Positions 1-64,000 of a DNA stretch of 64,000 bases are shown here, one piece after another. The notes below the pieces were generated by a model. The model saw only the letters and a list, made by a program, of their open reading frames with translations, searched no databases and was not told where the DNA came from. Both the position numbers and the translations under genes were made by a program. Every line of letters begins with the position of its first letter. Within the stretch, counting starts at the first letter, position 1. The stretch is from Chthoniobacterales bacterium (GTDB taxonomy: Bacteria; Verrucomicrobiota; Verrucomicrobiia; Chthoniobacterales; UBA6821): contig JAIEQF010000008.1 of the NCBI GenBank assembly GCA_019747895.1, positions 13,501 to 77,500 on the forward strand, read 5' to 3'.

Positions 1-40
1 TGTAGAAAAGCCTGCGCTCGTGAGATAAGCTCTCTTCTTT

Positions 41-1483
41 ATGACAAAGAGTATTGGTATCGGCCTTGCAGGCTTTGGAACCGTAGGAGCAGGAGTCTTT
101 GATTACCTGCAACATCAGAGTGATCTTCTAGCCCAGCGTTCTGGATTTCGTTTTGACGTTCGTTCCATCGTCGTTCGTGATTTAAAAAAAAATCGTGATG
201 TTGCTGCTCCGAGTTCACTTTTTACGACTTCTTGGCGTGATCTTCTAAAAGACCCTGAGATCAAAATTGTAGTGGAACTTTTGGGAGGAACAACCGATGC
301 CCTTGATTTAATCAAGGCAGCCATTGAATCAGGTCGCATGGTCGTGACGGGCAACAAAGCCTTGCTCGCAGAGCATGGTCAGGAAATTTTTGCTCTTGCA
401 AAAAAACATGATGTTCCCATTTTTTATGAAGCTGCGGTCGCTGGTGGCATTCCGATCATCCAAAGCTTGCGAGATGCTTTTGTCGGAAATCGTATTGAGT
501 CGATTCATGGCATTCTCAATGGGACGAGCAATTACATCCTCTCTCGCATGCAAGAGGCAGGACTCGACTACAAAGCCGCTCTAGCAGAGGCTACAGAGCT
601 TGGTTATGCAGAAGCAGACCCTACACTCGACATTAATGGGGGAGATGCCGCGCACAAAGCAATTATTTTGGCGGCACTGGCGTATGGATTTTGGGTGAAG
701 CCTGAAGCAATTCGTGTCGATGGAATTGAAGAGGTAACTGCAACAGATATTGCTTTTGCACGCAATCTCGGTTACCACATCAAACTCTTGGCAACGATTC
801 GTTCCGCACCAGATGATTCGATTGAGGTGACCGTTGCACCTACGCTCATTTCTAAAAATAGCGTCTTGGCCTCAGTGAATGGGGTTTTTAATGCTATTGC
901 TGTCAAAGGAGATCTTGTGGGAGATGCTCTTTTTTATGGGAGAGGTGCGGGTCGTAAACCGACAGCAAGTTCTGTAATCGGAGATCTCGTTGAAGCTGCT
1001 TTTATGTTAGACCTCTTGCATAACTCTACTGCTAACGCGCATTGTGGCGTCGCTCCGGTGCTCGCGTCATCGAGTATTAGATATACACTCAGCCGCTGCG
1101 CGCCGGAGGCTCCTGGCACTGCATCGCCAGCAGCGATTTCTGCAAGAGGTCTGTTGGACTCATCACGTCGGCATGTTGGCTTTGCCTCACACACGCTCTA
1201 TGGAGCTAGCCGTGCTGCTACTGACATTTGTTCTTATTACTATTTGCGATTAACAGTCGAAGACCAACCGGGCGTGCTTGGAAAAATCGCAACGCTTCTC
1301 GGCGCTGCTGAGATCGGCATCGCCTCTGCCATTCAGCCTGAATCACTGGAAGGCTCAGAAACATCTCTTGTCTTTATGACGCATCAAGCATCATACGGAA
1401 TGATGCGTTCAGCTCTGAAAGAAATTGAAAAGCTGGCTTGTGTTAAAGCGAAGCCTGTGATCTTCAATGTTGAGGCGGTTTAA
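41..1483 (+). CDS. hom: Homoserine dehydrogenase with C-terminal ACT domain; carries a 48-codon in-frame palindromic insertion
   Basis: GLAGFGTVG Rossmann motif, EAAVAGGIPII, GILNGTSNYIL, GYAEADPTLD, ACT domain DQPGVLGKIATLLG. Confidence 0.96.
   Translation: MTKSIGIGLAGFGTVGAGVFDYLQHQSDLLAQRSGFRFDVRSIVVRDLKKNRDVAAPSSLFTTSWRDLLKDPEIKIVVELLGGTTDALDLIKAAIESGRMVVTGNKALLAEHGQEIFALAKKHDVPIFYEAAVAGGIPIIQSLRDAFVGNRIESIHGILNGTSNYILSRMQEAGLDYKAALAEATELGYAEADPTLDINGGDAAHKAIILAALAYGFWVKPEAIRVDGIEEVTATDIAFARNLGYHIKLLATIRSAPDDSIEVTVAPTLISKNSVLASVNGVFNAIAVKGDLVGDALFYGRGAGRKPTASSVIGDLVEAAFMLDLLHNSTANAHCGVAPVLASSSIRYTLSRCAPEAPGTASPAAISARGLLDSSRRHVGFASHTLYGASRAATDICSYYYLRLTVEDQPGVLGKIATLLGAAEIGIASAIQPESLEGSETSLVFMTHQASYGMMRSALKEIEKLACVKAKPVIFNVEAV
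1009..1152 (+). mobile_element. RPE-1-like palindromic element inserted in frame in hom
   Basis: 12-bp perfect terminal inverted repeat AGACCTCTTGCA/TGCAAGAGGTCT, 144 bp long, core 51/57 identical to the reverse complement of 56222-56278. Confidence 0.85.
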
Positions 1484-1524
1484 CTAGATCTGAAAAATGA
1501 CGGAGTCATTTTTAGATCTAGTTA
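1481..1524. repeat. Hairpin, AAAATGAC-N-GAGTCATTTT family (second copy at 9561-9600)
   Basis: TAACTAGATCTGAAAAATGAC-GGA-GTCATTTTTAGATCTAGTTA, beginning at the hom stop codon. Confidence 0.75.
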
Positions 1525-1680
1525 GTTCGCCGTTCGCAGTTGGCAGAAAATTTAAAATGAAACGCTTTATGAAAAAGAAAAATCTTTTTCACTCCGCCAT
1601 TATAAAATAGCATAAACTTTTCTGATGAAGCAACGAGCTGAACATAACTGCGAACCACCAACTGTGAACTGTCAACTGCC
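1524..1680. repeat. Inverted heptamer-arm cassette (AGTT(C/G)GC family)
   Basis: Left arm AGTTCGC CGTTCGC AGTTGGC at 1524-1546; right arm GCGAACC ACCAACT GTGAACT GTCAACT at 1646-1680. Confidence 0.75.
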
Positions 1681-2758
1681 ATCGCTTCGCAATGACACCG
1701 GCCTCATCAACCGCTATCGCGAATACCTTCCTGTAACAGCAAAAACGCCGATCATTTCTTTGAGCGAAGGTTCGACGCCGCTTCTTTTTTCACCCAAGCT
1801 GAGTCAGTTGACGGGAGGAGAAGTTTATCTCAAGTTTGAAGGATTAAATCCTACCGGTTCTTTCAAAGATCGTGGTATGACGATGGCCATTTCTAAAGCT
1901 GCTGAGCGTGGAGCAACGACCGTTCTCTGCGCTTCCACCGGCAATACATCAGCCTCTGCAGCTGCCTATGCCGCTCGTGCAGGAATGAAATGTGTTGTCA
2001 TTCTTCCGGCAGGACGCATTGCTACTGGAAAAATGGTTCAAGCTTACATTTATGGTGCTACAGTCATTGCTATCGAAGGAAACTTTGATGATGCCTTGCG
2101 CATTGTTCATGAGTTGGAAGCCACAGGGAAATTTGTTGTTGTTAATTCAACCAATCCCGATCGCATTGAAGGACAGAAGACGGCAGCCTTTGAAATCATC
2201 GAGGAGTTGGGGAGGGTGCCTGATTTGCACATTTTGCCGGTAGGCAATGCTGGAAACATCACCGCTTATTGGAAAGGGTATTGCGAATTTCAACAACGAG
2301 GTCACACTTCTCGATCACCAATCATGCTTGGAGTACAGGCTTCTGGGGCAGCTCCTTTATTTCATGGTGCACCGATGGACCAACCAGAAACGCTTGCAAC
2401 AGCGATTCGTATCGGCCGACCAGCAAGCTGGAATGGTGCTATGACAGCCATGAAAGAATCAGGAGGAGCTTTTGATATTGTTTCTGATGAAGAAATTTTA
2501 GCTGCGCAACAATGGCTTGCTAGCAACGAAGGAATTTTTGCTGAACCTGCCAGCGTGACGCCAGTTGCTGCATTATTAAAATATTTTTTACATCGTCAAT
2601 CTTCGCCTGAAGCTCTTCGTGAAAAATTAGCGACTAAAATGACGATAGTGCTAACGCTCACCGGCCATGGCCTCAAAGATCCAGATACTGCACGTCATGC
2701 GATCACCGATCCGATCGTGACAAAAGCGACGACGGAAGCGGTGCTAAGCAGGCTATAG
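1625..2758 (+). CDS. thrC: Threonine synthase (start uncertain; N-terminus overlaps a repeat arm)
   Basis: EGLNPTGSFKDRG PLP-lysine motif, CASTGNTSASAAAY, PVGNAGNI, TGHGLKDP. Confidence 0.95.
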   Translation: MKQRAEHNCEPPTVNCQLPSLRNDTGLINRYREYLPVTAKTPIISLSEGSTPLLFSPKLSQLTGGEVYLKFEGLNPTGSFKDRGMTMAISKAAERGATTVLCASTGNTSASAAAYAARAGMKCVVILPAGRIATGKMVQAYIYGATVIAIEGNFDDALRIVHELEATGKFVVVNSTNPDRIEGQKTAAFEIIEELGRVPDLHILPVGNAGNITAYWKGYCEFQQRGHTSRSPIMLGVQASGAAPLFHGAPMDQPETLATAIRIGRPASWNGAMTAMKESGGAFDIVSDEEILAAQQWLASNEGIFAEPASVTPVAALLKYFLHRQSSPEALREKLATKMTIVLTLTGHGLKDPDTARHAITDPIVTKATTEAVLSRL

Positions 2759-2762
2759 GAGA

Positions 2763-2955
2763 CAGGTTGCAGCATTTCAGGTTACAGGTTACAGCTTATA
2801 AAAGACTACAAAAACAGATAGCGGCTTTTTAGATTATCAAATAGCGATGAAACAAAAAGTGTCTCTTTGTTTTTAAATGATTTTAGCCTGTAAACTCCAA
2901 CCTACGACCTGTACCCTGAAATGCTGTACCCTGAAATGCTGTAATCTGTAACCTG
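2763..2955. repeat. Inverted heptamer-arm cassette (CAGGTT(A/G) family), no cargo gene
   Basis: Left CAGGTTGCAGCATTTCAGGTTACAGGTTACAG at 2763-2794; right ...CTGAAATGCTGTAATCTGTAACCTG at 2885-2955; AT-rich spacer. Confidence 0.8.
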
Positions 2956-2961
2956 TTTCTC

Positions 2962-4191
2962 ATGCCTCTCATCGTCCAAAAATATGGTGGAACTTCTGTT
3001 GCTAATCCCGAACGGATTAAGCACGTAGCTCGCCGTTTGTTGGCGACGCAGCGACAAGGAAATTCCGTGGTAGGAGTGGTCTCTGCCATGTCGGGTGTGA
3101 CGGATGGACTGATTCAATTGTCTAAACAAGTTTCAGATATACCAGTAAGTCGTGAGATCGATGTCTTGCTAGCCACGGGAGAACAAACAACCATGGCTCT
3201 AACCGCAATGGCGATTGAAGCTCTGGGAGGCAAGGCGGTCTCACTCACAGGAGCTCAAGCGGGAATTGTCACCAATGGATTGCACACGAAAGCAAAAATC
3301 CATCATATTTTACCTGAGCAAATCAAAAAACATTTAGAGCAAGGCAAAATTGTTATTGTCGCTGGCTTTCAAGGAGAGACCGAAGAGGGCGAAATCACAA
3401 CGTTAGGCCGTGGTGGCTCTGACCTCACTGCCATTGCTTTGGCCTCCGCACTTCAAGCTGATTCTTGTCAAATTTTAACGGATGTTGATGGTGTTTTCAG
3501 CTGCGATCCTCGCCTTGTTCCCAAAGCTCAAAAAATTGATATCATTTCCTATGATGAAATGTTGGAAATGGCAGGGAGTGGTTCTAAAGTGATGCAGTCA
3601 CGTTCTGTCGAGTTTGCAAAAAAATATAGTGTCAGTTTTGAAGTTTGTAATAGTTTTAACACACAACCAGGAACAATCGTGAAAGAAGAATCGCCATGTA
3701 TGGAACAAGTCGTTGTCCGCGGCATTAGCGTAGAACGAAATCAAGCAAAGGTCACTATCACGAATGTTCCCGATCGTCCTGGCTGCGCCGCTCGCATTTT
3801 TGCAACAGTCGCTGAAGCGCAATTGAATATTGACGTGATTGTTCAAGACGTCTCTGCCAATGGCACAACCAATATTTCTTTCACGCTCAATCGTGATGAC
3901 CTTGAAAAAGTCGGCACAATGCTCGATCGCGTTGCTCAAGAAATCGGCGCAGGGGAGGTGCGAAAAGAAGGCGGCATCGCCAAACTGAGTGTTGTTGGTA
4001 TCGGGATGAGAACTCACTCTGGTGTTGCCGCAAAACTTTTTGAAGCGCTAGCCCAAGGCGGCATCAATATTCAAATGATCTCCACCTCTGAAATTAAAAT
4101 TGCCGTCATCATTGATGAGGCTGATATTGTTTCGGCGGCTCAACTAGCCCACACGGCCTTTGGATTAGATCGGAAAGAGGAGAAGAAATAG
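2962..4191 (+). CDS. lysC: Aspartate kinase
   Basis: VQKYGGTSV, TTLGRGGSDLTA, TDVDGV, two C-terminal ACT domains ending ISTSEIKI. Confidence 0.96.
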   Translation: MPLIVQKYGGTSVANPERIKHVARRLLATQRQGNSVVGVVSAMSGVTDGLIQLSKQVSDIPVSREIDVLLATGEQTTMALTAMAIEALGGKAVSLTGAQAGIVTNGLHTKAKIHHILPEQIKKHLEQGKIVIVAGFQGETEEGEITTLGRGGSDLTAIALASALQADSCQILTDVDGVFSCDPRLVPKAQKIDIISYDEMLEMAGSGSKVMQSRSVEFAKKYSVSFEVCNSFNTQPGTIVKEESPCMEQVVVRGISVERNQAKVTITNVPDRPGCAARIFATVAEAQLNIDVIVQDVSANGTTNISFTLNRDDLEKVGTMLDRVAQEIGAGEVRKEGGIAKLSVVGIGMRTHSGVAAKLFEALAQGGINIQMISTSEIKIAVIIDEADIVSAAQLAHTAFGLDRKEEKK

Positions 4192-4279
4192 CCACAAAAG
4201 AACACAAAGATCACAAAAAAAAGAATTTCGCTTATTCTATCGTTTTTTCTTTTGTGCTCTTTGTGTTCTTTTGTGGCTA
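4189..4279. repeat. Inverted 9-mer-arm cassette (GCCACAAAG family)
   Basis: TAGCCACAAAAGAACACAAAGATCACAAAA paired with TTTTGTGCTCTTTGTGTTCTTTTGTGGCTA between convergent lysC and pyk. Confidence 0.85.
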
Positions 4280-4294
4280 TTTCTTTTTTTCGCT

Positions 4295-5707
4295 CTAAAT
4301 CTTCCGCAGCTGAATCAAATCAACATGCTCTTCGTTTTCAATCACGTCACTCATGACAATCAGGTGATTTCCTTTGTGGAGGAGTGATTTTTTGAGGAGG
4401 TGTGCTTCGATTTCTTTAATGACGGTTTCTGGACCATCATTCACAGGATGCACAATCGGATAAGTTCCCCAGTTGAGGATGAGTTGGCGTGCAACAACGT
4501 CCGAAGAGGTGATGGCAAACACAGGTGCCATCTCGGGACGAAGCTGGCTGGCGTAATCGACCATGAAGCCATGACGCGTAAAGACGGCAAGTCCTGAGTG
4601 CGGAAGTGAATTGGCAAGAGCTACACCGGAGCGTGCTGTTTTTTGACGAGCATTTTCAGATTCTGTCTGCTTCGCATAAGAAGCATGACCGCTACGTTCA
4701 ATACGACGAGCGACACGATCCATGACACGAACACATTCCACAGGATACTTTCCAACAGTTGTTTCACCGCTAAGCATGATAGCATCAGCTTGTTCAAAGA
4801 CAGCATTGGCTACGTCCGTAATTTCAGCGCGTGTCGGCACTGGGTTTTCAATCATCGACTCCAGCAAGTGAGTAGCCACAATCACGGGACGTCCTAGTTG
4901 GATCGCCTTCTTCATGATGCGACGTTGAATGATCGGAAGTTCTTCCATTGGGCATTCGATACCAAGGTCTCCACGTGCGATCATCACGGCATCCGTTGCT
5001 TCAATGATTTCGTTGATGAACCTCACGGCACATTGATCTTCAATTTTAGCAATAACGCGAGCGGTACCTTTATTTTCGGCAATGACACGCTTCATTTCAA
5101 GAATGTCACCTGCTTCCCGACAAAAGCTCAGAGCAATGAAATCTACGCCCAGTTCACATCCGACAGCCACATCAGCAATATCTTTTTCGGTGAGGGGCGG
5201 GAGATTGACACGTACGCCAGGAAGATTGATGTGACGACGAGATCCCAAAGGACCAGGAGTGAGGACCTCACAGCGAATACGATTATTTTTTTTACTGAGA
5301 ACTTTAAGATGCAGAACACCATTGTCCACGAGCATCACATCACCTTCAGAAATATCATCGATGAGACCGTCGTAGTTGACATTCACCGAATAAACTTCTT
5401 CACTCGCAGCACCACGCACGGTGAATTCTAGAATATCGCCAACATTGAGTTGAAGCTTGGAAGGAAGATCGCCAGTACGAACAGCAGGGCCTTGTGTGTC
5501 CATCAAGATGCCCACAATAAGACCTAACTCTTCAGCAATTTTACGAATAATAGGTACAACCCTACGCACGGAATCATGATTGGCATGGCTCATATTCAGA
5601 CGAAAAATATTCGTCCCAGCCAACATCAATTCACGAAGGCGCTCAGGAGTTTCGCTGGCAGGTCCAAGGGTGGCAATGATGCGGGTTTTACGTAGGGTAG
5701 GAGTCAT
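4295..5707 (-). CDS. pyk: Pyruvate kinase
   Basis: RKTRIIATLGPAS, RLNMSH, DTQGP, IAKIE, ARGDLGIE, MLSGET; start placed at MTPTLRK. Confidence 0.95.
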   Translation of the reverse strand: MTPTLRKTRIIATLGPASETPERLRELMLAGTNIFRLNMSHANHDSVRRVVPIIRKIAEELGLIVGILMDTQGPAVRTGDLPSKLQLNVGDILEFTVRGAASEEVYSVNVNYDGLIDDISEGDVMLVDNGVLHLKVLSKKNNRIRCEVLTPGPLGSRRHINLPGVRVNLPPLTEKDIADVAVGCELGVDFIALSFCREAGDILEMKRVIAENKGTARVIAKIEDQCAVRFINEIIEATDAVMIARGDLGIECPMEELPIIQRRIMKKAIQLGRPVIVATHLLESMIENPVPTRAEITDVANAVFEQADAIMLSGETTVGKYPVECVRVMDRVARRIERSGHASYAKQTESENARQKTARSGVALANSLPHSGLAVFTRHGFMVDYASQLRPEMAPVFAITSSDVVARQLILNWGTYPIVHPVNDGPETVIKEIEAHLLKKSLLHKGNHLIVMSDVIENEEHVDLIQLRKI

Positions 5708-5856
5708 ATGAGAAATGGTGAAGTTGAGGAGGTTGTTTCGCAAAAGTTGAAAGATTGAAAGAGGAATTTATAATTTGTGTCAGGCTTTCACAAAAGAAAG
5801 TGGTCAGAAAGAATGCCGTAGAAAGGAGAGGGAAGCAAGATTCTCTTTTTAATATG

Positions 5857-7026
5857 TCATAACCAGTTCCACCATGAATTCCAATATTCATCCCATGTTC
5901 TTGTATTTGATTCGGAAGTCCTTGAATTTTTAATAAGGTATGATATGGAAAATGGGGGTGGTTCAAGATCGTTTTCATGAATTTTTTTCATGTAGACTAA
6001 ACGAAAACTAACGTCACAAGGGCTCCCGCTAGGGCCCATGCAACTATGGGATGTATAATCCATGGTATCTCCCTCCCAGGGTAGGCCGCAGTAGCGTGAA
6101 TAACCTCTTAAGGTGACGAGTTGAGTTTCTCTAGAGAGCACAACCCCTGTTGTCCATTGCTTTGCATTGCCTCCCATGTCATAAGTCCCAAATGGTCCAG
6201 GTGACGCAGAAAAAATACCAACAGGAGTTAAATCAGGAAAACCGAAAGGACACATAGAATTGCGGGGAGTTATAGAGATAGAGCCCATGACTATTGTCGG
6301 TTTTTCGTGAAGGCAGTAATTAGCATTTTTTGTTGGAGAATCTTCTTGGTTGTCTTCTTCAGCGGCACTATTGCCTGGAGGATCATCACTCTGTGTTGAA
6401 TAGCTCCAATAATGAGTCTGATTATTTTTGTTGAAATAAGCAGCCTTGTACCATTCATCATCGGTAGGAAGACGCCATGTAGCATTGGATCGAAGAGAGA
6501 CACTTTTTTCTGTTATTAAATAACTTCCATCTTCCGTTGTTGAAGCATCTTGGTTTCCTGTTGGTTGGTGATTACTCATCCAATTGCAGAAGCGAATGGC
6601 ATTTAAAAAACTGATGATAGTGATGGGGTAGTTTTCTCTTCCTGGGACAATCTGGTACTCATATTCCTTTTTGGAATTGAGTGATCTTATGATGCAATGA
6701 ACACCAAGGTCTGTGTCCATTGCAATATTATAGATGCCATGAGGATCTTTTTTAGCAACTGCTTTGAGAAACTCGCAATATTGAGCCACGGTCACATCAA
6801 ATTTTCCAATTTGATATTCGTAATCAACCTTGCCGAGCCCTGTCCGAGTATCTGCTGGATTGCATGGAGCATCAACGGTAACGAGGTCTATCGTGATGGG
6901 TTGAGTACTCTGCGCAACAAGCCAAGCAGGATGAAGAAAAATTAACGAGAGCGTGACCAAAAGAAGACGGGGAAAAAAGAGAGAGCTATTATTTTTTTTC
7001 TGCTCTTTTGAAGGGGGTGGTATCAT
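5857..7026 (-). CDS. Secreted FGE-sulfatase (SUMF1/C-type-lectin-fold) domain protein
   Basis: Signal-peptide-like hydrophobic stretch; IGKFDVTVAQYCEFL, RLPTDDEWYKAAY, GTYDMGGN, SFRL motifs. Confidence 0.8.
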   Translation of the reverse strand: MIPPPSKEQKKNNSSLFFPRLLLVTLSLIFLHPAWLVAQSTQPITIDLVTVDAPCNPADTRTGLGKVDYEYQIGKFDVTVAQYCEFLKAVAKKDPHGIYNIAMDTDLGVHCIIRSLNSKKEYEYQIVPGRENYPITIISFLNAIRFCNWMSNHQPTGNQDASTTEDGSYLITEKSVSLRSNATWRLPTDDEWYKAAYFNKNNQTHYWSYSTQSDDPPGNSAAEEDNQEDSPTKNANYCLHEKPTIVMGSISITPRNSMCPFGFPDLTPVGIFSASPGPFGTYDMGGNAKQWTTGVVLSRETQLVTLRGYSRYCGLPWEGDTMDYTSHSCMGPSGSPCDVSFRLVYMKKIHENDLEPPPFSISYLIKNSRTSESNTRTWDEYWNSWWNWL

Positions 7027-7184
7027 GCTACGAGCAATGCATCATAGACGTAGTTGGTTCGTTAAGTAACTCAATTTTTAATAATATTCTAATAATATGG
7101 AGCCTTGTGTTTTTAATTATTGAAAGAGGAGACAATTTAATTAGCATCGAGCCTCTCAGAATTAGAATTTCTCCCCTTTGACTC

Positions 7185-9560
7185 GTGAAGAGCTATCTTT
7201 TATTACTCCTACTCCTGTTTTGGTTAAGCACACAGGAAGCAATTTCTGAGTCATTCGATGAGCCATCAAGCCCAATGATGATGCTTCCTCGTGGAGAGTG
7301 CAGGATGATTAATGATGGGCGTCTTGATCAAGAGCGTGGAAGAGCTCCCTATCTTGCTCGAGAAGCCAACCGAAACAGTCTCACTAGACCTGATGGAGAT
7401 TGGGTTCAACGCCGTGATGCTTCAGATTGTATGGCAGAGGAAAGTGATGAGGAGAGTGATGATGATCCTTCTGATGAAGGAGAAAATAATTTGAATGATT
7501 GGTCTGGCAGTGGGCCTTCTAATTTTTTTATAAATGGGAGCATCATGGATGCTACTAGCGGACATATTTCCAATCGTAAGCCTTTCGCTATCAAAGCATC
7601 TGTAGAGCGCGCGCCTGTACCAGGAGTTGGGCCTCATGAAAAAGCTTCAGTAGGCTCAATGACTTTAGCAGCAGCTGCAGGGACCTCTCCACCAGGTTTG
7701 TTTGCTGGGCGTCGCATTGCTGTGAGTCCACAAGATCTCATGAGGCAAGCACTGGTTGACTCACTAATAACTCATCCTCGCCCTCTCGGTGAAGCCTCGG
7801 GAGGTCTTCATCTCGATCCCGAATCACTGAAAGTCGTAGAAGGTATCGATAAACTTCATGCATACCAGCGTCAACATGCAGTTGTTTCTCAAGTTAGGAC
7901 TGAGCAAAAGACGGCATTAGCAAATGAGGAAGGGCGACGAATAGCATCAGCAATCAGCAATGAATCTAGAGGTTTTCAAGAAATAGCAAGGTTACAGAAC
8001 GAAGTTAATCAACAAGCAGTACGAGAGGCTCAAGAAATAATGGGAGAGCAGGGAATAGTAGGTATAGATGTTAACGAAAGGGGACGTCAGTTATTTAGAG
8101 CACGTCTAACAGATGATCAACGCCTATTTATTCAACACCATCCACACCAACCAGCTGTGAGAGGTGCATTTGGACGGAGAGGATATGATGATCTTGTGGG
8201 GCGGCCTATCCCCAGCAATCAACTTCTAGCAGCATCAGAAGCAGTAAAGCGCTTAAAAAGTAATCAGAATATTACGATTCCTGGTGGCGACTTGGCACTC
8301 ACTGCTGAAGACGCCATCGCTCTCAAAGCTCCAGAAGAAGCGGATCTAGAACCAGCTCCACAATCATTTTTTGGAAGAATGCTCTCGATCAATGCGGCGG
8401 GAAGAACGGAGGAAGAGAAAGCAGCGAATCAATCATTAACCCATCGTTTTTTTGATGTGCTCAACACGCTACTTCAACCCGATGTGATGAAAGTAGTCTG
8501 TCCTCCAAAAGAACAAGAACGCTTGATGGAAAGCGGAGCTCCGTTACGGCTTGAAAGAGCCGCTCAGATTCTGAGCGATGCACGCGCGGTTGCACTTAAA
8601 ATTAGAAATGCCCAAGCGGCTCAACCTAATGTCGATCCTTTAACAACGCGTGCTATCGTCATCGCCAACTATGCCAAAACAATTGCTGCTCGTGCATCAA
8701 TGGTTCATCGTGCTGCAGGAGATCACGGGGAACTTTTTCTGAATGCTGCTGGTCGTTCTCTCGTTGCTGCGGGCAGTGCTGCGAGTTTTGCTGGAAAGGC
8801 GACGGCTCTTGCCTCTGTAACGGTTGGTAGTCTCGTGGCACCGGCTTATCTGGCTCCTCTGGTGCCACTACTTCACAATTCATTATTGTACTATACGGTG
8901 AGGGGTGTCTCTTTGGCAGTTGGTGGTTATTTAGGGAATCGTCGTTCTAACGATATCATGAGAGAAGCTCATGAGCATGGTGATAGCCTTCAGAGTAGTG
9001 CGGCCCAGTGGCTTGCTCACCATGCCCTGGATAGCAGTGTGACCAGTTTAGGGGTTTTTGGTGCAGCTGTAGTAGTATCAGAGATAATAGGGGAGAGCGT
9101 ATCAGAGGTGAGAGGGATGGTAGGTACTGCTAATCTCGATGAGGTAAGAGACGTGCTCTTAGGCGGGGCCTTCCTGAGCTTGCTCGCAGAAGGGGCCGTA
9201 CTTGTTCCTGCAATGTTTACTGCAGACTACCTCGGTTCTACTGCTGCCTCTTTTGCACGTGCTCCACTTTCTCGCTTGGTCACAACGCTTGAAGTGGCCC
9301 GTGAGGCTGTTGCCGCGTTCCAGAGAGCAAGTGTGGCACGCACAGAGAATGCTGAAGCACAGACGAACGAGCGACGAGCACTTGCCACTGCCGTGAATGT
9401 TGCAACGCGTGCCGTGGAAAATTCAACTCCAAAAAATCGAGCAGCCAACGAGCAGGCGCTCGCTCAAGTTCAGGAGGCGGCTGCAGAAGCCAATCGAAGG
9501 CCGCTCGTCATCGATCCCTCTAAGAAGATGTTGCCGCCACCATGGCGACGAGGAATTTAA
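7185..9560 (+). CDS. Hypothetical secreted/membrane protein, 791 aa
   Basis: Long ORF with N-terminal signal peptide, acidic tract, Ala-rich hydrophobic segments in the C-terminal half; no family recognised. Confidence 0.75.
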   Translation: MKSYLLLLLLLFWLSTQEAISESFDEPSSPMMMLPRGECRMINDGRLDQERGRAPYLAREANRNSLTRPDGDWVQRRDASDCMAEESDEESDDDPSDEGENNLNDWSGSGPSNFFINGSIMDATSGHISNRKPFAIKASVERAPVPGVGPHEKASVGSMTLAAAAGTSPPGLFAGRRIAVSPQDLMRQALVDSLITHPRPLGEASGGLHLDPESLKVVEGIDKLHAYQRQHAVVSQVRTEQKTALANEEGRRIASAISNESRGFQEIARLQNEVNQQAVREAQEIMGEQGIVGIDVNERGRQLFRARLTDDQRLFIQHHPHQPAVRGAFGRRGYDDLVGRPIPSNQLLAASEAVKRLKSNQNITIPGGDLALTAEDAIALKAPEEADLEPAPQSFFGRMLSINAAGRTEEEKAANQSLTHRFFDVLNTLLQPDVMKVVCPPKEQERLMESGAPLRLERAAQILSDARAVALKIRNAQAAQPNVDPLTTRAIVIANYAKTIAARASMVHRAAGDHGELFLNAAGRSLVAAGSAASFAGKATALASVTVGSLVAPAYLAPLVPLLHNSLLYYTVRGVSLAVGGYLGNRRSNDIMREAHEHGDSLQSSAAQWLAHHALDSSVTSLGVFGAAVVVSEIIGESVSEVRGMVGTANLDEVRDVLLGGAFLSLLAEGAVLVPAMFTADYLGSTAASFARAPLSRLVTTLEVAREAVAAFQRASVARTENAEAQTNERRALATAVNVATRAVENSTPKNRAANEQALAQVQEAAAEANRRPLVIDPSKKMLPPPWRRGI

Positions 9561-9749
9561 AGTCCGTTCAGAAAATGACAGAGTCATTTTTGAACAGACT
9601 CAGGCTACAGGTTGCAGACTACAGGCTAGAGTTACTTGAAGAAAAAATCACGATTTTTTGAATCCGCTCTTTGTCATGGGAGATCATTTTTATAAGTGAT
9701 CAACTTTTAAAATTTTCTACGAACTGCGAACTATCAACTACGAACTGGC
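9561..9749. repeat. Hairpin followed by two heptamer arms from different families
   Basis: AGTCCGTTCAGAAAATGACAGAGTCATTTTTGAACAGACT at 9561-9600; CAGGCTACAGGTTGCAGACTACAGG at 9601-9625; CGAACTGCGAACTATCAACTACGAACTGGC at 9720-9749. Confidence 0.7.
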
Positions 9750-9766
9750 GTTGTGCAACAACGCCA

Positions 9767-11014
9767 TTACCGATCACACTCACCAAAGACAAAGTCGAGG
9801 CTTCCGATAATAGCAACGACATCGGAGACCATGCAGCCTGGCAACATTTTTTGAAGGATGCTGCAGTTCATGAACGAAGGACCGCGGATCTTCAGGCGGT
9901 AAGGGGATCCGCCGCCTTTGCTGTGAATGTAGAAGCCGAGTTCACCTTTCGGATTTTCGGCGCCGAAATAAACTTCACCCGGAGGCGCATCAACTCCTTG
10001 AGTGCTAACGATGAAATGGTGAATCAGTTCCTCCATTTTTTCTAAGACGGCTTCTTTTTGTGGAGGAATATTTTTGGGATCAACGACATTAATCGGACCG
10101 GAAGGGAGGGAGTTGATAGCTTGTTCTAAAATGCGAACGCTCTGACGCATTTCTTCCATGCGAACCAAATAACGATCGTAAACATCACCAACGCTGCCAA
10201 CGGGAATTTCAAAATCATAACGAGCGTAGTCGAGATAGGGATTGGCGCGGCGAAGATCATGTGCGATGCCAGAACCACGAAGGTTAGGCCCTGTTAAAGC
10301 GTAACTGATCGCAGTTTCTTGAGAAATGATTCCTAGGTCACGAGTCCGATCGACAAAAATACGATTCCGTGTGAGGAGATTGCTGACCTCTTCAAGAACA
10401 GGTTTGAAGTTTCTTAAAAATTCTTTGAGCTGTGCCGCAAAGCCATCAGGAAGATCGCGAACTTGTCCTCCAATGCGCGTGTAGCTGGTTGTGAAGCGGG
10501 CGCCCGTCAGGAGTTCACAGAGATCATAAATTTTTTCCCGCTGAGCAAAAGTAAACATGAAAACGGAGATAGCTCCAATATCCATGCTAGCAGCTCCCAG
10601 ACCAAGTAAATGGGCGGAAATGCGGGCGAGCTCACAACAGATGACGCGGATGGTTTGACCGCGAGGAGGAATTTCCCAGCCCATCAGTTTTTCTACCGCG
10701 AGAGCATAGGCAACGTTGTTGGCCAGGGGAGCTAAGTAATCAAGTCGATCCGTGTACGGAACGAATTGATTGTACTGCATGTTCTCAGCAATTTTTTCAT
10801 CGCCGCGATGAAGGTAGCCAATGTGCGTTGTGACATTGGTGATGATCTCTCCATCGAGTTCCAACTCGAGGCGAAGAACGCCGTGAGTCGCTGGATGGGA
10901 AGGCCCCATGTTAAGGGTCATTTTTTCACCCAACATATCGTGACTTTCTTCTAACCCTTGAAGCGTGCGGGCAAGAGTGTCAGGTTGTTCAAAAACTAAG
11001 GACGTCGTACTCAT
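9767..11014 (-). CDS. nuoD: NADH-quinone oxidoreductase subunit D
   Basis: NMGPSHPATHGVLRL, GYLHRG, DRLDYL, ENPKGELG, C-terminal GECDR. Confidence 0.95.
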   Translation of the reverse strand: MSTTSLVFEQPDTLARTLQGLEESHDMLGEKMTLNMGPSHPATHGVLRLELELDGEIITNVTTHIGYLHRGDEKIAENMQYNQFVPYTDRLDYLAPLANNVAYALAVEKLMGWEIPPRGQTIRVICCELARISAHLLGLGAASMDIGAISVFMFTFAQREKIYDLCELLTGARFTTSYTRIGGQVRDLPDGFAAQLKEFLRNFKPVLEEVSNLLTRNRIFVDRTRDLGIISQETAISYALTGPNLRGSGIAHDLRRANPYLDYARYDFEIPVGSVGDVYDRYLVRMEEMRQSVRILEQAINSLPSGPINVVDPKNIPPQKEAVLEKMEELIHHFIVSTQGVDAPPGEVYFGAENPKGELGFYIHSKGGGSPYRLKIRGPSFMNCSILQKMLPGCMVSDVVAIIGSLDFVFGECDR

Positions 11015-11142
11015 AGAAAGATAATAAAAGGGCATTCACAGGATAGAAGAGAAAAGAAAATTTGTCAGCTCTATATCGAAGATTTCTTTTCAAGAAGCTG
11101 TGTTGTTCTTGCTGTAACCTGCAACCTGTTGTCTGTCGAGAG

Positions 11143-11215
11143 TGGGGGCACCTGGATTCGAACCAGGAACCAACCAGTTATGAGCCGGCTGCTCTAACCG
11201 TTGAGCTATGCCCCC
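11143..11215 (-). tRNA. tRNA with CAT anticodon, most likely tRNA-Ile2 (lysidine type); CCA not encoded
   Basis: GGGGGCA/TGCCCCC acceptor stem, D-arm TAGCTCAACGGTTAGAGC, anticodon arm GCCGG-CTCATAA-CTGGT, T-loop GGTTCGAATCC. Confidence 0.92.
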
Positions 11216-11232
11216 AAAAAGGAAAAGAAAAA

Positions 11233-11313
11233 AATAGCCATAAAAGCACGCAAAGAACACAAAAAAAGAAAGAAGTTTTTTCTTTGTGATCTTTGCGTGC
11301 TTTTGTGGCTATT
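11233..11313. repeat. Inverted 9-mer-arm cassette (GCCACAAAG family)
   Basis: AATAGCCATAAAAGCACGCAAAGAACACAAA paired with TTTGTGATCTTTGCGTGCTTTTGTGGCTATT. Confidence 0.85.
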
Positions 11314-11321
11314 AAAATTTT

Positions 11322-11648
11322 CTAATAATTTTTTCCAATCGCCATCGTCATTGATTCTTCTAGCTCTTCCTCTTCTTCAAGGCTTGAGAGGGGTGCAAAT
11401 CGGTCCGAGCGAAATCCGAGCTCTTCTGCCGAAGCTTCATCCATGTAGGGATCGAGATCATTGGTTATCTCTTCTAACAGCAGACGAAAGCTTATTCCTG
11501 GGTCAATCGCGCCGGTCTTGGTTCTTCCAATAGAGCATTCACGAACAGTATAGATATCTCCTTTCTTTGGGAGCTCTCGGTACAATTTGCGATGCAGTGG
11601 CTCAAACGTATCGTTAATGCAAACAACTTTTTCTCCGATATCAAACAT
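11322..11648 (-). CDS. Small acidic hypothetical protein (possible SH3-like N-terminus)
   Basis: 108-aa ORF with ATG start MFDIGEKVVCIND, protein-like composition and an acidic tail. Confidence 0.75.
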   Translation of the reverse strand: MFDIGEKVVCINDTFEPLHRKLYRELPKKGDIYTVRECSIGRTKTGAIDPGISFRLLLEEITNDLDPYMDEASAEELGFRSDRFAPLSSLEEEEELEESMTMAIGKNY

Positions 11649-11751
11649 AGAATTAGATTATTGGTTACAGCTTAAAGACTACAGGAAAAAATATTCTAAT
11701 TTTTAAGAATAAGGTTTTTCAAAGTTCAAGGGTCACAACAAACAATGAGTT

Positions 11752-14130
11752 TTAGATCTGATCTGATGGCTTCAATAGTTCCTTACGGACTGTGGTCGCA
11801 ATTTTTTGTGCTTCATTTTTTATCTGAAGACGATCAATTATTGACTTGCAGTTTCTGATAGCATGGTAGGCAGCACTTTCTAGCTTGCCTCGAAGTTGAG
11901 CTGTCTTCATTTTGGCCGCGTCTTCATTTGTAACAGCTCTCTCAGCCGCCTTTCGAGCGGCAAAAAGAGTTGCATCTATAACGCTTAGTCCAGGAATTAA
12001 TTTTCCCTTATTATTCACTTTTTCTTTTTGAGATTCGTAAAAATCTTTCATCACTTCCTCTGAGATTTTTTCTTTTTTCTTTGGTAAAAATTTTTCTATC
12101 ACCCTTGTAACAATAAGAGCTCCTTCTATTTTTGCTTCATCAGGGGTTGCCATTTTAGAGGCCTTAATAACATGATAGGCAGCAGAGAGCAATTCGGTAC
12201 GAAGATCATGATAACTATTATCAGCGGTTAATTCCTCGCGGGTTTGTGGACGCTGCTCTCCATTTAAATAAGCTCTTTCAGCCGCCCTTTCAGCAGCCTT
12301 GAGGATTGCATTCCAAGGATCTAGCCCTGCGATTTTTTCCCCCGCCTCATTGATTTTTGGTTGTTGAGCATTTTTAAAATCGTCTAGTTCTTCTTGAGAG
12401 AGAGTCCTTTCACTTTTTTTTGGCCAAACTTCATTGAGTATTTTTGTAGCAATGGGATTTGCTATAAATTCAGCTTCACGTCGTTTCTCCACTCCCAGTT
12501 TCTTAAGAATAGGACAAGCTTCCGATAAAAGTTTAGAACGACACTGGTCTCTTGTACCTCTCCATTGATCTTTAATTTTTGGAGCGATTAATCTTAGTTC
12601 TTCTTCTATAATCGTTTGACGTGCAAGATTGCTTCCTAATTGTTTGCTTTCTCTTTGAAAACGATCACGCAAATTTTTTGTTTCGGGGGAAATTTGTTCA
12701 TTGATAGTTGAGGAAAAAAATTCTTCCATGATAGCGGTTGCTATAGCAGACATTTTCAATTTTGCATCTATGGAAGAAAATCCAAATGCCCTAAGATTCT
12801 TATAAAGAGCATCCTCAATAGGCTTACGATCCTTCACTTTATTGCGATTTTTTGGATCTTCCTTAAAAAGCCTAGCACAAACAATTCTTCCTTCACCCTC
12901 TGTCACAATATTAATAGCATGGTTCTTGGATTCTCCTTCGCTGAGACCTTGAGCTCGCAATAATTGAGTGATAAGAGTCAATTTTTGATCCAAACTCCCG
13001 GTTTCACCACTTGGAAGTTCCATAACTTTTTTTAAAATAGCAGCTCGTATCTCTGGATCTAATTTTACTATCTTAACTCTTTTATTAGGTTCTGCTTTTA
13101 TTTCATTTTCAGAAGCACTTACCTCAGGGTCAGATTCCCAAAAACCCTCACGAACCTCTAGAGTAGGATCAAAAGACTCTTTTTCAAACGTAAAATCTTC
13201 TATTTTTTCATTTGAAAATGGGCTTTCATTCAAATCAGTTGGTATTATTTGGCTTTCAGCTTGACGTTTTGTAGACCTACGAGCATTAGAAGGTAAAGAA
13301 GGCCATGAATCAGGATTAACAGAAGTTATTGAATGTCCACCCTCAAAATTTCCTGTTTTTTTAGTTACTGTATCCCCTTGATTAAGGGGATCCGTTGGGT
13401 TATTAAAATCAAATCCAAGATCGAAATCTGAACCATCATCATTATCAGGACGGTGTGGAAAATTATTTTGAAAGGAAGAAGGTAATAAAGAGAAACCATC
13501 CATAAGAAAATTTGGGTTTTTAAATAATAGGGAAGGGTCATTCAACTGGCTTAGCCTATCCGCAATACAAATTAAGTATTGCTCTTGTACAAGTTTTTTT
13601 TTTTCTTTTTCTATTAGAAGAATATATTTGACCAAGCTTGAGATGTATTTTTGGTGATTTATTGTGATATTAAGAAATTTTTCTTTTTCTGCTGGAGTTT
13701 GAAAACTATCAATTAATAAAGCACCTTTGCGTTTATGCCAAAAATCTTCCAAAATCTTTTGCAGTATAGTAAGCCTATCTAAAACATTCTTATTTTTGTC
13801 ATTGAAAGAAAATGACGAGCATTGCGTGATCTGTTCTTGCCAACGTTGTATGATGGACGCTGCTTTGGCAAGATCAGCATCAAGGGGGGGGGCTAATTGT
13901 TCCAACTCAGTCTGCTTTTTTTCCTGATTATAAGAACTTGTTTTTTGTAATGTAGAATCTATAGCTGTACATTCGGTTCTAGGAAAATTTTCACCATCTC
14001 CAAACTCATGATCTCGCTCTGATGGGGATTGGAAAATTTTTTTTTCTACTTGTTTTCCTATAGGGCCTCCCTGAAGTTGAGAAAGTAACAAAGTAAAAAC
14101 GACTGTTGTGCCGGATAAATACTTGTTCAT
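11752..14130 (-). CDS. Hypothetical secreted protein, 792 aa, with C-terminal ~110-aa tandem repeats
   Basis: Signal-peptide-like N-terminus, AT-rich coding, duplicated GL...AA(E/R)(R/K)AAERA...LR..L.SAAYH.I motif. Confidence 0.8.
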   Translation of the reverse strand: MNKYLSGTTVVFTLLLSQLQGGPIGKQVEKKIFQSPSERDHEFGDGENFPRTECTAIDSTLQKTSSYNQEKKQTELEQLAPPLDADLAKAASIIQRWQEQITQCSSFSFNDKNKNVLDRLTILQKILEDFWHKRKGALLIDSFQTPAEKEKFLNITINHQKYISSLVKYILLIEKEKKKLVQEQYLICIADRLSQLNDPSLLFKNPNFLMDGFSLLPSSFQNNFPHRPDNDDGSDFDLGFDFNNPTDPLNQGDTVTKKTGNFEGGHSITSVNPDSWPSLPSNARRSTKRQAESQIIPTDLNESPFSNEKIEDFTFEKESFDPTLEVREGFWESDPEVSASENEIKAEPNKRVKIVKLDPEIRAAILKKVMELPSGETGSLDQKLTLITQLLRAQGLSEGESKNHAINIVTEGEGRIVCARLFKEDPKNRNKVKDRKPIEDALYKNLRAFGFSSIDAKLKMSAIATAIMEEFFSSTINEQISPETKNLRDRFQRESKQLGSNLARQTIIEEELRLIAPKIKDQWRGTRDQCRSKLLSEACPILKKLGVEKRREAEFIANPIATKILNEVWPKKSERTLSQEELDDFKNAQQPKINEAGEKIAGLDPWNAILKAAERAAERAYLNGEQRPQTREELTADNSYHDLRTELLSAAYHVIKASKMATPDEAKIEGALIVTRVIEKFLPKKKEKISEEVMKDFYESQKEKVNNKGKLIPGLSVIDATLFAARKAAERAVTNEDAAKMKTAQLRGKLESAAYHAIRNCKSIIDRLQIKNEAQKIATTVRKELLKPSDQI

Positions 14131-14140
14131 TATTAATCAG

Positions 14141-14899
14141 TTACTTTCCCAAATACCCATCTCGAATTTTAGGATGAGCTAAAAGTTCCTGACCACTCCC
14201 TGAGAGGGTGATTTGGCCAAGCTCTAGCAAGTAGGCATGATCAGCATAGCGGAGCGCTAAGTTGGCATTTTGTTCCACCAGAAGAATGGACATTCCTTCT
14301 GCATGAATAGCGCGCAGGATTTTAAAAATTTCTTGAACCAAAATAGGAGAGAGCCCCATGGAAGGTTCGTCCAAGAGGAGAAGACGAGGGCGGGTCATGA
14401 GCGCGCGTGCCACTGCTAACATCTGCTGCTCTCCTCCGGATAAAGTTCCCGCAATTTGTTTTGTTCTCTCCTCCAGACGAGGGAAGAGGTGATACATCCG
14501 ATCTAAATCTTGTTTAAAAACATTTCCATCGCGCGTGTTCCAGGCCCCTAATTTTAAATTTTCGAGTACGGTAAGATTTCCAAAAATGCTGCGACCTTCA
14601 GGAACGAGGTTTAAACCTAAATGAACGCGCTGTTCGGAAGGAAGAGGATCGATGGAACGGCCTTCGAATAAAACGGTCCCGCGCGCTGGAAGCTCTCCGG
14701 CAATGGCTCGGAGCGTCGATGACTTCCCAGCCCCATTAGCCCCAATCAAAGCGACAAAGCCTCCCGAAGGAACTTCTAGTGAGATCCCGCGCACAGCATG
14801 AACTTCGCCGTAGGAGACTTCCAAATTTGAAATAGAAAGAGAAGCAGGAAGAGTATTCACAGGGATGGAAGCGATGGAAGGGATAAAAGAAATTTTCAC
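14141..14899 (-). CDS. livF: Branched-chain amino acid ABC transporter ATP-binding protein (alternative GTG start at 14860)
   Basis: GANGAGKSS Walker A, VPEGR, LSGGEQQMLA, LLLDEPSMGL, LLVEQN. Confidence 0.93.
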   Translation of the reverse strand: MKISFIPSIASIPVNTLPASLSISNLEVSYGEVHAVRGISLEVPSGGFVALIGANGAGKSSTLRAIAGELPARGTVLFEGRSIDPLPSEQRVHLGLNLVPEGRSIFGNLTVLENLKLGAWNTRDGNVFKQDLDRMYHLFPRLEERTKQIAGTLSGGEQQMLAVARALMTRPRLLLLDEPSMGLSPILVQEIFKILRAIHAEGMSILLVEQNANLALRYADHAYLLELGQITLSGSGQELLAHPKIRDGYLGK

Positions 14900-15023
14900 A
14901 AAAGTGAAATAATTTTTTTGAGAATATCGTCAAATGTTTTTGCGAGATAGTTAAAAAAGCTAAAAGCTAGAATATAAAATTATTTTTGTCTTTATCCCTT
15001 CCATCGCTTCTATCCCTGTGAAT
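14855..15023. repeat. Inverted 9-mer-arm cassette (GGGATGGAA family)
   Basis: 33-bp inverted repeat with one mismatch, 14855-14887 versus 14991-15023. Confidence 0.85.
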
Positions 15024-15025
15024 TT

Positions 15026-15805
15026 TCAGCCTTCCGTTCCCAAATAAGCCTCGATCACGCGTTGATTGCTTTTAATTTCACTCGGTGATCCTTCGGCAAT
15101 GAGCGATCCAAAATCGAGCACCAGGAGGCGTTGGCAGAGTTCCATGACAAAGCCCATGTGATGTTCAATGAGGATGAAGGTGGATGAAAATTCACGTTGC
15201 ACCCAACGTAAGAGATCCAAAACCTCTGCCATCTCGTGTTCATTCATCCCTGCAACTGGTTCATCGAGTAGCAGCAATTTTGGATTGAGGGCTAAGGCCC
15301 GAGCAATTTCCAGACGTCGTTGAAATCCATAGGAAAGGCTTCCTGCTGGCTGTTGCGCTACATCAGCCATGCCCAGCATTCCTAGCAATTCAAGAGCTGC
15401 TTTGTTGGATCCACTTTCTTGCTGGCGCGCAAAGGGGGTGCGCAAGAGCGCTCCGAGTGGCGTGTAGCTCAAACGTGCATCGTAAGCGATGCGGACATTT
15501 TCCAAAACACTCAGTTGTTTGAAGAGGCGAATGTTTTGAAAAGTGCGCGCAATGCCCTGGCGTGCAATCCAAGCAGGCGAACAACCATGAATCGCCTTCT
15601 CTTGCCAAAAAATACTGCCGCTAGTCGGATGATAAAAACCAGTGAGCAAGTTAAACAAGGTTGTTTTTCCTGCGCCATTAGGACCAATGACTCCGAGGCA
15701 TTCTTGCGGATGCACATCAAAAGAGACATCTGCTAAGCTCTGACGTCCGCCAAAACTTTTACTAAGATTAATCGTTTGTAAAATGGGAGAAGGAGAATTA
15801 GCCAC
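15026..15805 (-). CDS. livG: Branched-chain amino acid ABC transporter ATP-binding protein (start uncertain)
   Basis: GPNGAGKTT, RTFQNIRLF, LSYGFQRRLEIARALA, LLLDEP, IEHHM, VIEAYLG. Confidence 0.93.
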   Translation of the reverse strand: MANSPSPILQTINLSKSFGGRQSLADVSFDVHPQECLGVIGPNGAGKTTLFNLLTGFYHPTSGSIFWQEKAIHGCSPAWIARQGIARTFQNIRLFKQLSVLENVRIAYDARLSYTPLGALLRTPFARQQESGSNKAALELLGMLGMADVAQQPAGSLSYGFQRRLEIARALALNPKLLLLDEPVAGMNEHEMAEVLDLLRWVQREFSSTFILIEHHMGFVMELCQRLLVLDFGSLIAEGSPSEIKSNQRVIEAYLGTEG

Positions 15806-15895
15806 AAAAAATAGAGAAAAAGAGGAGAATAGCCACAAAAGAGCACAAAGAGCACAAAAAAAGAAAAATTAATTCTTTGTGGTCTTTTGTGGCTA
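15799..15895. repeat. Inverted 9-mer-arm cassette (GCCACAAAG family) with a duplicated left end
   Basis: TAGCCACAAAA at 15799 and 15830, GAGCACAAAGAGCACAAA, right arm CTTTGTGGTCTTTTGTGGCTA at 15875-15895. Confidence 0.8.
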
Positions 15896-16849
15896 ATTAT
15901 TTTTATTCTTATACCCACTAGGCTTCAGCCATCTCCACTCGCGGAATCCCATGATTCCACGTGGCCGGAAGAGCATCAGAAGAACCAGGAGGAGCGGCAT
16001 AACAACCATTCTCCAGACTCCTAGTGGTTGAAGGAGCTGATTGAGAACAGTAAAAACTCCCGCACCCAAGAAAGATCCTGAAAGGGAAGCAACACCTCCG
16101 AGGTAGACCATCACCAAAATATCGGTTGATTTTAAAATGTCAAAAGAGCTCGGATTAATAAATTGAATTTGATGGGCAAAAAGAGCTCCAGCAACTCCGG
16201 CAAAAAAAGAGGAGACAATGAAAGCAATCATTTTTGCTCTCCGTGTAGAGACGCCCATGGCCTCTGCCGCAATTTCATCTTCGCGAATGGCTTCGATGCT
16301 CCGACCAAATTTGGAATAGACAAGATTGCGAATCAACCAAAAGGAAAGCAGGAAAAAAAGAAACGCCCACGGTAGCGTCGTTAATCTTGGAATGCCAAGA
16401 AAACCACGAGGGCCGCCAACGTAGGGGATATTTTCTAATCCTGATTTCACAATCATGAGAAAAGCCAGCGTGATGATCGCAAGATAATCACCTCGTGTTT
16501 TAAAAGAAAGAAAGGCAAGGGGAACACCGACAAGCGAGGCCACAGCGCCTCCAACTAAGACGGCACAAGGAAAGAGAAGCCACGGCGGCAATCCAGGAAG
16601 CAAGCGGACGGTAACAATGGCTGAACTGTAAGCACCTAGCGCCATAAAAGCAGCGTGTCCTACGGAGAATTCGCCCATGTAACCATTCACGAGATTGAGG
16701 CTCAGTGCAAGAATGGCATTGATGAGGAGTGTGACAAGAATGAAAATCAAGTAATCGTTCAGGCAGTGAGGCAGGATGAAGGCAGCAGCGACGCTGAAAA
16801 TAAAAAATAAAATTCGTAGTTGGCAGTTGGTAGTTCGTAAAAAATTCAT
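15893..16849 (-). CDS. livM: Branched-chain amino acid ABC transporter permease
   Basis: SLNLVNGYMGEFSVGHAAF, RGDYLAIITLAF, AIREDEIAAEAMGV, RPRGIMG. Confidence 0.92.
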   Translation of the reverse strand: MNFLRTTNCQLRILFFIFSVAAAFILPHCLNDYLIFILVTLLINAILALSLNLVNGYMGEFSVGHAAFMALGAYSSAIVTVRLLPGLPPWLLFPCAVLVGGAVASLVGVPLAFLSFKTRGDYLAIITLAFLMIVKSGLENIPYVGGPRGFLGIPRLTTLPWAFLFFLLSFWLIRNLVYSKFGRSIEAIREDEIAAEAMGVSTRRAKMIAFIVSSFFAGVAGALFAHQIQFINPSSFDILKSTDILVMVYLGGVASLSGSFLGAGVFTVLNQLLQPLGVWRMVVMPLLLVLLMLFRPRGIMGFREWRWLKPSGYKNKNN

Positions 16850-16895
16850 AGAACATTGACTCCTATAGAAACTTTGGTTGAAGTGAAATAAAGCT

Positions 16896-17771
16896 TCAGA
16901 CTTTCTGAATAGGAGGCTGCCCTAGGATTCCATAGGGCTTGATAATCAAAATCAGCAGTAACAAAGAATAGGCAATGAGGTCACGATAGGTCGAAGGGAG
17001 AAGAGTGACGCTAATAATTTCGGTTGCTCCCAAAATATATCCGCCAAGAACAGCGCCACGCATGTTTCCAATGCCTCCGATTACCGCTGCCACAAAGGCT
17101 TTCCAGCCGATCAAAATTCCCATCGAAGAAGAAATCACAGGATAGGCAAGAGCGTAGAGCAGGCCTGCAGAGCCACCAAGAGCAGCGCCAAGCGCAAAGG
17201 TCAGCGAAATGATTCTGTTCGCTGGAATTCCTAAAAGTGGAACCATCGCTCGATCAAATGAAAGAGCTCGCATCGCGATACCAAAGCGAGTTCTCCGAAT
17301 GATGAGATCTAGCAACACCATCAAAAGAATAGAGATGCTGATGATTGTGAGTTGCAGCGAAGAGATGGTGACACCACCGATGTAATAAGAAGTGTTGACC
17401 AAGAGCGTTGGCATATGACGTGGATAAGGACTAAACCCGAGCGTGACATTTTCAATGATGAGACCACATCCGAGAGCAGTGATGATGGCCGAAACTCGAG
17501 GCGCTTTGCGAATGGGCCGATAGGCAAAGCGTTCGATTAAGGCACCGAGAAGTCCGATGACCGCCATCGTCACGATAAGGGCTATCCAAAACGGCACACG
17601 AACCACGGACTCCAAGATGAGTGCCACAAAAGCTCCGAGCATGAAGAGATCTCCATGAGCAAAATTAATCATCGTGAGCACGCCATAAACAAGGCTGTAT
17701 CCAAGTGCAATGAGGGCGTAGATCGACCCAAGCTGGAGGGCATTGATGGTTTGTTGTGCAAAGTAGTTCAT
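16896..17771 (-). CDS. livH: Branched-chain amino acid ABC transporter permease
   Basis: GSIYALIALGYSLVYGVLTMINFAHG, KAFVAAVIGGIG, KPYGILG. Confidence 0.93.
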   Translation of the reverse strand: MNYFAQQTINALQLGSIYALIALGYSLVYGVLTMINFAHGDLFMLGAFVALILESVVRVPFWIALIVTMAVIGLLGALIERFAYRPIRKAPRVSAIITALGCGLIIENVTLGFSPYPRHMPTLLVNTSYYIGGVTISSLQLTIISISILLMVLLDLIIRRTRFGIAMRALSFDRAMVPLLGIPANRIISLTFALGAALGGSAGLLYALAYPVISSSMGILIGWKAFVAAVIGGIGNMRGAVLGGYILGATEIISVTLLPSTYRDLIAYSLLLLILIIKPYGILGQPPIQKV

Positions 17772-17781
17772 AAGCAGGTTG

Positions 17782-18702
17782 CAGCTTTGCAGGTTACAGG
17801 TTGCAGGAAAAATTCACAAGGATGGAAGGCAAAAAAGGCTGTAGGCTATAGCCTCTATTCATCTGCAACTAAAGATCATCTTCGAACTCTAACCAATATC
17901 TCTCCTCACTTCCTTGTATGGAAGAATCATAATAAGAGCCAGCATTAGAACCAAAAAGTTGTTGAAGGAACAAGTAATATTCAGGTTGTTTTTCTTGAAT
18001 ATCTTGAAGCAAGTGAGGCTCGCGATTGAGATCTTGACCAAAAAGATAGGTGGTGGCAGTGACAGCAAAAAATTCCCTTTGATTCCTTAAACAGTAGTGA
18101 TCCAGAGTAGGATAACCGAAATAATCATCTAACACCCAATTATAACAACGCCGATTAACAGCATCTTGATAATAGTTTTTGATCGTTTGATTATTAAAAC
18201 CATCTGGCAAACGCTGATCATGAAAAGCGTGCAGCAATTCATGCAGTAATGCTGTCGCATTAAGGTTGCCGTTATTTATAGCTATGTTCAGGATGATACC
18301 ATTTCCCTCTCCCTGCTGGTATAATCCTTCGATGCCTGTAGCAGCACCAGCAGCAGGAGTATGATTGATGACCTTGATAGAAATACTTTGAAAAAATGTT
18401 AGAACTTCTGGAGACAATCCAAGATTATAAAGAAGATCGATCTCTCGTTTTATGGAACTGTTTGCTTGCGGCAAGTAGGGAACATTCAGTACTTGAGCTT
18501 CATTGGCCTGAAATCCACGATAACTAAATGTGACTGAGTCTTGTTGGGTGGTCTCCGCTAAAAGCGCATGCCCGCTAATAAAAAAAATCGAAAATAGGAG
18601 AGAAAAAAATTTGTGCATGGGAAATTTTGAGATGCAGAAAAGTAATGCAGTTTCAAAATTTAGCAGCAATTTTTTGCCTGCAGCCTGTAACCTGAAAGGC
18701 TG
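17782..18702. mobile_element. Heptamer-arm cassette enclosing a cargo gene
   Basis: 26-bp inverted arms at 17782-17807 and 18677-18702 (23/26 match) bracket the metallopeptidase gene. Confidence 0.65.
17869..18618 (-). CDS. Secreted zincin-type metallopeptidase-like protein
   Basis: Signal peptide MHKFFSLLFSIFFISGHALLA, HEXXH motif LLHELLHAFH, downstream NQREFFA third-ligand-like motif. Confidence 0.75.
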   Translation of the reverse strand: MHKFFSLLFSIFFISGHALLAETTQQDSVTFSYRGFQANEAQVLNVPYLPQANSSIKREIDLLYNLGLSPEVLTFFQSISIKVINHTPAAGAATGIEGLYQQGEGNGIILNIAINNGNLNATALLHELLHAFHDQRLPDGFNNQTIKNYYQDAVNRRCYNWVLDDYFGYPTLDHYCLRNQREFFAVTATTYLFGQDLNREPHLLQDIQEKQPEYYLFLQQLFGSNAGSYYDSSIQGSEERYWLEFEDDL

Positions 18703-18726
18703 TCCAAAAAAATTATTTTTTTTGGA

Positions 18727-19887
18727 CTATGGTTCCACCGTCGTCACATACCCAAACGCTCCATCCTTAACAGTGAGGATCACGATGCTTTTCTTCGGAT
18801 CATGACTTCCTGGTTCGTAAATAAAGTTTCCTGTGATTCCTGAGAAATGCTCGACTTGAGCCATCGCATCACGGATCGCAGTCCGATCAGATTTTCCTGC
18901 TTTGATGATGGCTTCTGATAAAATGCCCATCGTGTCATATGTTAATGCTGCAATGTCATCTGGCAGTTGACCAAATTTGGCCTGATATTCTGTAATGAAA
19001 TTCTTTACTTGAGGTGCATCTGATTGAGTCGAAAAATGGTTAGAAAGGAAGGAGCCATTGAGACGATGCCCTGAATCAAGCTTCAACATTTCAGGCGTGC
19101 TCCAAGAATTTCCTCCTAGAAAAATAGCAGTGATGCCTAGGCGTCGTGCCTGTTCAGCAATGAGGGGAGCATCATTGTAATAAGCTGGCAAAAAGAGAAC
19201 GTCAGGGTTGGTCGCTTTTATTTTTGTTAATTGAGCACTGAAATCTCGATCACCTGTGCTGTATGTTTCTGAAGCAACAATTTTTCCTCCATCTGCAGTG
19301 AAGGCATTTTTAAAATAGCGAGCAGCGCTAGTGGGATATTCGCTGGAGGTGTCATAGAGCATGGCAGCTTTTTTAAGATGAAGCTGGCGAGTTGCAAATT
19401 GAGCGAGCGCGGGAATTTCAACAGCATCGGTAAAACAACCACGGAAGATATTTTTCTTAAATGTTCCTGTTTTAGAATTCAGCGTGGTGTTGGGATTAGT
19501 CGACCAAGGAGAAAACATGAGGCAATTGAGACTCTCTGCAATCTCTGCCGCTGGAATAGCACAGGAGCTAATGTTCGGCCCTACCATCGCCAGGATATTT
19601 TGCTGAGAGATCAGGCGTTGAGCCACCGCTGCCGCTTGGTCAGGCTTAGCTCCATTGTCGCCAACAATGAGTGAAATGGGCATCTTTACACCACCAACAT
19701 CGAGGCCTCCTTGCTGATTGATGTGCTCTACAAAAAGTTTTGCAGCATTGACACACGAGGCTCCTACAGCGGGAACTTCTCCGGTTAATTCGGCATTGAT
19801 TCCAATTTTCAGAACTTTTTTGTTAGAAGAACAAGCGCTGAAGAGCAAGCTCAAGACCAATAGTGGAAGAAGCAGGTTTTTTTTCAT
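18727..19887 (-). CDS. livK: Branched-chain amino acid ABC transporter substrate-binding lipoprotein (LivK/LivJ family)
   Basis: Lipobox FSAC, KIGINAELTG, DRDFSAQLTKIK, operon context. Confidence 0.88.
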   Translation of the reverse strand: MKKNLLLPLLVLSLLFSACSSNKKVLKIGINAELTGEVPAVGASCVNAAKLFVEHINQQGGLDVGGVKMPISLIVGDNGAKPDQAAAVAQRLISQQNILAMVGPNISSCAIPAAEIAESLNCLMFSPWSTNPNTTLNSKTGTFKKNIFRGCFTDAVEIPALAQFATRQLHLKKAAMLYDTSSEYPTSAARYFKNAFTADGGKIVASETYSTGDRDFSAQLTKIKATNPDVLFLPAYYNDAPLIAEQARRLGITAIFLGGNSWSTPEMLKLDSGHRLNGSFLSNHFSTQSDAPQVKNFITEYQAKFGQLPDDIAALTYDTMGILSEAIIKAGKSDRTAIRDAMAQVEHFSGITGNFIYEPGSHDPKKSIVILTVKDGAFGYVTTVEP

Positions 19888-20028
19888 ATACAATTTTAGC
19901 AATTGTGCCGCGCATTTAATAAGAATTAGGTCACTCTTGTCCAAAATAAATTTAAAAAGATTGATTTCTCTTTTGATGAAATCCGATAGCAGCTAGGAAT
20001 AGTCTTGGTTGAGCGCTGCTTCGCAGCT

Positions 20029-20118
20029 GGTGAAGGGTTGAGAGGTTGAAAGGAGGCTCAAAGTCATGTGACTCTCGTTTTACAAAAGAAGTCCTTTCAA
20101 CCCCTCAACTTTTCAACC
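20029..20118. repeat. Inverted 8-mer-arm cassette (GTTGAAAG family)
   Basis: GGTGAAGG GTTGAGAG GTTGAAAG paired with CTTTCAAC CCCTCAAC TTTTCAACC. Confidence 0.7.
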
Positions 20119-20222
20119 TGGAGCAGGACTTTCTGGATAGTTGTTGGGTTTCTATTTTCAAATTTAATTTCTTATTCTGGACAGCAATGGAATTAGGTCT
20201 TGAAATGACGAGAAGAAAAAAT

Positions 20223-20283
20223 GTTTATAGATTTATAGGTTTAAATTTTCTTCTTTTATTTATAAACCTGTAAACTAGTAAAC
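20223..20283. repeat. Inverted 8-mer-arm cassette (GTTTATAG family)
   Basis: GTTTATAG ATTTATAG GTTTA paired with TATAAAC CTGTAAAC TAGTAAAC. Confidence 0.65.
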
Positions 20284-20334
20284 TTTCTTCGAAATCAAAT
20301 TCCATTTTCTTTTTTTACAGAATCTCCTAAACAG

Positions 20335-20793
20335 TTAAAAGTCTTTCACCGAAGCGGAAGATTTGCGTTTTAAGATAAAGGAGAGGGGAGAAACCACATC
20401 ATTCGTGGTATCTATTTTTTTCTTCAGGTCAAACGTGACTGGTTCAATCCGTTCCTCCAAGAAAGAAGAATAATTTAAAGGCGTTTCTAAATGTTCCGAA
20501 AAAAGAGGCGAGGCATTCATTCCTCGCTGATTATTTAACCTAGGAGAGCGCAAGATTAAGACGCTCAGAAAAACAGCAATGGCTGTGACACTGGCATAGG
20601 CTACTACTGGAAGGCGAAAATGAGAAAAAAAGGTTGCCAATTGATCTTCCATTTTTTCAAAAAAAGAGGGTTGCATCGCGATAAGAGATTGTCGTCGATG
20701 AAATTCATCGATGAAACGCTCCACAGCATCTGCTGAAGGTAACTCGCAGGGGCTAGCAGCTCGTATTAAATTTTGAAGTGCTTGGTCATCCAT
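20335..20793 (-). CDS. Probable anti-sigma factor, single TM helix
   Basis: Directly downstream of the ECF sigma factor; FIDEFHRRQ N-terminal segment followed by one TM helix. Confidence 0.7.
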   Translation of the reverse strand: MDDQALQNLIRAASPCELPSADAVERFIDEFHRRQSLIAMQPSFFEKMEDQLATFFSHFRLPVVAYASVTAIAVFLSVLILRSPRLNNQRGMNASPLFSEHLETPLNYSSFLEERIEPVTFDLKKKIDTTNDVVSPLSFILKRKSSASVKDF

Positions 20794-20824
20794 AATGTTG
20801 ACAAAATAGTAGTGTTGCTTGGTT

Positions 20825-21415
20825 TTATTTTACATTAAATTCTTGCAGAGAGGTTTTCAACTGCTGGTGGGCATAAAAAAGTCGCGACCGAACTGTTCCT
20901 TCTGTCGTTTTAAGAATCTTAGCAATTTCAGATTGAGAAATTCCTTGAATATCAAAAAGAGTCACAACAGCACGATGCTGGCCTGAAAGCTGATCCATTG
21001 CTACCGTCAACTTTTTTTGAAACTCCTGCATGTTGATTAAATGCCGAGGGTCTTTTTTGTTGGCCTCAGCAAGAAAATCAGGATCGTTTTCCAAGTGCTC
21101 TTCGGTATTATCAAGGCTTGAATGTTGTCGTCGATTTCTTTTTTTAAGAAAATTAAGAGTCATGTTGACTGCAATACGATGGATCCAAGTATAAAAACTG
21201 GACTCTCCCTTGAAGGTGGCAATGACCTGGAAGGTTTTTGAAAAGACATCTTGGAGCAAATCATTCGTATCTTCATGATTAGAAGTCATGTGATAAATTA
21301 AGCCATAAAGTCGGCCATGATACTTTCGAATCAAATCATCAAAAGCAGAAGAGTCGCCTTTTTTTGTTTTGGCGACGAGATCGTTATCAGAAACCTCTTC
21401 TTCTAGTGATGACAT
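20825..21415 (-). CDS. ECF sigma-70 family RNA polymerase sigma factor
   Basis: DLLQDVF, FKGESSFYTWIHRIAVN, region 4 EIAKILKTTEGTVRSRLFYA. Confidence 0.93.
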   Translation of the reverse strand: MSSLEEEVSDNDLVAKTKKGDSSAFDDLIRKYHGRLYGLIYHMTSNHEDTNDLLQDVFSKTFQVIATFKGESSFYTWIHRIAVNMTLNFLKKRNRRQHSSLDNTEEHLENDPDFLAEANKKDPRHLINMQEFQKKLTVAMDQLSGQHRAVVTLFDIQGISQSEIAKILKTTEGTVRSRLFYAHQQLKTSLQEFNVK

Positions 21416-21483
21416 TGAGTTAAACTCTACTTTGTTTTTCTCTGAAGGGAAAACATTTTTTTACTCAGTCACGACAATGAGAG

Positions 21484-23469
21484 TCATGACAGATCATCAA
21501 CAATATCTTCCAGGTTTCTTGATGGAACTTGAATGCCTGCTGCTTGGGCTTGTTGGTCTGCTTGATCAAGAATAGTATGTGCGTCCTTAAGAAAAGATAG
21601 TCCGTCACTATGCACTCTTTGCGGTTCTGAAAAATCTTCCGCTGCTTCATAAAGAAGATGACAGGCATGCTTATACTGACTTGCTAGTTCTTGATTTCCC
21701 GCTTGCTCAGCAGCTTTAATGCTGTCGATAACTAGAAGAGCTTCTTTAGCTGTACAAGCAGTCTGATAAAAAAAATGTCCATAATAATTTAGGACCTGGC
21801 CCCTTATGCATCCATCCGGGAATATCCTCCTGTAGCTCTCCGCTATTGTTTTCAAAAAATAAGCTTTCGTAGGATAATATAGAGGATCGTTATTTAAGGC
21901 TTGATTGCTTTCTAATAAATATCCTTCTTGCTCAGGAGTTGATTTCGAAAACTTGCTAAGAGCTTCCTCATAATAAGTGGATGATAAGCTAAGAAGTTTG
22001 TGGGTGTTGAGCTGAGGTCTATAAAAGTCAAAAGAAACGTCATCAGGAAAATCCCATTCTTCTTTAAAAGGTGTCTCTATTATAATAGCAGGTTTGCTTT
22101 CTACACCCTGTTTTACCCTGATCAGGGCAGCACGACATTGATTTTCTAGAGGATCTCTTCTGTCATTAGTCAATTCGATCTGGGATAAAAAATTTAAAAC
22201 AGAGTGTTGAAGATTTATGCGGGGGAAAGGAGAAAAGTTACTAGCAACATTCATAGTAAAACGTGCGGCTTGCTCCAAAACAGCTTGCTTCTTAGGATCT
22301 GTAACTTGTTGAGCTTGATGGCGAAGCATTCGAGGAAAAAGACGAGCGCTTTGTCGCAGAGCATCCAATCTTGCCATTTTTGCTTCTCTTTGCTTTTGGA
22401 AAAATTCCGGAGTGCCTATTTCATATTTCTTTTGATCAAGAAGGCTTTTGGCATAATCACGATTTGCTTTTAAAAGATCATCAAACTGAGCTCGCTCTCC
22501 TTGAGGTAAAAAAGATAATTTTCCAATCACCCCATCAAGGATTCTGGCATTTTGTTCAAGATGCTCCAAGGTATTGTTAACGGCATCTATGGCCCTGAAC
22601 TTATCAAGATAAGGATTGAAGCCTTGCTTTGTCACCGTAGGTGGTTGATCCACAAATTGGAGATACTGCGTACGATAAGATTCAGCAGCCTCTTGTAATT
22701 CAAGGATAACTTTTTTTCCCTTTTCTTCCAAATCTTGGTAACTCGAAGAAGGACTGCTTTCGACTTCAGAGGTAATAGTAGTTTTTTTTGTTAAAAAGCC
22801 TGCTATTAATTTAAATAGTTCTGGACCCTTGAGCTTGTTTAATAAATTTTCACAAAAGCGCGTTTTCTCTTTGTTTAGTTGCTTTGCTAATTCAAGATCT
22901 CTCTCTTCTAATTTATTTTCTAATTGAAGAGCCTGCTTGCAAAATGTCCTGAGTGCACTTTCAGTAGGTTTAGAAGATAAGCCAAACCATGTTGATTCAA
23001 GAGGAAACCATTTTTCAAGGGTGGCCTCAACATCAATGAGTGGGGGCTTTCCATCATAACAGGAAGCACGATGGGTACTAATAAATCCGTGTAAAGATGC
23101 TTCTAACGCTCCATCGATGTTTCTGATCTTATCAAGAAGTGCATCATGTTGTCTTGCTGCGCTTGTTATGAGGAAGTTCTCTTTTGAAAAAAGATCAGTA
23201 ACAGCCATAAAAGGTCGTAAGGATTGATTTCCTTCAGAAGGATTTTCATGTCCACCTTCTTTTATAGAAGCGATGCTGTCGCCTCGGGGATTACCATCAG
23301 GATTGGCTTCCTTGGGCCCTGGCTCTGTAATCTCTCTTTGTCTTTGACTATCTGCCGCACCAGAGGAATATTTTTCTTCAGAGGATGGCTCTTTTTCTTC
23401 AATAGGCCACGCAACAAGGCCATGAAGGGTTAAAATAAAAGTGATTAAGGTAATCGAAAAAGACTTCAT
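21484..23469 (-). CDS. Hypothetical secreted protein, 661 aa
   Basis: Signal peptide MKSFSITLITFILTLHGLVA, low-complexity linker, helical charged body; no family recognised. Confidence 0.78.
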   Translation of the reverse strand: MKSFSITLITFILTLHGLVAWPIEEKEPSSEEKYSSGAADSQRQREITEPGPKEANPDGNPRGDSIASIKEGGHENPSEGNQSLRPFMAVTDLFSKENFLITSAARQHDALLDKIRNIDGALEASLHGFISTHRASCYDGKPPLIDVEATLEKWFPLESTWFGLSSKPTESALRTFCKQALQLENKLEERDLELAKQLNKEKTRFCENLLNKLKGPELFKLIAGFLTKKTTITSEVESSPSSSYQDLEEKGKKVILELQEAAESYRTQYLQFVDQPPTVTKQGFNPYLDKFRAIDAVNNTLEHLEQNARILDGVIGKLSFLPQGERAQFDDLLKANRDYAKSLLDQKKYEIGTPEFFQKQREAKMARLDALRQSARLFPRMLRHQAQQVTDPKKQAVLEQAARFTMNVASNFSPFPRINLQHSVLNFLSQIELTNDRRDPLENQCRAALIRVKQGVESKPAIIIETPFKEEWDFPDDVSFDFYRPQLNTHKLLSLSSTYYEEALSKFSKSTPEQEGYLLESNQALNNDPLYYPTKAYFLKTIAESYRRIFPDGCIRGQVLNYYGHFFYQTACTAKEALLVIDSIKAAEQAGNQELASQYKHACHLLYEAAEDFSEPQRVHSDGLSFLKDAHTILDQADQQAQAAGIQVPSRNLEDIVDDLS

Positions 23470-23532
23470 GCCATGTTTGGGGTGGAGGGGACAAGAAATT
23501 ATAATGCAACAATTTTATGAGTCAAAATCTAT

Positions 23533-24441
23533 TTAGACTTCAGAAACTAAAACCGGCAATCTTTGCTTTTCAATGCTAAACTTGATCGGTAAGTGAGAAA
23601 CCATTTCTCCATCTAATTCAAAGGGGATTTGAAAACGAGGGTCTTGAGAAATGATGGCAAGTTCTTTAGTTTTGAAGTATTGGACCGTGCGAAGAGATCT
23701 TGGCTGGCCTACGAGTAGGGCAGGAAGGTTGCCGAGTAATTCCCAAAAGTGGTGGTGCTTAAAAAGTAAAACATGGAGATGCCCATCATCGAGAGCAGCC
23801 TCTGGAAAAAAAGGAAAAGCTCCTCCGTAAAATTTTCCATTTCCTAGGAGAATTGAAGTCCCTTTCTTCTCACCATTCTCCTCACAACGCAACAAAAGAG
23901 TCGGTTGTTTTTTTAAAAGCACTTTTAAGAAAGAAAAGAAATAGCTCACTGGTCCAAAAGCCATTTTAAATGCGCTACTTGTTTCCTCAAGAACCTCTGC
24001 ATCTAAGCCGATACCTGCTAGCTGAACAAAGAAGCGTTGTTGCTGCGTTTCAAGGTAAGTGGCACAGGCAAGGTCCACATGGCGAGAACGATTTTCCAAA
24101 ATTACTTCCCAAGCTGCTTCAAGAGAATCGAGTGGGAGTTTTAATTCGGAAGCAAAAACATTCATCGTGCCGAGAGGCAAAACCCCAAGTGTAACGGCCT
24201 GATCGGCAGGAGAGCTCGAAACAATCCCATTCACGACCTCATTGATCAAACCATCGCCACCAGCAGCAACAATTTTTTTGTATCCTTGGGCAATAGCCTC
24301 TCGAGCTAATTCCTCAGCCTCTCTTGGCCGCGTGGTAAACCTGACAACGGGATTACCAGGAAGCTCCTGCAGCACCTCTACAAAATTCCCAGCACGACCA
24401 CTTCGCGCAGCTGGATTGAGAATGACAAAAGGAGAGTCCAT
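23533..24441 (-). CDS. Diacylglycerol kinase family (YegS/DagK-like) lipid kinase
   Basis: ILNPAARSG, AAGGDG, LPLGTMNVFA, GIGLDA, NGKFYGG, ELDGE. Confidence 0.9.
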   Translation of the reverse strand: MDSPFVILNPAARSGRAGNFVEVLQELPGNPVVRFTTRPREAEELAREAIAQGYKKIVAAGGDGLINEVVNGIVSSSPADQAVTLGVLPLGTMNVFASELKLPLDSLEAAWEVILENRSRHVDLACATYLETQQQRFFVQLAGIGLDAEVLEETSSAFKMAFGPVSYFFSFLKVLLKKQPTLLLRCEENGEKKGTSILLGNGKFYGGAFPFFPEAALDDGHLHVLLFKHHHFWELLGNLPALLVGQPRSLRTVQYFKTKELAIISQDPRFQIPFELDGEMVSHLPIKFSIEKQRLPVLVSEV

Positions 24442-24539
24442 GGTGGAAGAAGTAAAGGGTGAAGAGTAATCACTCTTGTCCAAAATAGAAATCAATAACA
24501 GAAATAAGAGGACTCAATTTGCTTTGTAGACCTACTTTG

Positions 24540-24588
24540 GTTGAAACGTTGAAGAGACCGCAATACGAGGTCTGTTCAACATTTCAAC
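24540..24588. repeat. Short inverted 8-mer-arm hairpin (GTTGAAA family)
   Basis: GTTGAAACGTTGAAGAGACC paired with GGTCTGTTCAACATTTCAAC. Confidence 0.65.
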
Positions 24589-24646
24589 TCTGTTAGCAGC
24601 AATAAAAAGTATTCTTATTTCAAATTAAACAATCGTTTTGGACAGC

Positions 24647-24796
24647 AGTGATGAGTAATGGGTAATGAGTAGCTGGCGCAAACGACAAAATGCTACTTTA
24701 AGTTTGTTTTTAAAAAATAAAACCTAGCAAATAAGAATTTCTGAAAACTGATTATCGTTCGATCTAAAAAATGCTCATTACTCATTAGTCATTACT
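24647..24796. repeat. Inverted heptamer-arm cassette (AGTAATG family)
   Basis: AGTGATG AGTAATG GGTAATG AGT paired with GCTCATT ACTCATT AGTCATT ACT. Confidence 0.78.
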
Positions 24797-24888
24797 TTGT
24801 TCTACAGTTGCTTCGGATTCCCAAGAAAATAATCTCTTCATTTTAAAAACGATTCACTTTTAAAAAGAGTCAAGGTAGAGTTTTTTTT

Positions 24889-25965
24889 GTGCCTATTCCA
24901 AAAAAAATCCTACTTATCTTAGCAATCGTTATTGTTGCTCTTGCGGGAGTCACACTATCGATCAATCTCATCATTCAATCTGCGACGGTGCAAGAGCAGT
25001 TTCATCAAACAGCTCAAAAAATAGTGGGCGTGCCGATCACGATGGGGAGACTCTCCTTCAATCCTTTTACAGGATTTCATCTTTCTCACGTTACGATAAC
25101 GGATGCTTCTCATCGTTCTGTTGAGGTTTCAGTACTCGATTTTATGCCAACATGGAGGTTGTTACTGTCTAAATATTGGGGGAGATCTTTAAATAATATT
25201 GAGAAGTGGGGCGGCATCTTGCGCGCTAGAAAAGTGACCTTGAACAACAGTTTTTCTTTAGAACATTTAAAAGCACACCTCAAGAAAAGAGCTGATAGTT
25301 TCTTGATTGATCCTTTTTCTAGTCAAGTCGCCGATGGAAAGCTGACGGGATCCTTTTTATTACAAGAAGGGAACGGCCTCTCTCCCTACCAACTCAATAT
25401 TCATTTCGCAGGGATCTCGCTTAAAGAATTGATGAAAGGCGTTCAATCCATCGAAGGGAAGGTTCAAGGAACTTTTTTTATGAAGGGTGTTTTGGAGAAT
25501 CTTGAAAAAAAAGAGGGTGAAGGAATGCTAGAAGTTATCGGCATGCAGTTCAAACCAGGCGGCCCTCTGGCTCAAATAGGTCAGCTCCTTGGCATCCAAG
25601 AACTGCAGCTTCTCAAATTTGATGAGGCTGTAGCCACCTATGCCGTGACGCCTCATCAATTGGTGGTCAAGTCACTCAAGTTGCATTCTAATAATTTAAT
25701 CATTCGTGGTCATGGAATAATTTCTTATGAGGGAACACTTCATTTGAGTGCTCTCTTGTTAGTGAATGCAAAATTGCAATCACGCCTTCAAGGGTTACTT
25801 CCGGTCGCCATGCTTGTTCCTTCGGGTGAAGCTGGTTTTGTTGCGCTTCCATTTGAAATCACTGGTTCTCTTGATCATCCTCACAGCACCTTGCTTGAGC
25901 ATGTGGCGCTTCCTGCCATTAACAATAATGTGCAAGGGCTCATCCAACAGATTTTTAAGTTTTAA
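24889..25965 (+). CDS. AsmA-like protein
   Basis: N-terminal TM anchor, beta-rich body, C-terminal LPFEITGSLDHP motif typical of AsmA-like C-termini. Confidence 0.7.
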   Translation: MPIPKKILLILAIVIVALAGVTLSINLIIQSATVQEQFHQTAQKIVGVPITMGRLSFNPFTGFHLSHVTITDASHRSVEVSVLDFMPTWRLLLSKYWGRSLNNIEKWGGILRARKVTLNNSFSLEHLKAHLKKRADSFLIDPFSSQVADGKLTGSFLLQEGNGLSPYQLNIHFAGISLKELMKGVQSIEGKVQGTFFMKGVLENLEKKEGEGMLEVIGMQFKPGGPLAQIGQLLGIQELQLLKFDEAVATYAVTPHQLVVKSLKLHSNNLIIRGHGIISYEGTLHLSALLLVNAKLQSRLQGLLPVAMLVPSGEAGFVALPFEITGSLDHPHSTLLEHVALPAINNNVQGLIQQIFKF

Positions 25966-25966
25966 C

Positions 25967-26518
25967 ATGCGCATTATTGCAGGTACAGCCAAAGGACGAA
26001 CGCTCAAGACTCCAGCTTCGATCACACGTCCCACGATGGATCGTGTGCGAGCGGCGATTTTTTCAATGCTTGGCGACCGTGTGCCCAATGCTCGTGTGCT
26101 CGATCTTTTTGCAGGAACGGGAGCGATGGGGATTGAAGCGCTGAGCCGCGGCGCTGATTCTGTTGCTTTTGTCGATCAAGATAAAAAATCGACGGAGGTC
26201 ATTCGTCAAAATTTAGAGCTCACCAAACTACGTGGAGAGATCAAACAAGTTGATGCAATTTCTTTTTTGAAATATCAACAAGCCTGTTTTGATCTGATTT
26301 TTGCCGATCCACCTTATGCTTCTAATGCTGATTCAGACTGGATCGCTAAGTTGTTATCGACTTCAGAACTTTTGAACGCGATAGCTGAGGATGGACTTTT
26401 GATCTTAGAATGTGAAAAGCAACAATTGTTGCCAGAGTTACAACATCTAGAAAAAATTATCGATCGCACTTATGGTGTGACGCGGATTGTCATCATGCGG
26501 AGGAAAAATCTCTCATGA
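25967..26518 (+). CDS. rsmD: 16S rRNA (guanine(966)-N2)-methyltransferase
   Basis: MRIIAGTAKGR, TRPTMDRVR, LDLFAGTGAMGIEALSRGA, FADPPY. Confidence 0.93.
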   Translation: MRIIAGTAKGRTLKTPASITRPTMDRVRAAIFSMLGDRVPNARVLDLFAGTGAMGIEALSRGADSVAFVDQDKKSTEVIRQNLELTKLRGEIKQVDAISFLKYQQACFDLIFADPPYASNADSDWIAKLLSTSELLNAIAEDGLLILECEKQQLLPELQHLEKIIDRTYGVTRIVIMRRKNLS

Positions 26519-27834
26519 AAATTTTTCAACTTTTTTACAATCTTTTTTTTCCGATTGCGTTTGTTGTCATTCTTCCAAGTTATTTGCCGCGGATGTTCAA
26601 ACGGGGAGGGTATGATAAGCAGTTTCTTCAACGATTAGGCGTCTTTGATGCCAAGACCAGCGCGCGCATTGGAACAGGTAGGATCTGGGTGCATGCGGTG
26701 AGTGTTGGAGAAATTTTAATCGCTCTCAAATTTATTCGCCGTTGGAAAGAAAAACATCCTGAAGCCCGTTTTCTGCTTTCTACCACCACAACAACAGCAT
26801 TAGCCATTGCCAATAAGCACACCTCTGATTGGTTAGAGCCTATTACCAATCCGGTTGATTTTTTCTTGATCACCAACAAACTGATTGATCGCTTTCAGCC
26901 AGCGGCACTCATCATGGTGGAGGGGGATGTTTGGCCACAGCGACTTTTTTATGGGAAGAAAAAGAAAATCCCAACAGCCATCGTCACTGCACGCCTTTCA
27001 CCTCGCTCGGAGGCACGTATGCGATTTTTTCGTTGGATTATCAAACCATTTTTTAATCAGCTTGATTTGATCACTCTTCCCTCAGCTAAGGATCAAGAAC
27101 GTTGGCTTTCGTTAGGCGTTGATCCATCACGGCTAAGCATTACAGGAAACATGAAGTATGATCAGCAGGGAGTTCCTTTAGTTGAGGTACCCAAAGATGT
27201 TGATGAGGTCTTTGGAAATCTTGGTTGGAAAAAAACAGATTCTATTTTTTTGGCAGGTAGCACGGATAACCTCGAAGAAGAAGAAATTTTGCTAAAGGCG
27301 TGGCTTGAGTTGCGGAAAAAATTTCCTGATCTGAGGCTGATCATTGCGCCACGTTATGTAGAACGTCGGCAAGAACTCGTCTCGTTTTTTACAAAACAAA
27401 ATATTTCTGTCGCTCTTCGTTCAGAAAAATCACCTCATCGTGCTGAAGTTCTGATTTTGGACACCACCGGCGAGCTCAATGCCTGGTACCTGACGGCAAC
27501 TTTCGTCTTTGTAGGAAAAAGCCTCCGCGTTGGAACTGCCCACGGGGGACACAACCCGGTAGAACCTTTGGTATTAAGACGTCCTATTTTACTGGGACCG
27601 TCGATGGAAAATTTTGAACCGTTGATTTCTGAACTGCGTGAGGTTCAAGGAGTGACTGAAGTTCGCAACGAAGAAGAAATCATTCAAATAGCAGAACGCT
27701 TTTTGCTTAATCCCCAAGAAGCAGCAGCCAGCGTGGAGCGAGGCCTTCAAGCTTTAATTGAACATCAAGGCTCGATGGATCGGACGTGTGACTTGCTGGG
27801 AAAACTACTCTTTCAAAACTCAAAAACCCTCTAG
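26515..27834 (+). CDS. waaA: 3-deoxy-D-manno-octulosonic acid transferase
   Basis: IWVHAVSVGE, STTTTT, TGNMKYD, IAPRY, DTTGEL, GGHNPVEP. Confidence 0.92.
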   Translation: MKIFQLFYNLFFPIAFVVILPSYLPRMFKRGGYDKQFLQRLGVFDAKTSARIGTGRIWVHAVSVGEILIALKFIRRWKEKHPEARFLLSTTTTTALAIANKHTSDWLEPITNPVDFFLITNKLIDRFQPAALIMVEGDVWPQRLFYGKKKKIPTAIVTARLSPRSEARMRFFRWIIKPFFNQLDLITLPSAKDQERWLSLGVDPSRLSITGNMKYDQQGVPLVEVPKDVDEVFGNLGWKKTDSIFLAGSTDNLEEEEILLKAWLELRKKFPDLRLIIAPRYVERRQELVSFFTKQNISVALRSEKSPHRAEVLILDTTGELNAWYLTATFVFVGKSLRVGTAHGGHNPVEPLVLRRPILLGPSMENFEPLISELREVQGVTEVRNEEEIIQIAERFLLNPQEAAASVERGLQALIEHQGSMDRTCDLLGKLLFQNSKTL

Positions 27835-28067
27835 GATGCCCTATATCGTCGTTTGTTGAGGTTGGTGCTATGAGCATAGTGCCTGAAATATTATTTCTAT
27901 TTTTACTTAAATTTAAATATATCAAACAAATAATAAGGGTGTTGCTATTAATGTTAGCGCATCTTTTATCAAAGATCCCTCAGTAGCCCTCTCTGTAAAA
28001 AGAGTGAAAATTCCTTAAGTTTGGTCCTAAAGGAGAACCAAAAGCAGGCTAAAAAGCGCCCTTTGCT

Positions 28068-30173
28068 CTAAGCTGCACTCGATGAAGAAACCAGCACAAC
28101 AATAGAACGCGCTTTGACCTCATAGTTGTTTGCTGTAATTTTTGGAGCTTCGTGCCAAGGGAGAATATCATGAGGTGATTCTAGGGAAGTATCGATAGAG
28201 CGATGCCACGCTTTATTGTCATCGTTGAAGGTTGGAATTTCAAAGGTCAAATCTTCCCAGTAACCATTGATCATGATATGCAGCATCATTTGATCATTAA
28301 AATGGCGAATCGTAGCCGCAATGGTGTGAGAGTTTGCTTCTAAGTCAGGATTTCCTAAGGTGACTCCATGCCATTCTATCGCTTTTTCTTTAAGGAAATC
28401 TTGTAATGTTTCTTTGTAGTTTTCACATAAAAACTTTTTATCAGCGCGAAGTTTGATCAGATGTTTTGAAAAACGATAAATGTCGGGATTTTTTTCCAAG
28501 AGGGACCAATCAAACCATGTTGACTCGCCAAGATCGCAATAACCATTGTTATTACCTAATTGGGTACGACGCACTTCGTCTCCCGAGAGAATCATCGGAA
28601 CGCCCACAGAAAAAAAGAGGATCGTTAAGAAATTTTTGATTTGTTGATTCCTCAACTTCTCAACAGCAGGATCATCGGTGGGGCCTTCAACGCCACAATT
28701 CCAACTAAGATTGTTATCGCTTCCATCACGATTCTTTTCACCATTAGCCTCATTATGTTTTTCGTTATAAGAAACGAGATCATTGAGGGTGAATCCATCA
28801 TGGCAGGTGATAAAATTGATGCTCTGCTCAGGCTCTCTTTCCTCATTCAGATAGATATCAGGACTGCCTATCATTCGGTGAGTAAGGCTTCGAATACTAT
28901 TTTCATTTCCTTTAACAAAAGAACGAACATCATCGCGAAAGCGACCGTTCCATTCATGCCAGGCATCGCCAGGAAAAGTTCCCACTTGATAAAGACCGCC
29001 AGCATCCCATGCTTCGGCGATGAGTTTAATCGTTGATAAAACAGGATCGGACTCAATATCCCATAAAATTGGAGGATTGGCCATTGGAGTTCCATCTTCA
29101 TCACGTGAGAGAATCGAGGCTAGATCAAAACGAAATCCATCAACATGCATCTCTTCAACCCAATAAGAAAGAGCATCGAGAATAAGGCGCCGCACGATTG
29201 ATTCATTCGCATTAAGTGTATTTCCACAGCCCGTGAAATCGCCGTAGGTCGATTTATCTTTTCCTAAAATATAATAAGTTTCATTGGATAACCCGCGGAA
29301 GGAGATGGTAGGACCGTTCACACCTCCTTCAGCAGTGTGATTAAAGACAACATCCAGGATCACTTCAATGCCAGCGCGATGGAGTGCCTTAACCATGTCG
29401 CGAAACTCATCGAGAACAGCCATCGGCTCTTGGCGCGAAGAATATTGTGGATGCGGCGCAAAAAAGGCGAGAGGTTGATAGCCCCATCCATTTTTCAAAC
29501 CAGCAGGCGCAGCTTCTGGATCAAAAGCAAAAACAGGCAACAACTCAACCGCAGTAATCCCAAGATCTTGGAGGTAAGGAATTTTTTCGATAACCCCAGC
29601 ATAGGTTCCACGTTTTTCTGGAGAGACCCCTGAGTTGGGATGAGCCGTAAAAGCCCCAATGTTCATTTCATAGATCACTGTCTTTGAAAAAGGATGCCGA
29701 GGAGGGGCATCATCTTCCCAATCATATTTTCCGGAATGGATGACAATATTTTTCAGTGCTTTATCAACATTGTCACCGACGGAAGCAGCTGATATGCGGG
29801 TTCGACTAGGCGGGTAGGCAATGCACTTTCCATAGGGATCAAGTAAAACTTTAGTATGGTCATAGCGAAAGCCACAACTGGGATTAAAAGGACCATCCAT
29901 GCGCCATCCATAAATTTGTCCTTCTCGAAGGCCCGGAACAAAGGCATGCCAGTAGTGATACGATTTATTTTTACAAGGATCGAGTTTGATGACCCTTGAT
30001 GGCTGAGTGTCTTTGATATCATTAAACAGCAGGAGTTCTGCACTCGTACTATGTTTCGAAAAAATACTGAAGTTGACCCCATCTGCATGAGGAGTTGCTC
30101 CTAATGGAAAGTGCATCGTTGACCCGAGAGGATAACTTTTTCCAGGTTGTGCTTGGAGAGTTGGTGAAGCCAT
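28068..30173 (-). CDS. glgX: Glycogen debranching enzyme (isoamylase, GH13)
   Basis: PLGAT, DVVFNHTAE, DGFRFDLAS, LIAEAWD, INFITCHDGFTL, SYNEKHNEANGE. Confidence 0.95.
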   Translation of the reverse strand: MASPTLQAQPGKSYPLGSTMHFPLGATPHADGVNFSIFSKHSTSAELLLFNDIKDTQPSRVIKLDPCKNKSYHYWHAFVPGLREGQIYGWRMDGPFNPSCGFRYDHTKVLLDPYGKCIAYPPSRTRISAASVGDNVDKALKNIVIHSGKYDWEDDAPPRHPFSKTVIYEMNIGAFTAHPNSGVSPEKRGTYAGVIEKIPYLQDLGITAVELLPVFAFDPEAAPAGLKNGWGYQPLAFFAPHPQYSSRQEPMAVLDEFRDMVKALHRAGIEVILDVVFNHTAEGGVNGPTISFRGLSNETYYILGKDKSTYGDFTGCGNTLNANESIVRRLILDALSYWVEEMHVDGFRFDLASILSRDEDGTPMANPPILWDIESDPVLSTIKLIAEAWDAGGLYQVGTFPGDAWHEWNGRFRDDVRSFVKGNENSIRSLTHRMIGSPDIYLNEEREPEQSINFITCHDGFTLNDLVSYNEKHNEANGEKNRDGSDNNLSWNCGVEGPTDDPAVEKLRNQQIKNFLTILFFSVGVPMILSGDEVRRTQLGNNNGYCDLGESTWFDWSLLEKNPDIYRFSKHLIKLRADKKFLCENYKETLQDFLKEKAIEWHGVTLGNPDLEANSHTIAATIRHFNDQMMLHIMINGYWEDLTFEIPTFNDDNKAWHRSIDTSLESPHDILPWHEAPKITANNYEVKARSIVVLVSSSSAA

Positions 30174-30193
30174 AGGTTTTTAAAGAAGAAAAA

Positions 30194-30384
30194 ATTGGCC
30201 ACAAAGAGCACAAAGAAATCAAAGAAAAACTAACAGATGTTATTTCTTAAAAAAGGAAACTATCTTCTTGTTTTTGTATGCTTTTTCCTGATGCTGAAGC
30301 ATCAGGAAAGGGAAAAACTCTTAAAAAGTGAATTTTGTTTTCTTTCAAAACTTCTTTGATTTCTTTGTGCTCTTTGTGGCCAAT
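30194..30384. repeat. Inverted 9-mer-arm cassette (GCCACAAAG family) with perfect 33-bp arms and a nested hairpin
   Basis: ATTGGCCACAAAGAGCACAAAGAAATCAAAGAA at 30194-30226 is the exact reverse complement of 30352-30384; inner stem TTTCCTGATGCT/AGCATCAGGAAA at 30284-30309. Confidence 0.88.
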
Positions 30385-30414
30385 CTCTTTTTTTACATTC
30401 TTTTGTAGCTATTT

Positions 30415-31563
30415 CTACTTCTCCAAAGCAGCCACTTTTCCAATCCGCCGCAAGTGCCGTTTTTCCTCGCTGTAGGAGCTAGTCAGAAAAGTTTGGACTA
30501 AATCCCAAGCAACTTCGTGGCCAATGGTGCGACCTCCAAGGCAAATCACATTAATATGATCATCTTCGACACCTTGTCGTGCTGAAAAGTGATCATTGAT
30601 AAGGGCTGCTCTAATACCTCGAACTTTGTTCATACAAACATTAATCCCAACACCACTGCCACAAATCGCAATGCCTCGATCTACTTTTCCTGAAACAACA
30701 GCCTCGCCTAAAGGAATTCCATAGTCAGGATAATCGTCCGTAGAGCAAAGTTCGTTTGCTCCAAAATCAGTCACCTCATAGCCAGAAAAGAGGAGACGTT
30801 TAATCAGATCTGCTTTCAATTCAAATCCGCCATGATCAGCAGCGATACCAACTTTAAGAGGAAATTTTTTTTCTGCTAAAGCTGCAGCTGCATCAGCATC
30901 AGCGAGAATGGTTGCATGTGCTTGAACAATGCTTCCACCTGGAATCGATTTCTCTTTGTTAAGGAGTTGTTGTAATGCCGTTTGTTTTTCTTTTCCAGTC
31001 ACGACCCAAAGAATTTTACGGCTCCGATTGATGACTGGGTAGGTGAGGGTCATGCGTTGATGGCCTTGATAAAGACCTGTGAGCGCGACATCACGATCAA
31101 TGACTTTTAAAACAGGATCTCCTGGAGTGAGGGAGGCAGTATGCCCATCAGGCCCAAGGCCGAGATGAACTAAATCAAAAACGGGTGGAGTCCCCGTGAG
31201 ATCGTTAAGAAGCGTAGCATAGGAAGAAGCTCCAGACTCAAGAGCCGACGATTCCACAGGCATCGGATAGAGATGAACCGATTTAGTTTCTGTTTTACTC
31301 AACAAACTCTCTTGAAGATGCGTCCAGTTTCTATCAGCACTGCCAGCAGGAGCGACTCGTTCATCCACTTGAAAAAGATGAACGTTATCCCATTCTACTT
31401 TTTCATCAGCGAGATGACGCAGCATGATCCAGGGAGTCTTTCCTCCGCTAACAGCCATGACAAAGCGCCCACGTTCGCGAATGGCGGCACGAGCCTCGTT
31501 AGCAATGAAAGTTGCTGCCATCTTGGCAACAGTTTCGGCGTCGTTAGTAATTTTGATATCCAT
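30415..31563 (-). CDS. pgl: 6-phosphogluconolactonase / ribose-5-phosphate isomerase B fusion
   Basis: N-terminal SGGKTP, VDERV, LGLGPDGHTASL; C-terminal AADHGG, DDYPD, ICGSGVG, HLRRIGK. Confidence 0.9.
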   Translation of the reverse strand: MDIKITNDAETVAKMAATFIANEARAAIRERGRFVMAVSGGKTPWIMLRHLADEKVEWDNVHLFQVDERVAPAGSADRNWTHLQESLLSKTETKSVHLYPMPVESSALESGASSYATLLNDLTGTPPVFDLVHLGLGPDGHTASLTPGDPVLKVIDRDVALTGLYQGHQRMTLTYPVINRSRKILWVVTGKEKQTALQQLLNKEKSIPGGSIVQAHATILADADAAAALAEKKFPLKVGIAADHGGFELKADLIKRLLFSGYEVTDFGANELCSTDDYPDYGIPLGEAVVSGKVDRGIAICGSGVGINVCMNKVRGIRAALINDHFSARQGVEDDHINVICLGGRTIGHEVAWDLVQTFLTSSYSEEKRHLRRIGKVAALEK

Positions 31564-31626
31564 ATTAGTTTAAAATAATCGTAACTACCATCGTAGTCCA
31601 AGCAGGAAGAAATTCTCTTATGGCTG

Positions 31627-33003
31627 CTAAGCAGCAACAGGATTATGCCATCCACCTTGTGGAAGGATGAATTTATCAACTTCAGCAGGACCCCATGAGT
31701 GAACATCGTATTGATAAACCGGAGTATTGGCTTTGATCATCGGATCAACGATACGCCAAGCCTCTTCAACATAGTCTTCGCGAGCAAAGAGGGTTTGATC
31801 TCCTTTGAGGGCATCACTAAGAACGCGTTCATAAGGCGTCATTTCCTCAGCGCTTGGTTGATGACTAGCAATCAGTTCAACAGGATTGCTCTCTTTTTCA
31901 TTCGCAGGATTAATAACATTCATGCCCATCGCAATAGTGACTTGAGGACTAATTCTAAGACGGAGGCAGTTCTGACGCATTTCAAAACCGGTATACATGC
32001 TCGGAGCAGGTTTCAAACGGATAAGGATTTCGGTGCACTCCACAGGAAGATTTTTTCCAGCTCGAAGATAAATAGGAACACCTTTCCAGCGCCATGAATC
32101 AACTTCCAACTTGATCACCGCAAATGTTTCCGTGGTGGAGTCAGGAGCTACACCAGGTTCTTGAAGATATCCTTTGAATTGGCCTCGCACGATATTCTTT
32201 GCAGAAAGTTCAGGCATCGACTTTAAAACTTTCACCTTCTCATCACGAATCGATTCGCTATCGAGTCGAGCAGGAGGTTCCATCAGAATATTGGTCAATA
32301 GTTGAAAGAGGTGATTTTCCATGACGTCGCGAACCGTTCCTGTCTTATCATAGAAGCTGCCTCGTCCTTGAACTCCAAAATCTTCAGCCATCGTTATCTG
32401 AATACTCTCGATATATTCGCGATTCCAAAATGATTCAGGGATGATATTCGAAAAACGAAAGAAGAGCATGTTGTGCACCACCGGTTTTCCAAGATAGTGA
32501 TCAATACGAAAAACACGATCTTCCTCAAAAGCTTTTAGCAAAATGACGTTCAGTTTTTTTGCTGATTCTAAGTCTGTTCCAAAGGGCTTTTCAACAACCA
32601 CGCGAGCTGTTTCGGGAGCACATCCAGAGCTAGCTAACTTCTCGATAACAAGTCCAAACAGGAGAGGTGGGATTGCCAAATAGTGAGCTGGCCGAACAGC
32701 GCTCCCGAGTTCTTTGCGCAACGCTGCGTAAGTGGAATCATCATTATAGTCACCATCAACGTAACGCAGGAGACTGCTCAGTTTTTCCCACGCCTGCGGA
32801 TCTAAGGTGCTATGTTTTTCAAGACTATCTTTAGCACGAGCTTTAAGCTGTTCTAAATTCCATCCGGCTTTAGCAACTCCAATCACGGGAACGTTGAGGT
32901 TGCCGCGTTTGATCATCGCCTGCAAAGAAGGGAAGATCTTTTTATAAGCTAAATCACCGGTTGCTCCAAAAAAAACAAAGGCGTCAGAAGGTTGGTTTTT
33001 CAT
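31627..33003 (-). CDS. zwf: Glucose-6-phosphate 1-dehydrogenase
   Basis: FGATGDLA, VEKPFG, RIDHYLGK, RWKGVP. Confidence 0.96.
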   Translation of the reverse strand: MKNQPSDAFVFFGATGDLAYKKIFPSLQAMIKRGNLNVPVIGVAKAGWNLEQLKARAKDSLEKHSTLDPQAWEKLSSLLRYVDGDYNDDSTYAALRKELGSAVRPAHYLAIPPLLFGLVIEKLASSGCAPETARVVVEKPFGTDLESAKKLNVILLKAFEEDRVFRIDHYLGKPVVHNMLFFRFSNIIPESFWNREYIESIQITMAEDFGVQGRGSFYDKTGTVRDVMENHLFQLLTNILMEPPARLDSESIRDEKVKVLKSMPELSAKNIVRGQFKGYLQEPGVAPDSTTETFAVIKLEVDSWRWKGVPIYLRAGKNLPVECTEILIRLKPAPSMYTGFEMRQNCLRLRISPQVTIAMGMNVINPANEKESNPVELIASHQPSAEEMTPYERVLSDALKGDQTLFAREDYVEEAWRIVDPMIKANTPVYQYDVHSWGPAEVDKFILPQGGWHNPVAA

Positions 33004-33068
33004 AAATAAGGCTGAGGGCTAAAGGTATGATGGTGGATGTTCAGAATTAACAATCGCTACACCCTAGA

Positions 33069-33096
33069 CGTCATTCCAACGTCTGCTGGAATGACG
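33069..33096. repeat. CGTC-tagged REP-like hairpin
   Basis: CGTCATTCCA-ACGTCTGC-TGGAATGACG. Confidence 0.7.
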
Positions 33097-33117
33097 GTAG
33101 TGTAGCCGAGAATAGGG

Positions 33118-34152
33118 CTAGTTTCCTTTCTTCTCAAGATGCCCACCGAAACCAAAACGCATCGCAGAAAGAATTTTATTTTGGAACTCAGCCTCTCCGC
33201 GAGAACTGAAGCGGTTGTAGAGTGAGGCAGAGAGAACGGGAGCAGGAATTCCTTCGTCAATCGCAGCTTTAATCGTCCAACGGCCTTCGCCAGAGTCAGA
33301 GACACGTCCTTCAAATTTTTCTAGATGAGGATCTGCTGCAAAGGCATTAGCAGTGAGGTCGAGAAGCCAGGAAGAAATAACGCTTCCACGACGCCAGACT
33401 TCAGCAATTTCTGGAAGGTCCATATCATATTGATAATGATCAGGATCACGAAGAGGTGTTGTCTCTGCATCAATGTCATGTTTCTGTTTTCCGATATCAG
33501 CATTTTTGATAATGCTCAATCCCTCGGCATAGGCAGCCATGATGCCGTATTCGATTCCGTTATGAACCATCTTTACAAAATGTCCGGCTCCATTAGGACC
33601 GCAGTGAAGGTAACCTTCTTCAGCTGTTCCTTTGTTAGCAGGGCGGCCTTCGGTGCGTGAAATAGTACCGATGCCAGGAGCCAAGCTCGCAAAAATAGGA
33701 TCGAGATGTTGAACGATATTTTTCTCACCGCCAATCATCATGCAGTAACCACGCTCTAAGCCCCAGACACCACCGCTAGTTCCAACATCAACGTAATGAA
33801 TGCCTTTCGCGGCTATTTCCTTGGCACGGCGAATATCATCCACGTAATAAGAATTGCCGCCATCAATAATGATATCATCTTTGCTCAAGTGAGGGAGTAC
33901 CGCTTGGATTGTCTCATCAACAACAGCAGCTGGAACCATCAACCAGATAGCACGTGGAGCAGCTAATTTAGAAACCATATCGCTCAGCGAGGTCGCACCC
34001 GTTGCTCCGTCTTTTACAAGAGGGTCAATCATCTTTTCAAAAGAATCAAAAACGACGCATTGATGGCCATCACGCATCAAGCGACGAACCATACCTGCGC
34101 CCATGCGTCCGAGACCGACCATTCCAAGTTGCATTGATTTTTTTGTACTCAT
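33118..34152 (-). CDS. gnd: 6-phosphogluconate dehydrogenase (decarboxylating, short type)
   Basis: [46 protein letters not shown]. Confidence 0.95.
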
Positions 34153-34195
34153 AAGAAGTTAAGGTTGAGATTTGAATTTAAGGTTGAGATTTGAA

Positions 34196-34855
34196 TTAAT
34201 GTGATGAAAGAAGTAGCGCTTGTACGGCTGCAGGAATACCAAGCGGCGATTTAAAAACAGAAGTGCCTGCAACAAAAACTGTCGCGCCCGCTTGAGCGGC
34301 CTGTGTAGCTGTTTCTGGAATGATACCGCCATCGACTTCAATTTCGCAATTGAGCTTTTTATCAGTGATCATTTGGCTGACTTTTTTAATTTTATCTAAC
34401 GTAAAAGAAAGAAAATGTTGATTTCCATATCCAGGATTAACGGTCATGACTAAGACCAAATCGATTTCAGGAAGGATAGCATCCAAGACACAGGCTGGGG
34501 TAGCTGGATTAATAGCAACACCAATCTTTGTTTTGAGCTGCTTTGCTTTTTGAATCGTGCGATGCAAATTATTGTTCCCCTCGTAATGGACAATGAAGGT
34601 GTCTGCGCCTGCTGCGGCAAACTCGTCCATGATGGCATCGGGATTAGTGATCATCAGATGCACTTCCAATGGGAGCTTTGTAACTGGGCGGAGCGACCGA
34701 ATGACCGGTTCTCCCATCGAAATGTTAGGAACAAAATGTCCATCCATTACATCGATGTGAATACGATCAGCACCTGCTTCTGCAACAGCGCGCACTTCAT
34801 CACCTAGCCGAGCAAAGTCAGCAGCAAGAATGGATGGGGCAATTTTTATATTCAT
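34196..34855 (-). CDS. rpe: Ribulose-phosphate 3-epimerase
   Basis: IAPSILAADF, HIDVMDGHFVPN, MTVNPG, EVDGGI. Confidence 0.96.
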   Translation of the reverse strand: MNIKIAPSILAADFARLGDEVRAVAEAGADRIHIDVMDGHFVPNISMGEPVIRSLRPVTKLPLEVHLMITNPDAIMDEFAAAGADTFIVHYEGNNNLHRTIQKAKQLKTKIGVAINPATPACVLDAILPEIDLVLVMTVNPGYGNQHFLSFTLDKIKKVSQMITDKKLNCEIEVDGGIIPETATQAAQAGATVFVAGTSVFKSPLGIPAAVQALLLSSH

Positions 34856-34859
34856 GAAG

Positions 34860-36500
34860 CTAACTCTTATTTTTCCGATAAAGCGAAATTAAATGATTCG
34901 TCGAGCTATCATGCTTAAGCTCTGGCTGTGTTGGGTTCTCCAATTCAGGAATAATGGCTTGTGCCAAGACTTTTCCTAGCTCGACGCCCCATTGGTCAAA
35001 CGAATCAATGTGCCAAATCGTTCCTTGCGTGAAGACAGAATGCTCGTAGAGAGCCACGAGTTTTCCAAGCATCTTTGGACTTAATACATCGGCCAAGATG
35101 ACATTAGAAGGACGATTTCCTTCAAAGACGCGGTGGGGGATGAGTTTCTCCGCTGTTCCTTCTGCGCGAACTTGCTCTGGAGTTTTTCCAAAAGCAAGAG
35201 CCTCTGCTTGGGCAAAGACATTCGAGACGAGCAAATCATGATGACGTCCGAGTGGATTGAGGGTTTTATAAAACGTGATAAAATCACACGGGATCAGCCG
35301 TGTTCCTTGATGGATCAGTTGATAGAAAGAGTGCTGGCCATTCGTGCCTGGCTCTCCCCAATAAATTGGTCCTGTTTGCGTATCAACTTTTTTGCCATCG
35401 AGCGTGACATGCTTTCCATTACTTTCCATGGTCAATTGCTGCAAGTAGGCTGGGAAGCGCTTCAGATATTGATCGTAAGGGAGGACCGCTACTGTTTGAG
35501 CATCAAAAAAATCATTGTACCAAACAGCCAAAAGTCCCATGAGAACGGGAAGGTTTTTTTCAAAAGGAGCTGTTCTAAAATGCTCATCCATCTCATGGAA
35601 GCCTGCAAGCATTTCTTGGAACTGATCAGGGCCAATCGCAATCATCGTTGAAAGTCCAATCGCAGAATCCATGGAGTAACGACCACCAACCCAATCCCAA
35701 AATCCAAACATATTCTGTGTATCGATTCCAAATGCGGAGACTTTTTCGGCATTTGTAGAAACGGCTACAAAATGTTTAGCAATTGCTTTTTCATCGCCGC
35801 TTAAACCTGCGAGCAGCCAATCACGAGCGCTATGAGCATTGGTTAAGGTCTCGAGTGTGCCAAAAGTTTTAGAAGAAACAATGAAGAGCGTTTCTGCCGG
35901 ATCAAGATCGCGAGTGGCTTCTACAAAATCGGTGCTATCAACATTAGAAACAAAACGAAACGTCATCGAGCGTTCGCTGTAGTGTCGAAGTGCTTCATAG
36001 GCCATCACTGGCCCAAGATCAGAACCTCCGATGCCGATGTTGACAACATTTTTAATGCGTTTGCCAGTGTGTCCTTTCCATTCACCACTGCGAACCTTCT
36101 TACTAAAAGCGTCCATTCTTTCTAAGACAGCATGAACTTCAGGCACCACATCCTTGCCATCAACCATGATTTTTTGGCACTTAGGAGCGCGAAGAGCGAC
36201 ATGAAGAACGGCGCGATTTTCAGAAATATTAATCTTGCCGCCGTGAAACATCGCATCAATACGATCGCGAAGGCAGGACTCTTGAGCCAATTGGCAAAGC
36301 AAAGACAGGGTCTCTTCGGTGATGCGATTTTTGGAGTAGTCGAGAAAAATTCCAGCGGCCTCAGCTGTTAATTTTTCACCTCGCTGCGGATCCTCGGCAA
36401 AAAGTTGCTTGAGCGATTTTTGATCGAAGAGAGCGCGATGTGTTTGAAGTGCGTTCCAAGCTGGACGCTTTGTGGTGTCAAGAGAAGCGGTTGAGAACAT
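34860..36500 (-). CDS. pgi: Glucose-6-phosphate isomerase
   Basis: [42 protein letters not shown]. Confidence 0.97.
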
Positions 36501-36547
36501 AAAAAAGTTTAGGAGTTTAGGATTAAAAAAGTCGTTTCACCCTCAGG

Positions 36548-36711
36548 CGTCATTCCTGCGGACGCAGGAATCCAGGAGGATGTCGATATAGAGTTGATGG
36601 TCCTATAAAATAAAGCTTCTGTTTTAGAAAATTTTTTTGAAGTTTTTTGATGGTTAGTTTTCGATTTTTGTGCAGATGGTCGCCTGGATTCCAGCGTCCG
36701 CTGGAATGACG
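36548..36711. repeat. Inverted pair of CGTC-tagged REP-like palindromes around an AT-rich spacer
   Basis: CGTCATTCCTGCGGACGCAGGAATCCAGG at 36548-36576 and CCTGGATTCCAGCGTCCGCTGGAATGACG at 36683-36711. Confidence 0.82.
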
Positions 36712-36727
36712 TGGTGACATTAATCAC

Positions 36728-37495
36728 TCAAACTTTCTTCGCACCCGGCGAAGCTGCTGACTGCTTCCAAAGCCTGAATCCACCGATGAAGGCATTAGAA
36801 TTTTCGGCAACACGGCACCCTTCGGGTACATTTTTAAGTTCACGAGCATTGCCACCACCGAGGACAACCTCTTCAGGTTCCAATGCTGCTCTCAAAATTT
36901 CTATAACTTTGCAAACTTCTTTCGCCCATTTTTTCTTTCCCTTTTTCTCGAGGGCCTTGTTGCCAGTATACTTTTCGAAATTTCCTTTTTTGTAGGGAAG
37001 TTCAGCAAGCTCTAAAGGAACGATAACTCCCTCTTCGATCAAAGTTGATCCAAGGCCAGTTCCAAAACCAAGAAACAAGATTCTCCCTCCTTCATAATCT
37101 CCTAGAGCCTGCATAGCAGCATCATTAATAATTTTAATAGGCCGGCCAAAGGCCTTCTCATAGTTGAAGCCAACCCATCCATTTCCAAGATTGGCCGGTT
37201 CTTTAATGGGCTTGCCGTTCTTCACTGGCGTCGGGCATCCCATGGAAATGACATCATAGTTCCAATCGGCAGTTAGTCTTTTAATCTCCTGGGCCATGAA
37301 ACTAGGAGTCATTCTCGGACCAGAAGGAAATTTTCTAATTTCACTATGACCTGAGCAGCTCATCTTGACATGTGTTCCGCCAACATCGATGACGAGAATT
37401 TTCAATCCCACATGCTTCACGGGACGGATCGCCATTGGCTTTGCAGTTGCTTTGCGAAGAACCGGCGATTTTTTGGTTTTTGGTTTTTTAATCAT
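36728..37495 (-). CDS. ROK family kinase (polyphosphate glucokinase-like)
   Basis: IDVGGTHVK, INDAAMQALG, GFGTGLGS, VLGGGN. Confidence 0.88.
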   Translation of the reverse strand: MIKKPKTKKSPVLRKATAKPMAIRPVKHVGLKILVIDVGGTHVKMSCSGHSEIRKFPSGPRMTPSFMAQEIKRLTADWNYDVISMGCPTPVKNGKPIKEPANLGNGWVGFNYEKAFGRPIKIINDAAMQALGDYEGGRILFLGFGTGLGSTLIEEGVIVPLELAELPYKKGNFEKYTGNKALEKKGKKKWAKEVCKVIEILRAALEPEEVVLGGGNARELKNVPEGCRVAENSNAFIGGFRLWKQSAASPGAKKV

Positions 37496-37514
37496 TTTTT
37501 AGCAAGTAAGTTTT

Positions 37515-38585
37515 CTAAACTGCAGTCTTCGCTTCAATGACCTTCATCAGCTCATTCCAAGAAGCCACAAAAGAATCAGCGCCTTCTTTTTGAAGAGTGG
37601 CAGCCAACTCTTTCAGATTAATTCCTGCTTTTGTGAATGCCGCTAGAGTACCATCGCAAACGCTTCCGTCGGCGTTCATGCTGCCAGTGACTTGACCATG
37701 ATCACCAAAGGCGAGGAGCGTTTTTTCTGGCATTGTATTGATGGTGAAAGGAGCTGCTAATCCTGAGACATAGAGCGTATCAGGAGCTTTTGGATCTTTG
37801 GTTCCGGTACTAGCAAGGAGAAGACGCTGCACAGTCGCTCCCGAGTTAAGAACTTTTAAGTAGCGAGGAGAGCTGATCAAAGCACAGTAGGCTTTGTAGC
37901 ATTCTTCTCCAACAGCAACACCCAATTTGTTTACCAAGTTTTCTGGAACTTTAGAAGCCACTGCTACATCCCAGCGGCTGATGAAAACAGAGGCTACCGA
38001 TGACACATAAGGTGACAATCCAGCTTCAATACGTCGCTCAATACCGCGAAGATAAGCTTCTGCAGCTGCTAAATATTGTTCGCACGAAAAAAGCAGTGTC
38101 ACGTTGACTGGCACGCCAGCAAAAATCGATTCTTCAATAGCAGGCAATCCTTCTTTGGTACCTGGAATCTTAATAAAAAGATTAGGGCGATTTGCGGCTT
38201 GATGTAATTCTTTTGCGACCTTTGTCGTTGTAGCTGTGTCGTAGGCGAGGAGGGGAGAGACTTCAAGCGAAACCCATCCATCGATTCCATGAGTTCGTTC
38301 GTGGATTGGTTTAAAGAAATCAGCTGCCATCGTGAGATCTTCAAGTGCTAATGAAAAAAAGAGCTCTTCGCCTGTCAGGCCTTTTTTCATCGCATCTCGA
38401 ATTCCAGCGTCATACGAAGGGCTATTTTTGATAGCGTGATTAAAAATTGTTGGATTAGAAGTCAACCCCGTCACGGAAAGCTCCTCGATATATTTTTTGA
38501 GCGTACCGTTATTAAGAATATCGCGAGTGATATTATCAAGCCAAAGACTTTGCCCTAAATCGTGGAGTTGTTTTGTTGGTTTCAT
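37515..38585 (-). CDS. tal: Transaldolase
   Basis: GQSLWLDNITR, GLTSNPTIF, VSLEVSP, FIKIPGT, SVFISRWD, NTMP. Confidence 0.95.
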   Translation of the reverse strand: MKPTKQLHDLGQSLWLDNITRDILNNGTLKKYIEELSVTGLTSNPTIFNHAIKNSPSYDAGIRDAMKKGLTGEELFFSLALEDLTMAADFFKPIHERTHGIDGWVSLEVSPLLAYDTATTTKVAKELHQAANRPNLFIKIPGTKEGLPAIEESIFAGVPVNVTLLFSCEQYLAAAEAYLRGIERRIEAGLSPYVSSVASVFISRWDVAVASKVPENLVNKLGVAVGEECYKAYCALISSPRYLKVLNSGATVQRLLLASTGTKDPKAPDTLYVSGLAAPFTINTMPEKTLLAFGDHGQVTGSMNADGSVCDGTLAAFTKAGINLKELAATLQKEGADSFVASWNELMKVIEAKTAV

Positions 38586-38715
38586 AAAAATTAAATAGGA
38601 ATAAAAATGAGGCTTAACTAAAGGGCAAGCTGTCGATCTTTGTCAAGATTGGATCGATTATTTTTGAAAAAAGAATTTGCATTCCCTCATCTCCTCGTTC
38701 ATAAAAAATAATCTT

Positions 38716-38937
38716 ATGGATAAAAAAACTTCAATCAAACCAACTCCTGTTAAGGCAACCTCGTCAAGCAGCAAAGCCTCTTCCAAGGCTGCACCAAAAA
38801 AAGTAGCTCCTTCCCAGGAAGAAATAGCCCTCCGCGCTTATTTTATTAGCGAGCGTCGCCAGCAGCTCGGATGGGAGGGCGACCCGGTCTCTGATTGGAC
38901 TGATGCAGAGCAGCAGTTAATAGCGGAAAGCAAATAA
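38716..38937 (+). CDS. DUF2934 domain small protein
   Basis: EEIALRAYFISERR...DWTDAEQQL pattern. Confidence 0.8.
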   Translation: MDKKTSIKPTPVKATSSSSKASSKAAPKKVAPSQEEIALRAYFISERRQQLGWEGDPVSDWTDAEQQLIAESK

Positions 38938-38939
38938 TT

Positions 38940-39002
38940 AATTAACCACAAAGAACGCAAAGAAATTAATAATTGGTCTCTTTGCGTTCTTTGTGGTTAA
39001 TT
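38940..39002. repeat. Perfect 24-bp inverted 9-mer-arm hairpin between convergent genes (possible bidirectional terminator)
   Basis: AATTAACCACAAAGAACGCAAAGA paired with TCTTTGCGTTCTTTGTGGTTAATT. Confidence 0.85.
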
Positions 39003-39932
39003 TTTTTCTTTCACGCCGGTTGCCAAGATCGTCTGAAAGTGAGGTGCCTGTGACTCACGAGAGACGATCTGAATTTCTAAATTTTTAAAACCGGCTTTGG
39101 TTAAAAGTGTGTGCAGCTCGACACTCGAGAAGCCAAGCCAGACATGGGCGTAGAGCTCCTTGGCCTGTTCGTAGGTGTGACTCAGAAGATCCAAGATAAT
39201 AATTTTCCCTCCTGGTTTGAGGATTTTAAAAGCAGCATCAACTGCGCGCTGTGGGCTAACGGCATGGTGCAGCGCCTGACTAAAGAGCGCGATATCGACT
39301 GAGTTTTTAATGATCGGAGGATCCTCAATTTCACCAAGTCGATATTCTAAATTTTTGAAGCCATTTTTTTTTGCAATCTTTTTTCCAAAGTTAACCATTT
39401 TAGGAAGGTTGTCGATGGCAATGACTTTTTCGGCAGAACGGGCTAGAAGCTGCGACAAAGTTCCTTCACCAGCACCAAGATCCGCAATAACTAAGGGAGG
39501 TAAAAGTTTTAAGAGACCGTGAGCCAAGGCTTCCCAAGAGCGTCCAGGAACATAGGCATGACCAAACTTGCCTGCTAACTTTCCAAAGTACTCTGCAGCA
39601 CGATCACGCCGTTTAGTTAAGACTAGTTTTAAAGCTTGTTCATCTCGGGAAACCTCTGGCAATTCTTTTGAAGCTTGATCAAGGATTTTTTCCAATGGCT
39701 TAAGCCAAGATGAAATAACCGCATAGTAACTATTTTTTCCCACACGACGATCAGTTACTAGATTTTGGCGACGGAGTTGTGCAAGGCTTGATGAAATACG
39801 AGATTGCCCCATGCTTAGTATTTCTTGAAGTTCTGCAACTGTTAGCTCTTCCTGCCTTAGCAGAAGAACAAGACGAAGGCGAGTTGGTTCTGATAACACA
39901 CTCATCAATGAAAGAATAGATGACATACACAT
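38997..39932 (-). CDS. sahR: ArsR-family HTH fused to a SAM-dependent methyltransferase fold (SahR-like SAM-cycle regulator)
   Basis: EPTRLRL..ELTVAELQEIL..QSRISSSL HTH, ADLGAGEG motif I, divergent from metK-ahcY. Confidence 0.82.
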   Translation of the reverse strand: MCMSSILSLMSVLSEPTRLRLVLLLRQEELTVAELQEILSMGQSRISSSLAQLRRQNLVTDRRVGKNSYYAVISSWLKPLEKILDQASKELPEVSRDEQALKLVLTKRRDRAAEYFGKLAGKFGHAYVPGRSWEALAHGLLKLLPPLVIADLGAGEGTLSQLLARSAEKVIAIDNLPKMVNFGKKIAKKNGFKNLEYRLGEIEDPPIIKNSVDIALFSQALHHAVSPQRAVDAAFKILKPGGKIIILDLLSHTYEQAKELYAHVWLGFSSVELHTLLTKAGFKNLEIQIVSRESQAPHFQTILATGVKEKN

Positions 39933-39936
39933 TTAT

Positions 39937-39956
39937 ATATACAAATATCTTGATAT
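39937..39956. promoter_or_regulatory. Candidate SahR operator
   Basis: Imperfect palindrome ATATACAAATATCTTGATAT (reverse complement ATATCAAGATATTTGTATAT) between sahR and metK. Confidence 0.6.
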
Positions 39957-40048
39957 GTTGTGCAAATTATTTTAATTTTTTTGAAAACAGATAACTCTAC
40001 ACTCTACAATATTTCGATACTTTAACTACTGCTCAGCAGCTTCAACAT

Positions 40049-41284
40049 ATGCCTAAAAACTTTATTTTTTCCTCAGAGTCCGTTGCCGAAGGTCATCCTG
40101 ACAAAGTTTGTGATACCATTTCTGACGCTATTTTAGATGCTTGCTTAGCCATTGATCCCAATAGCCGTGTGGCCTGCGAGGTCTATGCGAAAAGCAACGT
40201 CGTTGTTGTGGGCGGCGAAATCAGCATTCCTAAGCACAAAGGAAAAAGCATCGATAGCGTCCTTAACATTAATAAAATTGTTCGCGAGGTTATTACTGAG
40301 ATTGGCTACGTTCATGACGATGATGTTTTTCATGCTGAGAAAATTTTTATTAATAACATCATCACTTCACAAAGCGATGACATCGCTCAAGGAGTTGATG
40401 TGCGGAAGAGCAAAGGAAAAACAGTTCACGAGCAGGGAGCAGGGGATCAAGGTTTGATGTTTGGCTATGCCTGTGATGAGACTCCGGAGCTGATGCCGGC
40501 GCCGATCATGTATGCGCATCGCCTAGGCCGTGAGTTGACGCGCTTGCGCAAAGCTGGCAAAGCAAAATGGCTTCGTCCCGATGCGAAGACTCAAGTTTCG
40601 GTGCAATATGAAGATGGAATTCCAACACATGTTGTCAATGTTGTCATTTCTACTCAACACACCGCTGAAGCAAAAAATCAAGAGATCGAAAAATTTTTGA
40701 TCAATCAAGTCATCAAAAAGGTCATTCCAGGGAAGATGCTCACTTCAAAAACAAAGTTCCTCATCAACCCAACAGGACGCTTTGTGATTGGTGGTCCTCA
40801 AGGAGACACTGGGCTTACAGGACGAAAAATTATTGTTGATACCTATGGTGGAATGGGACGTCATGGCGGCGGAGCCTTTTCTGGAAAGGATCCGAGCAAG
40901 GTTGACCGTTCTGCAGCCTACATGGGACGTTACGTTGCTAAGAACGTTGTTGCTGCCCAATTTGCTAAAAAATGCGAAGTTCAATTTGCTTATGCTATCG
41001 GCTGCGCTGATCCTGTCAGCATTCACATCGATACTTTTGGAACAGCAACTATCCCTGAAGAAGTTATTAAAAAATCTATCGAAGCAACGTTCCGCTTTAA
41101 ACCAGCTGACGTTATCGAAACCTTAAAACTCAAACGTCCGATTTATTCCAAGACAACCAACTATGGTCACTTCGGAAAAATCGACGACCTCAATAGCATC
41201 ACCTGGGAGCGCACCGACAAGGTAGATGCTTTGAAAAAAGAAGCATCCTCGATTATGAAAAAGATGAAATCGAAGATTGCGTAA
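40049..41284 (+). CDS. metK: S-adenosylmethionine synthetase
   Basis: [33 protein letters not shown]. Confidence 0.97.
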
Positions 41285-41326
41285 TTATTCCCATCCATCA
41301 TTTTTAAACTCATTATTTTTACCACT

Positions 41327-42745
41327 ATGTCCAATTCCACTAACGATTTTAAAGTAGCCGACCTCTCCCTCGCTGAATGGGGACGCAAAGAAATTTCGAT
41401 TGCTGAGCAAGAAATGCCAGGCCTCATGAGCATTCGCAAAAAATATGCGAAAGATAAACCTCTCCAAGGCGTCCGCATCACAGGCTCCTTGCATATGACA
41501 ATCCAGACTGCCGTCCTGATTGAAACACTCCAAGAGCTCGGCGCAAGTGTGCGTTGGGCAAGCTGCAATATTTTTTCAACTCAAGACCAAGCTGCTGCCG
41601 CAATCGCTGCAACGGGAACTCCTGTCTTTGCTTGGAAAGGGGAGAGTCTCGAAGAATATTGGTGGTGCACTTATCAGGCCATCTCCTTTCCAGGTGGCAA
41701 AGGCCCTGAGCTAGTCGTTGATGATGGTGGCGACGTGACACTCTTGCTGCACAAAGGTTATGAGCTCGAGAAAGGGGACAACACTTGGGTTAACTCTCCT
41801 TCTAGCAATCATGAGGAGCAGGTGATCAAAGATCTTTTGAAAAAAGTTTATGCAGAAAATCCAACACGCTGGCATGAAATGGTCAAAGATTGGAAAGGGG
41901 TTTCTGAAGAGACAACGACCGGCGTGCATCGTCTCTACAAACTTCATGAGCAAGGAAAACTTTTGATTCCTGCGTTCAACGTCAATGATTCGGTGACGAA
42001 GAGCAAATTCGATAATCTTTACGGCTGCCGTCACTCGCTCGTCGATGGACTCAACCGCGCTATCGACGTTATGATTTCCGGAAAAGTTGCCGTCGTCTGT
42101 GGTTATGGTGATGTCGGCAAAGGATGCGCTCAATCATTGCGCGGACAAGGAGCTCGCGTCATCGTTACTGAGATTGATCCGATCAATGCGCTGCAAGCAG
42201 CCATGGAAGGGTACGAGGTCACCACGATCGAAGAAACTTTGGGTCGCGGCGACATCTATGTCACAACGACAGGCAATTTTAAAGTGATCACTCTTGAGCA
42301 CATGAAGAAGATGAAAGATCAAGCGATCGTCTGTAACATTGGTCACTTTGATAACGAAATCGAAGTTGATAATCTCGTCGCTTTTCCTGGCATCAAAAAA
42401 ACAAACATTAAGCCACAGGTTGATAAATATACCTTCCCTGCTGGAAATGAAATTTTCCTTCTCGCAGAAGGACGTCTCGTTAATCTCGGCTGCGCTACAG
42501 GCCATCCAAGTTTTGTGATGAGCAATAGTTTTAGCAATCAGACATTGGCCCAACTCGACCTTTGGAAAAATCGTGAGCAATATAAACCAGGCGTCTATAT
42601 CTTGCCCAAGAAGCTTGATGAAGAAGTCGCTCGCTTGCACTTGGAAAAAATCGGCGTCAAGTTGACCGTGCTGACCAAGGAGCAAGCTGACTATCTTGAT
42701 ATTCCTGTGGATGGGCCTTACAAGCCAGAACACTACCGTTACTAA
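41327..42745 (+). CDS. ahcY: Adenosylhomocysteinase
   Basis: [46 protein letters not shown]-terminal YRY. Confidence 0.97.
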
Positions 42746-42848
42746 AAAGTACGCCTAGCTTTTCTGGCTTGAAGGAGGGGCGTAGAGGTTGTATTTTTTT
42801 TGTGAATTTTAACTTCATTAAAAAGATCAACCTTAACGCTTCAAAAGC

Positions 42849-43436
42849 ATGAATGATAATATAAAACCAATAGAGTCTGGAAGAGTCATAACTCCGACCA
42901 CGCTACCACACGAGAGGGTTGATTCCTGGGATCATCTTGATGGTGATTCAAAAGTCCACTTCAATCTTAAGACCCAAACCTACCAAGCAAAGCCGTTCCA
43001 ATCGAAGCATCCTTTTGGGCGCCTTCTCTCTTTTTTAAGTGGAGAAATTTCATTTAAAGCTCTTTTGAGTTCCGAAGAGACAAAAATAGAAGCTTTTAAC
43101 AGCACAAAAAAGCAAATTGAAGATGATCTAAAGCACCATCTCCACGATAAATATGTTGCAGAATGTGGCGAAAATTATAACCCTGAAATCCACTCTCACA
43201 TTGATACCTATATCAGCGAAAATCTAGCTAATCTACAAGAGCATGAGCTTACCGGAAATAAATTAAAGGAGCTAAAAGCTCAGTTTAAACTTCCTGAGGA
43301 ATTTCCTCTTGCCTCAGAGCAAAAACTTTATACGCCGGACAAATCTCAATTGCCTAGCAGCCAATATTCAAAAGTACCTATCGCAAAAGATCAGCCAAAA
43401 TTCACACCTACTTTACCCAGCGACATCCGATTTTAA
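42849..43436 (+). CDS. Hypothetical protein
   Basis: 195-aa ORF with ATG start filling the gap between ahcY and the APC transporter. Confidence 0.65.
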   Translation: MNDNIKPIESGRVITPTTLPHERVDSWDHLDGDSKVHFNLKTQTYQAKPFQSKHPFGRLLSFLSGEISFKALLSSEETKIEAFNSTKKQIEDDLKHHLHDKYVAECGENYNPEIHSHIDTYISENLANLQEHELTGNKLKELKAQFKLPEEFPLASEQKLYTPDKSQLPSSQYSKVPIAKDQPKFTPTLPSDIRF

Positions 43437-44848
43437 ATAACTCTTTCTTCCGCTTTAGCATCTCTATTTTTTGAGTTTTTGTAATAAAGAACAAAGGGAA
43501 TGGTGCAGCAGATAAGGATGCCTGCAACGATGAGCAGCTCATACGTTGTTAAGTTACCAACGGGAATCTGAGTGGGGGGCAAAAAGCCGATAAAAATAGT
43601 GAAGAGACTGGCTGCACAGCCTGATCCACAAATGATCCAGAGGCCTATTTTTCCTCCAGGGATGGTAAAGGCTCGTTTCACATTTGGATATTTATAGCGC
43701 AGTTTAATGGCTGTAATAAACAGCATAAAATAAAACATCAGCTGTAGAATCGCGGCGACATCAGTGAGGAGCCAGAAGCTGCTACTGACGCTCGGCATTA
43801 AAAAGAACGCAGCACACAAGATGGTAAAAATCGCACCTTGCAATAAGAGGATCGTTACGGGGATCGCATGTTTGTTTTGAAATCCAAACTTTTCTGAAAA
43901 GCATTGATCATGGCAGGCAACTAACAACCCTTTGCTTGGCCCTAAAATCCAGGCATTGGCAATACCAACTGAACTGAGTACAATCAACAATGCTAAGACT
44001 GGCATCATCCAACTGATATGGAACGCAGCAAAGAAAACCTCGAATGCTTGGAGCATGCCAGAGACGATATTAATTTGTTGTTGAGGGATGACTAAGGCGA
44101 TGGCTAGCGAAGAAAAAATGAGCGTGCTGACAATAATAATAACCGACCAAAAAATAGCTTTGGGATAGTTGCGTTGTGGATTTTCGACGTCTCCTGCATG
44201 AATGGCGGACATTTCGATGCCTGTTAATCCATAGAACATGGCCGTCAGTAGCACTAAATTATTGATGTTGCTTAAGTCTGGAAAAAAACTGTGCCAGTCA
44301 AAGTGAAGGCAGATCGGCTTTCCCATCATCATCCAAATACCAGCTAACGCGGAAATTAAAATCATCGGAACAATGGTTCCGACAACAGCCGCAATCGTGC
44401 ACAAGAGGCTCGAGGCTGAGAGTCCAAAAAAATTAATAATCGTGGCTCCCCAAAAGAAAACAAGAACGATGATCAGCATATAGACGGGATTGTTCACGAG
44501 ATTAGGATTGATGCAGTAGGCCAATGTTGCACCGATAAAAGTCATGATAGTCAGAAACCAAAGAATGTTATTAAACCACTGGAGCCACATCGTGAAAAAC
44601 CCCCACTTTTTACCGAATGCTTCTCGCGCCCAAACATAGATTCCTCCGGTTTCAGGCCACCCTGTTGCAAGCTCAGCAGCAACAAGAGACATCGGAATAA
44701 AAAAAACTAAAGCAACGAGTAAAAAATAAAAAACCAGCGACAGCCCATATTCCGCGCTGGTCGACAGCGTTTTTAAACTATCAATGGCGATGAGATTGAT
44801 CATCACCAGACTAAAAAGGCTCAACGTTTTTTTCTTAGGAGTATTCAT
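43433..44848 (-). CDS. APC family amino acid permease (GadC-like)
   Basis: AELATGWPETGGIYVWAREAFG, GIEMSA, ENPQRNYPKA, about 12 TM segments; start at MNTPKKK. Confidence 0.9.
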   Translation of the reverse strand: MNTPKKKTLSLFSLVMINLIAIDSLKTLSTSAEYGLSLVFYFLLVALVFFIPMSLVAAELATGWPETGGIYVWAREAFGKKWGFFTMWLQWFNNILWFLTIMTFIGATLAYCINPNLVNNPVYMLIIVLVFFWGATIINFFGLSASSLLCTIAAVVGTIVPMILISALAGIWMMMGKPICLHFDWHSFFPDLSNINNLVLLTAMFYGLTGIEMSAIHAGDVENPQRNYPKAIFWSVIIIVSTLIFSSLAIALVIPQQQINIVSGMLQAFEVFFAAFHISWMMPVLALLIVLSSVGIANAWILGPSKGLLVACHDQCFSEKFGFQNKHAIPVTILLLQGAIFTILCAAFFLMPSVSSSFWLLTDVAAILQLMFYFMLFITAIKLRYKYPNVKRAFTIPGGKIGLWIICGSGCAASLFTIFIGFLPPTQIPVGNLTTYELLIVAGILICCTIPFVLYYKNSKNRDAKAEERVI

Positions 44849-44963
44849 GTTGTTATAAGTCTCACTTCGATTTGATGAAGATCTACATAAAATAAAGAAA
44901 GAGCAAACTGTAATGTATTTTTTTTCCTGTAACCTGCAAGCTATAACCTGGTAGCCTAATCTC

Positions 44964-45803
44964 ATGAAAAAATCACCTCTTGTCTGGTTCATCACAGGAA
45001 CATCTGGCGGCTTTGGATCCGAGCTCGTCCGAGTGGCATTGGCACGCGGTGATAGCGTGGTAGCGACTTCGCGCGATCCTGAGAAAGTGGAAGCGACTTT
45101 TCCCAATTGCTCAGATCGTCTTCTGGCGCTGCGCGTCAATCTTCATAGCATCTCCGAAATAGAAGAAGCCGTCGCAGTGGCGATCGCAACTTTTGGAAAG
45201 ATCGACATTCTCATCAACAACGCAGGGTATGGCCTCTTGGGGGCGCTGGAAGAGGCGAGCGAGAAAGAAATTTTAGAACTTTTCCAAGTCAATGTCTTTG
45301 CTCTTCTTCGCATGACAAGAGCTGTTTTACCTCATTTTAGAAAAAACCGCAGCGGCCATATCGTGAACATCTCTTCGATGTGGGGCTTAACAGCAGCAGC
45401 TGGTGCCGGTATTTACAACGCCACGAAGTTTGCCGTCGAAGGGCTATCACAAGCATTGGTACAGGAAGTCAAACCGCTCGGCATCGATGTCACAATTGTT
45501 GAGCCTGGCGGTTTTCGGACGGACTTTTTAGGGAAGTCGATTGTTTTTTCCTCAACGGTCATCGACGATTATGCAAAGACCTCTGGCGCTCTTCGCACTT
45601 GGGGAGAGACCAGCCATCGAACGCAACGTGGCGATACGAAACTTGGAGCAGAAGCCATTGTCAATGCCGTCACCTCGCAACATCCTCCGCTCCATTTGCT
45701 GCTCGGACCGGACGCTTACGAAGATACGCTTCAACATCTCGATGAACAGCGTCGTGAATTTGAAGCGTGGCGTGAGGTGACTCATTCGACAGATGTGAAA
45801 TGA
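44964..45803 (+). CDS. SDR family NAD(P)-dependent oxidoreductase
   Basis: ITGTSGGFG, INNAG, YNATK catalytic motif, VEPGGFRT. Confidence 0.92.
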   Translation: MKKSPLVWFITGTSGGFGSELVRVALARGDSVVATSRDPEKVEATFPNCSDRLLALRVNLHSISEIEEAVAVAIATFGKIDILINNAGYGLLGALEEASEKEILELFQVNVFALLRMTRAVLPHFRKNRSGHIVNISSMWGLTAAAGAGIYNATKFAVEGLSQALVQEVKPLGIDVTIVEPGGFRTDFLGKSIVFSSTVIDDYAKTSGALRTWGETSHRTQRGDTKLGAEAIVNAVTSQHPPLHLLLGPDAYEDTLQHLDEQRREFEAWREVTHSTDVK

Positions 45804-47023
45804 ATAATCCTCCCTCTACTTTCCCTGAAGTCATTTTAACTAAAAAGAAAATCAATCTTATTCTTTGGACCCTTCTTCCTCTTTCCTCATTGACTGGGAT
45901 GGCGGTTGATTTAGTTGCTCCTTGTTTACCTTCGATTGCAAGTAGTTTAGACGTTTCTAGTGGAATCACAAAAAATGTCATTACACTTTATTTACTCGGA
46001 TACGCTTTAGGAAATTTTTGTTCTGGGTTTTTAACAGATGCTTGGGGACGCAAGCATATTTTAAGAATAGGTTTATTAGGCTTTATCGTGGCCAGTTTGC
46101 TTCCGGTAGTTATCCCAACGATTATTACTGTATTGGTAGGCAGATTTTTTGAGGGGATCACGATTGGCACGATTGTCGTAGTCGCTCGAGCTATTTATTC
46201 AGATATTTTGCCTCCTGAAAAATTAGTTCGAATGGGAACCTTAATTGGAAGTATGTTTGGAATTGGGACTGTGATTGGGCCGCTTATCGGTGGGTACCTG
46301 CAATTTTATGGAGGATGGAAGGCCTGTTTTCTCTTTTTTGTAGTAACTGCTTTGATTACTTTCGTTGCCGTGATCTTGGTTCTTCCAGAGACACACTTTC
46401 GACGTCATTCACTAAAATTAAAAACTATTCAGTATCATCTTGCTGAAGTTTTGCATCATCAAGAGTTCATGGCTTTAGTTTTAATCATGGGAGCCATTTA
46501 TTCGTTAATGATTGTTTTCAACACAGCGGGACCATTTTTAATTCAAACAAAATTGCATCACACGCCAATCTTTTTTGGTAATACATCACTCTGTTTAGGA
46601 GCAGCTTTCCTAGGAGCTACTTTTTTCTGTCGGCATTGCGTTAAAAAATATCGTATTGAAAAATTGTTGTTTTTTATAATTCATGCTTTTTGTCTTATCG
46701 CTTTATTATCCTTGATAGCCAGTTTCTTTTTTGATCAAAGCATCATCTTGCTCTTAGGAGTTAGCATGGCGATGTTTTTTTCCACAGGATTTATTTTTCC
46801 CATGTGCATGGGAAAGGGCATGGCACTTTTTCGTCACATTACTGGAACTGCAACCGCCATGATGTTCTTCATCAATATTCTCATCACAACCTTGACTGCA
46901 TTTTTACTGAGCTTTCTTAACATTCAAAATATTTCGTCGATGATTGCAGTTTATCTAATACTCCTGGCGATTTGCGTTTTTATCTACTGGCGATTTATTC
47001 ATTTTCATGAAAAAGAGGATTAG
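45800..47023 (+). CDS. MFS transporter (Bcr/CflA-like)
   Basis: DLVAPCLP, GFLTDAWGRK motif A, GPLIGG..GWKACF, about 12 TM segments. Confidence 0.88.
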   Translation: MNNPPSTFPEVILTKKKINLILWTLLPLSSLTGMAVDLVAPCLPSIASSLDVSSGITKNVITLYLLGYALGNFCSGFLTDAWGRKHILRIGLLGFIVASLLPVVIPTIITVLVGRFFEGITIGTIVVVARAIYSDILPPEKLVRMGTLIGSMFGIGTVIGPLIGGYLQFYGGWKACFLFFVVTALITFVAVILVLPETHFRRHSLKLKTIQYHLAEVLHHQEFMALVLIMGAIYSLMIVFNTAGPFLIQTKLHHTPIFFGNTSLCLGAAFLGATFFCRHCVKKYRIEKLLFFIIHAFCLIALLSLIASFFFDQSIILLLGVSMAMFFSTGFIFPMCMGKGMALFRHITGTATAMMFFINILITTLTAFLLSFLNIQNISSMIAVYLILLAICVFIYWRFIHFHEKED

Positions 47024-48425
47024 CCTTCAGTCTTTTTTGCTCCAACCGCTCATGAGCTTCATAGACGATGAGAGGGAAGAGGTAACTGAAAAGGACGCCG
47101 CCAATCACGATGAGCTCGTAGGTCAAAACATTGCCAACGGGAATTTGAGCTGGCGGTAAAAATCCAACCCAGATGGCGAAGGTGCAACTTCCAATGCCAA
47201 TAAAATTGATCATCCAGAGACCAAACTTGCCACCTGGAATTTTGAAAAGACGAGGAACATTGGGATGTTTGTAACGCAGCTTGATAGCAGCAGCAAACAT
47301 CGCAATGTAAACCGTGAGGACTAAAATCGCGGTCACATTGGTCAAAAGCCAAAAGGCGCTGGCAATCGTTGGCATCAAAACAAAAAGACTGCACAAGATT
47401 GTAAAGATGATCGCTTGCAACAAGAGGATGTTGACTGGAACGCCATATTTATTTTTATAACCAAGTTTGCTAGGGAAAAATCCATCATCACATGCAACGA
47501 GAAGCGCTTTGCTTGGACCTGAAATCCAGGCGTTGGTTCCACCCATCGCTCCGAGCGCGATGAGTAAGGCTAGAACAGGCATAATGCCACTGAGATGAAA
47601 CGAGGAAAAGAAAACTTCAAATGCCTGCAAGAGCCCAGCAAGAATATTGATTTTAGATTTCGGAACAACAAAAGCAATCATGAGCGACGAAAGAATGAGA
47701 CTGCTTAAGATCAGCATGCCTGCCCATAAGATTGCCTTGGGATAATTACGTTGGGGATTTTCGACTTCGCCAGCATGAGCTGCTGACATTTCAATGCCGA
47801 CTAGACTATAGAAGACGCCGATGAGCAGTGCGAGATTGTTGATCTTACTCAGATCGGGTATGAGGCTGTGCCAACTGACTTCAACACTGAGCGGTTTTTT
47901 CATGCAAACCCAAACAACTCCTAACACAATAATAAAGAGCATCGGAAGGAGCGTTCCTAAAATAGCAGCCAAGGTGCTAAGGAAATTGGAAGCATGAATG
48001 CCACGAAAATTAAGAAACGTTGCTCCCCAAAAAAGAGAGAGCATGGTGAGGAGCATGTAAATTTTACTATTGGCCAGCTCCGGATTGATGAGGTAAGCCA
48101 ACGTTGTTCCGATGAAGGACATGATCGTTGGAAACCAGCAGGCATTATTAAACCAGAGGAGCCAAACTGTGAAAAATCCAAAGCGCCGCCCAAAAGCTTC
48201 TCGAACCCAAATGTAAACGCCACCTGTCTCTGGCCAACCCGTTGCCAACTCAGCAGAGACGAGCGCCGTCGGAAGAAAGAAAAGGAGCGCTGCCAAAAGA
48301 TAGTAGGTGATCAGTGAAAATCCATATTCTGCGCTCATGGGGAGAGTTCGAAGGCTATCAATAGCAATGACATTAATCATTACTAAGTTAAAAATACTAA
48401 GCTTTTTTTTGTTTGCTAGATTCAT
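46995..48425 (-). CDS. APC family amino acid permease (GadC-like), paralog of 43433-44848
   Basis: AELATGWPETGGVYIWVREAFG, GIEMSAAHAGEVENPQRNYPKA. Confidence 0.9.
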   Translation of the reverse strand: MNLANKKKLSIFNLVMINVIAIDSLRTLPMSAEYGFSLITYYLLAALLFFLPTALVSAELATGWPETGGVYIWVREAFGRRFGFFTVWLLWFNNACWFPTIMSFIGTTLAYLINPELANSKIYMLLTMLSLFWGATFLNFRGIHASNFLSTLAAILGTLLPMLFIIVLGVVWVCMKKPLSVEVSWHSLIPDLSKINNLALLIGVFYSLVGIEMSAAHAGEVENPQRNYPKAILWAGMLILSSLILSSLMIAFVVPKSKINILAGLLQAFEVFFSSFHLSGIMPVLALLIALGAMGGTNAWISGPSKALLVACDDGFFPSKLGYKNKYGVPVNILLLQAIIFTILCSLFVLMPTIASAFWLLTNVTAILVLTVYIAMFAAAIKLRYKHPNVPRLFKIPGGKFGLWMINFIGIGSCTFAIWVGFLPPAQIPVGNVLTYELIVIGGVLFSYLFPLIVYEAHERLEQKRLKANPLFHENE

Positions 48426-48483
48426 GAAGAAAGTGGAAGATAGCCCCATTGGATGTAAGGCACAAGAAGATAAAAGACGATCT

Positions 48484-49446
48484 ATGAACAGTATTCACCC
48501 AAGTTATGAACAAAATTCTCTCTCATTGAGGTCTAATTTACAAACACCACGGGATTCATTAATCACACCCCAAAGCAAACTAGTTGTTTCTCTTGATAAT
48601 GGCTCTCAAATAATGGTTGTAACAGATGAGCAAAGGGATAGATACAAAAATCTTCTTGGACTTAAAGTTGAAATTAATGACAAGTATCGAGCTCTAGCTA
48701 ATAACTATAATCAGAAACTAACTTACTTCGGTGCCTTTATTCATACTTTTTTTAGTAAGGACATAGCTAATAGGTTAGCTCCTAACTATGCTGAAGGTTC
48801 TAACAGATTGGTTTTAATTAATGAATTAAAAAATAAAATAGATAGCGAATTTACTAAACTTGATAGCATCATCACCACTGATAATCCCAAAAGTCTAAAC
48901 GAACAATTTTCGACTTCGCTTCAATTATTAAAAAAAACAGTAGATCAATTAACTAACTTAGTTACCTCTCCATATGATGAGAAAGAAGAACTAAAGAGTA
49001 ATGATGCCAAAAAGCCTATTGATGAAAATTTCTCTGATCCTGAATGGTGGAGAGACGAAGACAAATTATCACAAAAAGAAAAAACAATACCGCTTTTGAA
49101 AGAGGATGATTTAAATAGTAAATGGTCTTGTCAAGCCAACCTTACCGGAAATTGGAACTGTGACCGTGAAATTAAAAGGTTATCTACCATTTTACCTGAA
49201 AATCTTCTCAATAAAGATCATCAAGATCGCTATTATAAACTTCAATCAATAGCGAAATCATTTAGAGAATTAGAAGAAAAAATGATGGCAACTTCCCCCC
49301 CTAATGGTCAACTACTAAAAGATTTTAGCCGTCTTAATAGGAATGAGAAAATTTCTTATCTTATTTTAGCACAAAAAATAAGAGAAGGGGTGCCACACTT
49401 GATTTCCTTAATCCAACCCGATTTTTTCTTAGCAAATTTTACCTAG
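48484..49446 (+). CDS. Hypothetical protein
   Basis: AT-rich ORF of about 320 aa from MNSIHPS; its TAG lies in the end of the 185-bp palindrome. Confidence 0.7.
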   Translation: MNSIHPSYEQNSLSLRSNLQTPRDSLITPQSKLVVSLDNGSQIMVVTDEQRDRYKNLLGLKVEINDKYRALANNYNQKLTYFGAFIHTFFSKDIANRLAPNYAEGSNRLVLINELKNKIDSEFTKLDSIITTDNPKSLNEQFSTSLQLLKKTVDQLTNLVTSPYDEKEELKSNDAKKPIDENFSDPEWWRDEDKLSQKEKTIPLLKEDDLNSKWSCQANLTGNWNCDREIKRLSTILPENLLNKDHQDRYYKLQSIAKSFRELEEKMMATSPPNGQLLKDFSRLNRNEKISYLILAQKIREGVPHLISLIQPDFFLANFT

Positions 49447-49628
49447 CCGGAATATTTCATGGGAAATCGTCGTGAGGCGCCGCGCAAAGCCCATGGATAC
49501 AAGGCGGGTGAAAAATTTCGATGCAGTGGCTTTATTTTTCACACTGTCCAAATCGAAATTGGAGCCCAACGCTGTAGGCATGGGCTTTCCGCAAGTCGCA
49601 ATAGATTTATCATGAAATATTGGGGCTA
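49444..49628. mobile_element. 185-bp palindromic MITE-like element
   Basis: Ends TAGCCGGAATATTTCATG/CATGAAATATTGGGGCTA; inner stems AAAGCCCATG/CATGGGCTTT, ATTTCGAT/ATCGAAAT, CAGTG/CACTG. Confidence 0.75.
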
Positions 49629-52121
49629 ACCTTTTTTCACTCTCTTTAAGTCAATGCGCTGCGCAGCAGCTTCCACAAGCTCTGCCACACGACGTTTGAG
49701 GCGGTAGGCGAGAACAAGAAAGAGGAAGAGCAGGGCTGCGTAGCTGGCCAAGTACCACGGCGTTCCGGCAGCACCGGTCACAAATTGATAGGTCAGGTAG
49801 CTCAGGACTAAAAGATTTACCAAAATCGTTGTCGCTACCATGCGTGTGGAGAGGCCAACACGCGTCAGGCATTTGGGGCCACCATGATATTCAGTTACGC
49901 TGCGCAACCGAATTCCCCACCAGAAGCTGCCGTAGATTTGGATGTCCCATTCTTTCCAGCCAGTATCGAGAGAGTAACTCCATCCTTCATCTTCCAAAGC
50001 TGCAATGATGACTTGGAGGAGCGTCTCACGTCCTTTGCCCTCTTCATTCCAAAAATTCAAGCGCGAGTTGCCACGAATGTTACTCGGTAAAAAATCTTTT
50101 TCCTTAGCCGAGATGACCGACTCGGGAGTCCGCTTAAATTTCAACCACGTGAAATAGCGAGCCCAGCCCCGAACAAGCGGCTGGCTGAGTGCTAAGAACG
50201 CAACGAGCAATCGAGCGCTGATCGTATCAAAACGAGGCTCAAGCTTGGCATGGATCATGTACGAGAGAGAAACCAAGAGCGTTCCTCCTAGCATAATGAA
50301 GGAGACAATGCCCAGCGCAGGGAAGGGCCACGAAAGCAGGAAAATAAAGACGGTGAGGGCCACCCACTCAATACTGCTCAAATAAGCAGCGAGATCGGAC
50401 TGGGCTGAAGGATAAATGCATTGGAAAAGACCTTCTCCAAAAATGCCATGGTAGATGACAGGATGATTGATGAGCCAAGTGAAACGAGGTGCTCCATAAA
50501 CTTGGCCTTTCCATTTTGCCGTGCCGGTCGGTCCAAAGAAAATGAGGTGTTTAAAACGAAGTAATGACTCTGCTTCGCCATAGCCCTCTTGCTGTTTACG
50601 AAATGCTTTGAGCGTGAAGCGACGATAATGCCAGACAATGGCGGCTGGACTGAAAGCAATGATCTGGCCTTCTTGTTGAAGACGCCAACAAAAATCGACA
50701 TCATCTCCTGCTTTTCGATATTCCGGATCAAAACCTCCGATACGCTCGAAGGCCCAACGATGAAAAGCCATGTTGCATCCGGGAATATGTTCTGCAATCA
50801 CATCGGTCAATAAGACATGACTTGGTCCACCGGGAGCAGCCGCCACGCAGGCTTGGTGCCAGTTTTCCGCAGGAGGAGAAATATTGGGCCCACCGACGCC
50901 AGCGTAATTTCCAGAGAGGAGTGTTCCCACCAAGTAAAAAAGCCAATCAGGATCAGCCATGCAATCCGAATCGGTGTAGGCTAAAATTTCTCCCGTCGCT
51001 GCAGCAGCTCCCACATTACGTGCGACACTGAGTCCCTTGTTCGGTTGCGTAATTGCATGGACCCACTGATGGTTTTTTAAAATTTCTTGCGTGTTGTCGG
51101 TCGAGCCATCATCCACAACGATGACTTCATAATCGGGATAATCAATTTTTTGGAGCGACTGCAAACAAGCCTCCAATGTTTGTCCTCCATTATAGCTGCA
51201 GACGATAACAGAAACCTTAGGCTGTTTTTCCAAATGTACTTGATGGGTGATGGAACCTTCACTCGAAAAAAATCGTTCCGCCACTGCGAGCGCTTTTTTA
51301 GGTGTACGATCACGTCGCACTAAACCAAAATTCCAATCCAAAATTTCTTGTCCACCGCGATGCCATTCATCAGTCCATGCATAAAGAATCGTGCCAGCAA
51401 GGCCACCTCTAACAACGGACTCGAGGTGCCATTCCATGAGTTCAGCCTGCTTCTCTTCGGAGTTACGAATTGTATCCATTCCAAACTCTCCCATGATGAG
51501 CGGTTTGTCCTCGGCGAGATTTTGAAGACGCGCTAAGTAACGTTCAAAATCGTCACGGCGTTCTAGATAAACATTGAATGTTAAAAAATCGACGTTCTGC
51601 GGCAAGAGGTATTCTGTTGGAGGAAAACTCGCATACGAATAGAGAGCAAGGGGATCTTCTCGTCGAGCGATCGTAATGAGATGTTCCAAAAATTCCGTGA
51701 CGCGCTTGGCGCCAAGCCACCGAACCATCGAAGAGGGGACTTCATTGCCGACTAGGTATCCAAAAATAGCAGGGTGACCTTGATTTGCTCGAACCGTTTT
51801 AATTACCGCTTCTTCCACAGCGGCACGGACCTTGCGATCATTCAAAAACTCAACATGCTCCATCCAGGGAATGCTCAAAAGAACTTTGAGGCCATGCTCA
51901 TGACAAAGATCCAGGAACCAGCGAGGAGGGGGCGTGTAGGGGCGAAGAAGATTGGCACCCGTTTTAGCAATAGTCGTTAAATCACGATTCGCCTGCTCTG
52001 GCGTCCCGTATTGATGGCCCTCCGCGTCAGGCGCAAAAGGACCATAGGTTACACCTTTGAGAAAGAATTTTTTTTCTCCTTCAAAGAAAAATTTAGAACG
52101 AACAGAGATACGGTTAGGCAT
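49626..52121 (-). CDS. Glycoside hydrolase TIM-barrel (GH2-like) / GT2 glycosyltransferase fusion, membrane-bound
   Basis: N-terminal KGVTYGPF, VGNE and GEFG motifs; GT2 VSVIVCSYNG, VVDDGSTD, YTDSD, GDDVD; C-terminal TM helices. Confidence 0.85.
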   Translation of the reverse strand: MPNRISVRSKFFFEGEKKFFLKGVTYGPFAPDAEGHQYGTPEQANRDLTTIAKTGANLLRPYTPPPRWFLDLCHEHGLKVLLSIPWMEHVEFLNDRKVRAAVEEAVIKTVRANQGHPAIFGYLVGNEVPSSMVRWLGAKRVTEFLEHLITIARREDPLALYSYASFPPTEYLLPQNVDFLTFNVYLERRDDFERYLARLQNLAEDKPLIMGEFGMDTIRNSEEKQAELMEWHLESVVRGGLAGTILYAWTDEWHRGGQEILDWNFGLVRRDRTPKKALAVAERFFSSEGSITHQVHLEKQPKVSVIVCSYNGGQTLEACLQSLQKIDYPDYEVIVVDDGSTDNTQEILKNHQWVHAITQPNKGLSVARNVGAAAATGEILAYTDSDCMADPDWLFYLVGTLLSGNYAGVGGPNISPPAENWHQACVAAAPGGPSHVLLTDVIAEHIPGCNMAFHRWAFERIGGFDPEYRKAGDDVDFCWRLQQEGQIIAFSPAAIVWHYRRFTLKAFRKQQEGYGEAESLLRFKHLIFFGPTGTAKWKGQVYGAPRFTWLINHPVIYHGIFGEGLFQCIYPSAQSDLAAYLSSIEWVALTVFIFLLSWPFPALGIVSFIMLGGTLLVSLSYMIHAKLEPRFDTISARLLVAFLALSQPLVRGWARYFTWLKFKRTPESVISAKEKDFLPSNIRGNSRLNFWNEEGKGRETLLQVIIAALEDEGWSYSLDTGWKEWDIQIYGSFWWGIRLRSVTEYHGGPKCLTRVGLSTRMVATTILVNLLVLSYLTYQFVTGAAGTPWYLASYAALLFLFLVLAYRLKRRVAELVEAAAQRIDLKRVKKG

Positions 52122-52134
52122 GGGAAGAACGATT

Positions 52135-52165
52135 TAGCCACAAAGAGCACAAAGAAATCAAAGAA
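52135..52165. repeat. Solo left arm of the GCCACAAAG family
   Basis: TAGCCACAAAGAGCACAAAGAAATCAAAGAA, nearly identical to 30196-30226. Confidence 0.75.
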
Positions 52166-52248
52166 TAAAAAATAAAAATTAAAAGTCAGGATTTTTATTT
52201 CATTCACTTTGTTCATTCACTACAATTCGCCGTTTTATCCAAACCAAA

Positions 52249-52560
52249 ATGAAAATTCCCAATGGTGAAGTTGCTTTTATTGACGAAACTAAATTATCAG
52301 GATATTGCCTCAATGAGCTTCATCCCATGGGACGGCATAAGGCTCGCGTTTTTCAAGCTGTAGAAATTTCTGATTCAGTTATTTTAAGAGAACTTTTGTT
52401 GGAAGCGATCTGTTCGGAACAAGCAGTTTTTGAAAGAGTTAATGAATACGGTACATTTTATAGCATTGCTTTTTATTTTAATTGTGCATTAATCAAAAGT
52501 GTTTGGATGATTAGAGCAGAAGAAAATTTTCCACGTTTAGTAACTTGTTATGTCGCATAG
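52249..52560 (+). CDS. DUF6883-like small protein (putative toxin/nuclease)
   Basis: KLSGYCLNELHPMGRHKARVF ... SVW ... PRLVTCY pattern. Confidence 0.7.
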   Translation: MKIPNGEVAFIDETKLSGYCLNELHPMGRHKARVFQAVEISDSVILRELLLEAICSEQAVFERVNEYGTFYSIAFYFNCALIKSVWMIRAEENFPRLVTCYVA

Positions 52561-52777
52561 TATGAAAAAGTTTTTTAACTTATATGATGTTGTCAGTTTG
52601 GTAAAACCCTACGGAAGATTTTGCCAAGGTGCTATAGGAACTATTGTCGAGAGACTCAATCAGGAGACTTATTTAGTCGAATTCTGTGACAAGAAAGGTC
52701 GCACATTAGATTTAGTTCCTCTTGAAGGAAATGAGATCTCAAAGCTTAGAAAAGATCAGGCCTTAGTTGCGGCCTAG
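52550..52777 (+). CDS. DUF4926-like small protein
   Basis: LYDVVSL...GAIGTIVE...YLVEFCD..G pattern; overlaps the upstream gene. Confidence 0.72.
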
Positions 52778-54051
52778 ATTGTTTTCAAAATCTCTGCCAC
52801 AACCTCCGCTGTCCTCCCAATCAACTCCGGTGTGTGCGCAAGGCTGATAAATCCCGCCTCAAATTGCGATGGCGCAAAGAAAACACCACGCTCTAGGCAG
52901 CCCTGGAAAAATTTTCCAAACTCTTCCATGCGGCATTTTTTGGCATCGGCTAAATTACGAATCGGACCTTCATGGAAAAAGAGACAGAACATCGAACCCA
53001 TGCGATGAAAAGTGAATGGTTTGTTTTTAATGATCTCTCGAACTCCTTGTTCAAAAAGAGCTCCCAACTCTTCCAATTTTTTCCAGCCATCGATCCTCTC
53101 GAGTTCTCCCAGTTGAGCCAGACCAGCAGCTAAGGCGAGGGGATTTCCCGAGAGCGTTCCCGCCTGATAGACAGGACCTGTGGGGGCTAGTTGATCCATA
53201 ATCTCTGCACGTCCACCAAAAGCCCCAACGGGAAGTCCTCCGCCAATGACTTTGCCTAATGCCGTGAGATCAGGTTTGATGCCGCATCGTTCTTGAAAAC
53301 CGCCAGGTGCCAAACGAAAACCAGTCATCACTTCGTCAAAAATGAGGAGCGCACCATGAGCTGCACAAAGTTCTCGAAGACCTTCCAAAAATCCTGGCTC
53401 CGGCAAATAAAGCCCAGCGTTTCCTGGAATAGGTTCGACAATAATCGCTGCAATTTCAGAACCATATTTGTCAAAAGCCTGCTCCACGGCAGCTAGATCG
53501 TTAAAAGGAAGCGTCATGGTCAACGCAGCAAGGGCCGCTGGCACGCCCGCACTATCAGGATACCCGAAGGTTAGCGCTCCGCTTCCAGCTTTGACAAGAA
53601 GAGAGTCGACATGACCATGATAGCAACCTTCAAACTTGATGATGCGATCACGTCCTGTCGCGCCTCGCGCCAAACGGATACACGACATGGTGGCTTCCGT
53701 GCCACTATTGACCATGCGCACTTTTTCCACTGACAGAACCATACGACAAATCGTTTGAGCCATCTCCACTTCCAAAGCATGAGGAGTTCCAAAACTCATG
53801 CCGCATCCGGCTGCCTCGCGGACCGCTTCCACAACAACCGCTGGCGCATGCCCTAAAATAGCTGGTCCCCATGTTCCTACATAATCAATTAATTTTTTTT
53901 CTTCTACTGTCGTGAGCGTGGCACCTTGAGCTGACTTCACAAAAAAAGGATGACCTCCCACCGCACGAAAGGCTCGCACCGGAGAATTAACACCACCAGG
54001 AATCCAGCGCAATGCTTCGGACCATAAAGAAAGGCTGGAGGAAGAAGACAT
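52774..54051 (-). CDS. hemL: Glutamate-1-semialdehyde 2,1-aminomutase
   Basis: [53 protein letters not shown]. Confidence 0.96.
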
Positions 54052-54057
54052 AAAGCA

Positions 54058-54194
54058 AGTTTATAGGTTTATGAGTTTATAGGTTTATGAAACTAGTGAA
54101 GTCGCTATCAAAGTGTCACATAAATTTTGCAATCGAAGCAATCTAACTGAACTAATTAAATAAATCATCCTGTTTTATTCTAAACCTATAAACC
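54058..54194. repeat. Inverted 8-mer-arm cassette (GTTTATAG family)
   Basis: GTTTATAG GTTTATGA GTTTATAG GTTTATG paired with CTAAAC CTATAAACC. Confidence 0.65.
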
Positions 54195-54301
54195 ATGCTG
54201 CAAAGCAGTATTAAACTTTTTTATCTTTTAATTTACTTCTTCAACCACTTTGCGTAAGCATCACGAACCTTCAACCTTAAGTAACTGCTATTGTCGCTTA
54301 C

Positions 54302-54721
54302 TTGGCCTCATTAGGTCTCGGTGCCTCAGCTAGCACGATCAACACGGCCGCGGCTATTGCAAAATATGGAGCAGGTACTTTAATCGCTATTGTTGCTATG
54401 GCAGTGGTTCCAGAATTGATTGGGCATGGCATTGAAGGACATGCTAGAGCTCACTTTGCTGAAGAAGGGGGCCAGAAAATGTTAGACAGCGTATTTCAAA
54501 CAGCTGAAAGACCTACTATTGCTTCTCTTCAAGCTAAACAAACAAGTTGTATTGTCAAAGGCATCAAATATGTTGGAAATAGAATCAGCAGCTTCGTGAG
54601 CGATAAAGTTAAAGTTCTTGATGAAAGCTGGGAAAATTTCCAAATCGGAATCAGAAATGGAGGAGTTGCAGATATAGTCAAATTACTTAGAACTTACAAG
54701 CAATTGACTTGTCCTTTTTAG
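54302..54721 (+). pseudogene. Probable fragment of a decayed orphan gene
   Basis: Protein-like ORF with only a TTG start; further short open fragments to about 55000. Confidence 0.4.
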
Positions 54722-55089
54722 GAAAAGACTGCGTTCTCATCCCGTCACGTTATCGTTTGGATAGCGCTCGGTCTTCGGCCTGGCCTTTTCTAAAAATTCC
54801 TGCGTTCTTCCCTGTAATTTCTAAGTAATTTGACTATAATGATGAAATGGGAAGCATTACTACACCTTCAAGTGATTCAAGAAGACAAAGCCTCAACAGG
54901 AGCTCATATTATCAAGTTTCTCAAGTCGATGATCTAAATCCATCTGGACGTGATCTTCACACTTTAGGCAGAACAAGGAGGAGGAAGTTCTGTTGACAAC
55001 AGGCTCTTGGGAAAGGAAGTAAAGTCTCTTGAAGCCAAGAGGCTTTGGTAACTTTGATTAACTTCAACTTTAATTTTATTATATGCAAC

Positions 55090-55118
55090 CGTCATTCCCG
55101 CGAACGCGGGAACCCAGG
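55090..55118. repeat. Solo CGTC-tagged REP-like palindrome
   Basis: CGTCATTCCCGCGAACGCGGGAACCCAGG. Confidence 0.75.
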
Positions 55119-55213
55119 AGATGGTCTGTACAAAAAGCGAGAACAAGCAATCGGAAAAAATCTCTCAAAACACTTCTTCCTTCAGCCCTTAGCCTTCAGT
55201 CTTCAGCCTCTCC

Positions 55214-56137
55214 CTACTTACTCCACTCCAACATCCGTCGTAGTGGCATCTCCGCGCGCGCGCGCAACTTCTCCGGCAACACAATCTCCGGGCTCAAATC
55301 CCTCAAGCACCGATAAAGCTTTTCCAACGTATTCATCTTCATGAAGCGGCACTCGGCACAGGCGCAATGATCAGTCGGGCCTGGAATGAAGGTTTTACCT
55401 GGGATTTCGCGACGAAGGCGATGGAGCATCCCTTCTTCGGTAACGATGACAAAAGCCGTCGCTGGAGAATTTTTACAATAAGAGATCATCTTCTCCGTCG
55501 AACAAACCTCATCAGCTAAGAGTCTCACGGCATAAGGGCACTCAGGGTGGGCGACTACTTTAGCATCCGGATGATCTTTGCGAGCCCGATCGATGCTATC
55601 GCGAGTGAATTCGACATGGACGTGACAGTTTCCCTTCCAAAGTTCCATCGGGCGTCCTGTCTGCTCGATGACCCAGGCTCCCAAATTTTGATCAGGTGCA
55701 AAGAGGATATTGCGATCTTTTGGAACATGAGAAACAATCTTCACCGCATTGCCACTCGTACAGATGACGTCAGAAAGCGCTTTGACCGCAGCGCTGCAGT
55801 TGATGTAAGAAACAACATAGTAATTTTTTTCTACATGCTTTTTCAAAAAAGCTTCAAGAGCTTCTGCCGAACAAGAGTCAGCCAAAGAGCAGCCGGCATT
55901 AAGATCAGGCAAGATAACTTTTTTACTTGGGTTAACAATCTTGGCTGTCTCTCCCATGAAGTGAACACCACAAAAAGCAATCACATCGGCATCGGTTTGA
56001 GCCGCTTGATTGCTGAGTCCCAGCGAGTCACCAACATAATCAGCGACTTCTTGAATAGCGGCTATTTGATAGTTGTGAGCGAGAATGACGGCATTGCGCT
56101 CTTTTTTGAGGCGTTGAATTTCGGAAAATAAGTTCAT
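55214..56137 (-). CDS. nadA: Quinolinate synthase
   Basis: ILAHNYQ, FCGVHFMGETAK, AGCSLA, YINCSA, AHPEC, C..MKMNTL; start placed at MNLFSEIQ. Confidence 0.95.
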   Translation of the reverse strand: MNLFSEIQRLKKERNAVILAHNYQIAAIQEVADYVGDSLGLSNQAAQTDADVIAFCGVHFMGETAKIVNPSKKVILPDLNAGCSLADSCSAEALEAFLKKHVEKNYYVVSYINCSAAVKALSDVICTSGNAVKIVSHVPKDRNILFAPDQNLGAWVIEQTGRPMELWKGNCHVHVEFTRDSIDRARKDHPDAKVVAHPECPYAVRLLADEVCSTEKMISYCKNSPATAFVIVTEEGMLHRLRREIPGKTFIPGPTDHCACAECRFMKMNTLEKLYRCLRDLSPEIVLPEKLRARAEMPLRRMLEWSK

Positions 56138-56174
56138 AGCGTAAGCTAAAAGTGAGAAGAAAAAGACTGCAGGA

Positions 56175-56319
56175 AAAACTGTTTCAGAAAATCGCTGATG
56201 GGGATGAAGAGCAAGGAGTGACGGCGCACAGCGACTGAGTGTATAGTTAATACTCGATGGCGCGAGCACCGGCGCGACACAGCTCTTCGCCTCATCAGTA
56301 GATTTTATGAGGCAGTTTT
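56175..56319 (-). mobile_element. Second RPE-1-like palindromic element, overlapping the acnA 3' end
   Basis: Imperfect TIR AAAACTGTTTCAGAAAATC / GATTTTATGAGGCAGTTTT; core homologous to 1049-1105. Confidence 0.82.
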
Positions 56320-59100
56320 CATCAGTTGGCGGAGGATGAACGGCAGAATCCCGCCATGTTTATAGTAATCAATCTCAATCGGTGTATCGATCCGTACTTT
56401 CACAGAAATCTCCTCAGGACGCCCATCTTTCCTAGTGATGCGCAGCTTCAAATCTTGGCGAGGCTCTAATTTTTCAGAAAGGCCCAGGACATCGTAGCTT
56501 TCGGTCCCATCGAGTTTGAGTGACTCTGCATTCGTTCCTTCCATGAATTGCAGCGGCAGCACGCCCATGCCAACAAGGTTGGAACGATGGATGCGCTCGT
56601 AACTGCTGGCCACGACAGCACGCACTCCGAGGAGTTGTGTTCCTTTAGCAGCCCAGTCCCGGCTGCTTCCAGTTCCATATTCTTGGCCAGCGATGATGAT
56701 GAGGGGAGTTTTTTCTTGAGCGTAACGTTGAGCAGCGTCGAAGATGCTCATGCGCTCGCCATCAGGTTGATGAACTGTTTCGCCCCCTTCAACGCCAGGA
56801 AGCATGAGATTTTTAATTCGCACATTGGCAAACGTCCCACGCGTCATCACGCGATCATTGCCGCGACGACTTCCGTAGCTATTGAAATCTTCTGACTTCA
56901 CTCCTTGCTCGATCAAGTAAACACCAGCAGGAGATTGCTTCTTAATCGCACCGGCAGGAGAGATGTGATCTGTCGTAACCGAGTCTCCAAAGATGGCTAA
57001 TGTACGAGCACCTTCGATGCTTTTAATTGGTGAGGGTTTCGATTCAAAGTTTTCGAAGAAGGGAGGCTCTTGAATATAAGTACTCTTGTCATTCCAGGAA
57101 TAAGTCTCTCCCGTTGACGAGGGGATCTCATTCCATTTTGGATTTTGTCCTGCAAAGTCGGAGTAATATTTTAGGAACGTTTCTGGTGTTAACGCATTCT
57201 TCAAAGCCGTCCGAATTTCCGCCAGACTTGGCCAGATGTCTTTGAGGAAAGTTGGGTTCTTGTTTTTGTCAAAGCCAATGGGGTCTTTCGAGAAATCAAT
57301 ATTTACTCGGCCAGCCAATGCGAAGGCGACGACAAGTGGTGGTGACATCAGGAAATTGGCCTTGATGGCAGGATGGATGCGCGCTTCAAAATTCCGATTA
57401 CCCGAGAGGACAGCTGCTGTCACGAGATTATGATCTTGAATGGCTTTTTCAATTTCTGGTTGCAACGGACCTGAGTTGCCAATGCAGGTGGTGCAACCAT
57501 AAGCCACCGTTTGAAAACCAAGCTTGTCGAGGTAGGGCTGCAATCCTGTTTTTTCAAGATAGCTTGTCACGACGCGGGAACCAGGTGCCAGCGAGGTTTT
57601 GACTGAGCTGTCGATTGTCAAGCCATGCTCAATGGCCTTCTTTGCTAGCAAGCCAGCAGCGACCATCACGGAAGGATTGCTGGTGTTGGTGCAACTCGTG
57701 ATCGCTGCGATCAAGACTGCGCCATGACCAAGAGCTGATCCTTTTTCATGAAATGGGCTTTCTGGCATCTGCTCAAGGTGATCGGGTGTGGGGCGATCGT
57801 GAACCATCTCTTGTTCATCTGTTGACAATTTGTGATGAGAGGCAATGTGAGCTTTGACATCGAGATGATTTTTATCAATGCCATAGCCGCCTTCCGCAGC
57901 ACTTTTTTCGAGCAATGTTGAAAAGGTCTTCTGCACTTCGGACAAGTTAATCCGATCTTGTGGACGCTTTGGCCCAGCAATGCTTGGCTGAATGCTGCCG
58001 AGATCAAGCTCCAGATTGACGCTATAGTCGAGCTGACCTTTTTGTGGCATACCAAAGAGACCTTGCGCTTTAAAATAATTTTCAAAAGCAGCACATTGCT
58101 CTGCTGTTCTTCCAGTCGCTTTCATGTAAGCGATCGATTCCTCATCGACGGGAAAAATGGCAATCGTTGCTCCATATTCCGGAGCCATGTTCGCAATCGT
58201 ACCGCGATCGGGAAGAGAAAGTTTGGCGGCACCTTCACCATAAAATTCCACAAATTTCCCAACGACTTTAGCCGCGCGTAACATCTGCGTGACATGAAGC
58301 GCCAAGTCTGTTGCGGTAACGCCTTCGGAAAGTTCGCCGCTCAAATGCACGCCGACCACCTCTGGAGTCAGGAAATAAACGGGTTGTCCAAGCATGCCAG
58401 CCTCAGCTTCGATGCCACCAACGCCCCAGCCGACAATGCCCAAGCCATTGATCATCGTCGTGTGGGAGTCGGTCCCAACGAGCGTGTCGGGGTAGTAGAT
58501 TTTCCCTTGAGCTGTCTCTGCGTGGAGCACACCTTGCGCGAGGCATTCCAAATTGACTTGATGCACAATGCCGATGCCAGGAGGGACGATCCCAAAAGTT
58601 TTGAAAGCTTGTTGTCCCCACTTGAGAAATTCATAACGCTCACGGTTGCGTTGAAACTCCATTTCTAAATTGAGGTTCATCGCATCAGCCCGTCCGTAAT
58701 AATCAACTTGTACGGAGTGATCGACGACGAGGTCGACAGGCACAAGCGGTTCTACAGAACTTGGCTTTCCACCCAGGCGCTTGATCGCGCTGCGCATCGC
58801 GGCAAGATCAACGAGGAGAGGGACCCCAGTAAAATCTTGAAGCACGATCCGAGCAACGACGAAGGGAATTTCTTCTTCAACTGGTTTTTTAGCATTCCAA
58901 TTGGCAAGACGCTTCACGTCCTCCTGCGTGATTTTATGCCCATCACAATTGCGCAAGACTGATTCCAAAACAACACGAATACTAAAAGGGAGCCTAGAGA
59001 TCGGCCCCACGCCTTGCTTCTCGAGCTCTGGCAGGGAATAAAAGAATCCTTTTTGAGAGGAGGTGATTTCGAAATCGCGAAGAACGTTGAAGGGATGCAT
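56305..59100 (-). CDS. acnA: Aconitate hydratase A
   Basis: [60 protein letters not shown]. Confidence 0.97.
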
Positions 59101-59149
59101 GTTAAAGTTGAAGTTGAAAGTTAAAGGTGAAGAAAGCAGAAGAAAAAAT

Positions 59150-59233
59150 TAGCCACAAAGAACCCAAAGAAACCAAAGAATAAAAACAGCTTTTATGATT
59201 TTTTTTGATCTCTTTGTGTTCTTTGTGGCCATT
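59150..59233. repeat. Inverted 9-mer-arm cassette (GCCACAAAG family)
   Basis: TAGCCACAAAGAACCCAAAGAAACCAAAG paired with TTTGATCTCTTTGTGTTCTTTGTGGCCATT. Confidence 0.8.
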
Positions 59234-59236
59234 CTC

Positions 59237-59740
59237 TTATTTCAGCGAAGCAAGAGCAGCTTTGATTTTTTCGAAGTTAGGAAGTTGTTTCGGATTGTCG
59301 CTCGACTCGGCATATTGAATGACGCCAGCGCGATCAATCACAAACGCAGAGCGCTTTGGCACGCCCTTCATTCCAAGGCCTATCTCTGGTAGAAAACTTT
59401 CGTAAGCGACGCCGTAAGCCTCTGCTACGTGATGTTCGTAATCGCTCAGCAACGTGACGTTGATTTTTTCTTTGGCAGCCCAGGCCTCTTGCGCAAAAGG
59501 ATTGTCGCCGCTAATGCCAAAAACCGTGGCGTTGAGAGCCTCATAGGCATTGAGTTCTGAGGTGACAGCACACATCTCTTCCGTGCAGACACCAGTAAAG
59601 GCCATTGGAAAAAAGAGGAGTACGACGGGACCTTTTTGGAGCGCCTCGCTCAACGTGAATTTTTTAGGACCTTCCGCTGTTTTGGAAGAGAGGGTGAAGT
59701 CAGGAGCAAGTTGAGCGACTGCGAGATTTTTTTGGGACAT
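59237..59740 (-). CDS. Peroxiredoxin (AhpC/TSA family)
   Basis: APDFTL, FFPMAFTGVCTEEMC, GISGD, LLSD, RSAFVID. Confidence 0.9.
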   Translation of the reverse strand: MSQKNLAVAQLAPDFTLSSKTAEGPKKFTLSEALQKGPVVLLFFPMAFTGVCTEEMCAVTSELNAYEALNATVFGISGDNPFAQEAWAAKEKINVTLLSDYEHHVAEAYGVAYESFLPEIGLGMKGVPKRSAFVIDRAGVIQYAESSDNPKQLPNFEKIKAALASLK

Positions 59741-59830
59741 AGGAGCAATGAAGTTAGATTGAAGTCTTGAATTAAAGTGTCTCTATTATTACCTTTTTAA
59801 ATCAAGAGTGGCAAAAAAATAATCTTTCTC

Positions 59831-60196
59831 ATGAAAAACAAAAAATGGTGGAGCTTGATTAACTTTGTTCACGCGTTTCGCGGCATTTTTTTTCTCATCA
59901 AGAGTGAGCGCAATCCAACAATCTATCTTATTGTCACAGGAATCGTTGTTCTTGCTGCGCGTCACTATCACCTCGATCGGATCGAATGGTGCCTCCTTTT
60001 GTTTGCGATCGTTCTTGTTTGGACAGCGGAAGCACTCAACACCGCGATCGAATTACTCGCCGATGAAATCAGTGAAGAAAAACGCGAACGTCTCGGAAGG
60101 GCTAAGGATGTAGCGGCTGGGGGAGTCCTTGTTGCCGCCATCATCTCGGCTGCCATTGGCATCATGGTCTTCTTGCCGCATTGGGCTTTGAGCTGA
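59831..60196 (+). CDS. dgkA: Diacylglycerol/undecaprenol kinase (DgkA family)
   Basis: HAFRGI...ERN, EALNTAIE, AKDVAAGGV. Confidence 0.88.
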   Translation: MKNKKWWSLINFVHAFRGIFFLIKSERNPTIYLIVTGIVVLAARHYHLDRIEWCLLLFAIVLVWTAEALNTAIELLADEISEEKRERLGRAKDVAAGGVLVAAIISAAIGIMVFLPHWALS

Positions 60197-60304
60197 GTTT
60201 TAAAAATCTAAATGGTGTAAACCAGTTATATTTCCCTCATAAGATGGCTTCCTTCAGACTGATAGTAACGGTTAAATAATTATTTTTTCGTTAACTATTT
60301 TATT

Positions 60305-60356
60305 CCACTCGCAACGAGGCCTTGCAGCTTCTGTTGCGAGTGGTTTTTTGTTTTTA
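60305..60356 (+). terminator. Rho-independent terminator
   Basis: CCACTCGCAAC/GTTGCGAGTGG stem followed by TTTTTTGTTTTT. Confidence 0.7.
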
Positions 60357-60433
60357 GGAGCACTATTTAAAAATTGAAGCGCTTTCAGATTGACCTTCGA
60401 GAATCTCTCTTGCACAATCGGGACTCTTTTTTA

Positions 60434-60520
60434 GGTGAGGTGGCTGAGTGGTCGAAAGCAGCGCTTTGCTAAAGCGCCGTACTGTAAAAGGTACCGAGGG
60501 TTCGAATCCCTCCCTCACCG
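60434..60520 (+). tRNA. tRNA-Ser(GCT); CCA not encoded
   Basis: GGTGAGG/CCTCACC acceptor stem, anticodon arm GCGCT-TTGCTAA-AGCGC, long variable arm, T-loop GGTTCGAATCC. Confidence 0.95.
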
Positions 60521-60612
60521 ATATCACCTCTCAAATTTTCAGAAAGATTTGAGATGAGTTGAAGCTGAAAGTTTAAGTTGAAGTAAAAACTGATAACATT
60601 GGATAAAAAATT

Positions 60613-61647
60613 ATGTTGTTAGACCCGAAATTCACGATTACTAACGGTATCACTCAGGCGCTTTCTGCTATTGAAAGAGCCCGTGGCTTTTTAGCAGCAG
60701 CGACGTTATCAAAAGATTGGCTCAAAGAAATGCAGAGCAAAGCTTTTATTCTTGAAGCTTATTCGACCACACACATTGAGGGTGCTCAGCTCACATTAGA
60801 AGAATCAGAACTTTTGCTATCAGGAAAAAAAATTCGTGATGCTGATCCTGATGACGTCCAAGAGCTCCTCAACTATCGACGTGCTTTTGAGTTGGTTGCA
60901 AGTTACCTCGATGATGGCTCCGCAATTACAGAAGGCCTAGTACGCGAAATTCATAAAGCTCTAGTACAGGATGTCAGAGGAAACTCAGCTGCCCCTGGTG
61001 AATATCGCAAGCTTCAAAATTATATTGTTAACTCAAAAACAAAAGAGGTGATTTACACGCCACCTCCAGCCTTTGAGGTTTCAACCATGATGCAGGAACT
61101 TCTCAATTGGATTAACAAAGAGCAGAACATAAGTCCGATTCTGGTAGCAGGCATTGCTCAATTTCAATTGGTCCACATCCATCCTTTTTTAGATGGGAAC
61201 GGGAGGACAGCTCGATTGCTCGCTACTCTTTGTCTCTATCGGCACGGATATGACTTTAAGCAGCTTTTTAGCATTAGTGAATATTACGACAGAAACAGAA
61301 AAGATTATTATGAAGCCATTCAAAGTGTGCGTAACCAAAAAATGGATATGACTCACTGGTTAGAATATTTTTCTGATGGATTAGCAACACAACTCAAAGA
61401 ACTCATCGAACAGGGGAGCAGAGCGATTAAAAAAGATGTTCTGAAAAATAAACATCATCTTTCTAGCCGGCAAATGATCGCAATCAATGACATTTTAAAA
61501 AATGGAGCTTTGAACATTCAAGAATATGCAGCACTTTTGCCTCATGTTCCTCGCAGAAGCCTCCAAAGAGACCTGAAGATTTTAGTAGATAAAGAGGTCC
61601 TTTTGCCAAAAGGAGCAACTCATAAAATTGCTTATTACTTAAAGTAA
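60613..61647 (+). CDS. Fic family protein with C-terminal HTH
   Basis: [12 protein letters not shown] Fic motif, N-terminal TTHIEG inhibitory motif, [17 protein letters not shown] wHTH-like tail. Confidence 0.92.
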
Positions 61648-61654
61648 ACAAATT

Positions 61655-61697
61655 TTTCGCGCCACTTTCGCGCCACTTTCGCGCCACTTTCGCGCCA
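61655..61697. repeat. Perfect 11-bp tandem repeat (TTTCGCGCCAC), about 3.9 copies
   Basis: Read directly, starting 7 nt after the Fic stop codon. Confidence 0.9.
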
Positions 61698-61836
61698 ACA
61701 TTGAGAGCGTCGTAACTTTTCTTAGTAAAGATGGAAAAGAAAAGATAACCTTTGATTATTTCTCTTATCTTTTTAGTAAACTAATATACTGTATCTTTAA
61801 TTACAAATAACGTTTCAAAAAACAACAAACCCTTTG

Positions 61837-62268
61837 ATGCCAATGAGCGCTTGGATAAAAATATTTAGCAAAACTTATTCTGGAATAACAAAAGAATCTG
61901 TCTGGCGAATCTGGACCGATGTCAATCATTGGCCTCAGTGGCATGGAGATCTGGAGAGCTGCACGATGGAAGGGGCTTTTCAGGTTGGAAATTATTTTAT
62001 GCTCAAGCCAAAAGGAATGAAGGAAGTGAAAATCATGCTCGTTGACATTGAGGAAGAGAGCTCTTTCACGGACTGCACAACATTTTTAGGAGCCACCATG
62101 CACGACACTCATGCCATGGAAGAAACGCCTGAGGGATTGCGCATCACCAACACGCTCGTGGTGACCGGCCCTCTCAAATGGCTTTGGATCAAACTTGTTG
62201 CTCAGCATATCGCAGACACTATTGAGGAAGAGACTGAGGCCCTTGTTAAATTGGCTAGGCAGGTATGA
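61837..62268 (+). CDS. SRPBCC (polyketide cyclase-like) family protein
   Basis: VWRIWTDVNHWPQWH START-fold pattern; overlaps the MarR gene. Confidence 0.8.
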   Translation: MPMSAWIKIFSKTYSGITKESVWRIWTDVNHWPQWHGDLESCTMEGAFQVGNYFMLKPKGMKEVKIMLVDIEEESSFTDCTTFLGATMHDTHAMEETPEGLRITNTLVVTGPLKWLWIKLVAQHIADTIEEETEALVKLARQV

Positions 62269-62717
62269 ATACAAAATATCCCTTTGGCTTTAAAATTCCG
62301 GAAGCAAGTCCTGGCTTCTTGCTCTGGCAAACAACGATGACGTGGCAACGTCTCATTAAAAAGGCACTGGAGCCTCACGACATTTCCCATGCTCAGTTTG
62401 TCATCATGGCTACGCTCATATGGTTTGAATTACAAAAAAAAAGCCCCACCCAAGTCCTCATCGTGAACTGGACCAAGCTCGATAAAATGACCGTTTCCAA
62501 GTCCATCAAAAAACTAGTCACTTCCAAACTAGTCAACCGCATCGAACATCAAACCGATACTCGTGCCAAAAATGTTTCGTTAACAGCAAAGGGGAGGGCG
62601 CTCATTCACCAACTCATTCCACTGGTTGAACAAGTCGATGCTGAGTTTTTTGGAAAAGGAATTTCTAACAAAGATCAGTCGCTACTCTTGCAGATATTGA
62701 AAAAATTGCTTGCCTAA
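62265..62717 (+). CDS. MarR family transcriptional regulator
   Basis: SPGFLLWQ, DKMTVSKSIKKL, DTRAKNVSLTAKG. Confidence 0.9.
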   Translation: MNTKYPFGFKIPEASPGFLLWQTTMTWQRLIKKALEPHDISHAQFVIMATLIWFELQKKSPTQVLIVNWTKLDKMTVSKSIKKLVTSKLVNRIEHQTDTRAKNVSLTAKGRALIHQLIPLVEQVDAEFFGKGISNKDQSLLLQILKKLLA

Positions 62718-63178
62718 TTTGCAACCTCAAAAATCGCTTCGATCTCCACAGCCGCTCCCAGAGGGAGTGAGGAGACGCCGACTGCGGCACGAGCGTGTTT
62801 TCCGGCATCACCCAGGACAGATACGATCAAGTTAGAAGCTCCATTGATAATCTTGGGATGAGCCGTGAACTCAGGAGTCGCATTGACGAAGCCAGTGATT
62901 TTGAGGCAGCGTTTGATTTTATCGAGAGAACCCAATGCTGCTTTTGCTTGCGCTAAGATGTTGAGCATACAGTGGCGCGCGGCCTCGATTCCTTCTTCCT
63001 CAGAGACAGCAGCTCCAAGTTGCCCAGCAACTTTTACCGTGCCCTTTTCGTAGGGAAGTTGGCCGGAAACAAAAAGCAACGATCCAGAAATCGTGTAGGG
63101 AACGTAGTTGGCGAGGGGTGTGGAGACAGTGGGGAGCTCGAGTTGGAGTGTGGTTAGTTTGTTTTCGATGGAGTTCAT
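62714..63178 (-). CDS. RidA/YjgF family protein
   Basis: ANYVPY, VSGQLP, HPKIINGAS, HARAAVGVSSLPLGAAVEIE. Confidence 0.92.
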   Translation of the reverse strand: MNSIENKLTTLQLELPTVSTPLANYVPYTISGSLLFVSGQLPYEKGTVKVAGQLGAAVSEEEGIEAARHCMLNILAQAKAALGSLDKIKRCLKITGFVNATPEFTAHPKIINGASNLIVSVLGDAGKHARAAVGVSSLPLGAAVEIEAIFEVAN

Positions 63179-63291
63179 GAGAAGGGTTTAGGAGTTTAGA
63201 GGTTTTAAAAAATGTTGTATTCATTTTGATTCTAAGAAAAGAAATTTCCTTTGATTTCTTTGTGGCCATTCTCTTCTTTGCCTTTGTGCGT

Positions 63292-64000
63292 CTACGATTC
63301 CACAATCTCCTCAACCAGCTTACAAATATCCGCACATTGGTTGGGACTTTTTTCAGGATTGGTTTTGGCGAGGCAGCTCAACAAGGCCATGAGATTCAGA
63401 AGGTCAACGCGGTTCGCCCAATCGTTTGGAATCTTCACACCTTGACTGAGCAATCCGGTCAAAAAAGAGTTTTCAAAATTCGAAGGCATCTGACGTCGGT
63501 AGCGAAGCATATTGCTGATATCACAAAAGATGCTTCCAGAAAAAGGCATCTCCCAATCGAGAACGCCCGTGACTTTCCATTCTCCTTCAATTTGATCAAC
63601 CAAGAGATTGTTTGCATCAAAATCACCGTGAACAAAACTTGTTTCCTCTCCTGTGGGAAAGAGGTTTTTATTTTTCTCAGTGAACTGCTCGATTTTTAAA
63701 AGAATCTCGCTACTAAAATGAGACAAGATGATTTTTTTTTTCAAAAAGAGATTCATAAAGTGGAGATAGCCCTCTTGGGAGCAGCCTCCGATAAAAGCCA
63801 ATTCTCTATTAAAAGTTCCGGAACAAGGAAATTGAAAATTGGCAATGCGAGAGAGTACCACACCGACAGCAAACATCATTTTTTCGATTTCATGAGGGGC
63901 ATGATCGGAAAGCAAAAAATCGCGAAGAGAGATTCCTGGCATGCACTGAGCAATAGAAAATTGATATCCCTCATATTTGCCAATGTAGTGAATACAAGGC
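63292..64000 (-). CDS. Aminoglycoside phosphotransferase-family kinase (5' end beyond the window)
   Basis: VHGDFDANNLL and GVLDWE motifs; frame stays open from 63942 to the window edge. Confidence 0.85.
   Translation of the reverse strand, partial: PCIHYIGKYEGYQFSIAQCMPGISLRDFLLSDHAPHEIEKMMFAVGVVLSRIANFQFPCSGTFNRELAFIGGCSQEGYLHFMNLFLKKKIILSHFSSEILLKIEQFTEKNKNLFPTGEETSFVHGDFDANNLLVDQIEGEWKVTGVLDWEMPFSGSIFCDISNMLRYRRQMPSNFENSFLTGLLSQGVKIPNDWANRVDLLNLMALLSCLAKTNPEKSPNQCADICKLVEEIVES

Follow-up and report, generated by a model that had tools for sequence, protein, structure and literature searches.

The window analysed here, a stretch of 64,000 nt on contig JAIEQF010000008.1 of a Chthoniobacterales bacterium, raises the question of what lies between its genes, where degenerate tandem units form arms that face each other in inverted orientation around a spacer. 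Based on the results given below, we suggest that these cassettes are probably ORF-less miniatures of selfish hairpin elements of the type known as intervening sequences (IVS) of 23S rRNA.

Inverted tandem arms at gene junctions

The architecture that the first-pass annotation had described for the window is real and genome-wide. Mostly non-coding arrays called by TRF numbered 705 in the genome versus 69 with dinucleotide shuffling per segment; for non-coding arrays of period 7 the counts were 318 versus 11, and for those of period 9, 158 versus 10. An inverted partner (score of at least 12 at a distance of at most 400 nt) was found for 329 of the 632 non-coding tandem arrays of period 6–10, whereas the same arrays had a direct partner in 10 cases and a partner in shuffled flanks in one. 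Arrays and pairs alike exceed the chance level. The 209 cassettes of this genome make up ~13% of its non-coding DNA. The host genome is a small bacterial genome.

According to a crude longest-ORF map of gene positions, the cassettes fill gaps between co-directional genes, where their density is 1.03 per kb versus 0.29 in convergent gaps; divergent gaps hold 37 cassettes. Members of the main heptamer families start at a median of 2–19 nt from the stop codon and leave ~11 nt to the following start. Intergenic head-to-tail units of ~7 nt, in several copies and at several sites, are present as in arrays of the STRR and Xanthomonas type. All families and positions noted earlier for the window were recovered. 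The paired arms are as follows (no strand is assigned to these features or to the solo arms below):

1524–1680: ORF-less cassette with AGTTCGC heptamer arms (1524–1546 and 1659–1678), hom/thrC gap
2757–2956: ORF-less cassette with ACAGGTT heptamer arms (2762–2798 and 2907–2956), filling the thrC/lysC gap
4183–4285: short 9-mer hairpin (TAGCCACAAAG...), convergent lysC/pyk gap
11233–11313: short 9-mer hairpin; arms with the variant GCACGCAAAG, specific to this pair
14846–15032: GGGATGGAA-family element, livG/livF gap
15830–15895: short 9-mer hairpin, livM/livG gap
17775–17808: CAGGTTG/A arm with an inverted match at 18676–18700, past a 266-aa gene
20031–20115: short hairpin with GTTGARRG 8-mer arms (20031–20054 and 20092–20115)
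20223–20283: short hairpin with GTTTATAG 8-mer arms
24540–24588: short hairpin with GTTGAAAC arms (8-mer)
24647–24796: ORF-less cassette with AGTAATG heptamer arms (24647–24671 and 24774–24796), divergent DAGK/AsmA gap
30186–30392: long 9-mer cassette with 41-nt arms and a 125-nt core, glgX/pgl-rpiB gap
38940–39002: short 9-mer hairpin; arms with the variant GAACGCAAAG, specific to this pair
54058–54194: ORF-less cassette with GTTTATAG 8-mer arms and a 109-nt core
59101–59241: solo GTTGAA array (59101–59132) and short 9-mer hairpin (59140–59241), acn/AhpC gap

No ORF was found inside any cassette of the window. The six 9-mer CACAAAG hairpins (4183–4285, 11233–11313, 15830–15895, 30186–30392, 38940–39002 and 59140–59241) have arms of 22–43 nt that are 78–95% complementary. 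In the first of them the 43-nt arms, 93% complementary, include the stop codons of both lysC and pyk. The right arm at 1659–1678 lies inside the thrC ORF call, which is probably over-extended. Folding z-scores of three cassettes were −6.5, −10.9 and −11.7; the ACAGGTT cassette with its AT-rich core of 117–136 nt gave −6.45, and the 9-mer cassette at 30186–30392 gave −10.9. The AGTAATG cassette has a 104-nt core, and its spacer has relatives within the largest spacer cluster. The livG/livF element ends at ~14855 and ~15025 (ATTCACAGG...CCTGTGAAT), and metagenome contigs break off with loose ends at 14854/5 and 15023–6.

For gene-sized cargo, exemplified by the 266-aa gene (17869–18669) between the arms of the 17782–18702 pair, no support was obtained, since inverted and direct pairs are equally frequent beyond 600 nt of separation and the genes enclosed at such distances are housekeeping genes. 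This 266-aa gene is absent in the congeners G012 and G008. The nine solo arms noted earlier (at 9601, 9720, 11111, 11663, 16813, 44926, 52135, 55180 and 63249) were all seen again:

9601–9746: solo arms of two families, CAGGCTA-type (9601–9632) and CTACGAA-type (9717–9746)
11107–11135: solo CTGTAACCTG arm adjoining a tRNA gene, also in G012
11663–11690: solo GGTTACAG arm, also in G012
16813–16840: solo AGTTCGT/AGTTGGC arm, livM/livH junction
44926–44955: solo CCTGTAACCTG arm
52135–52170: solo 9-mer arm (TAGCCACAAAGAGCACAAAG...)
55179–55209: solo CCTTCAG arm
63249–63275: solo 9-mer right arm

Small genes enclosed by the arms

The window holds no mobilising enzyme, as had been stated. The mention in the first-pass annotation of similar repeats flanking four-helix-bundle and GxxExxY genes proved correct. 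Inverted arm pairs 380–500 nt apart enclose one small gene of either kind. The four-helix-bundle gene encodes the intervening-sequence protein of 23S rRNA (PF05635/TIGR02436; Pfam E = 1e-30 to 1e-36; match to PDB 2gsc with E = 1e-20), and the GxxExxY gene encodes a PD-(D/E)XK protein (PF13366/TIGR04256). In the genome studied, inverted tandem arms surround five of six PF05635 genes, and likewise the only full PF13366 gene. These full elements represent six arm families, and several of the families recur as miniatures in the window: AGTTCGC arms flank a four-helix-bundle gene on contig C43 of the same genome, and the arms at 4183–4285 are near-identical to those around the GxxExxY gene at C49. 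The arms flanking ORFs measure 20–47 nt and consist of 3–6 degenerate tandem units of 6–10 nt, inverted, the number of units varying between copies; in the RNA fold of one full element they form the terminal stem, which is kept in the centroid fold. Two classes can be told apart. Class 1 encodes the GxxExxY protein between ~9-mer arms of the type (T)AGCCAC-AAAG-AAC, and class 2 encodes the four-helix-bundle (S23p/IVP) protein between 6–8-mer arms of almost any sequence.

The association holds well beyond this genome. A flank score of at least 13 was obtained for 20 of the 26 genus genes of either kind; among small-ORF controls, 5 of 144 reached at least 12. All three GxxExxY genes of the genus had 9-mer arms. 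Across the phylum, in genomes of 36–72% GC, 19 of 26 testable PF05635 genes passed versus none of 51 shifted controls, and 11 of 14 PF13366 genes had gene-spanning arms of the CACGAAG, CACGGAG or CGCAGAG type. Genes without clear arms amounted to 6/26 in the genus and 7/26 in the phylum. Where the neighbours are co-directional, the ORF shared their strand in 13/14 cases in the genus and 9/12 in the phylum; in contrast, the orientation of ORF-less cores was unbiased (18 same, 18 opposite). The three congeners without a PF05635 gene (G008, G001 and G010) are the three with 1.0–1.7 paired arms per 100 kb, and the value is 3.8–22 in all seven that have one or more such genes and samples of 17 kb or longer, an association that covers 10 related genomes with samples of 17–130 kb. 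G009 and G004, with one gene each, showed no paired arms in samples of only 18 and 6 kb.

According to PMC4990558, the Coxiella 23S IVS is 428 nt long, with an S23p ORF and a terminal stem of 28 bp, and contains 2–3 tandem GACAGAT heptamers whose number differs between strains; it is excised by RNase III with a cut at the first repeat. The same source cites IVS with an S23p ORF in Leptospira, Xanthomonas and Brucella. The full elements share with it a length of ~430–490 nt, a terminal inverted-repeat stem, tandem heptamers in variable number within the arm, and a loop that holds one PF05635/TIGR02436 ORF in sense orientation relative to the host transcript (PMC4990558). Long-stem terminal inverted repeats and variable tandem units in the arm also characterise the window miniatures (arms of 22–43 nt), whereas the S23p ORF is missing from their loops and is found at the five of six PF05635 genes elsewhere in the genome. 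Unlike the 23S IVS, which occupy helix 25 or 45, the elements seen here all lie between protein-coding genes; the 23S gene is absent from the assembly, so that an rRNA copy of the element is possible. Further differences are the many arm families per genome, the second class with its GxxExxY gene and the excess of ORF-less miniatures, which outnumber full forms by ~30 to 1 (209 versus 7). These miniatures, placed in the short intergenic gaps, measure 60–250 nt overall with a core of ~25 or ~110 nt, and there are arm families that both forms have in common.

What RNase III does to the Coxiella IVS (PMC4990558) lends plausibility to a processing of the cassettes at the RNA level. We suggest the following pathway. 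The transcribed stem of 20–45 bp would serve as a substrate for RNase III, by analogy with Coxiella; an RNase III gene is present in the genome. Cleavage would release the insert from the operon transcript, or split the transcript, and the element would thereby be tolerated between genes. Movement may be provided by the small proteins acting on the arms, the miniatures being possibly mobilised in trans, and arm units would vary through slippage with pairing retained. We know of no transposition chemistry for a four-helix-bundle or GxxExxY protein.

The earlier reading of the cassettes as an empty or decayed form of a cargo carrier is supported in the main. Small-ORF forms, dispersed families and junctions that are empty, filled or swapped bear it out; "decayed" is not borne out, because ORF-less cores share no detectable homology with ORF-bearing elements of the same genome at the DNA or protein level, which leaves a derivation of the miniatures by deletion without support. 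The GGGATGGAA family had no ORF-bearing partner among the elements seen. The unrelated cores would also be expected if hairpins were pre-existing target sites, arising and spreading in some other way, into whose loops the small mobile genes home. Such homing is also favoured by the frequent nested and chimeric arrangements at the junctions compared, and by the finding that no two four-helix-bundle genes of the genome share an arm family. Nevertheless, we consider it unlikely: GxxExxY genes keep one arm type phylum-wide, consistent with ends that move together with their gene, the Coxiella IVS carries its own stem into 23S rRNA (PMC4990558), and the total spans fall within a narrow range of 420–491 nt.

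Dispersed families, arm pairing and turnover

Of the 136 long spacers, 65 have a relative, without exception inside related arm families. Each dispersed-repeat family carries its own core, with 75–95% identity across copies. The ends of GGGATGGAA-family elements are sharp and their core is conserved; the family has 44 matches in its own genome and 88 in G012. The families are patchily distributed among congeners, no match to GGGATGGAA being found in 6 of the 13 genus genomes searched (own included). In the AAGGCTG family a core of ~78 nt is conserved and the number of units varies. For the heptamer families neither a defined outer end nor a target-site duplication was found.

Arm pairing is partly maintained. 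The claim that pairs carry their own variants on both arms is supported by the 9-mer family, where the mean arm score was 24.7 against the own partner versus 17.2 against partners of other copies (51 pairs, pre-selected at a score of at least 12). In an alignment of 19 copies of the GGGATGGAA family pairing amounted to 92.8%, and 11 doubly changed cells were counted versus 6.3 expected; this value was reached in 11 of 500 shuffles, and the covariation is modest.

The comparison of orthologous junctions revealed empty, filled and other-family alleles in congeners. The thrC/lysC junction holds an AAGGCTG cassette in G012 and is empty, with 22–27 nt, in G001 and G020. In G012, the site of 11233–11313 retains the left arm alone, that of 38940–39002 has an unrelated hairpin, the glgX/pgl-rpiB junction has a GGGATGGAA-family element, and the acn/AhpC gap has other elements and only the right 9-mer arm; copies of the AGTTCGC cassette occur in this genome with 78–83% identity. 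The livM/livH junction was different in all five genomes compared. In a congener of ~90% identity the same junctions hold other families or are empty, with almost no conservation. Cassette turnover was shown to be faster than the gene divergence of ~10%.

Dispersed inverted-repeat families would also be produced by ordinary MITEs or REPINs mobilised by a conventional transposase (RAYT-like Y1, or DDE of the IS630/IS4 type), and the genome does contain 2 Y1_Tnp, 4–5 IS630-type and 3 DDE_Tnp_1 genes. It is nevertheless hardly likely that these move the cassettes. The Y1 genes, both in the genome and at six loci of relatives, have their own TIRs of 26–58 nt starting with GGGGTC instead of tandem arms, the best NCBIfam RAYT score (42.7 bits) is below the cut-off of 80, and Y1 counts do not track density (no gene and 9.3 per 100 kb in G007, one gene and 1.0 in G008). 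The IS630 TIR is TATAGTCAAATTACTTAG, differs from the arms and has its own MITE at 54673–54838. No target-site duplication was seen in three family alignments including GGGATGGAA and AAGGCTG, and no match to rve, TnpB or RVT_1 was obtained. Hairpins made by the host as terminators, mRNA stabilisers or attenuators, arising in place by slippage and selected at each junction, would account for the tight filling of co-directional gaps, the partly maintained pairing and the A- and T-rich tails of the 9-mer hairpins, but appear hardly likely in view of the family-specific dispersed cores, the rapid change at orthologous junctions, the cassettes in divergent gaps, the depletion of convergent ones, loops that are mostly 20–140 nt, and the fact that none of the 13 terminator-like sites predicted in positions 1–20000 of the window lies inside a cassette.

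Relation to known repeats

Besides the IVS, several known arrays and hairpins resemble the cassettes in form. Cyanobacterial STRR heptamers and the small dispersed repeats of Nostoc, reportedly treated by Elhai in 2008, are said to comprise several intergenic families; here, unlike STRR, inverted-arm pairing is the rule, and the host is not a cyanobacterium by gene content. Drosophila Foldback elements have long inverted ends of short tandem repeats, with the coding middle present or absent; they are eukaryotic, kilobase-sized and depend on another transposase, and the likeness is an analogy only. The GGGAATC heptamers of Xanthomonas are ~90% intergenic, mostly between co-directional genes, and form 70–75 inverted pairs per genome, most of them transcribed (Rehm et al. 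2015, PMC4692102). They consist of one G-rich unit interpreted as a quadruplex former, versus many families here, and 83% of their sites are conserved between two species, versus fast turnover here (PMC4692102). That paper catalogues the heptamer arrays, gives no explanation and draws no link to IVS genes. In the literature covered, database family notes being outside its scope, no link of tandem-arm hairpins to these gene families was found beyond the Coxiella IVS.

Much more tentatively, the inverted tandem-repeat hairpins of bacterial intergenic DNA might be one ancient and widespread class of mobile intervening sequences, to which the Xanthomonas GGGAATC pairs would belong and perhaps cyanobacterial STRRs as well. 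Autonomous members would code for either a four-helix-bundle protein or a GxxExxY protein with a nuclease fold. Their movement would depend on recognition not of a fixed end sequence but of arm architecture in class 2 and of a short arm motif in class 1. Within operons and rRNA they would persist through their removal from the transcript by RNase III, acting as "introns" of polycistronic RNA that a protein excises.

How rRNA IVS originate and move, and what S23p does, has been an open question since the 1990s (PMC4990558). In the genomes studied here, IVS and heptamer arrays appear as components of a single system with hundreds of copies and two protein classes, and congeners differ naturally in having empty, filled or swapped alleles, which makes mobility and RNA processing directly testable. 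Occupying about one-eighth of non-coding DNA, the elements break assemblies, push ORF calls into arms and make the intergenic regions of close species unalignable.

REPINs and the CGTC- and GTAG-tagged REP dimers resemble the cassettes in having two inverted ends around a spacer and in being dispersed, non-autonomous and intergenic; their ends are single conserved tagged palindromes, which also flank RAYT genes (PMC3116915, PMC3733652), whereas the ends here are untagged tandem units and the Y1 genes have other TIRs. True CGTC-REP dimers are also present in the window, at 36548–36711, with a spacer of ~106 nt.

Abundance and families of the cassettes

All the repeat families listed in the first-pass annotation, with their coordinates, were confirmed in the window, and the studied genome (2.06 Mb in 55 contigs, 44% G+C, 96% complete) was scanned for inverted pairs of short-period arrays. 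Genome-wide, TRF detected 1421 arrays, 705 of which were mostly non-coding, vs. 69 after dinucleotide shuffling done separately for each coding or non-coding segment. The dominant periods of the non-coding arrays were 7 (318 vs. 11 shuffled) and 9 (158 vs. 10 shuffled). An inverted partner (score of at least 12, within 400 nt) was found for 329 of the 632 non-coding arrays with periods of 6–10; for the same 632 arrays, direct matches numbered 10 and inverted matches in shuffled flanks only 1, so the pairs far exceed the shuffled expectation. Merging yielded 248 pairs, whose spacers are bimodal (about 20–60 nt and about 80–140 nt). The 209 pairs with spacers of up to 300 nt, here called cassettes, occupy 28,127 bases, or 12.6% of the non-coding DNA (taken as the DNA outside a crude ORF map), and have a median length of 139 nt. 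Three cassettes were folded and proved much more stable than their shuffles (z between −6.5 and −11.7).

Rather than local accidents, the cassettes form families of dispersed repeats. Their long spacers have 31% G+C, and for 65 of 136 the genome contains a relative at another site (75–96% identity), within the same or a related arm family. Elements of the GGGATGGAA family are sharply bounded (ATTCACAGG...CCTGTGAAT); each arm consists of three 9-mers, and the core measures about 95 nt. The boundaries of its element in the window (14854/5 and 15023-6) are the exact positions of loose ends of metagenome contigs. The metagenome evidence comes from four DNA runs of short contigs (water metagenomes of one study, with contigs at least 99% alike to the studied genome), from which only loose ends marking element boundaries were used; the joints were set aside because most of them join different repeat copies. 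In the AAGGCTG family, about 78 nt of the core are conserved, 3–6 heptamers lie on each side, and the outer ends are fuzzy. No target-site duplication was seen at the cassettes. Arms fit their own partners better than the partners of other copies, and covariation was modest in a 19-copy alignment of one cassette family.

Gene context and turnover among congeners

The gene content of the window is ordinary: hom-thrC-lysC, pyk, nuoD, the liv ABC operon, an ECF sigma factor gene, kdtA, glgX, pentose-phosphate genes, metK-ahcY and acn, with no photosynthesis genes among them. An Rfam scan of the window returned two tRNAs and nothing else.

The context of the cassettes differs from a terminator pattern. 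Co-directional gaps contain 146 of the 209, divergent gaps 37 and convergent gaps 11, and the other 15 lie outside the intergenic map; per kb of gap, this corresponds to 1.03, 0.70 and 0.29 cassettes, respectively. In co-directional gaps, cassettes take up the available space: they lie a median of 2–19 nt after the stop codon, and for the main heptamer families the next start follows about 11 nt (median) after the cassette. The cores in the eight largest spacer clusters showed no orientation preference relative to transcription (18 same, 18 opposite), and none of the 13 sites predicted by a simple terminator scan fell inside a cassette.

The genus comprises at least 13 species-level genomes of 1.2–3.4 Mb, within an order of genomes of 0.9–6.1 Mb. 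The closest congener, G012, has a LysC 98% identical to that of the studied genome, and its genes are about 83–95% identical at the DNA level. Comparison of orthologous junctions, including thrC-lysC and pgl-glgX, revealed empty, filled and other-family alleles in congeners.

Gene junctions in the studied genome and in the closest congener
thrC/lysC: ACAGGTT cassette in the studied genome; AAGGCTG cassette in G012; empty (22–27 nt) in two further genomes
glgX/pgl: 9-mer cassette in the studied genome; GGGATGGAA element in G012
livM/livH: 46 nt in the studied genome; 268 nt in G012; different in all five genomes compared
hyp152/sigma: 31 nt in the studied genome; 298 nt in G012
pgi/ROK: 227 nt in the studied genome; 75 nt in G012

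In addition, three 9-mer hairpins of the studied genome are represented by a single arm only at the matching G012 site. The distribution in the genus is patchy: paired arms per 100 kb numbered 22 in G002, about 16–17 in the studied genome, 15 in G012, 11 in G003, 10 in G005 and 9 in G007, and fell to 3.8 in G011, 1.7 in G010 and 1.0 each in G008 and G001. These densities are based on samples of 17–130 kb; G009 and G004 were represented by only 18 kb and 6 kb, in which no paired arms occurred. The same build, including GTTACAG arms, was also found in other families of the order with 54–66% G+C.

ORF-bearing elements and their relation to intervening sequences

Among arm pairs of the same unit 300–600 nt apart, inverted pairs prevailed over direct ones (14:2), and pairs 380–500 nt apart enclose a single small ORF. 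From 32 pairs, 20 enclosed ORFs were scanned; three matched PF05635 (23S_rRNA_IVP; TIGR02436, "four helix bundle protein") and one PF13366 (PDDEXK_3; TIGR04256, "GxxExxY protein"), and the long ORFs encoded housekeeping enzymes. Beyond 600 nt, inverted pairs did not exceed direct ones (5:9 at 600–1000 nt, 14:17 at 1000–1500, 25:25 at 1500–2500 and 31:41 at 2500–4000). The proposal that the cassettes can carry cargo is supported for small ORFs and not supported for gene-sized cargo.

Of the six PF05635 genes in the studied genome, five are flanked by inverted tandem arms, as is its single full PF13366 gene; the total spans are 420–491 nt, and the arms belong to the AGTTCGC, AAGGCTG, GAGTTT, ACAGGTT, ACTCGCT-type and 9-mer families. 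In the fold of a full element, the arms form the terminal stem. A PF05635 protein of this genome matches the Xanthomonas structure 2gsc (E = 1e-20).

Across the genus, a flank score of at least 13 was obtained for 20 of 26 PF05635/PF13366 genes (one of the 26 has a flank too short to judge) vs. 5 of 144 small-ORF controls at a score of at least 12. In the phylum, PF05635 occurs in 85 and PF13366 in 59 of 121 genomes. The flank test was passed by 19 of 26 testable PF05635 genes and by none of 51 shifted controls; the set comprised 29 loci, three with short flanks, from 26 genomes of 36–72% G+C. The two ORF classes have class-specific arms. The PF05635 genes that passed in the phylum are flanked by inverted tandem arms of unrelated units, mostly of period 7, while 9-mer arms occur at all three GxxExxY genes of the genus, and 11 of 14 PF13366 genes in the phylum have gene-spanning arms of one type (ACCAC/ACCGC, then CACGAAG, CACGGAG or CGCAGAG units). 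These counts substantiate the remark in the first-pass annotation that short-period repeats flank both kinds of gene. Between co-directional neighbours, the ORF shares their strand 13 times out of 14 in the genus and 9 times out of 12 in the phylum, relatives not being independent.

A comparable element is known from the 23S rRNA of Coxiella, where the intervening sequence (IVS) is a selfish element of 428 nt that contains an S23p ORF and has a terminal stem of 28 bp. Depending on the strain, it carries two or three GACAGAT heptamers in tandem; RNase III cuts it at the first repeat, and similar ORF-bearing IVSs are cited for Leptospira, Xanthomonas and Brucella (Warrier et al. 2016, PMC4990558). 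In Xanthomonas, 70–75 inverted pairs of GGGAATC arrays were described without a link to IVS genes (Rehm et al. 2015, PMC4692102). Apart from the single Coxiella IVS, no statement linking tandem-arm hairpins with IVS genes was found in the literature searched, whose coverage stopped short of supplementary files and database family notes.

Based on the above results, the elements are probably of the IVS type, in two classes located mainly outside rRNA, and the cassettes are probably their abundant ORF-less miniatures. The assembly contains no 23S rRNA. The families, the turnover and the ORF-bearing forms uphold the earlier reading of a cassette that inserts between genes and can carry cargo. The transcribed stems would be processed by RNase III, the gene for which is present. 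The encoded small proteins may mobilize the elements, with the miniatures moved in trans, and slippage would change the unit number. A role for the encoded proteins is favoured because the three congeners that lack PF05635 are also those with the fewest paired arms. However, a test of whether the miniature cores derive from the ORFs detected no homology to the ORF-bearing inserts of the studied genome, which disfavours so simple a story. Alternatively, the hairpins may predate the small genes, which would home into them; the unrelated cores are in keeping with this.

Conventional enzymes do not match as mobilizers. The RAYT/Y1 genes have GGGGTC-type terminal inverted repeats (TIRs) of their own, and cassette density does not follow the number of Y1 genes; the TIRs of IS630 differ from the cassette arms. 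No match to rve, TnpB-type or reverse transcriptase genes was found in this 96% complete genome. Provision of stop codons in all frames as the reason for heptamer arms fails, on inspection, for the ACAGGTT and 9-mer arms. Integron attC sites seem unlikely: the arms have no core-site pattern, and the genes beside them are housekeeping genes of operons.

Other repeats and side observations

The hom CDS contains an in-frame palindromic element (1004–1156; absent from G012 hom), about 145 nt long, that is also present at about 56175–56322. It has 113 copies in the genome, and long ORFs fully enclose 47 of these. Among 32 full-length copies, 23 lie in ORFs, using one frame per orientation (11 + 11, 1 exception) and giving two recurrent peptides. 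The element resembles the Rickettsia palindromic elements, which insert into coding genes.

CGTC-tagged REP palindromes (CGTCATTCC...GGAATGACG), a known class (PMC3733652), occur at 36548–36711, with single units at about 33067–33097 and 55089–55118. In overall build they match the tandem-arm cassettes, with one inverted dimer enclosing an AT-rich spacer of 106 nt, and the same REP family fills other G012 junctions.

A MITE of an IS630-type element (TIR TATAGTCAAATTACTTAG) lies at 54673–54838. One copy is nested in an IS630 copy (contig C29, 9835–10935), and another adjoins a broken Y1 gene in contig C18; the genome has 4–5 DDE_3 genes. TIRs beginning GGGGTCGGTTCCGTTATTTCG (C47, 1–1170; C52, 54911–56010 and 83016–84301; short forms in C13, C28, C34 and C53) flank a 321-aa Y1 transposase-like gene and two genes of about 290–300 aa, which by eye are candidate Rpn/PD-(D/E)XK recombination-promoting nucleases. 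This family also occurs as empty short hairpins, some with the terminal unit tandemly duplicated. The Y1 genes of relatives have different TIRs sharing the GGGGTC start.

Three blocks of the window are absent from otherwise colinear G012 contigs: 5744–9766 (an FGE-sulfatase-like gene and a 791-aa orphan), 11692–14140 (a 792-aa orphan) and 17869–18669 (a candidate M90-like peptidase of 266 aa). Their break points coincide with or adjoin solo arms. The stretch 19931–20189, including the GTTGAAAG hairpin, is 94–99% identical to G012 contig C83 vs. about 90% for the flanking genes, and the colinear G012 junction lacks it.

A small hairpin of the TCTGAAAAATGAC.GAGTCATTTTTAGA type has two copies (1484–1521 and 9561–9601), each directly after a stop codon and ahead of a tandem arm. 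Just 3′ of a Fic-domain gene, the 11-mer TTTCGCGCCAC is perfectly repeated in tandem (x 3.9, 61655–61697), with no inverted partner. Finally, a single ORF at 30415–31563 combines a 6-phosphogluconolactonase domain with an RpiB ribose-5-phosphate isomerase domain.

What the first reader, a model, noticed from the sequence alone, without database searches (positions are those of the whole stretch)
17774..18702. A filled cassette: secreted HEXXH metallopeptidase between inverted heptamer arms inside the liv operon
Seen: CAGCTTTGCAGGTTACAGGTTGCAGG (17782-17807) and its inverted partner (18677-18702, 23/26 match) bracket an AT-rich gene with a signal peptide, HELLH and a distal EFFA motif. It is co-oriented with and splits livK from livH. 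The same arm family brackets only about 90 bp of AT-rich DNA at thrC-lysC. Inference: these arms can carry or capture genes and place them under a host operon's promoter. A protease upstream of an amino-acid importer could also be functionally coupled to it.
Basis: partly seen in the sequence, partly recalled or inferred. Interest (0 to 1): 0.75.

Follow-up and report, generated by a model that had tools for sequence, protein, structure and literature searches.

The report
Peptidase gene inserted between junction repeats
A small secreted zinc protease gene has been added between two genes of an amino-acid transport operon in an uncultured soil or lake bacterium, and the inverted repeats around it belong to a repeat system that marks many gene boundaries in this genome, so they are not shown to be a gene-carrying vehicle.

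Summary
The arms at 17782-17807 and 18677-18702 match 23/26 in inverted orientation. They bracket a 249-aa minus-strand ORF with a signal-peptide-like N-terminus, HELLH and REFFA, lying between livK and livH in the same orientation.

The protein is a distant relative of Pro-Pro endopeptidases and anthrax-lethal-factor-type (M34) zincins, below Pfam cut-offs.

The two related genomes found (Verrucomicrobiota MAGs, LivK 92% and 83% identical) have livK next to livH (about 97 and 207 bp apart). They have no peptidase and no such arms, so the segment is a gain on this lineage.

The carrier reading is not shown:
- Seven arrays of this heptamer family in 64 kb follow one polarity rule: CAGGTTR-sense after a 3' end, TAACCTG-sense just before a start codon.
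- Short orthologous versions sit at the same boundaries in a relative, so they change in place.
- A second pair brackets nuoD, which is syntenic in that relative.
- Two other lineage-specific genes were inserted without arms.
- No transposase, integrase or target duplication was seen.

A 16-nt module is nevertheless shared only by the four arms at thrC-lysC and livK-livH, so those two elements are specifically related. Coupling of the peptidase to Liv is unsupported. Interest is moderate.

The parts
18727..19944 (-). livK-type periplasmic branched-chain amino-acid binding protein. This is the longest ORF; the ATG supported by the relatives is at 19887.
   Evidence: Pfam Peripla_BP_6, E 2.8e-60. 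92% and 83% identical to L001 and L002. Start inferred from the alignment with the relatives.
18702..18727 (-). A/T-rich hairpin directly after the livK stop codon (TCCAAAAAAAA-TAA-TTTTTTTGGA).
   Evidence: Sequence. Inverted repeat 18702-18712 / 18717-18727. Paired in the RNA fold.
18672..18702 (-). Left arm. It reads CAGGTTR-sense on the coding strand (CAGCCTTTCAGGTTACAGGCTGCAGGCAAAAA) and lies after the livK 3' end.
   Evidence: (I9).
18619..18671 (-). Leader of the peptidase gene. It has no Shine-Dalgarno core and stays in frame with the livK stop codon, with no further stop.
   Evidence: Sequence. The 17 codons before the ATG are mirrored in the N-terminal extensions of homologues P0002 and P0003. 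No promoter-like site was scored.
17869..18618 (-). Gene for a 249-aa exported zinc metallopeptidase (HELLH 127-131, Y176, E183 in REFFAV).
   Evidence: Alignment A1: H127, E128, H131 and E183 are invariant in 12 of 12 sequences. PDB profile hit to PPEP-2 (6fpc), E 4.5e-4. AlphaFold2 mean pLDDT 73.8. Top Foldseek hits are lethal factor and PPEP-1/2/3. 1761 family representatives at E<=1e-3.
17830..17868 (-). 3' flank of the peptidase gene: palindrome AGGCTATAGCCT and ACAGCC followed by a T6 run. This is a possible weak terminator.
   Evidence: Sequence. Not scored by the terminator scan.
17812..17829 (-). CCTTCCATCCTTGTGAAT module. It belongs to the same family as the arms of the livG-livF junction element.
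   Evidence: blastn-short matches to 14855-14871 and 15007-15026. The repeat finder pair I3.
17775..17812 (-). Right arm. It reads TAACCTG-sense on the coding strand and ends 3 nt before the livH ATG.
   Evidence: 93% identical over 28 nt to the thrC-side arm at 2763-2790.
16896..17771 (-). livH-type permease, followed by livM (15893-16849), livG (15026-15838) and livF (14141-14899).
   Evidence: Pfam BPD_transp_2 and ABC_tran. Synteny with L001 and L002.
2759..2961 (+). Sister junction element between thrC and lysC with no ORF inside. Arms are at 2762-2798 and 2905-2956; the spacer is about 106 nt at 30% G+C.
   Evidence: (I11, I13). The RNA fold pairs the arms: -71.3 kcal/mol, z -6.3.
9595..9628 (+). 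Array of the same heptamer family, 35 nt after the stop of ORF 7185-9560.
11094..11135 (-). Array of the same family, 7 nt after the 3' end of tRNA-Met. A shorter orthologous version is present in L002.
44923..44950 (+). Array of the same family in TAACCTG-sense, ending 13 nt before the ATG of a short-chain dehydrogenase gene.

Best explanation
The segment is a lineage-specific gene gain. A gene for a Sec-exported HExxH+E zinc endopeptidase of about 25 kDa now lies in the livK-livH junction of a Chthoniobacter-like Verrucomicrobiota genome. The enzyme belongs to an unnamed family between MEROPS M34 (Pro-Pro endopeptidases, lethal factor) and M90 (MtfA).

The two 'arms' are copies of a junction repeat. 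They are tandem CAGGTTR heptamers carrying a 16-nt module, CAGCNTTNCAGGNTAC. In this genome such arrays sit at cistron boundaries with a fixed polarity: CAGGTTR-sense just after a 3' end, and its complement TAACCTG-sense immediately before a start codon. The start-proximal position lies in leaders that lack Shine-Dalgarno sites.

A co-directional junction that has both arrays looks like an inverted pair around an A+T-rich spacer. Here the spacer holds the peptidase gene.

Shown:
- the insertion;
- the arm family and its polarity;
- change of the arrays in place at orthologous sites;
- the catalytic motifs of the protein.

Inferred:
- the gene is read through from the liv promoter;
- in such a transcript the arms can pair into a duplex of about 30 bp that closes an 860-nt loop, a possible processing or insulation site;
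- the enzyme is an exported endopeptidase unrelated to Liv function.
For: Insertion:
- L001 (about 90% nt identity) and L002 (about 77%) have livK-livH gaps of about 97 and 207 bp.
- tblastn finds no peptidase in them at E<=1e-5, and there is no CAGGTTRCAGG.
- The identities give the tree ((window, L001), L002).
- The L001 and L002 junctions align with each other.

Polarity: 4 arrays lie after 3' ends (thrC, ORF 7185-9560, tRNA-Met, livK) and 3 end 3-13 nt before start codons (lysC, livH, a dehydrogenase). That is 7 of 7.

Change in place:
- The tRNA-Met-nuoD spacer aligns at 81% with L002, which has ATAGGTTTCAG where the window has ACAGGTTGCAGGTTACAGCA.
- At thrC-lysC, L002 has short arrays at both boundaries. 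The window has extra complementary modules in both arms.

Other points:
- Junction repeats are general here: 11 of 39 intergenic regions of 40 bp or more have an inverted repeat with arms of 16 nt or more. The livG-livF and livM-livG junctions carry other families.
- Leaders: 2 of 49 ORF starts have a 4-nt SD core, and leader G content is 11.7% against 22.2% for the window.
- The arms pair in both the MFE and the centroid folds.
- Protein.
Against: - Arms and gene are both absent from the closest relative, so one event that brought both in is as economical as two events.
- The 16-nt module is confined to the thrC-lysC and livK-livH arms and is missing from L002's thrC-lysC junction. Some copying process between loci has therefore acted, and slippage in place does not explain it.
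- The similarity of the right arm to the L001 livH leader is not significant (p about 0.06). It is therefore not shown that either liv arm predates the gene.
- Only two relatives and one 64-kb window were seen.
- Of the four mismatches between the liv arms, two would be G-U pairs only on the antisense strand (worked by hand). This gives no support to selection on a sense-strand RNA stem.
- No expression data exist.
Confidence: 0.5

Rival explanations
1. Mobile cassette. The arms are terminal inverted repeats of a non-autonomous element, similar to a MITE or a mobile insertion cassette. It exists empty at thrC-lysC and loaded with the peptidase gene at livK-livH, is moved in trans by an enzyme encoded elsewhere, and lands between a stop and a start codon so that the cargo is read from the host operon.
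For: - The arms are 31 nt and 87% complementary.
- The 16-nt module occurs only in the four arms of these two elements, 5 hits against 0.04 expected.
- Arms and gene are absent together from 2 of 2 relatives.
- The gene has lower G+C than its neighbours.
- Inverted-repeat elements of about 160-200 bp differ between these genomes at several junctions, and L001 has a 168-bp one with perfect 34-nt arms inside a coding region. Elements of this architecture therefore do move in the lineage.
Against: - No target-site duplication is seen outside the arms.
- No transposase or integrase domain was found in 52 window proteins scanned.
- The peptidase has a single copy in the window.
- At thrC-lysC and at tRNA-Met-nuoD the arrays have shorter orthologues in L002. 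At thrC-lysC the extra module lies inside the old unit on one side and outside it on the other, which a single block insertion does not produce.
- The polarity rule already predicts inverted pairs.
- The nuoD-bracketing pair is not a cassette.
- The window-specific genes h661 and hyp792 have no arms.
Confidence: 0.22
2. The peptidase is an old member of the liv operon that was lost in the relatives.
For: Homologues at 96, 79, 75, 57 and 49% identity exist in public protein sets, so the gene is not unique to one genome. Their genomic contexts could not be seen.
Against: - With the tree ((window, L001), L002), this needs two losses that each leave a short junction. Those junctions align with each other.
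- The ORF's G+C is 38.8% against 44-49% for the liv genes.
Confidence: 0.05
3. Integron-type gene cassette with the arms acting as attC-like recombination sites.
For: It is a promoter-less single ORF in the same orientation as the host operon, with imperfect inverted repeats nearby.
Against: - No integrase is found in the window.
- The repeats flank the ORF on both sides instead of forming one attC at its 3' end.
- The heptamers GTTACAG and GTTGCAG do not fit the GTTRRRY core, and CTGTAAC and CTGCAAC do not fit RYYYAAC. These core consensus sequences are recalled from memory; the comparison was made by eye.
Confidence: 0.02

Closest known systems
Pro-Pro endopeptidases PPEP-1/2/3 and the anthrax lethal factor protease domain (MEROPS M34; Pfam ATLF PF07737)
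   Same: HExxH with a third zinc ligand Glu in an E-(F/Y)-F-A helix about 55 residues downstream, and a Tyr 7 residues before that Glu (Y176 here). It is a small exported protein. These are the best sequence-profile hit (6fpc, E 4.5e-4) and the best fold hits.
   Different: The window protein scores 14.7 bits against the 27.4-bit ATLF cut-off. Foldseek E-values are no better than 4e-3, and TM by target is 0.55 or less. Sequence identity is 13-21%. Distant family members have His where this protein has the Tyr. No substrate is known.
MtfA / peptidase M90 (PF06167)
   Same: There is a weak Pfam match over the HExxH...E half (E 1.2e-3). Some related clusters in the ESM Atlas carry M90 on 14-27% of members.
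   Different: The score is below the cut-off (18.9 against 26.2 bits). From memory, MtfA is cytoplasmic, whereas this protein has an export signal.
Heptamer direct repeats placed a few nucleotides before start codons (TAACTGA repeats of Beggiatoaceae, some Cyanobacteria and Bacteroidetes; MacGregor 2015, PMC4679880; abstract and section 13 read)
   Same: Tandem heptamers end a few nt before the ATG, in genes that lack a Shine-Dalgarno site. There is one G per unit, and many unrelated genes are affected.
   Different: The unit here is TAACCTG/CTGYAAC, and several other units are used in the same genome. The complement also occurs after 3' ends, so inverted pairs form. That paper reports one indirect repeat among 170 sets. 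The phylum is also different.
Transcribed intergenic inverted-repeat elements (Correia elements of Neisseria, ERIC of enterobacteria, REP/BIME). These are recalled from memory; no paper was read.
   Same: They are short elements with inverted ends inside operons and at gene ends, present or absent between close relatives, and able to fold in the mRNA. From memory, Correia hairpins are cut by RNase III.
   Different: The arms here are built from tandem heptamers, have orthologous short forms in relatives, and keep a fixed polarity to stop and start codons. No TA duplication was seen. One element holds a whole gene.
Mobile insertion cassettes (MIC231 of Bacillus cereus: IS231 ends around a passenger gene and no transposase). 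Recalled from memory.
   Same: Inverted ends lie around a single non-transposase gene. From memory, MIC231 also carries a peptidase gene.
   Different: No cognate IS with the same ends, no target duplication and no second copy were found here.

Membership tests
MEROPS M34 / Pfam ATLF (lethal factor, Pro-Pro endopeptidases) | HExxH zinc-binding and catalytic motif | tested here: met
   HELLH at 127-131. H127, E128 and H131 are invariant in 12 of 12 aligned sequences.
MEROPS M34 / Pfam ATLF (lethal factor, Pro-Pro endopeptidases) | Third zinc ligand Glu in an ExFA helix downstream, with a Tyr 7 residues before it | tested here: met
   E183 in REFFAV is invariant. The family profile aligns its E-F-F-A with E-Y-F-A of PPEP-2, and its Tyr column with a Tyr of PPEP-2. 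Y176 is present in the window protein, but the column holds His in the six distant homologues.
MEROPS M34 / Pfam ATLF (lethal factor, Pro-Pro endopeptidases) | Score at or above the Pfam gathering cut-off | tested here: not met
   14.7 bits against 27.4. Among 17 family representatives scanned, 2 reach the cut-off (P0015 at 27.5, P0158 at 33.7).
MEROPS M34 / Pfam ATLF (lethal factor, Pro-Pro endopeptidases) | Same fold as solved members | tested here: inconclusive
   The model has mean pLDDT 73.8. The top 37 Foldseek rows are all lethal factor or PPEP chains, but E is 4e-3 or worse, TM by query is 0.29-0.44 and TM by target is 0.55 or less.
Peptidase M90 (MtfA) | Score at or above the Pfam gathering cut-off | tested here: not met
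   18.9 bits against 26.2, covering only the C-terminal half of the model.
MITE / mobile insertion cassette | Terminal inverted repeats | tested here: met
   31 nt, 87% complementary.
MITE / mobile insertion cassette | Target-site duplication directly outside the repeats | tested here: not met
   The outer flanks are ...TTTTTTTGGA and ATGAAC..., with no direct repeat (by eye).
MITE / mobile insertion cassette | Several copies with the same ends, and a cognate element encoding the transposase | tested here: inconclusive
   There are two pairs with the 16-nt module in 64 kb. No transposase or integrase domain was found in 52 proteins scanned. The rest of the genome was not available.
MITE / mobile insertion cassette | Clean empty site in a relative | tested here: inconclusive
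   Relatives lack the segment, but the whole spacer differs and no exact boundary can be drawn.
Integron gene cassette | Integrase gene and an attC site with RYYYAAC / GTTRRRY cores (consensus recalled from memory) | tested here: not met
   No integrase was found. The heptamers do not fit the cores (by eye).
Start-codon-proximal heptamer repeats (TAACTGA type) | Tandem heptamers ending within a few nt of the start codon of genes without an SD site | tested here: met
   The arrays end 3, 5 and 13 nt before the ATGs of livH, lysC and the dehydrogenase gene. An SD core is present at 2 of 49 starts.
Start-codon-proximal heptamer repeats (TAACTGA type) | The unit is TAACTGA | tested here: not met
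   The units are TAACCTG, CAACCTG and TAGCCTG.

The most novel reading that the evidence does not exclude
The inverted heptamer-array pairs are a so far undescribed kind of cistron-boundary module in Shine-Dalgarno-poor Verrucomicrobiota. One array serves as the translation leader of the downstream gene. Its complement sits behind the upstream gene. The two arms are kept complementary: new modules appear in both arms at once, as at thrC-lysC. The A+T-rich spacer between them is the place where new genes for exported proteins are plugged into operons, or the whole unit moves with its cargo. In a read-through transcript the arms would close a duplex around the entire inserted cistron, so that it can be cut out or silenced without breaking the operon.
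Probability: 0.15. Interest if true: 0.75.

Novelty: new variant of a known kind. Interest (0 to 1): 0.45.

Why it matters
This is a dated, clean example of how a new exported-enzyme gene enters the middle of a conserved transport operon. The closest relative, at about 90% nucleotide identity, still has the uninterrupted junction.

The surroundings are the more interesting part. The genome has almost no Shine-Dalgarno sites. Its gene boundaries are marked by fast-changing tandem arrays whose two arms stay complementary. If these arrays act in translation start, transcript processing or gene insertion, they would describe a layer of operon organisation not yet studied in Verrucomicrobiota.

The peptidase adds a well-populated unnamed family (1761 representatives at 50% clustering) next to the Pro-Pro endopeptidases, with no known substrate.

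Tried and rejected
1. Homology of the liv arms to the junctions of the relatives. Local alignments of the two window spacers to the L001 and L002 junctions were not better than shuffles (p 0.056, 0.21, 0.23, 0.66). I therefore do not claim that either arm predates the gene.

2. A compensatory change between the AGTAATG arms (window 24647-24796) and the AGTAAAG arms (L001 188-372). Alignment showed the two elements are not orthologous; only the last 40 nt or so before the ATG align. The claim was dropped.

3. A shared core in the ~100-nt spacers of the inverted-repeat elements. Of 78 pairwise comparisons among 13 spacer or flank sequences, only 7 reached p<=0.02 against 100 shuffles each. None involved the flanks of the peptidase, and there is no common core.

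4. Rfam. Only the two tRNAs scored.

5. Promoter and terminator scans of 14000-20500. There were 6 and 6 sites against 8.6 and 7.4 expected, and none lay in the livK-peptidase or peptidase-livH spacers.

6. Plasmid and phage collections. There were 2 weak plasmid hits (28-31% identity, Methylobacteriaceae) and none in phages, so no mobile-element link was found.

7. NCBIfam gave nothing for the peptidase or for four neighbouring orphan ORFs.

8. Elhai et al. 2008, on very small mobile repeats in cyanobacterial heptamer arrays, is not held in the library. It is cited from memory only.

9. No complex prediction was run, because no binding claim is made.

10. Literature searches on heptamer or intergenic repeats in Verrucomicrobia listed no description of these arrays. 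That covers only the open-access library searched.
Full report
**What is there.**
All genes of the region lie on the minus strand:
- livK, 18727-19944. The ATG supported by the relatives is at 19887.
- A 249-aa ORF, ATG 18618 to stop 17869.
- livH (16896-17771), livM, livG and livF.

17782-17807 and the reverse complement of 18677-18702 match at 23 of 26 positions. The repeat finder extends them to 31 nt at 87% complementarity, with 859 nt between them.

The motif CAGGTTRCAGG (up to 1 mismatch) occurs 15 times in the window against 1.32 expected, so the repeat is real.

The ORF has 38.8% G+C, against 43.8% for the window and 44-49% for the liv genes.

**The protein.**
- Pfam gives no family at E<1e-3. 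The best matches are Peptidase_M90 (1.2e-3, 18.9 bits against a cut-off of 26.2) and ATLF (0.025, 14.7 bits against 27.4). NCBIfam gives nothing useful.
- A word-indexed search found 11 homologues: 96, 79, 75, 57 and 49% identical, then 31-36%.
- In the 12-sequence alignment, H127, E128, H131 and E183 (in REFFAV) are invariant, and all full-length members start with a hydrophobic segment.
- A profile of that alignment finds 1761 representatives at E<=1e-3 and 159 at E<=1e-30 among 1.84 billion cluster representatives. This is therefore a large unnamed family. Of 17 representatives scanned, 2 reach the ATLF cut-off and 1 reaches the M90 cut-off.
- Against PDB sequences, the profile's best hit is the Pro-Pro endopeptidase PPEP-2 (6fpc, E 4.5e-4). 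The alignment places HExxH on HExxH, EFFA on EYFA, and the family's Tyr column on a Tyr.
- The AlphaFold2 model has mean pLDDT 73.8. Its Foldseek hits are led by lethal factor and PPEP-1/2/3 chains. They are weak: E 4e-3 or worse, and TM by target 0.55 or less.
- The ESM Atlas lists look-alike clusters named 'hypothetical', some with ATLF or M90 on 13-27% of members, from Pseudomonadota, Planctomycetota and Verrucomicrobiota.

I read the protein as an exported zincin endopeptidase distantly allied to M34 and outside current family borders. There is no paralogue in the window.

**Relatives.**
- L001, a Verrucomicrobiia MAG: LivK 92% identical, about 90% nt identity.
- L002, an uncultured Chthoniobacter MAG: LivK 83% identical, about 77% nt identity.

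L001 and L002 are 73-78% identical to each other, which gives the tree ((window, L001), L002).

In both relatives livK is followed directly by livH, with gaps of about 97 and 207 bp. tblastn finds no peptidase in either locus, and the heptamer motif is absent. The two short junctions align with each other. The window's 955-bp junction is therefore derived, and one gain is more economical than two losses.

The whole spacer differs, so exact insertion boundaries cannot be drawn. The resemblance of the right arm to the L001 livH leader (TTTTTCCTTTAGCCTGT) is not significant (p 0.056).

**What the arms are.**
There are seven arrays of this family in the window.
- Four read CAGGTTR-sense on the coding strand shortly after a 3' end: thrC, ORF 7185-9560, tRNA-Met and livK.
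- Three read TAACCTG-sense and end 3-13 nt before a start codon: livH, lysC and a dehydrogenase at 44964.

With this rule, any co-directional junction that has both arrays is an inverted pair.

The arrays have orthologues in a relative:
- The tRNA-Met-nuoD spacer aligns at 81% with L002, which has about one and a half units where the window has three.
- At thrC-lysC, L002 has GAGAGGTTAC after the stop codon and CCTGTAG...AACCTGTAGC before the ATG.

The arrays are thus resident boundary features that grow and shrink in place.

The pair 9601/11112 brackets nuoD, which is syntenic in L002. Bracketing alone therefore does not make a cassette.

**The wider setting.**
- Only 2 of 49 ORF starts have a 4-nt Shine-Dalgarno core at -20 to -4 (starts taken from the longest ORFs). 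Leaders hold 11.7% G against 22.2% in the window.
- Many leaders carry other short tandem units.
- 11 of 39 intergenic regions of 40 bp or more hold an inverted repeat with arms of 16 nt or more, several with spacers of about 100-136 nt.
- Within the liv operon, the livG-livF junction has a GGATGGAAG-type pair (14846-15032) and the livM-livG junction has a CACAAAGA hairpin (15830-15895). Both junctions are only about 15-30 bp in L002.
- The same arm families occur at other junctions in the relatives. L001 has a 168-bp element with perfect 34-nt arms inserted in frame in a kinase-like gene.
- Between the window and L001, at least six junction differences occur in 6.4 kb. An element gain and a gene gain at one junction is therefore not an unlikely coincidence.
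- Two other window-specific genes, h661 (absent from both relatives) and hyp792 (absent from L002), sit at junctions without arms.
- No transposase or integrase domain was found in the 52 window proteins scanned.

The 16-nt module CAGCNTTNCAGGNTAC occurs five times in the window, against 0.04 expected. All five lie in the four arms of the thrC-lysC and livK-livH elements. It occurs nowhere in L001 or L002, including L002's thrC-lysC junction.

The two elements are therefore sisters. The module has been added to both arms at thrC-lysC since the split from L002, which calls for a copying process between arms and between loci.

At thrC-lysC the module lies inside the old unit on the left and outside the old array on the right. 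This does not fit one block insertion. It does fit correction between the arms of a quasi-palindrome (my inference).

Whether the peptidase came with the arms or landed between them is open.

**How it may work.**
No promoter-like or terminator-like site was scored in either spacer. Read-through from the liv promoter is therefore the simplest expectation, although an A/T hairpin follows livK and a palindrome plus T6 run follows the peptidase gene.

Folded as RNA, the thrC-lysC junction forms a long hairpin through its arms (-71.3 kcal/mol, z -6.3). The 976-nt livK-to-livH stretch pairs its two arms in both the MFE and the centroid structures (z -2.4). A duplex of about 30 bp of this kind could be a processing or insulation site. 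This is inference, and the mismatch pattern gives it no extra support.

Nothing links the enzyme to Liv. It is absent from 2 of 2 related liv operons, and its nearest solved relatives are sequence-specific endopeptidases.

**Comparison with what is known.**
- The start-proximal arrays resemble the TAACTGA heptamer repeats described a few nucleotides before start codons in Beggiatoaceae, Cyanobacteria and Bacteroidetes, where SD sites are rare (PMC4679880; abstract and section 13 read).
- From memory, the pairs resemble transcribed intergenic inverted-repeat elements such as Correia and ERIC.
- Also from memory, the cassette reading would resemble the mobile insertion cassettes of Bacillus cereus.
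- Three literature searches listed no description of such arrays in Verrucomicrobia within the open-access library.

**Left unchecked.**
- The rest of the source genome.
- The contexts of the peptidase homologues.
- Any metagenome or viral collection (closed).
- Signal-peptide prediction by a dedicated tool.
- All expression data.

Noticed in passing
window 21463-23544: A 661-aa ORF with a signal-peptide-like start and no Pfam family (21484-23469) is absent from both relatives at exactly this junction. The flanks carry a loose direct repeat (TGACTCATAAAATTG / TGACTGAGTAAAAAAATG) and no inverted arms.
   Followed up: partly
window 11661-14141: A 792-aa ORF (11752-14130; 36.7% G+C, no Pfam or NCBIfam family, signal-peptide-like start) lies between livF and a 108-aa gene. 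L002 has 28 bp there.
   Followed up: partly
window 5744-9766: About 4 kb holding an FGE-sulfatase-like gene (5857-7026) and a 791-aa orphan ORF (7185-9560). It separates nuoD from pyruvate kinase; in L002 these two genes are 145 bp apart.
   Followed up: no
window 4183-4285, 11233-11313, 15830-15895, 30186-30392, 38940-39002, 59140-59241: A second dispersed family of hairpins built from CACAAAGA-type 8-9-mers beginning TAGCCACAAA. They mostly lie right after stop codons. Spacers range from 1 to 125 nt.
   Followed up: no
window 14846-15032; L002 about 16795-16960: Inverted pair of GGATGGAAG-type arrays with a 103-nt spacer between livG and livF. The same arm family occurs after nuoD in L002, where livG-livF are only about 30 bp apart. 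A half copy (17812-17829) lies next to the right arm of the finding.
   Followed up: partly
L001 769-936: A 168-bp element with perfect 34-nt inverted ends and a 97-nt spacer sits in frame inside the diacylglycerol-kinase-like gene, adding about 55 residues relative to the window's copy.
   Followed up: partly
window 36548-36711 and 33069-33096; L001 5020-5176: Inverted-repeat family CGTCATTCC...GGAATCCAGG with spacers of about 101-106 nt, found at different junctions in the two genomes.
   Followed up: no
window 18619-18729: The livK stop codon TAG is in the same frame as the peptidase ORF, and the 36 codons between them contain no stop. TAG is an ordinary stop elsewhere in the window (frame worked out by hand).
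   Followed up: no
whole window: Only 2 of 49 ORF starts have a 4-nt Shine-Dalgarno core. Leaders are G-poor (11.7%), and many carry short tandem units such as CTAAACT, CAACTTT and TAAACCTA just before the ATG.
   Followed up: partly
window 19945-20334: About 400 bp between a 152-aa ORF and livK hold two small inverted pairs (GTTTATAG-type and GTTGAAAGG-type). In L001 and L002 the two genes abut.
   Followed up: no
window 61655-61697: A perfect 11-mer (TTTCGCGCCAC) repeated 3.9 times directly after a Fic-domain gene.
   Followed up: no
window 9767-11035: A NuoD-type (49-kDa subunit) gene stands alone next to tRNA-Met, with no other nuo genes nearby. L002 has the same arrangement.
   Followed up: no
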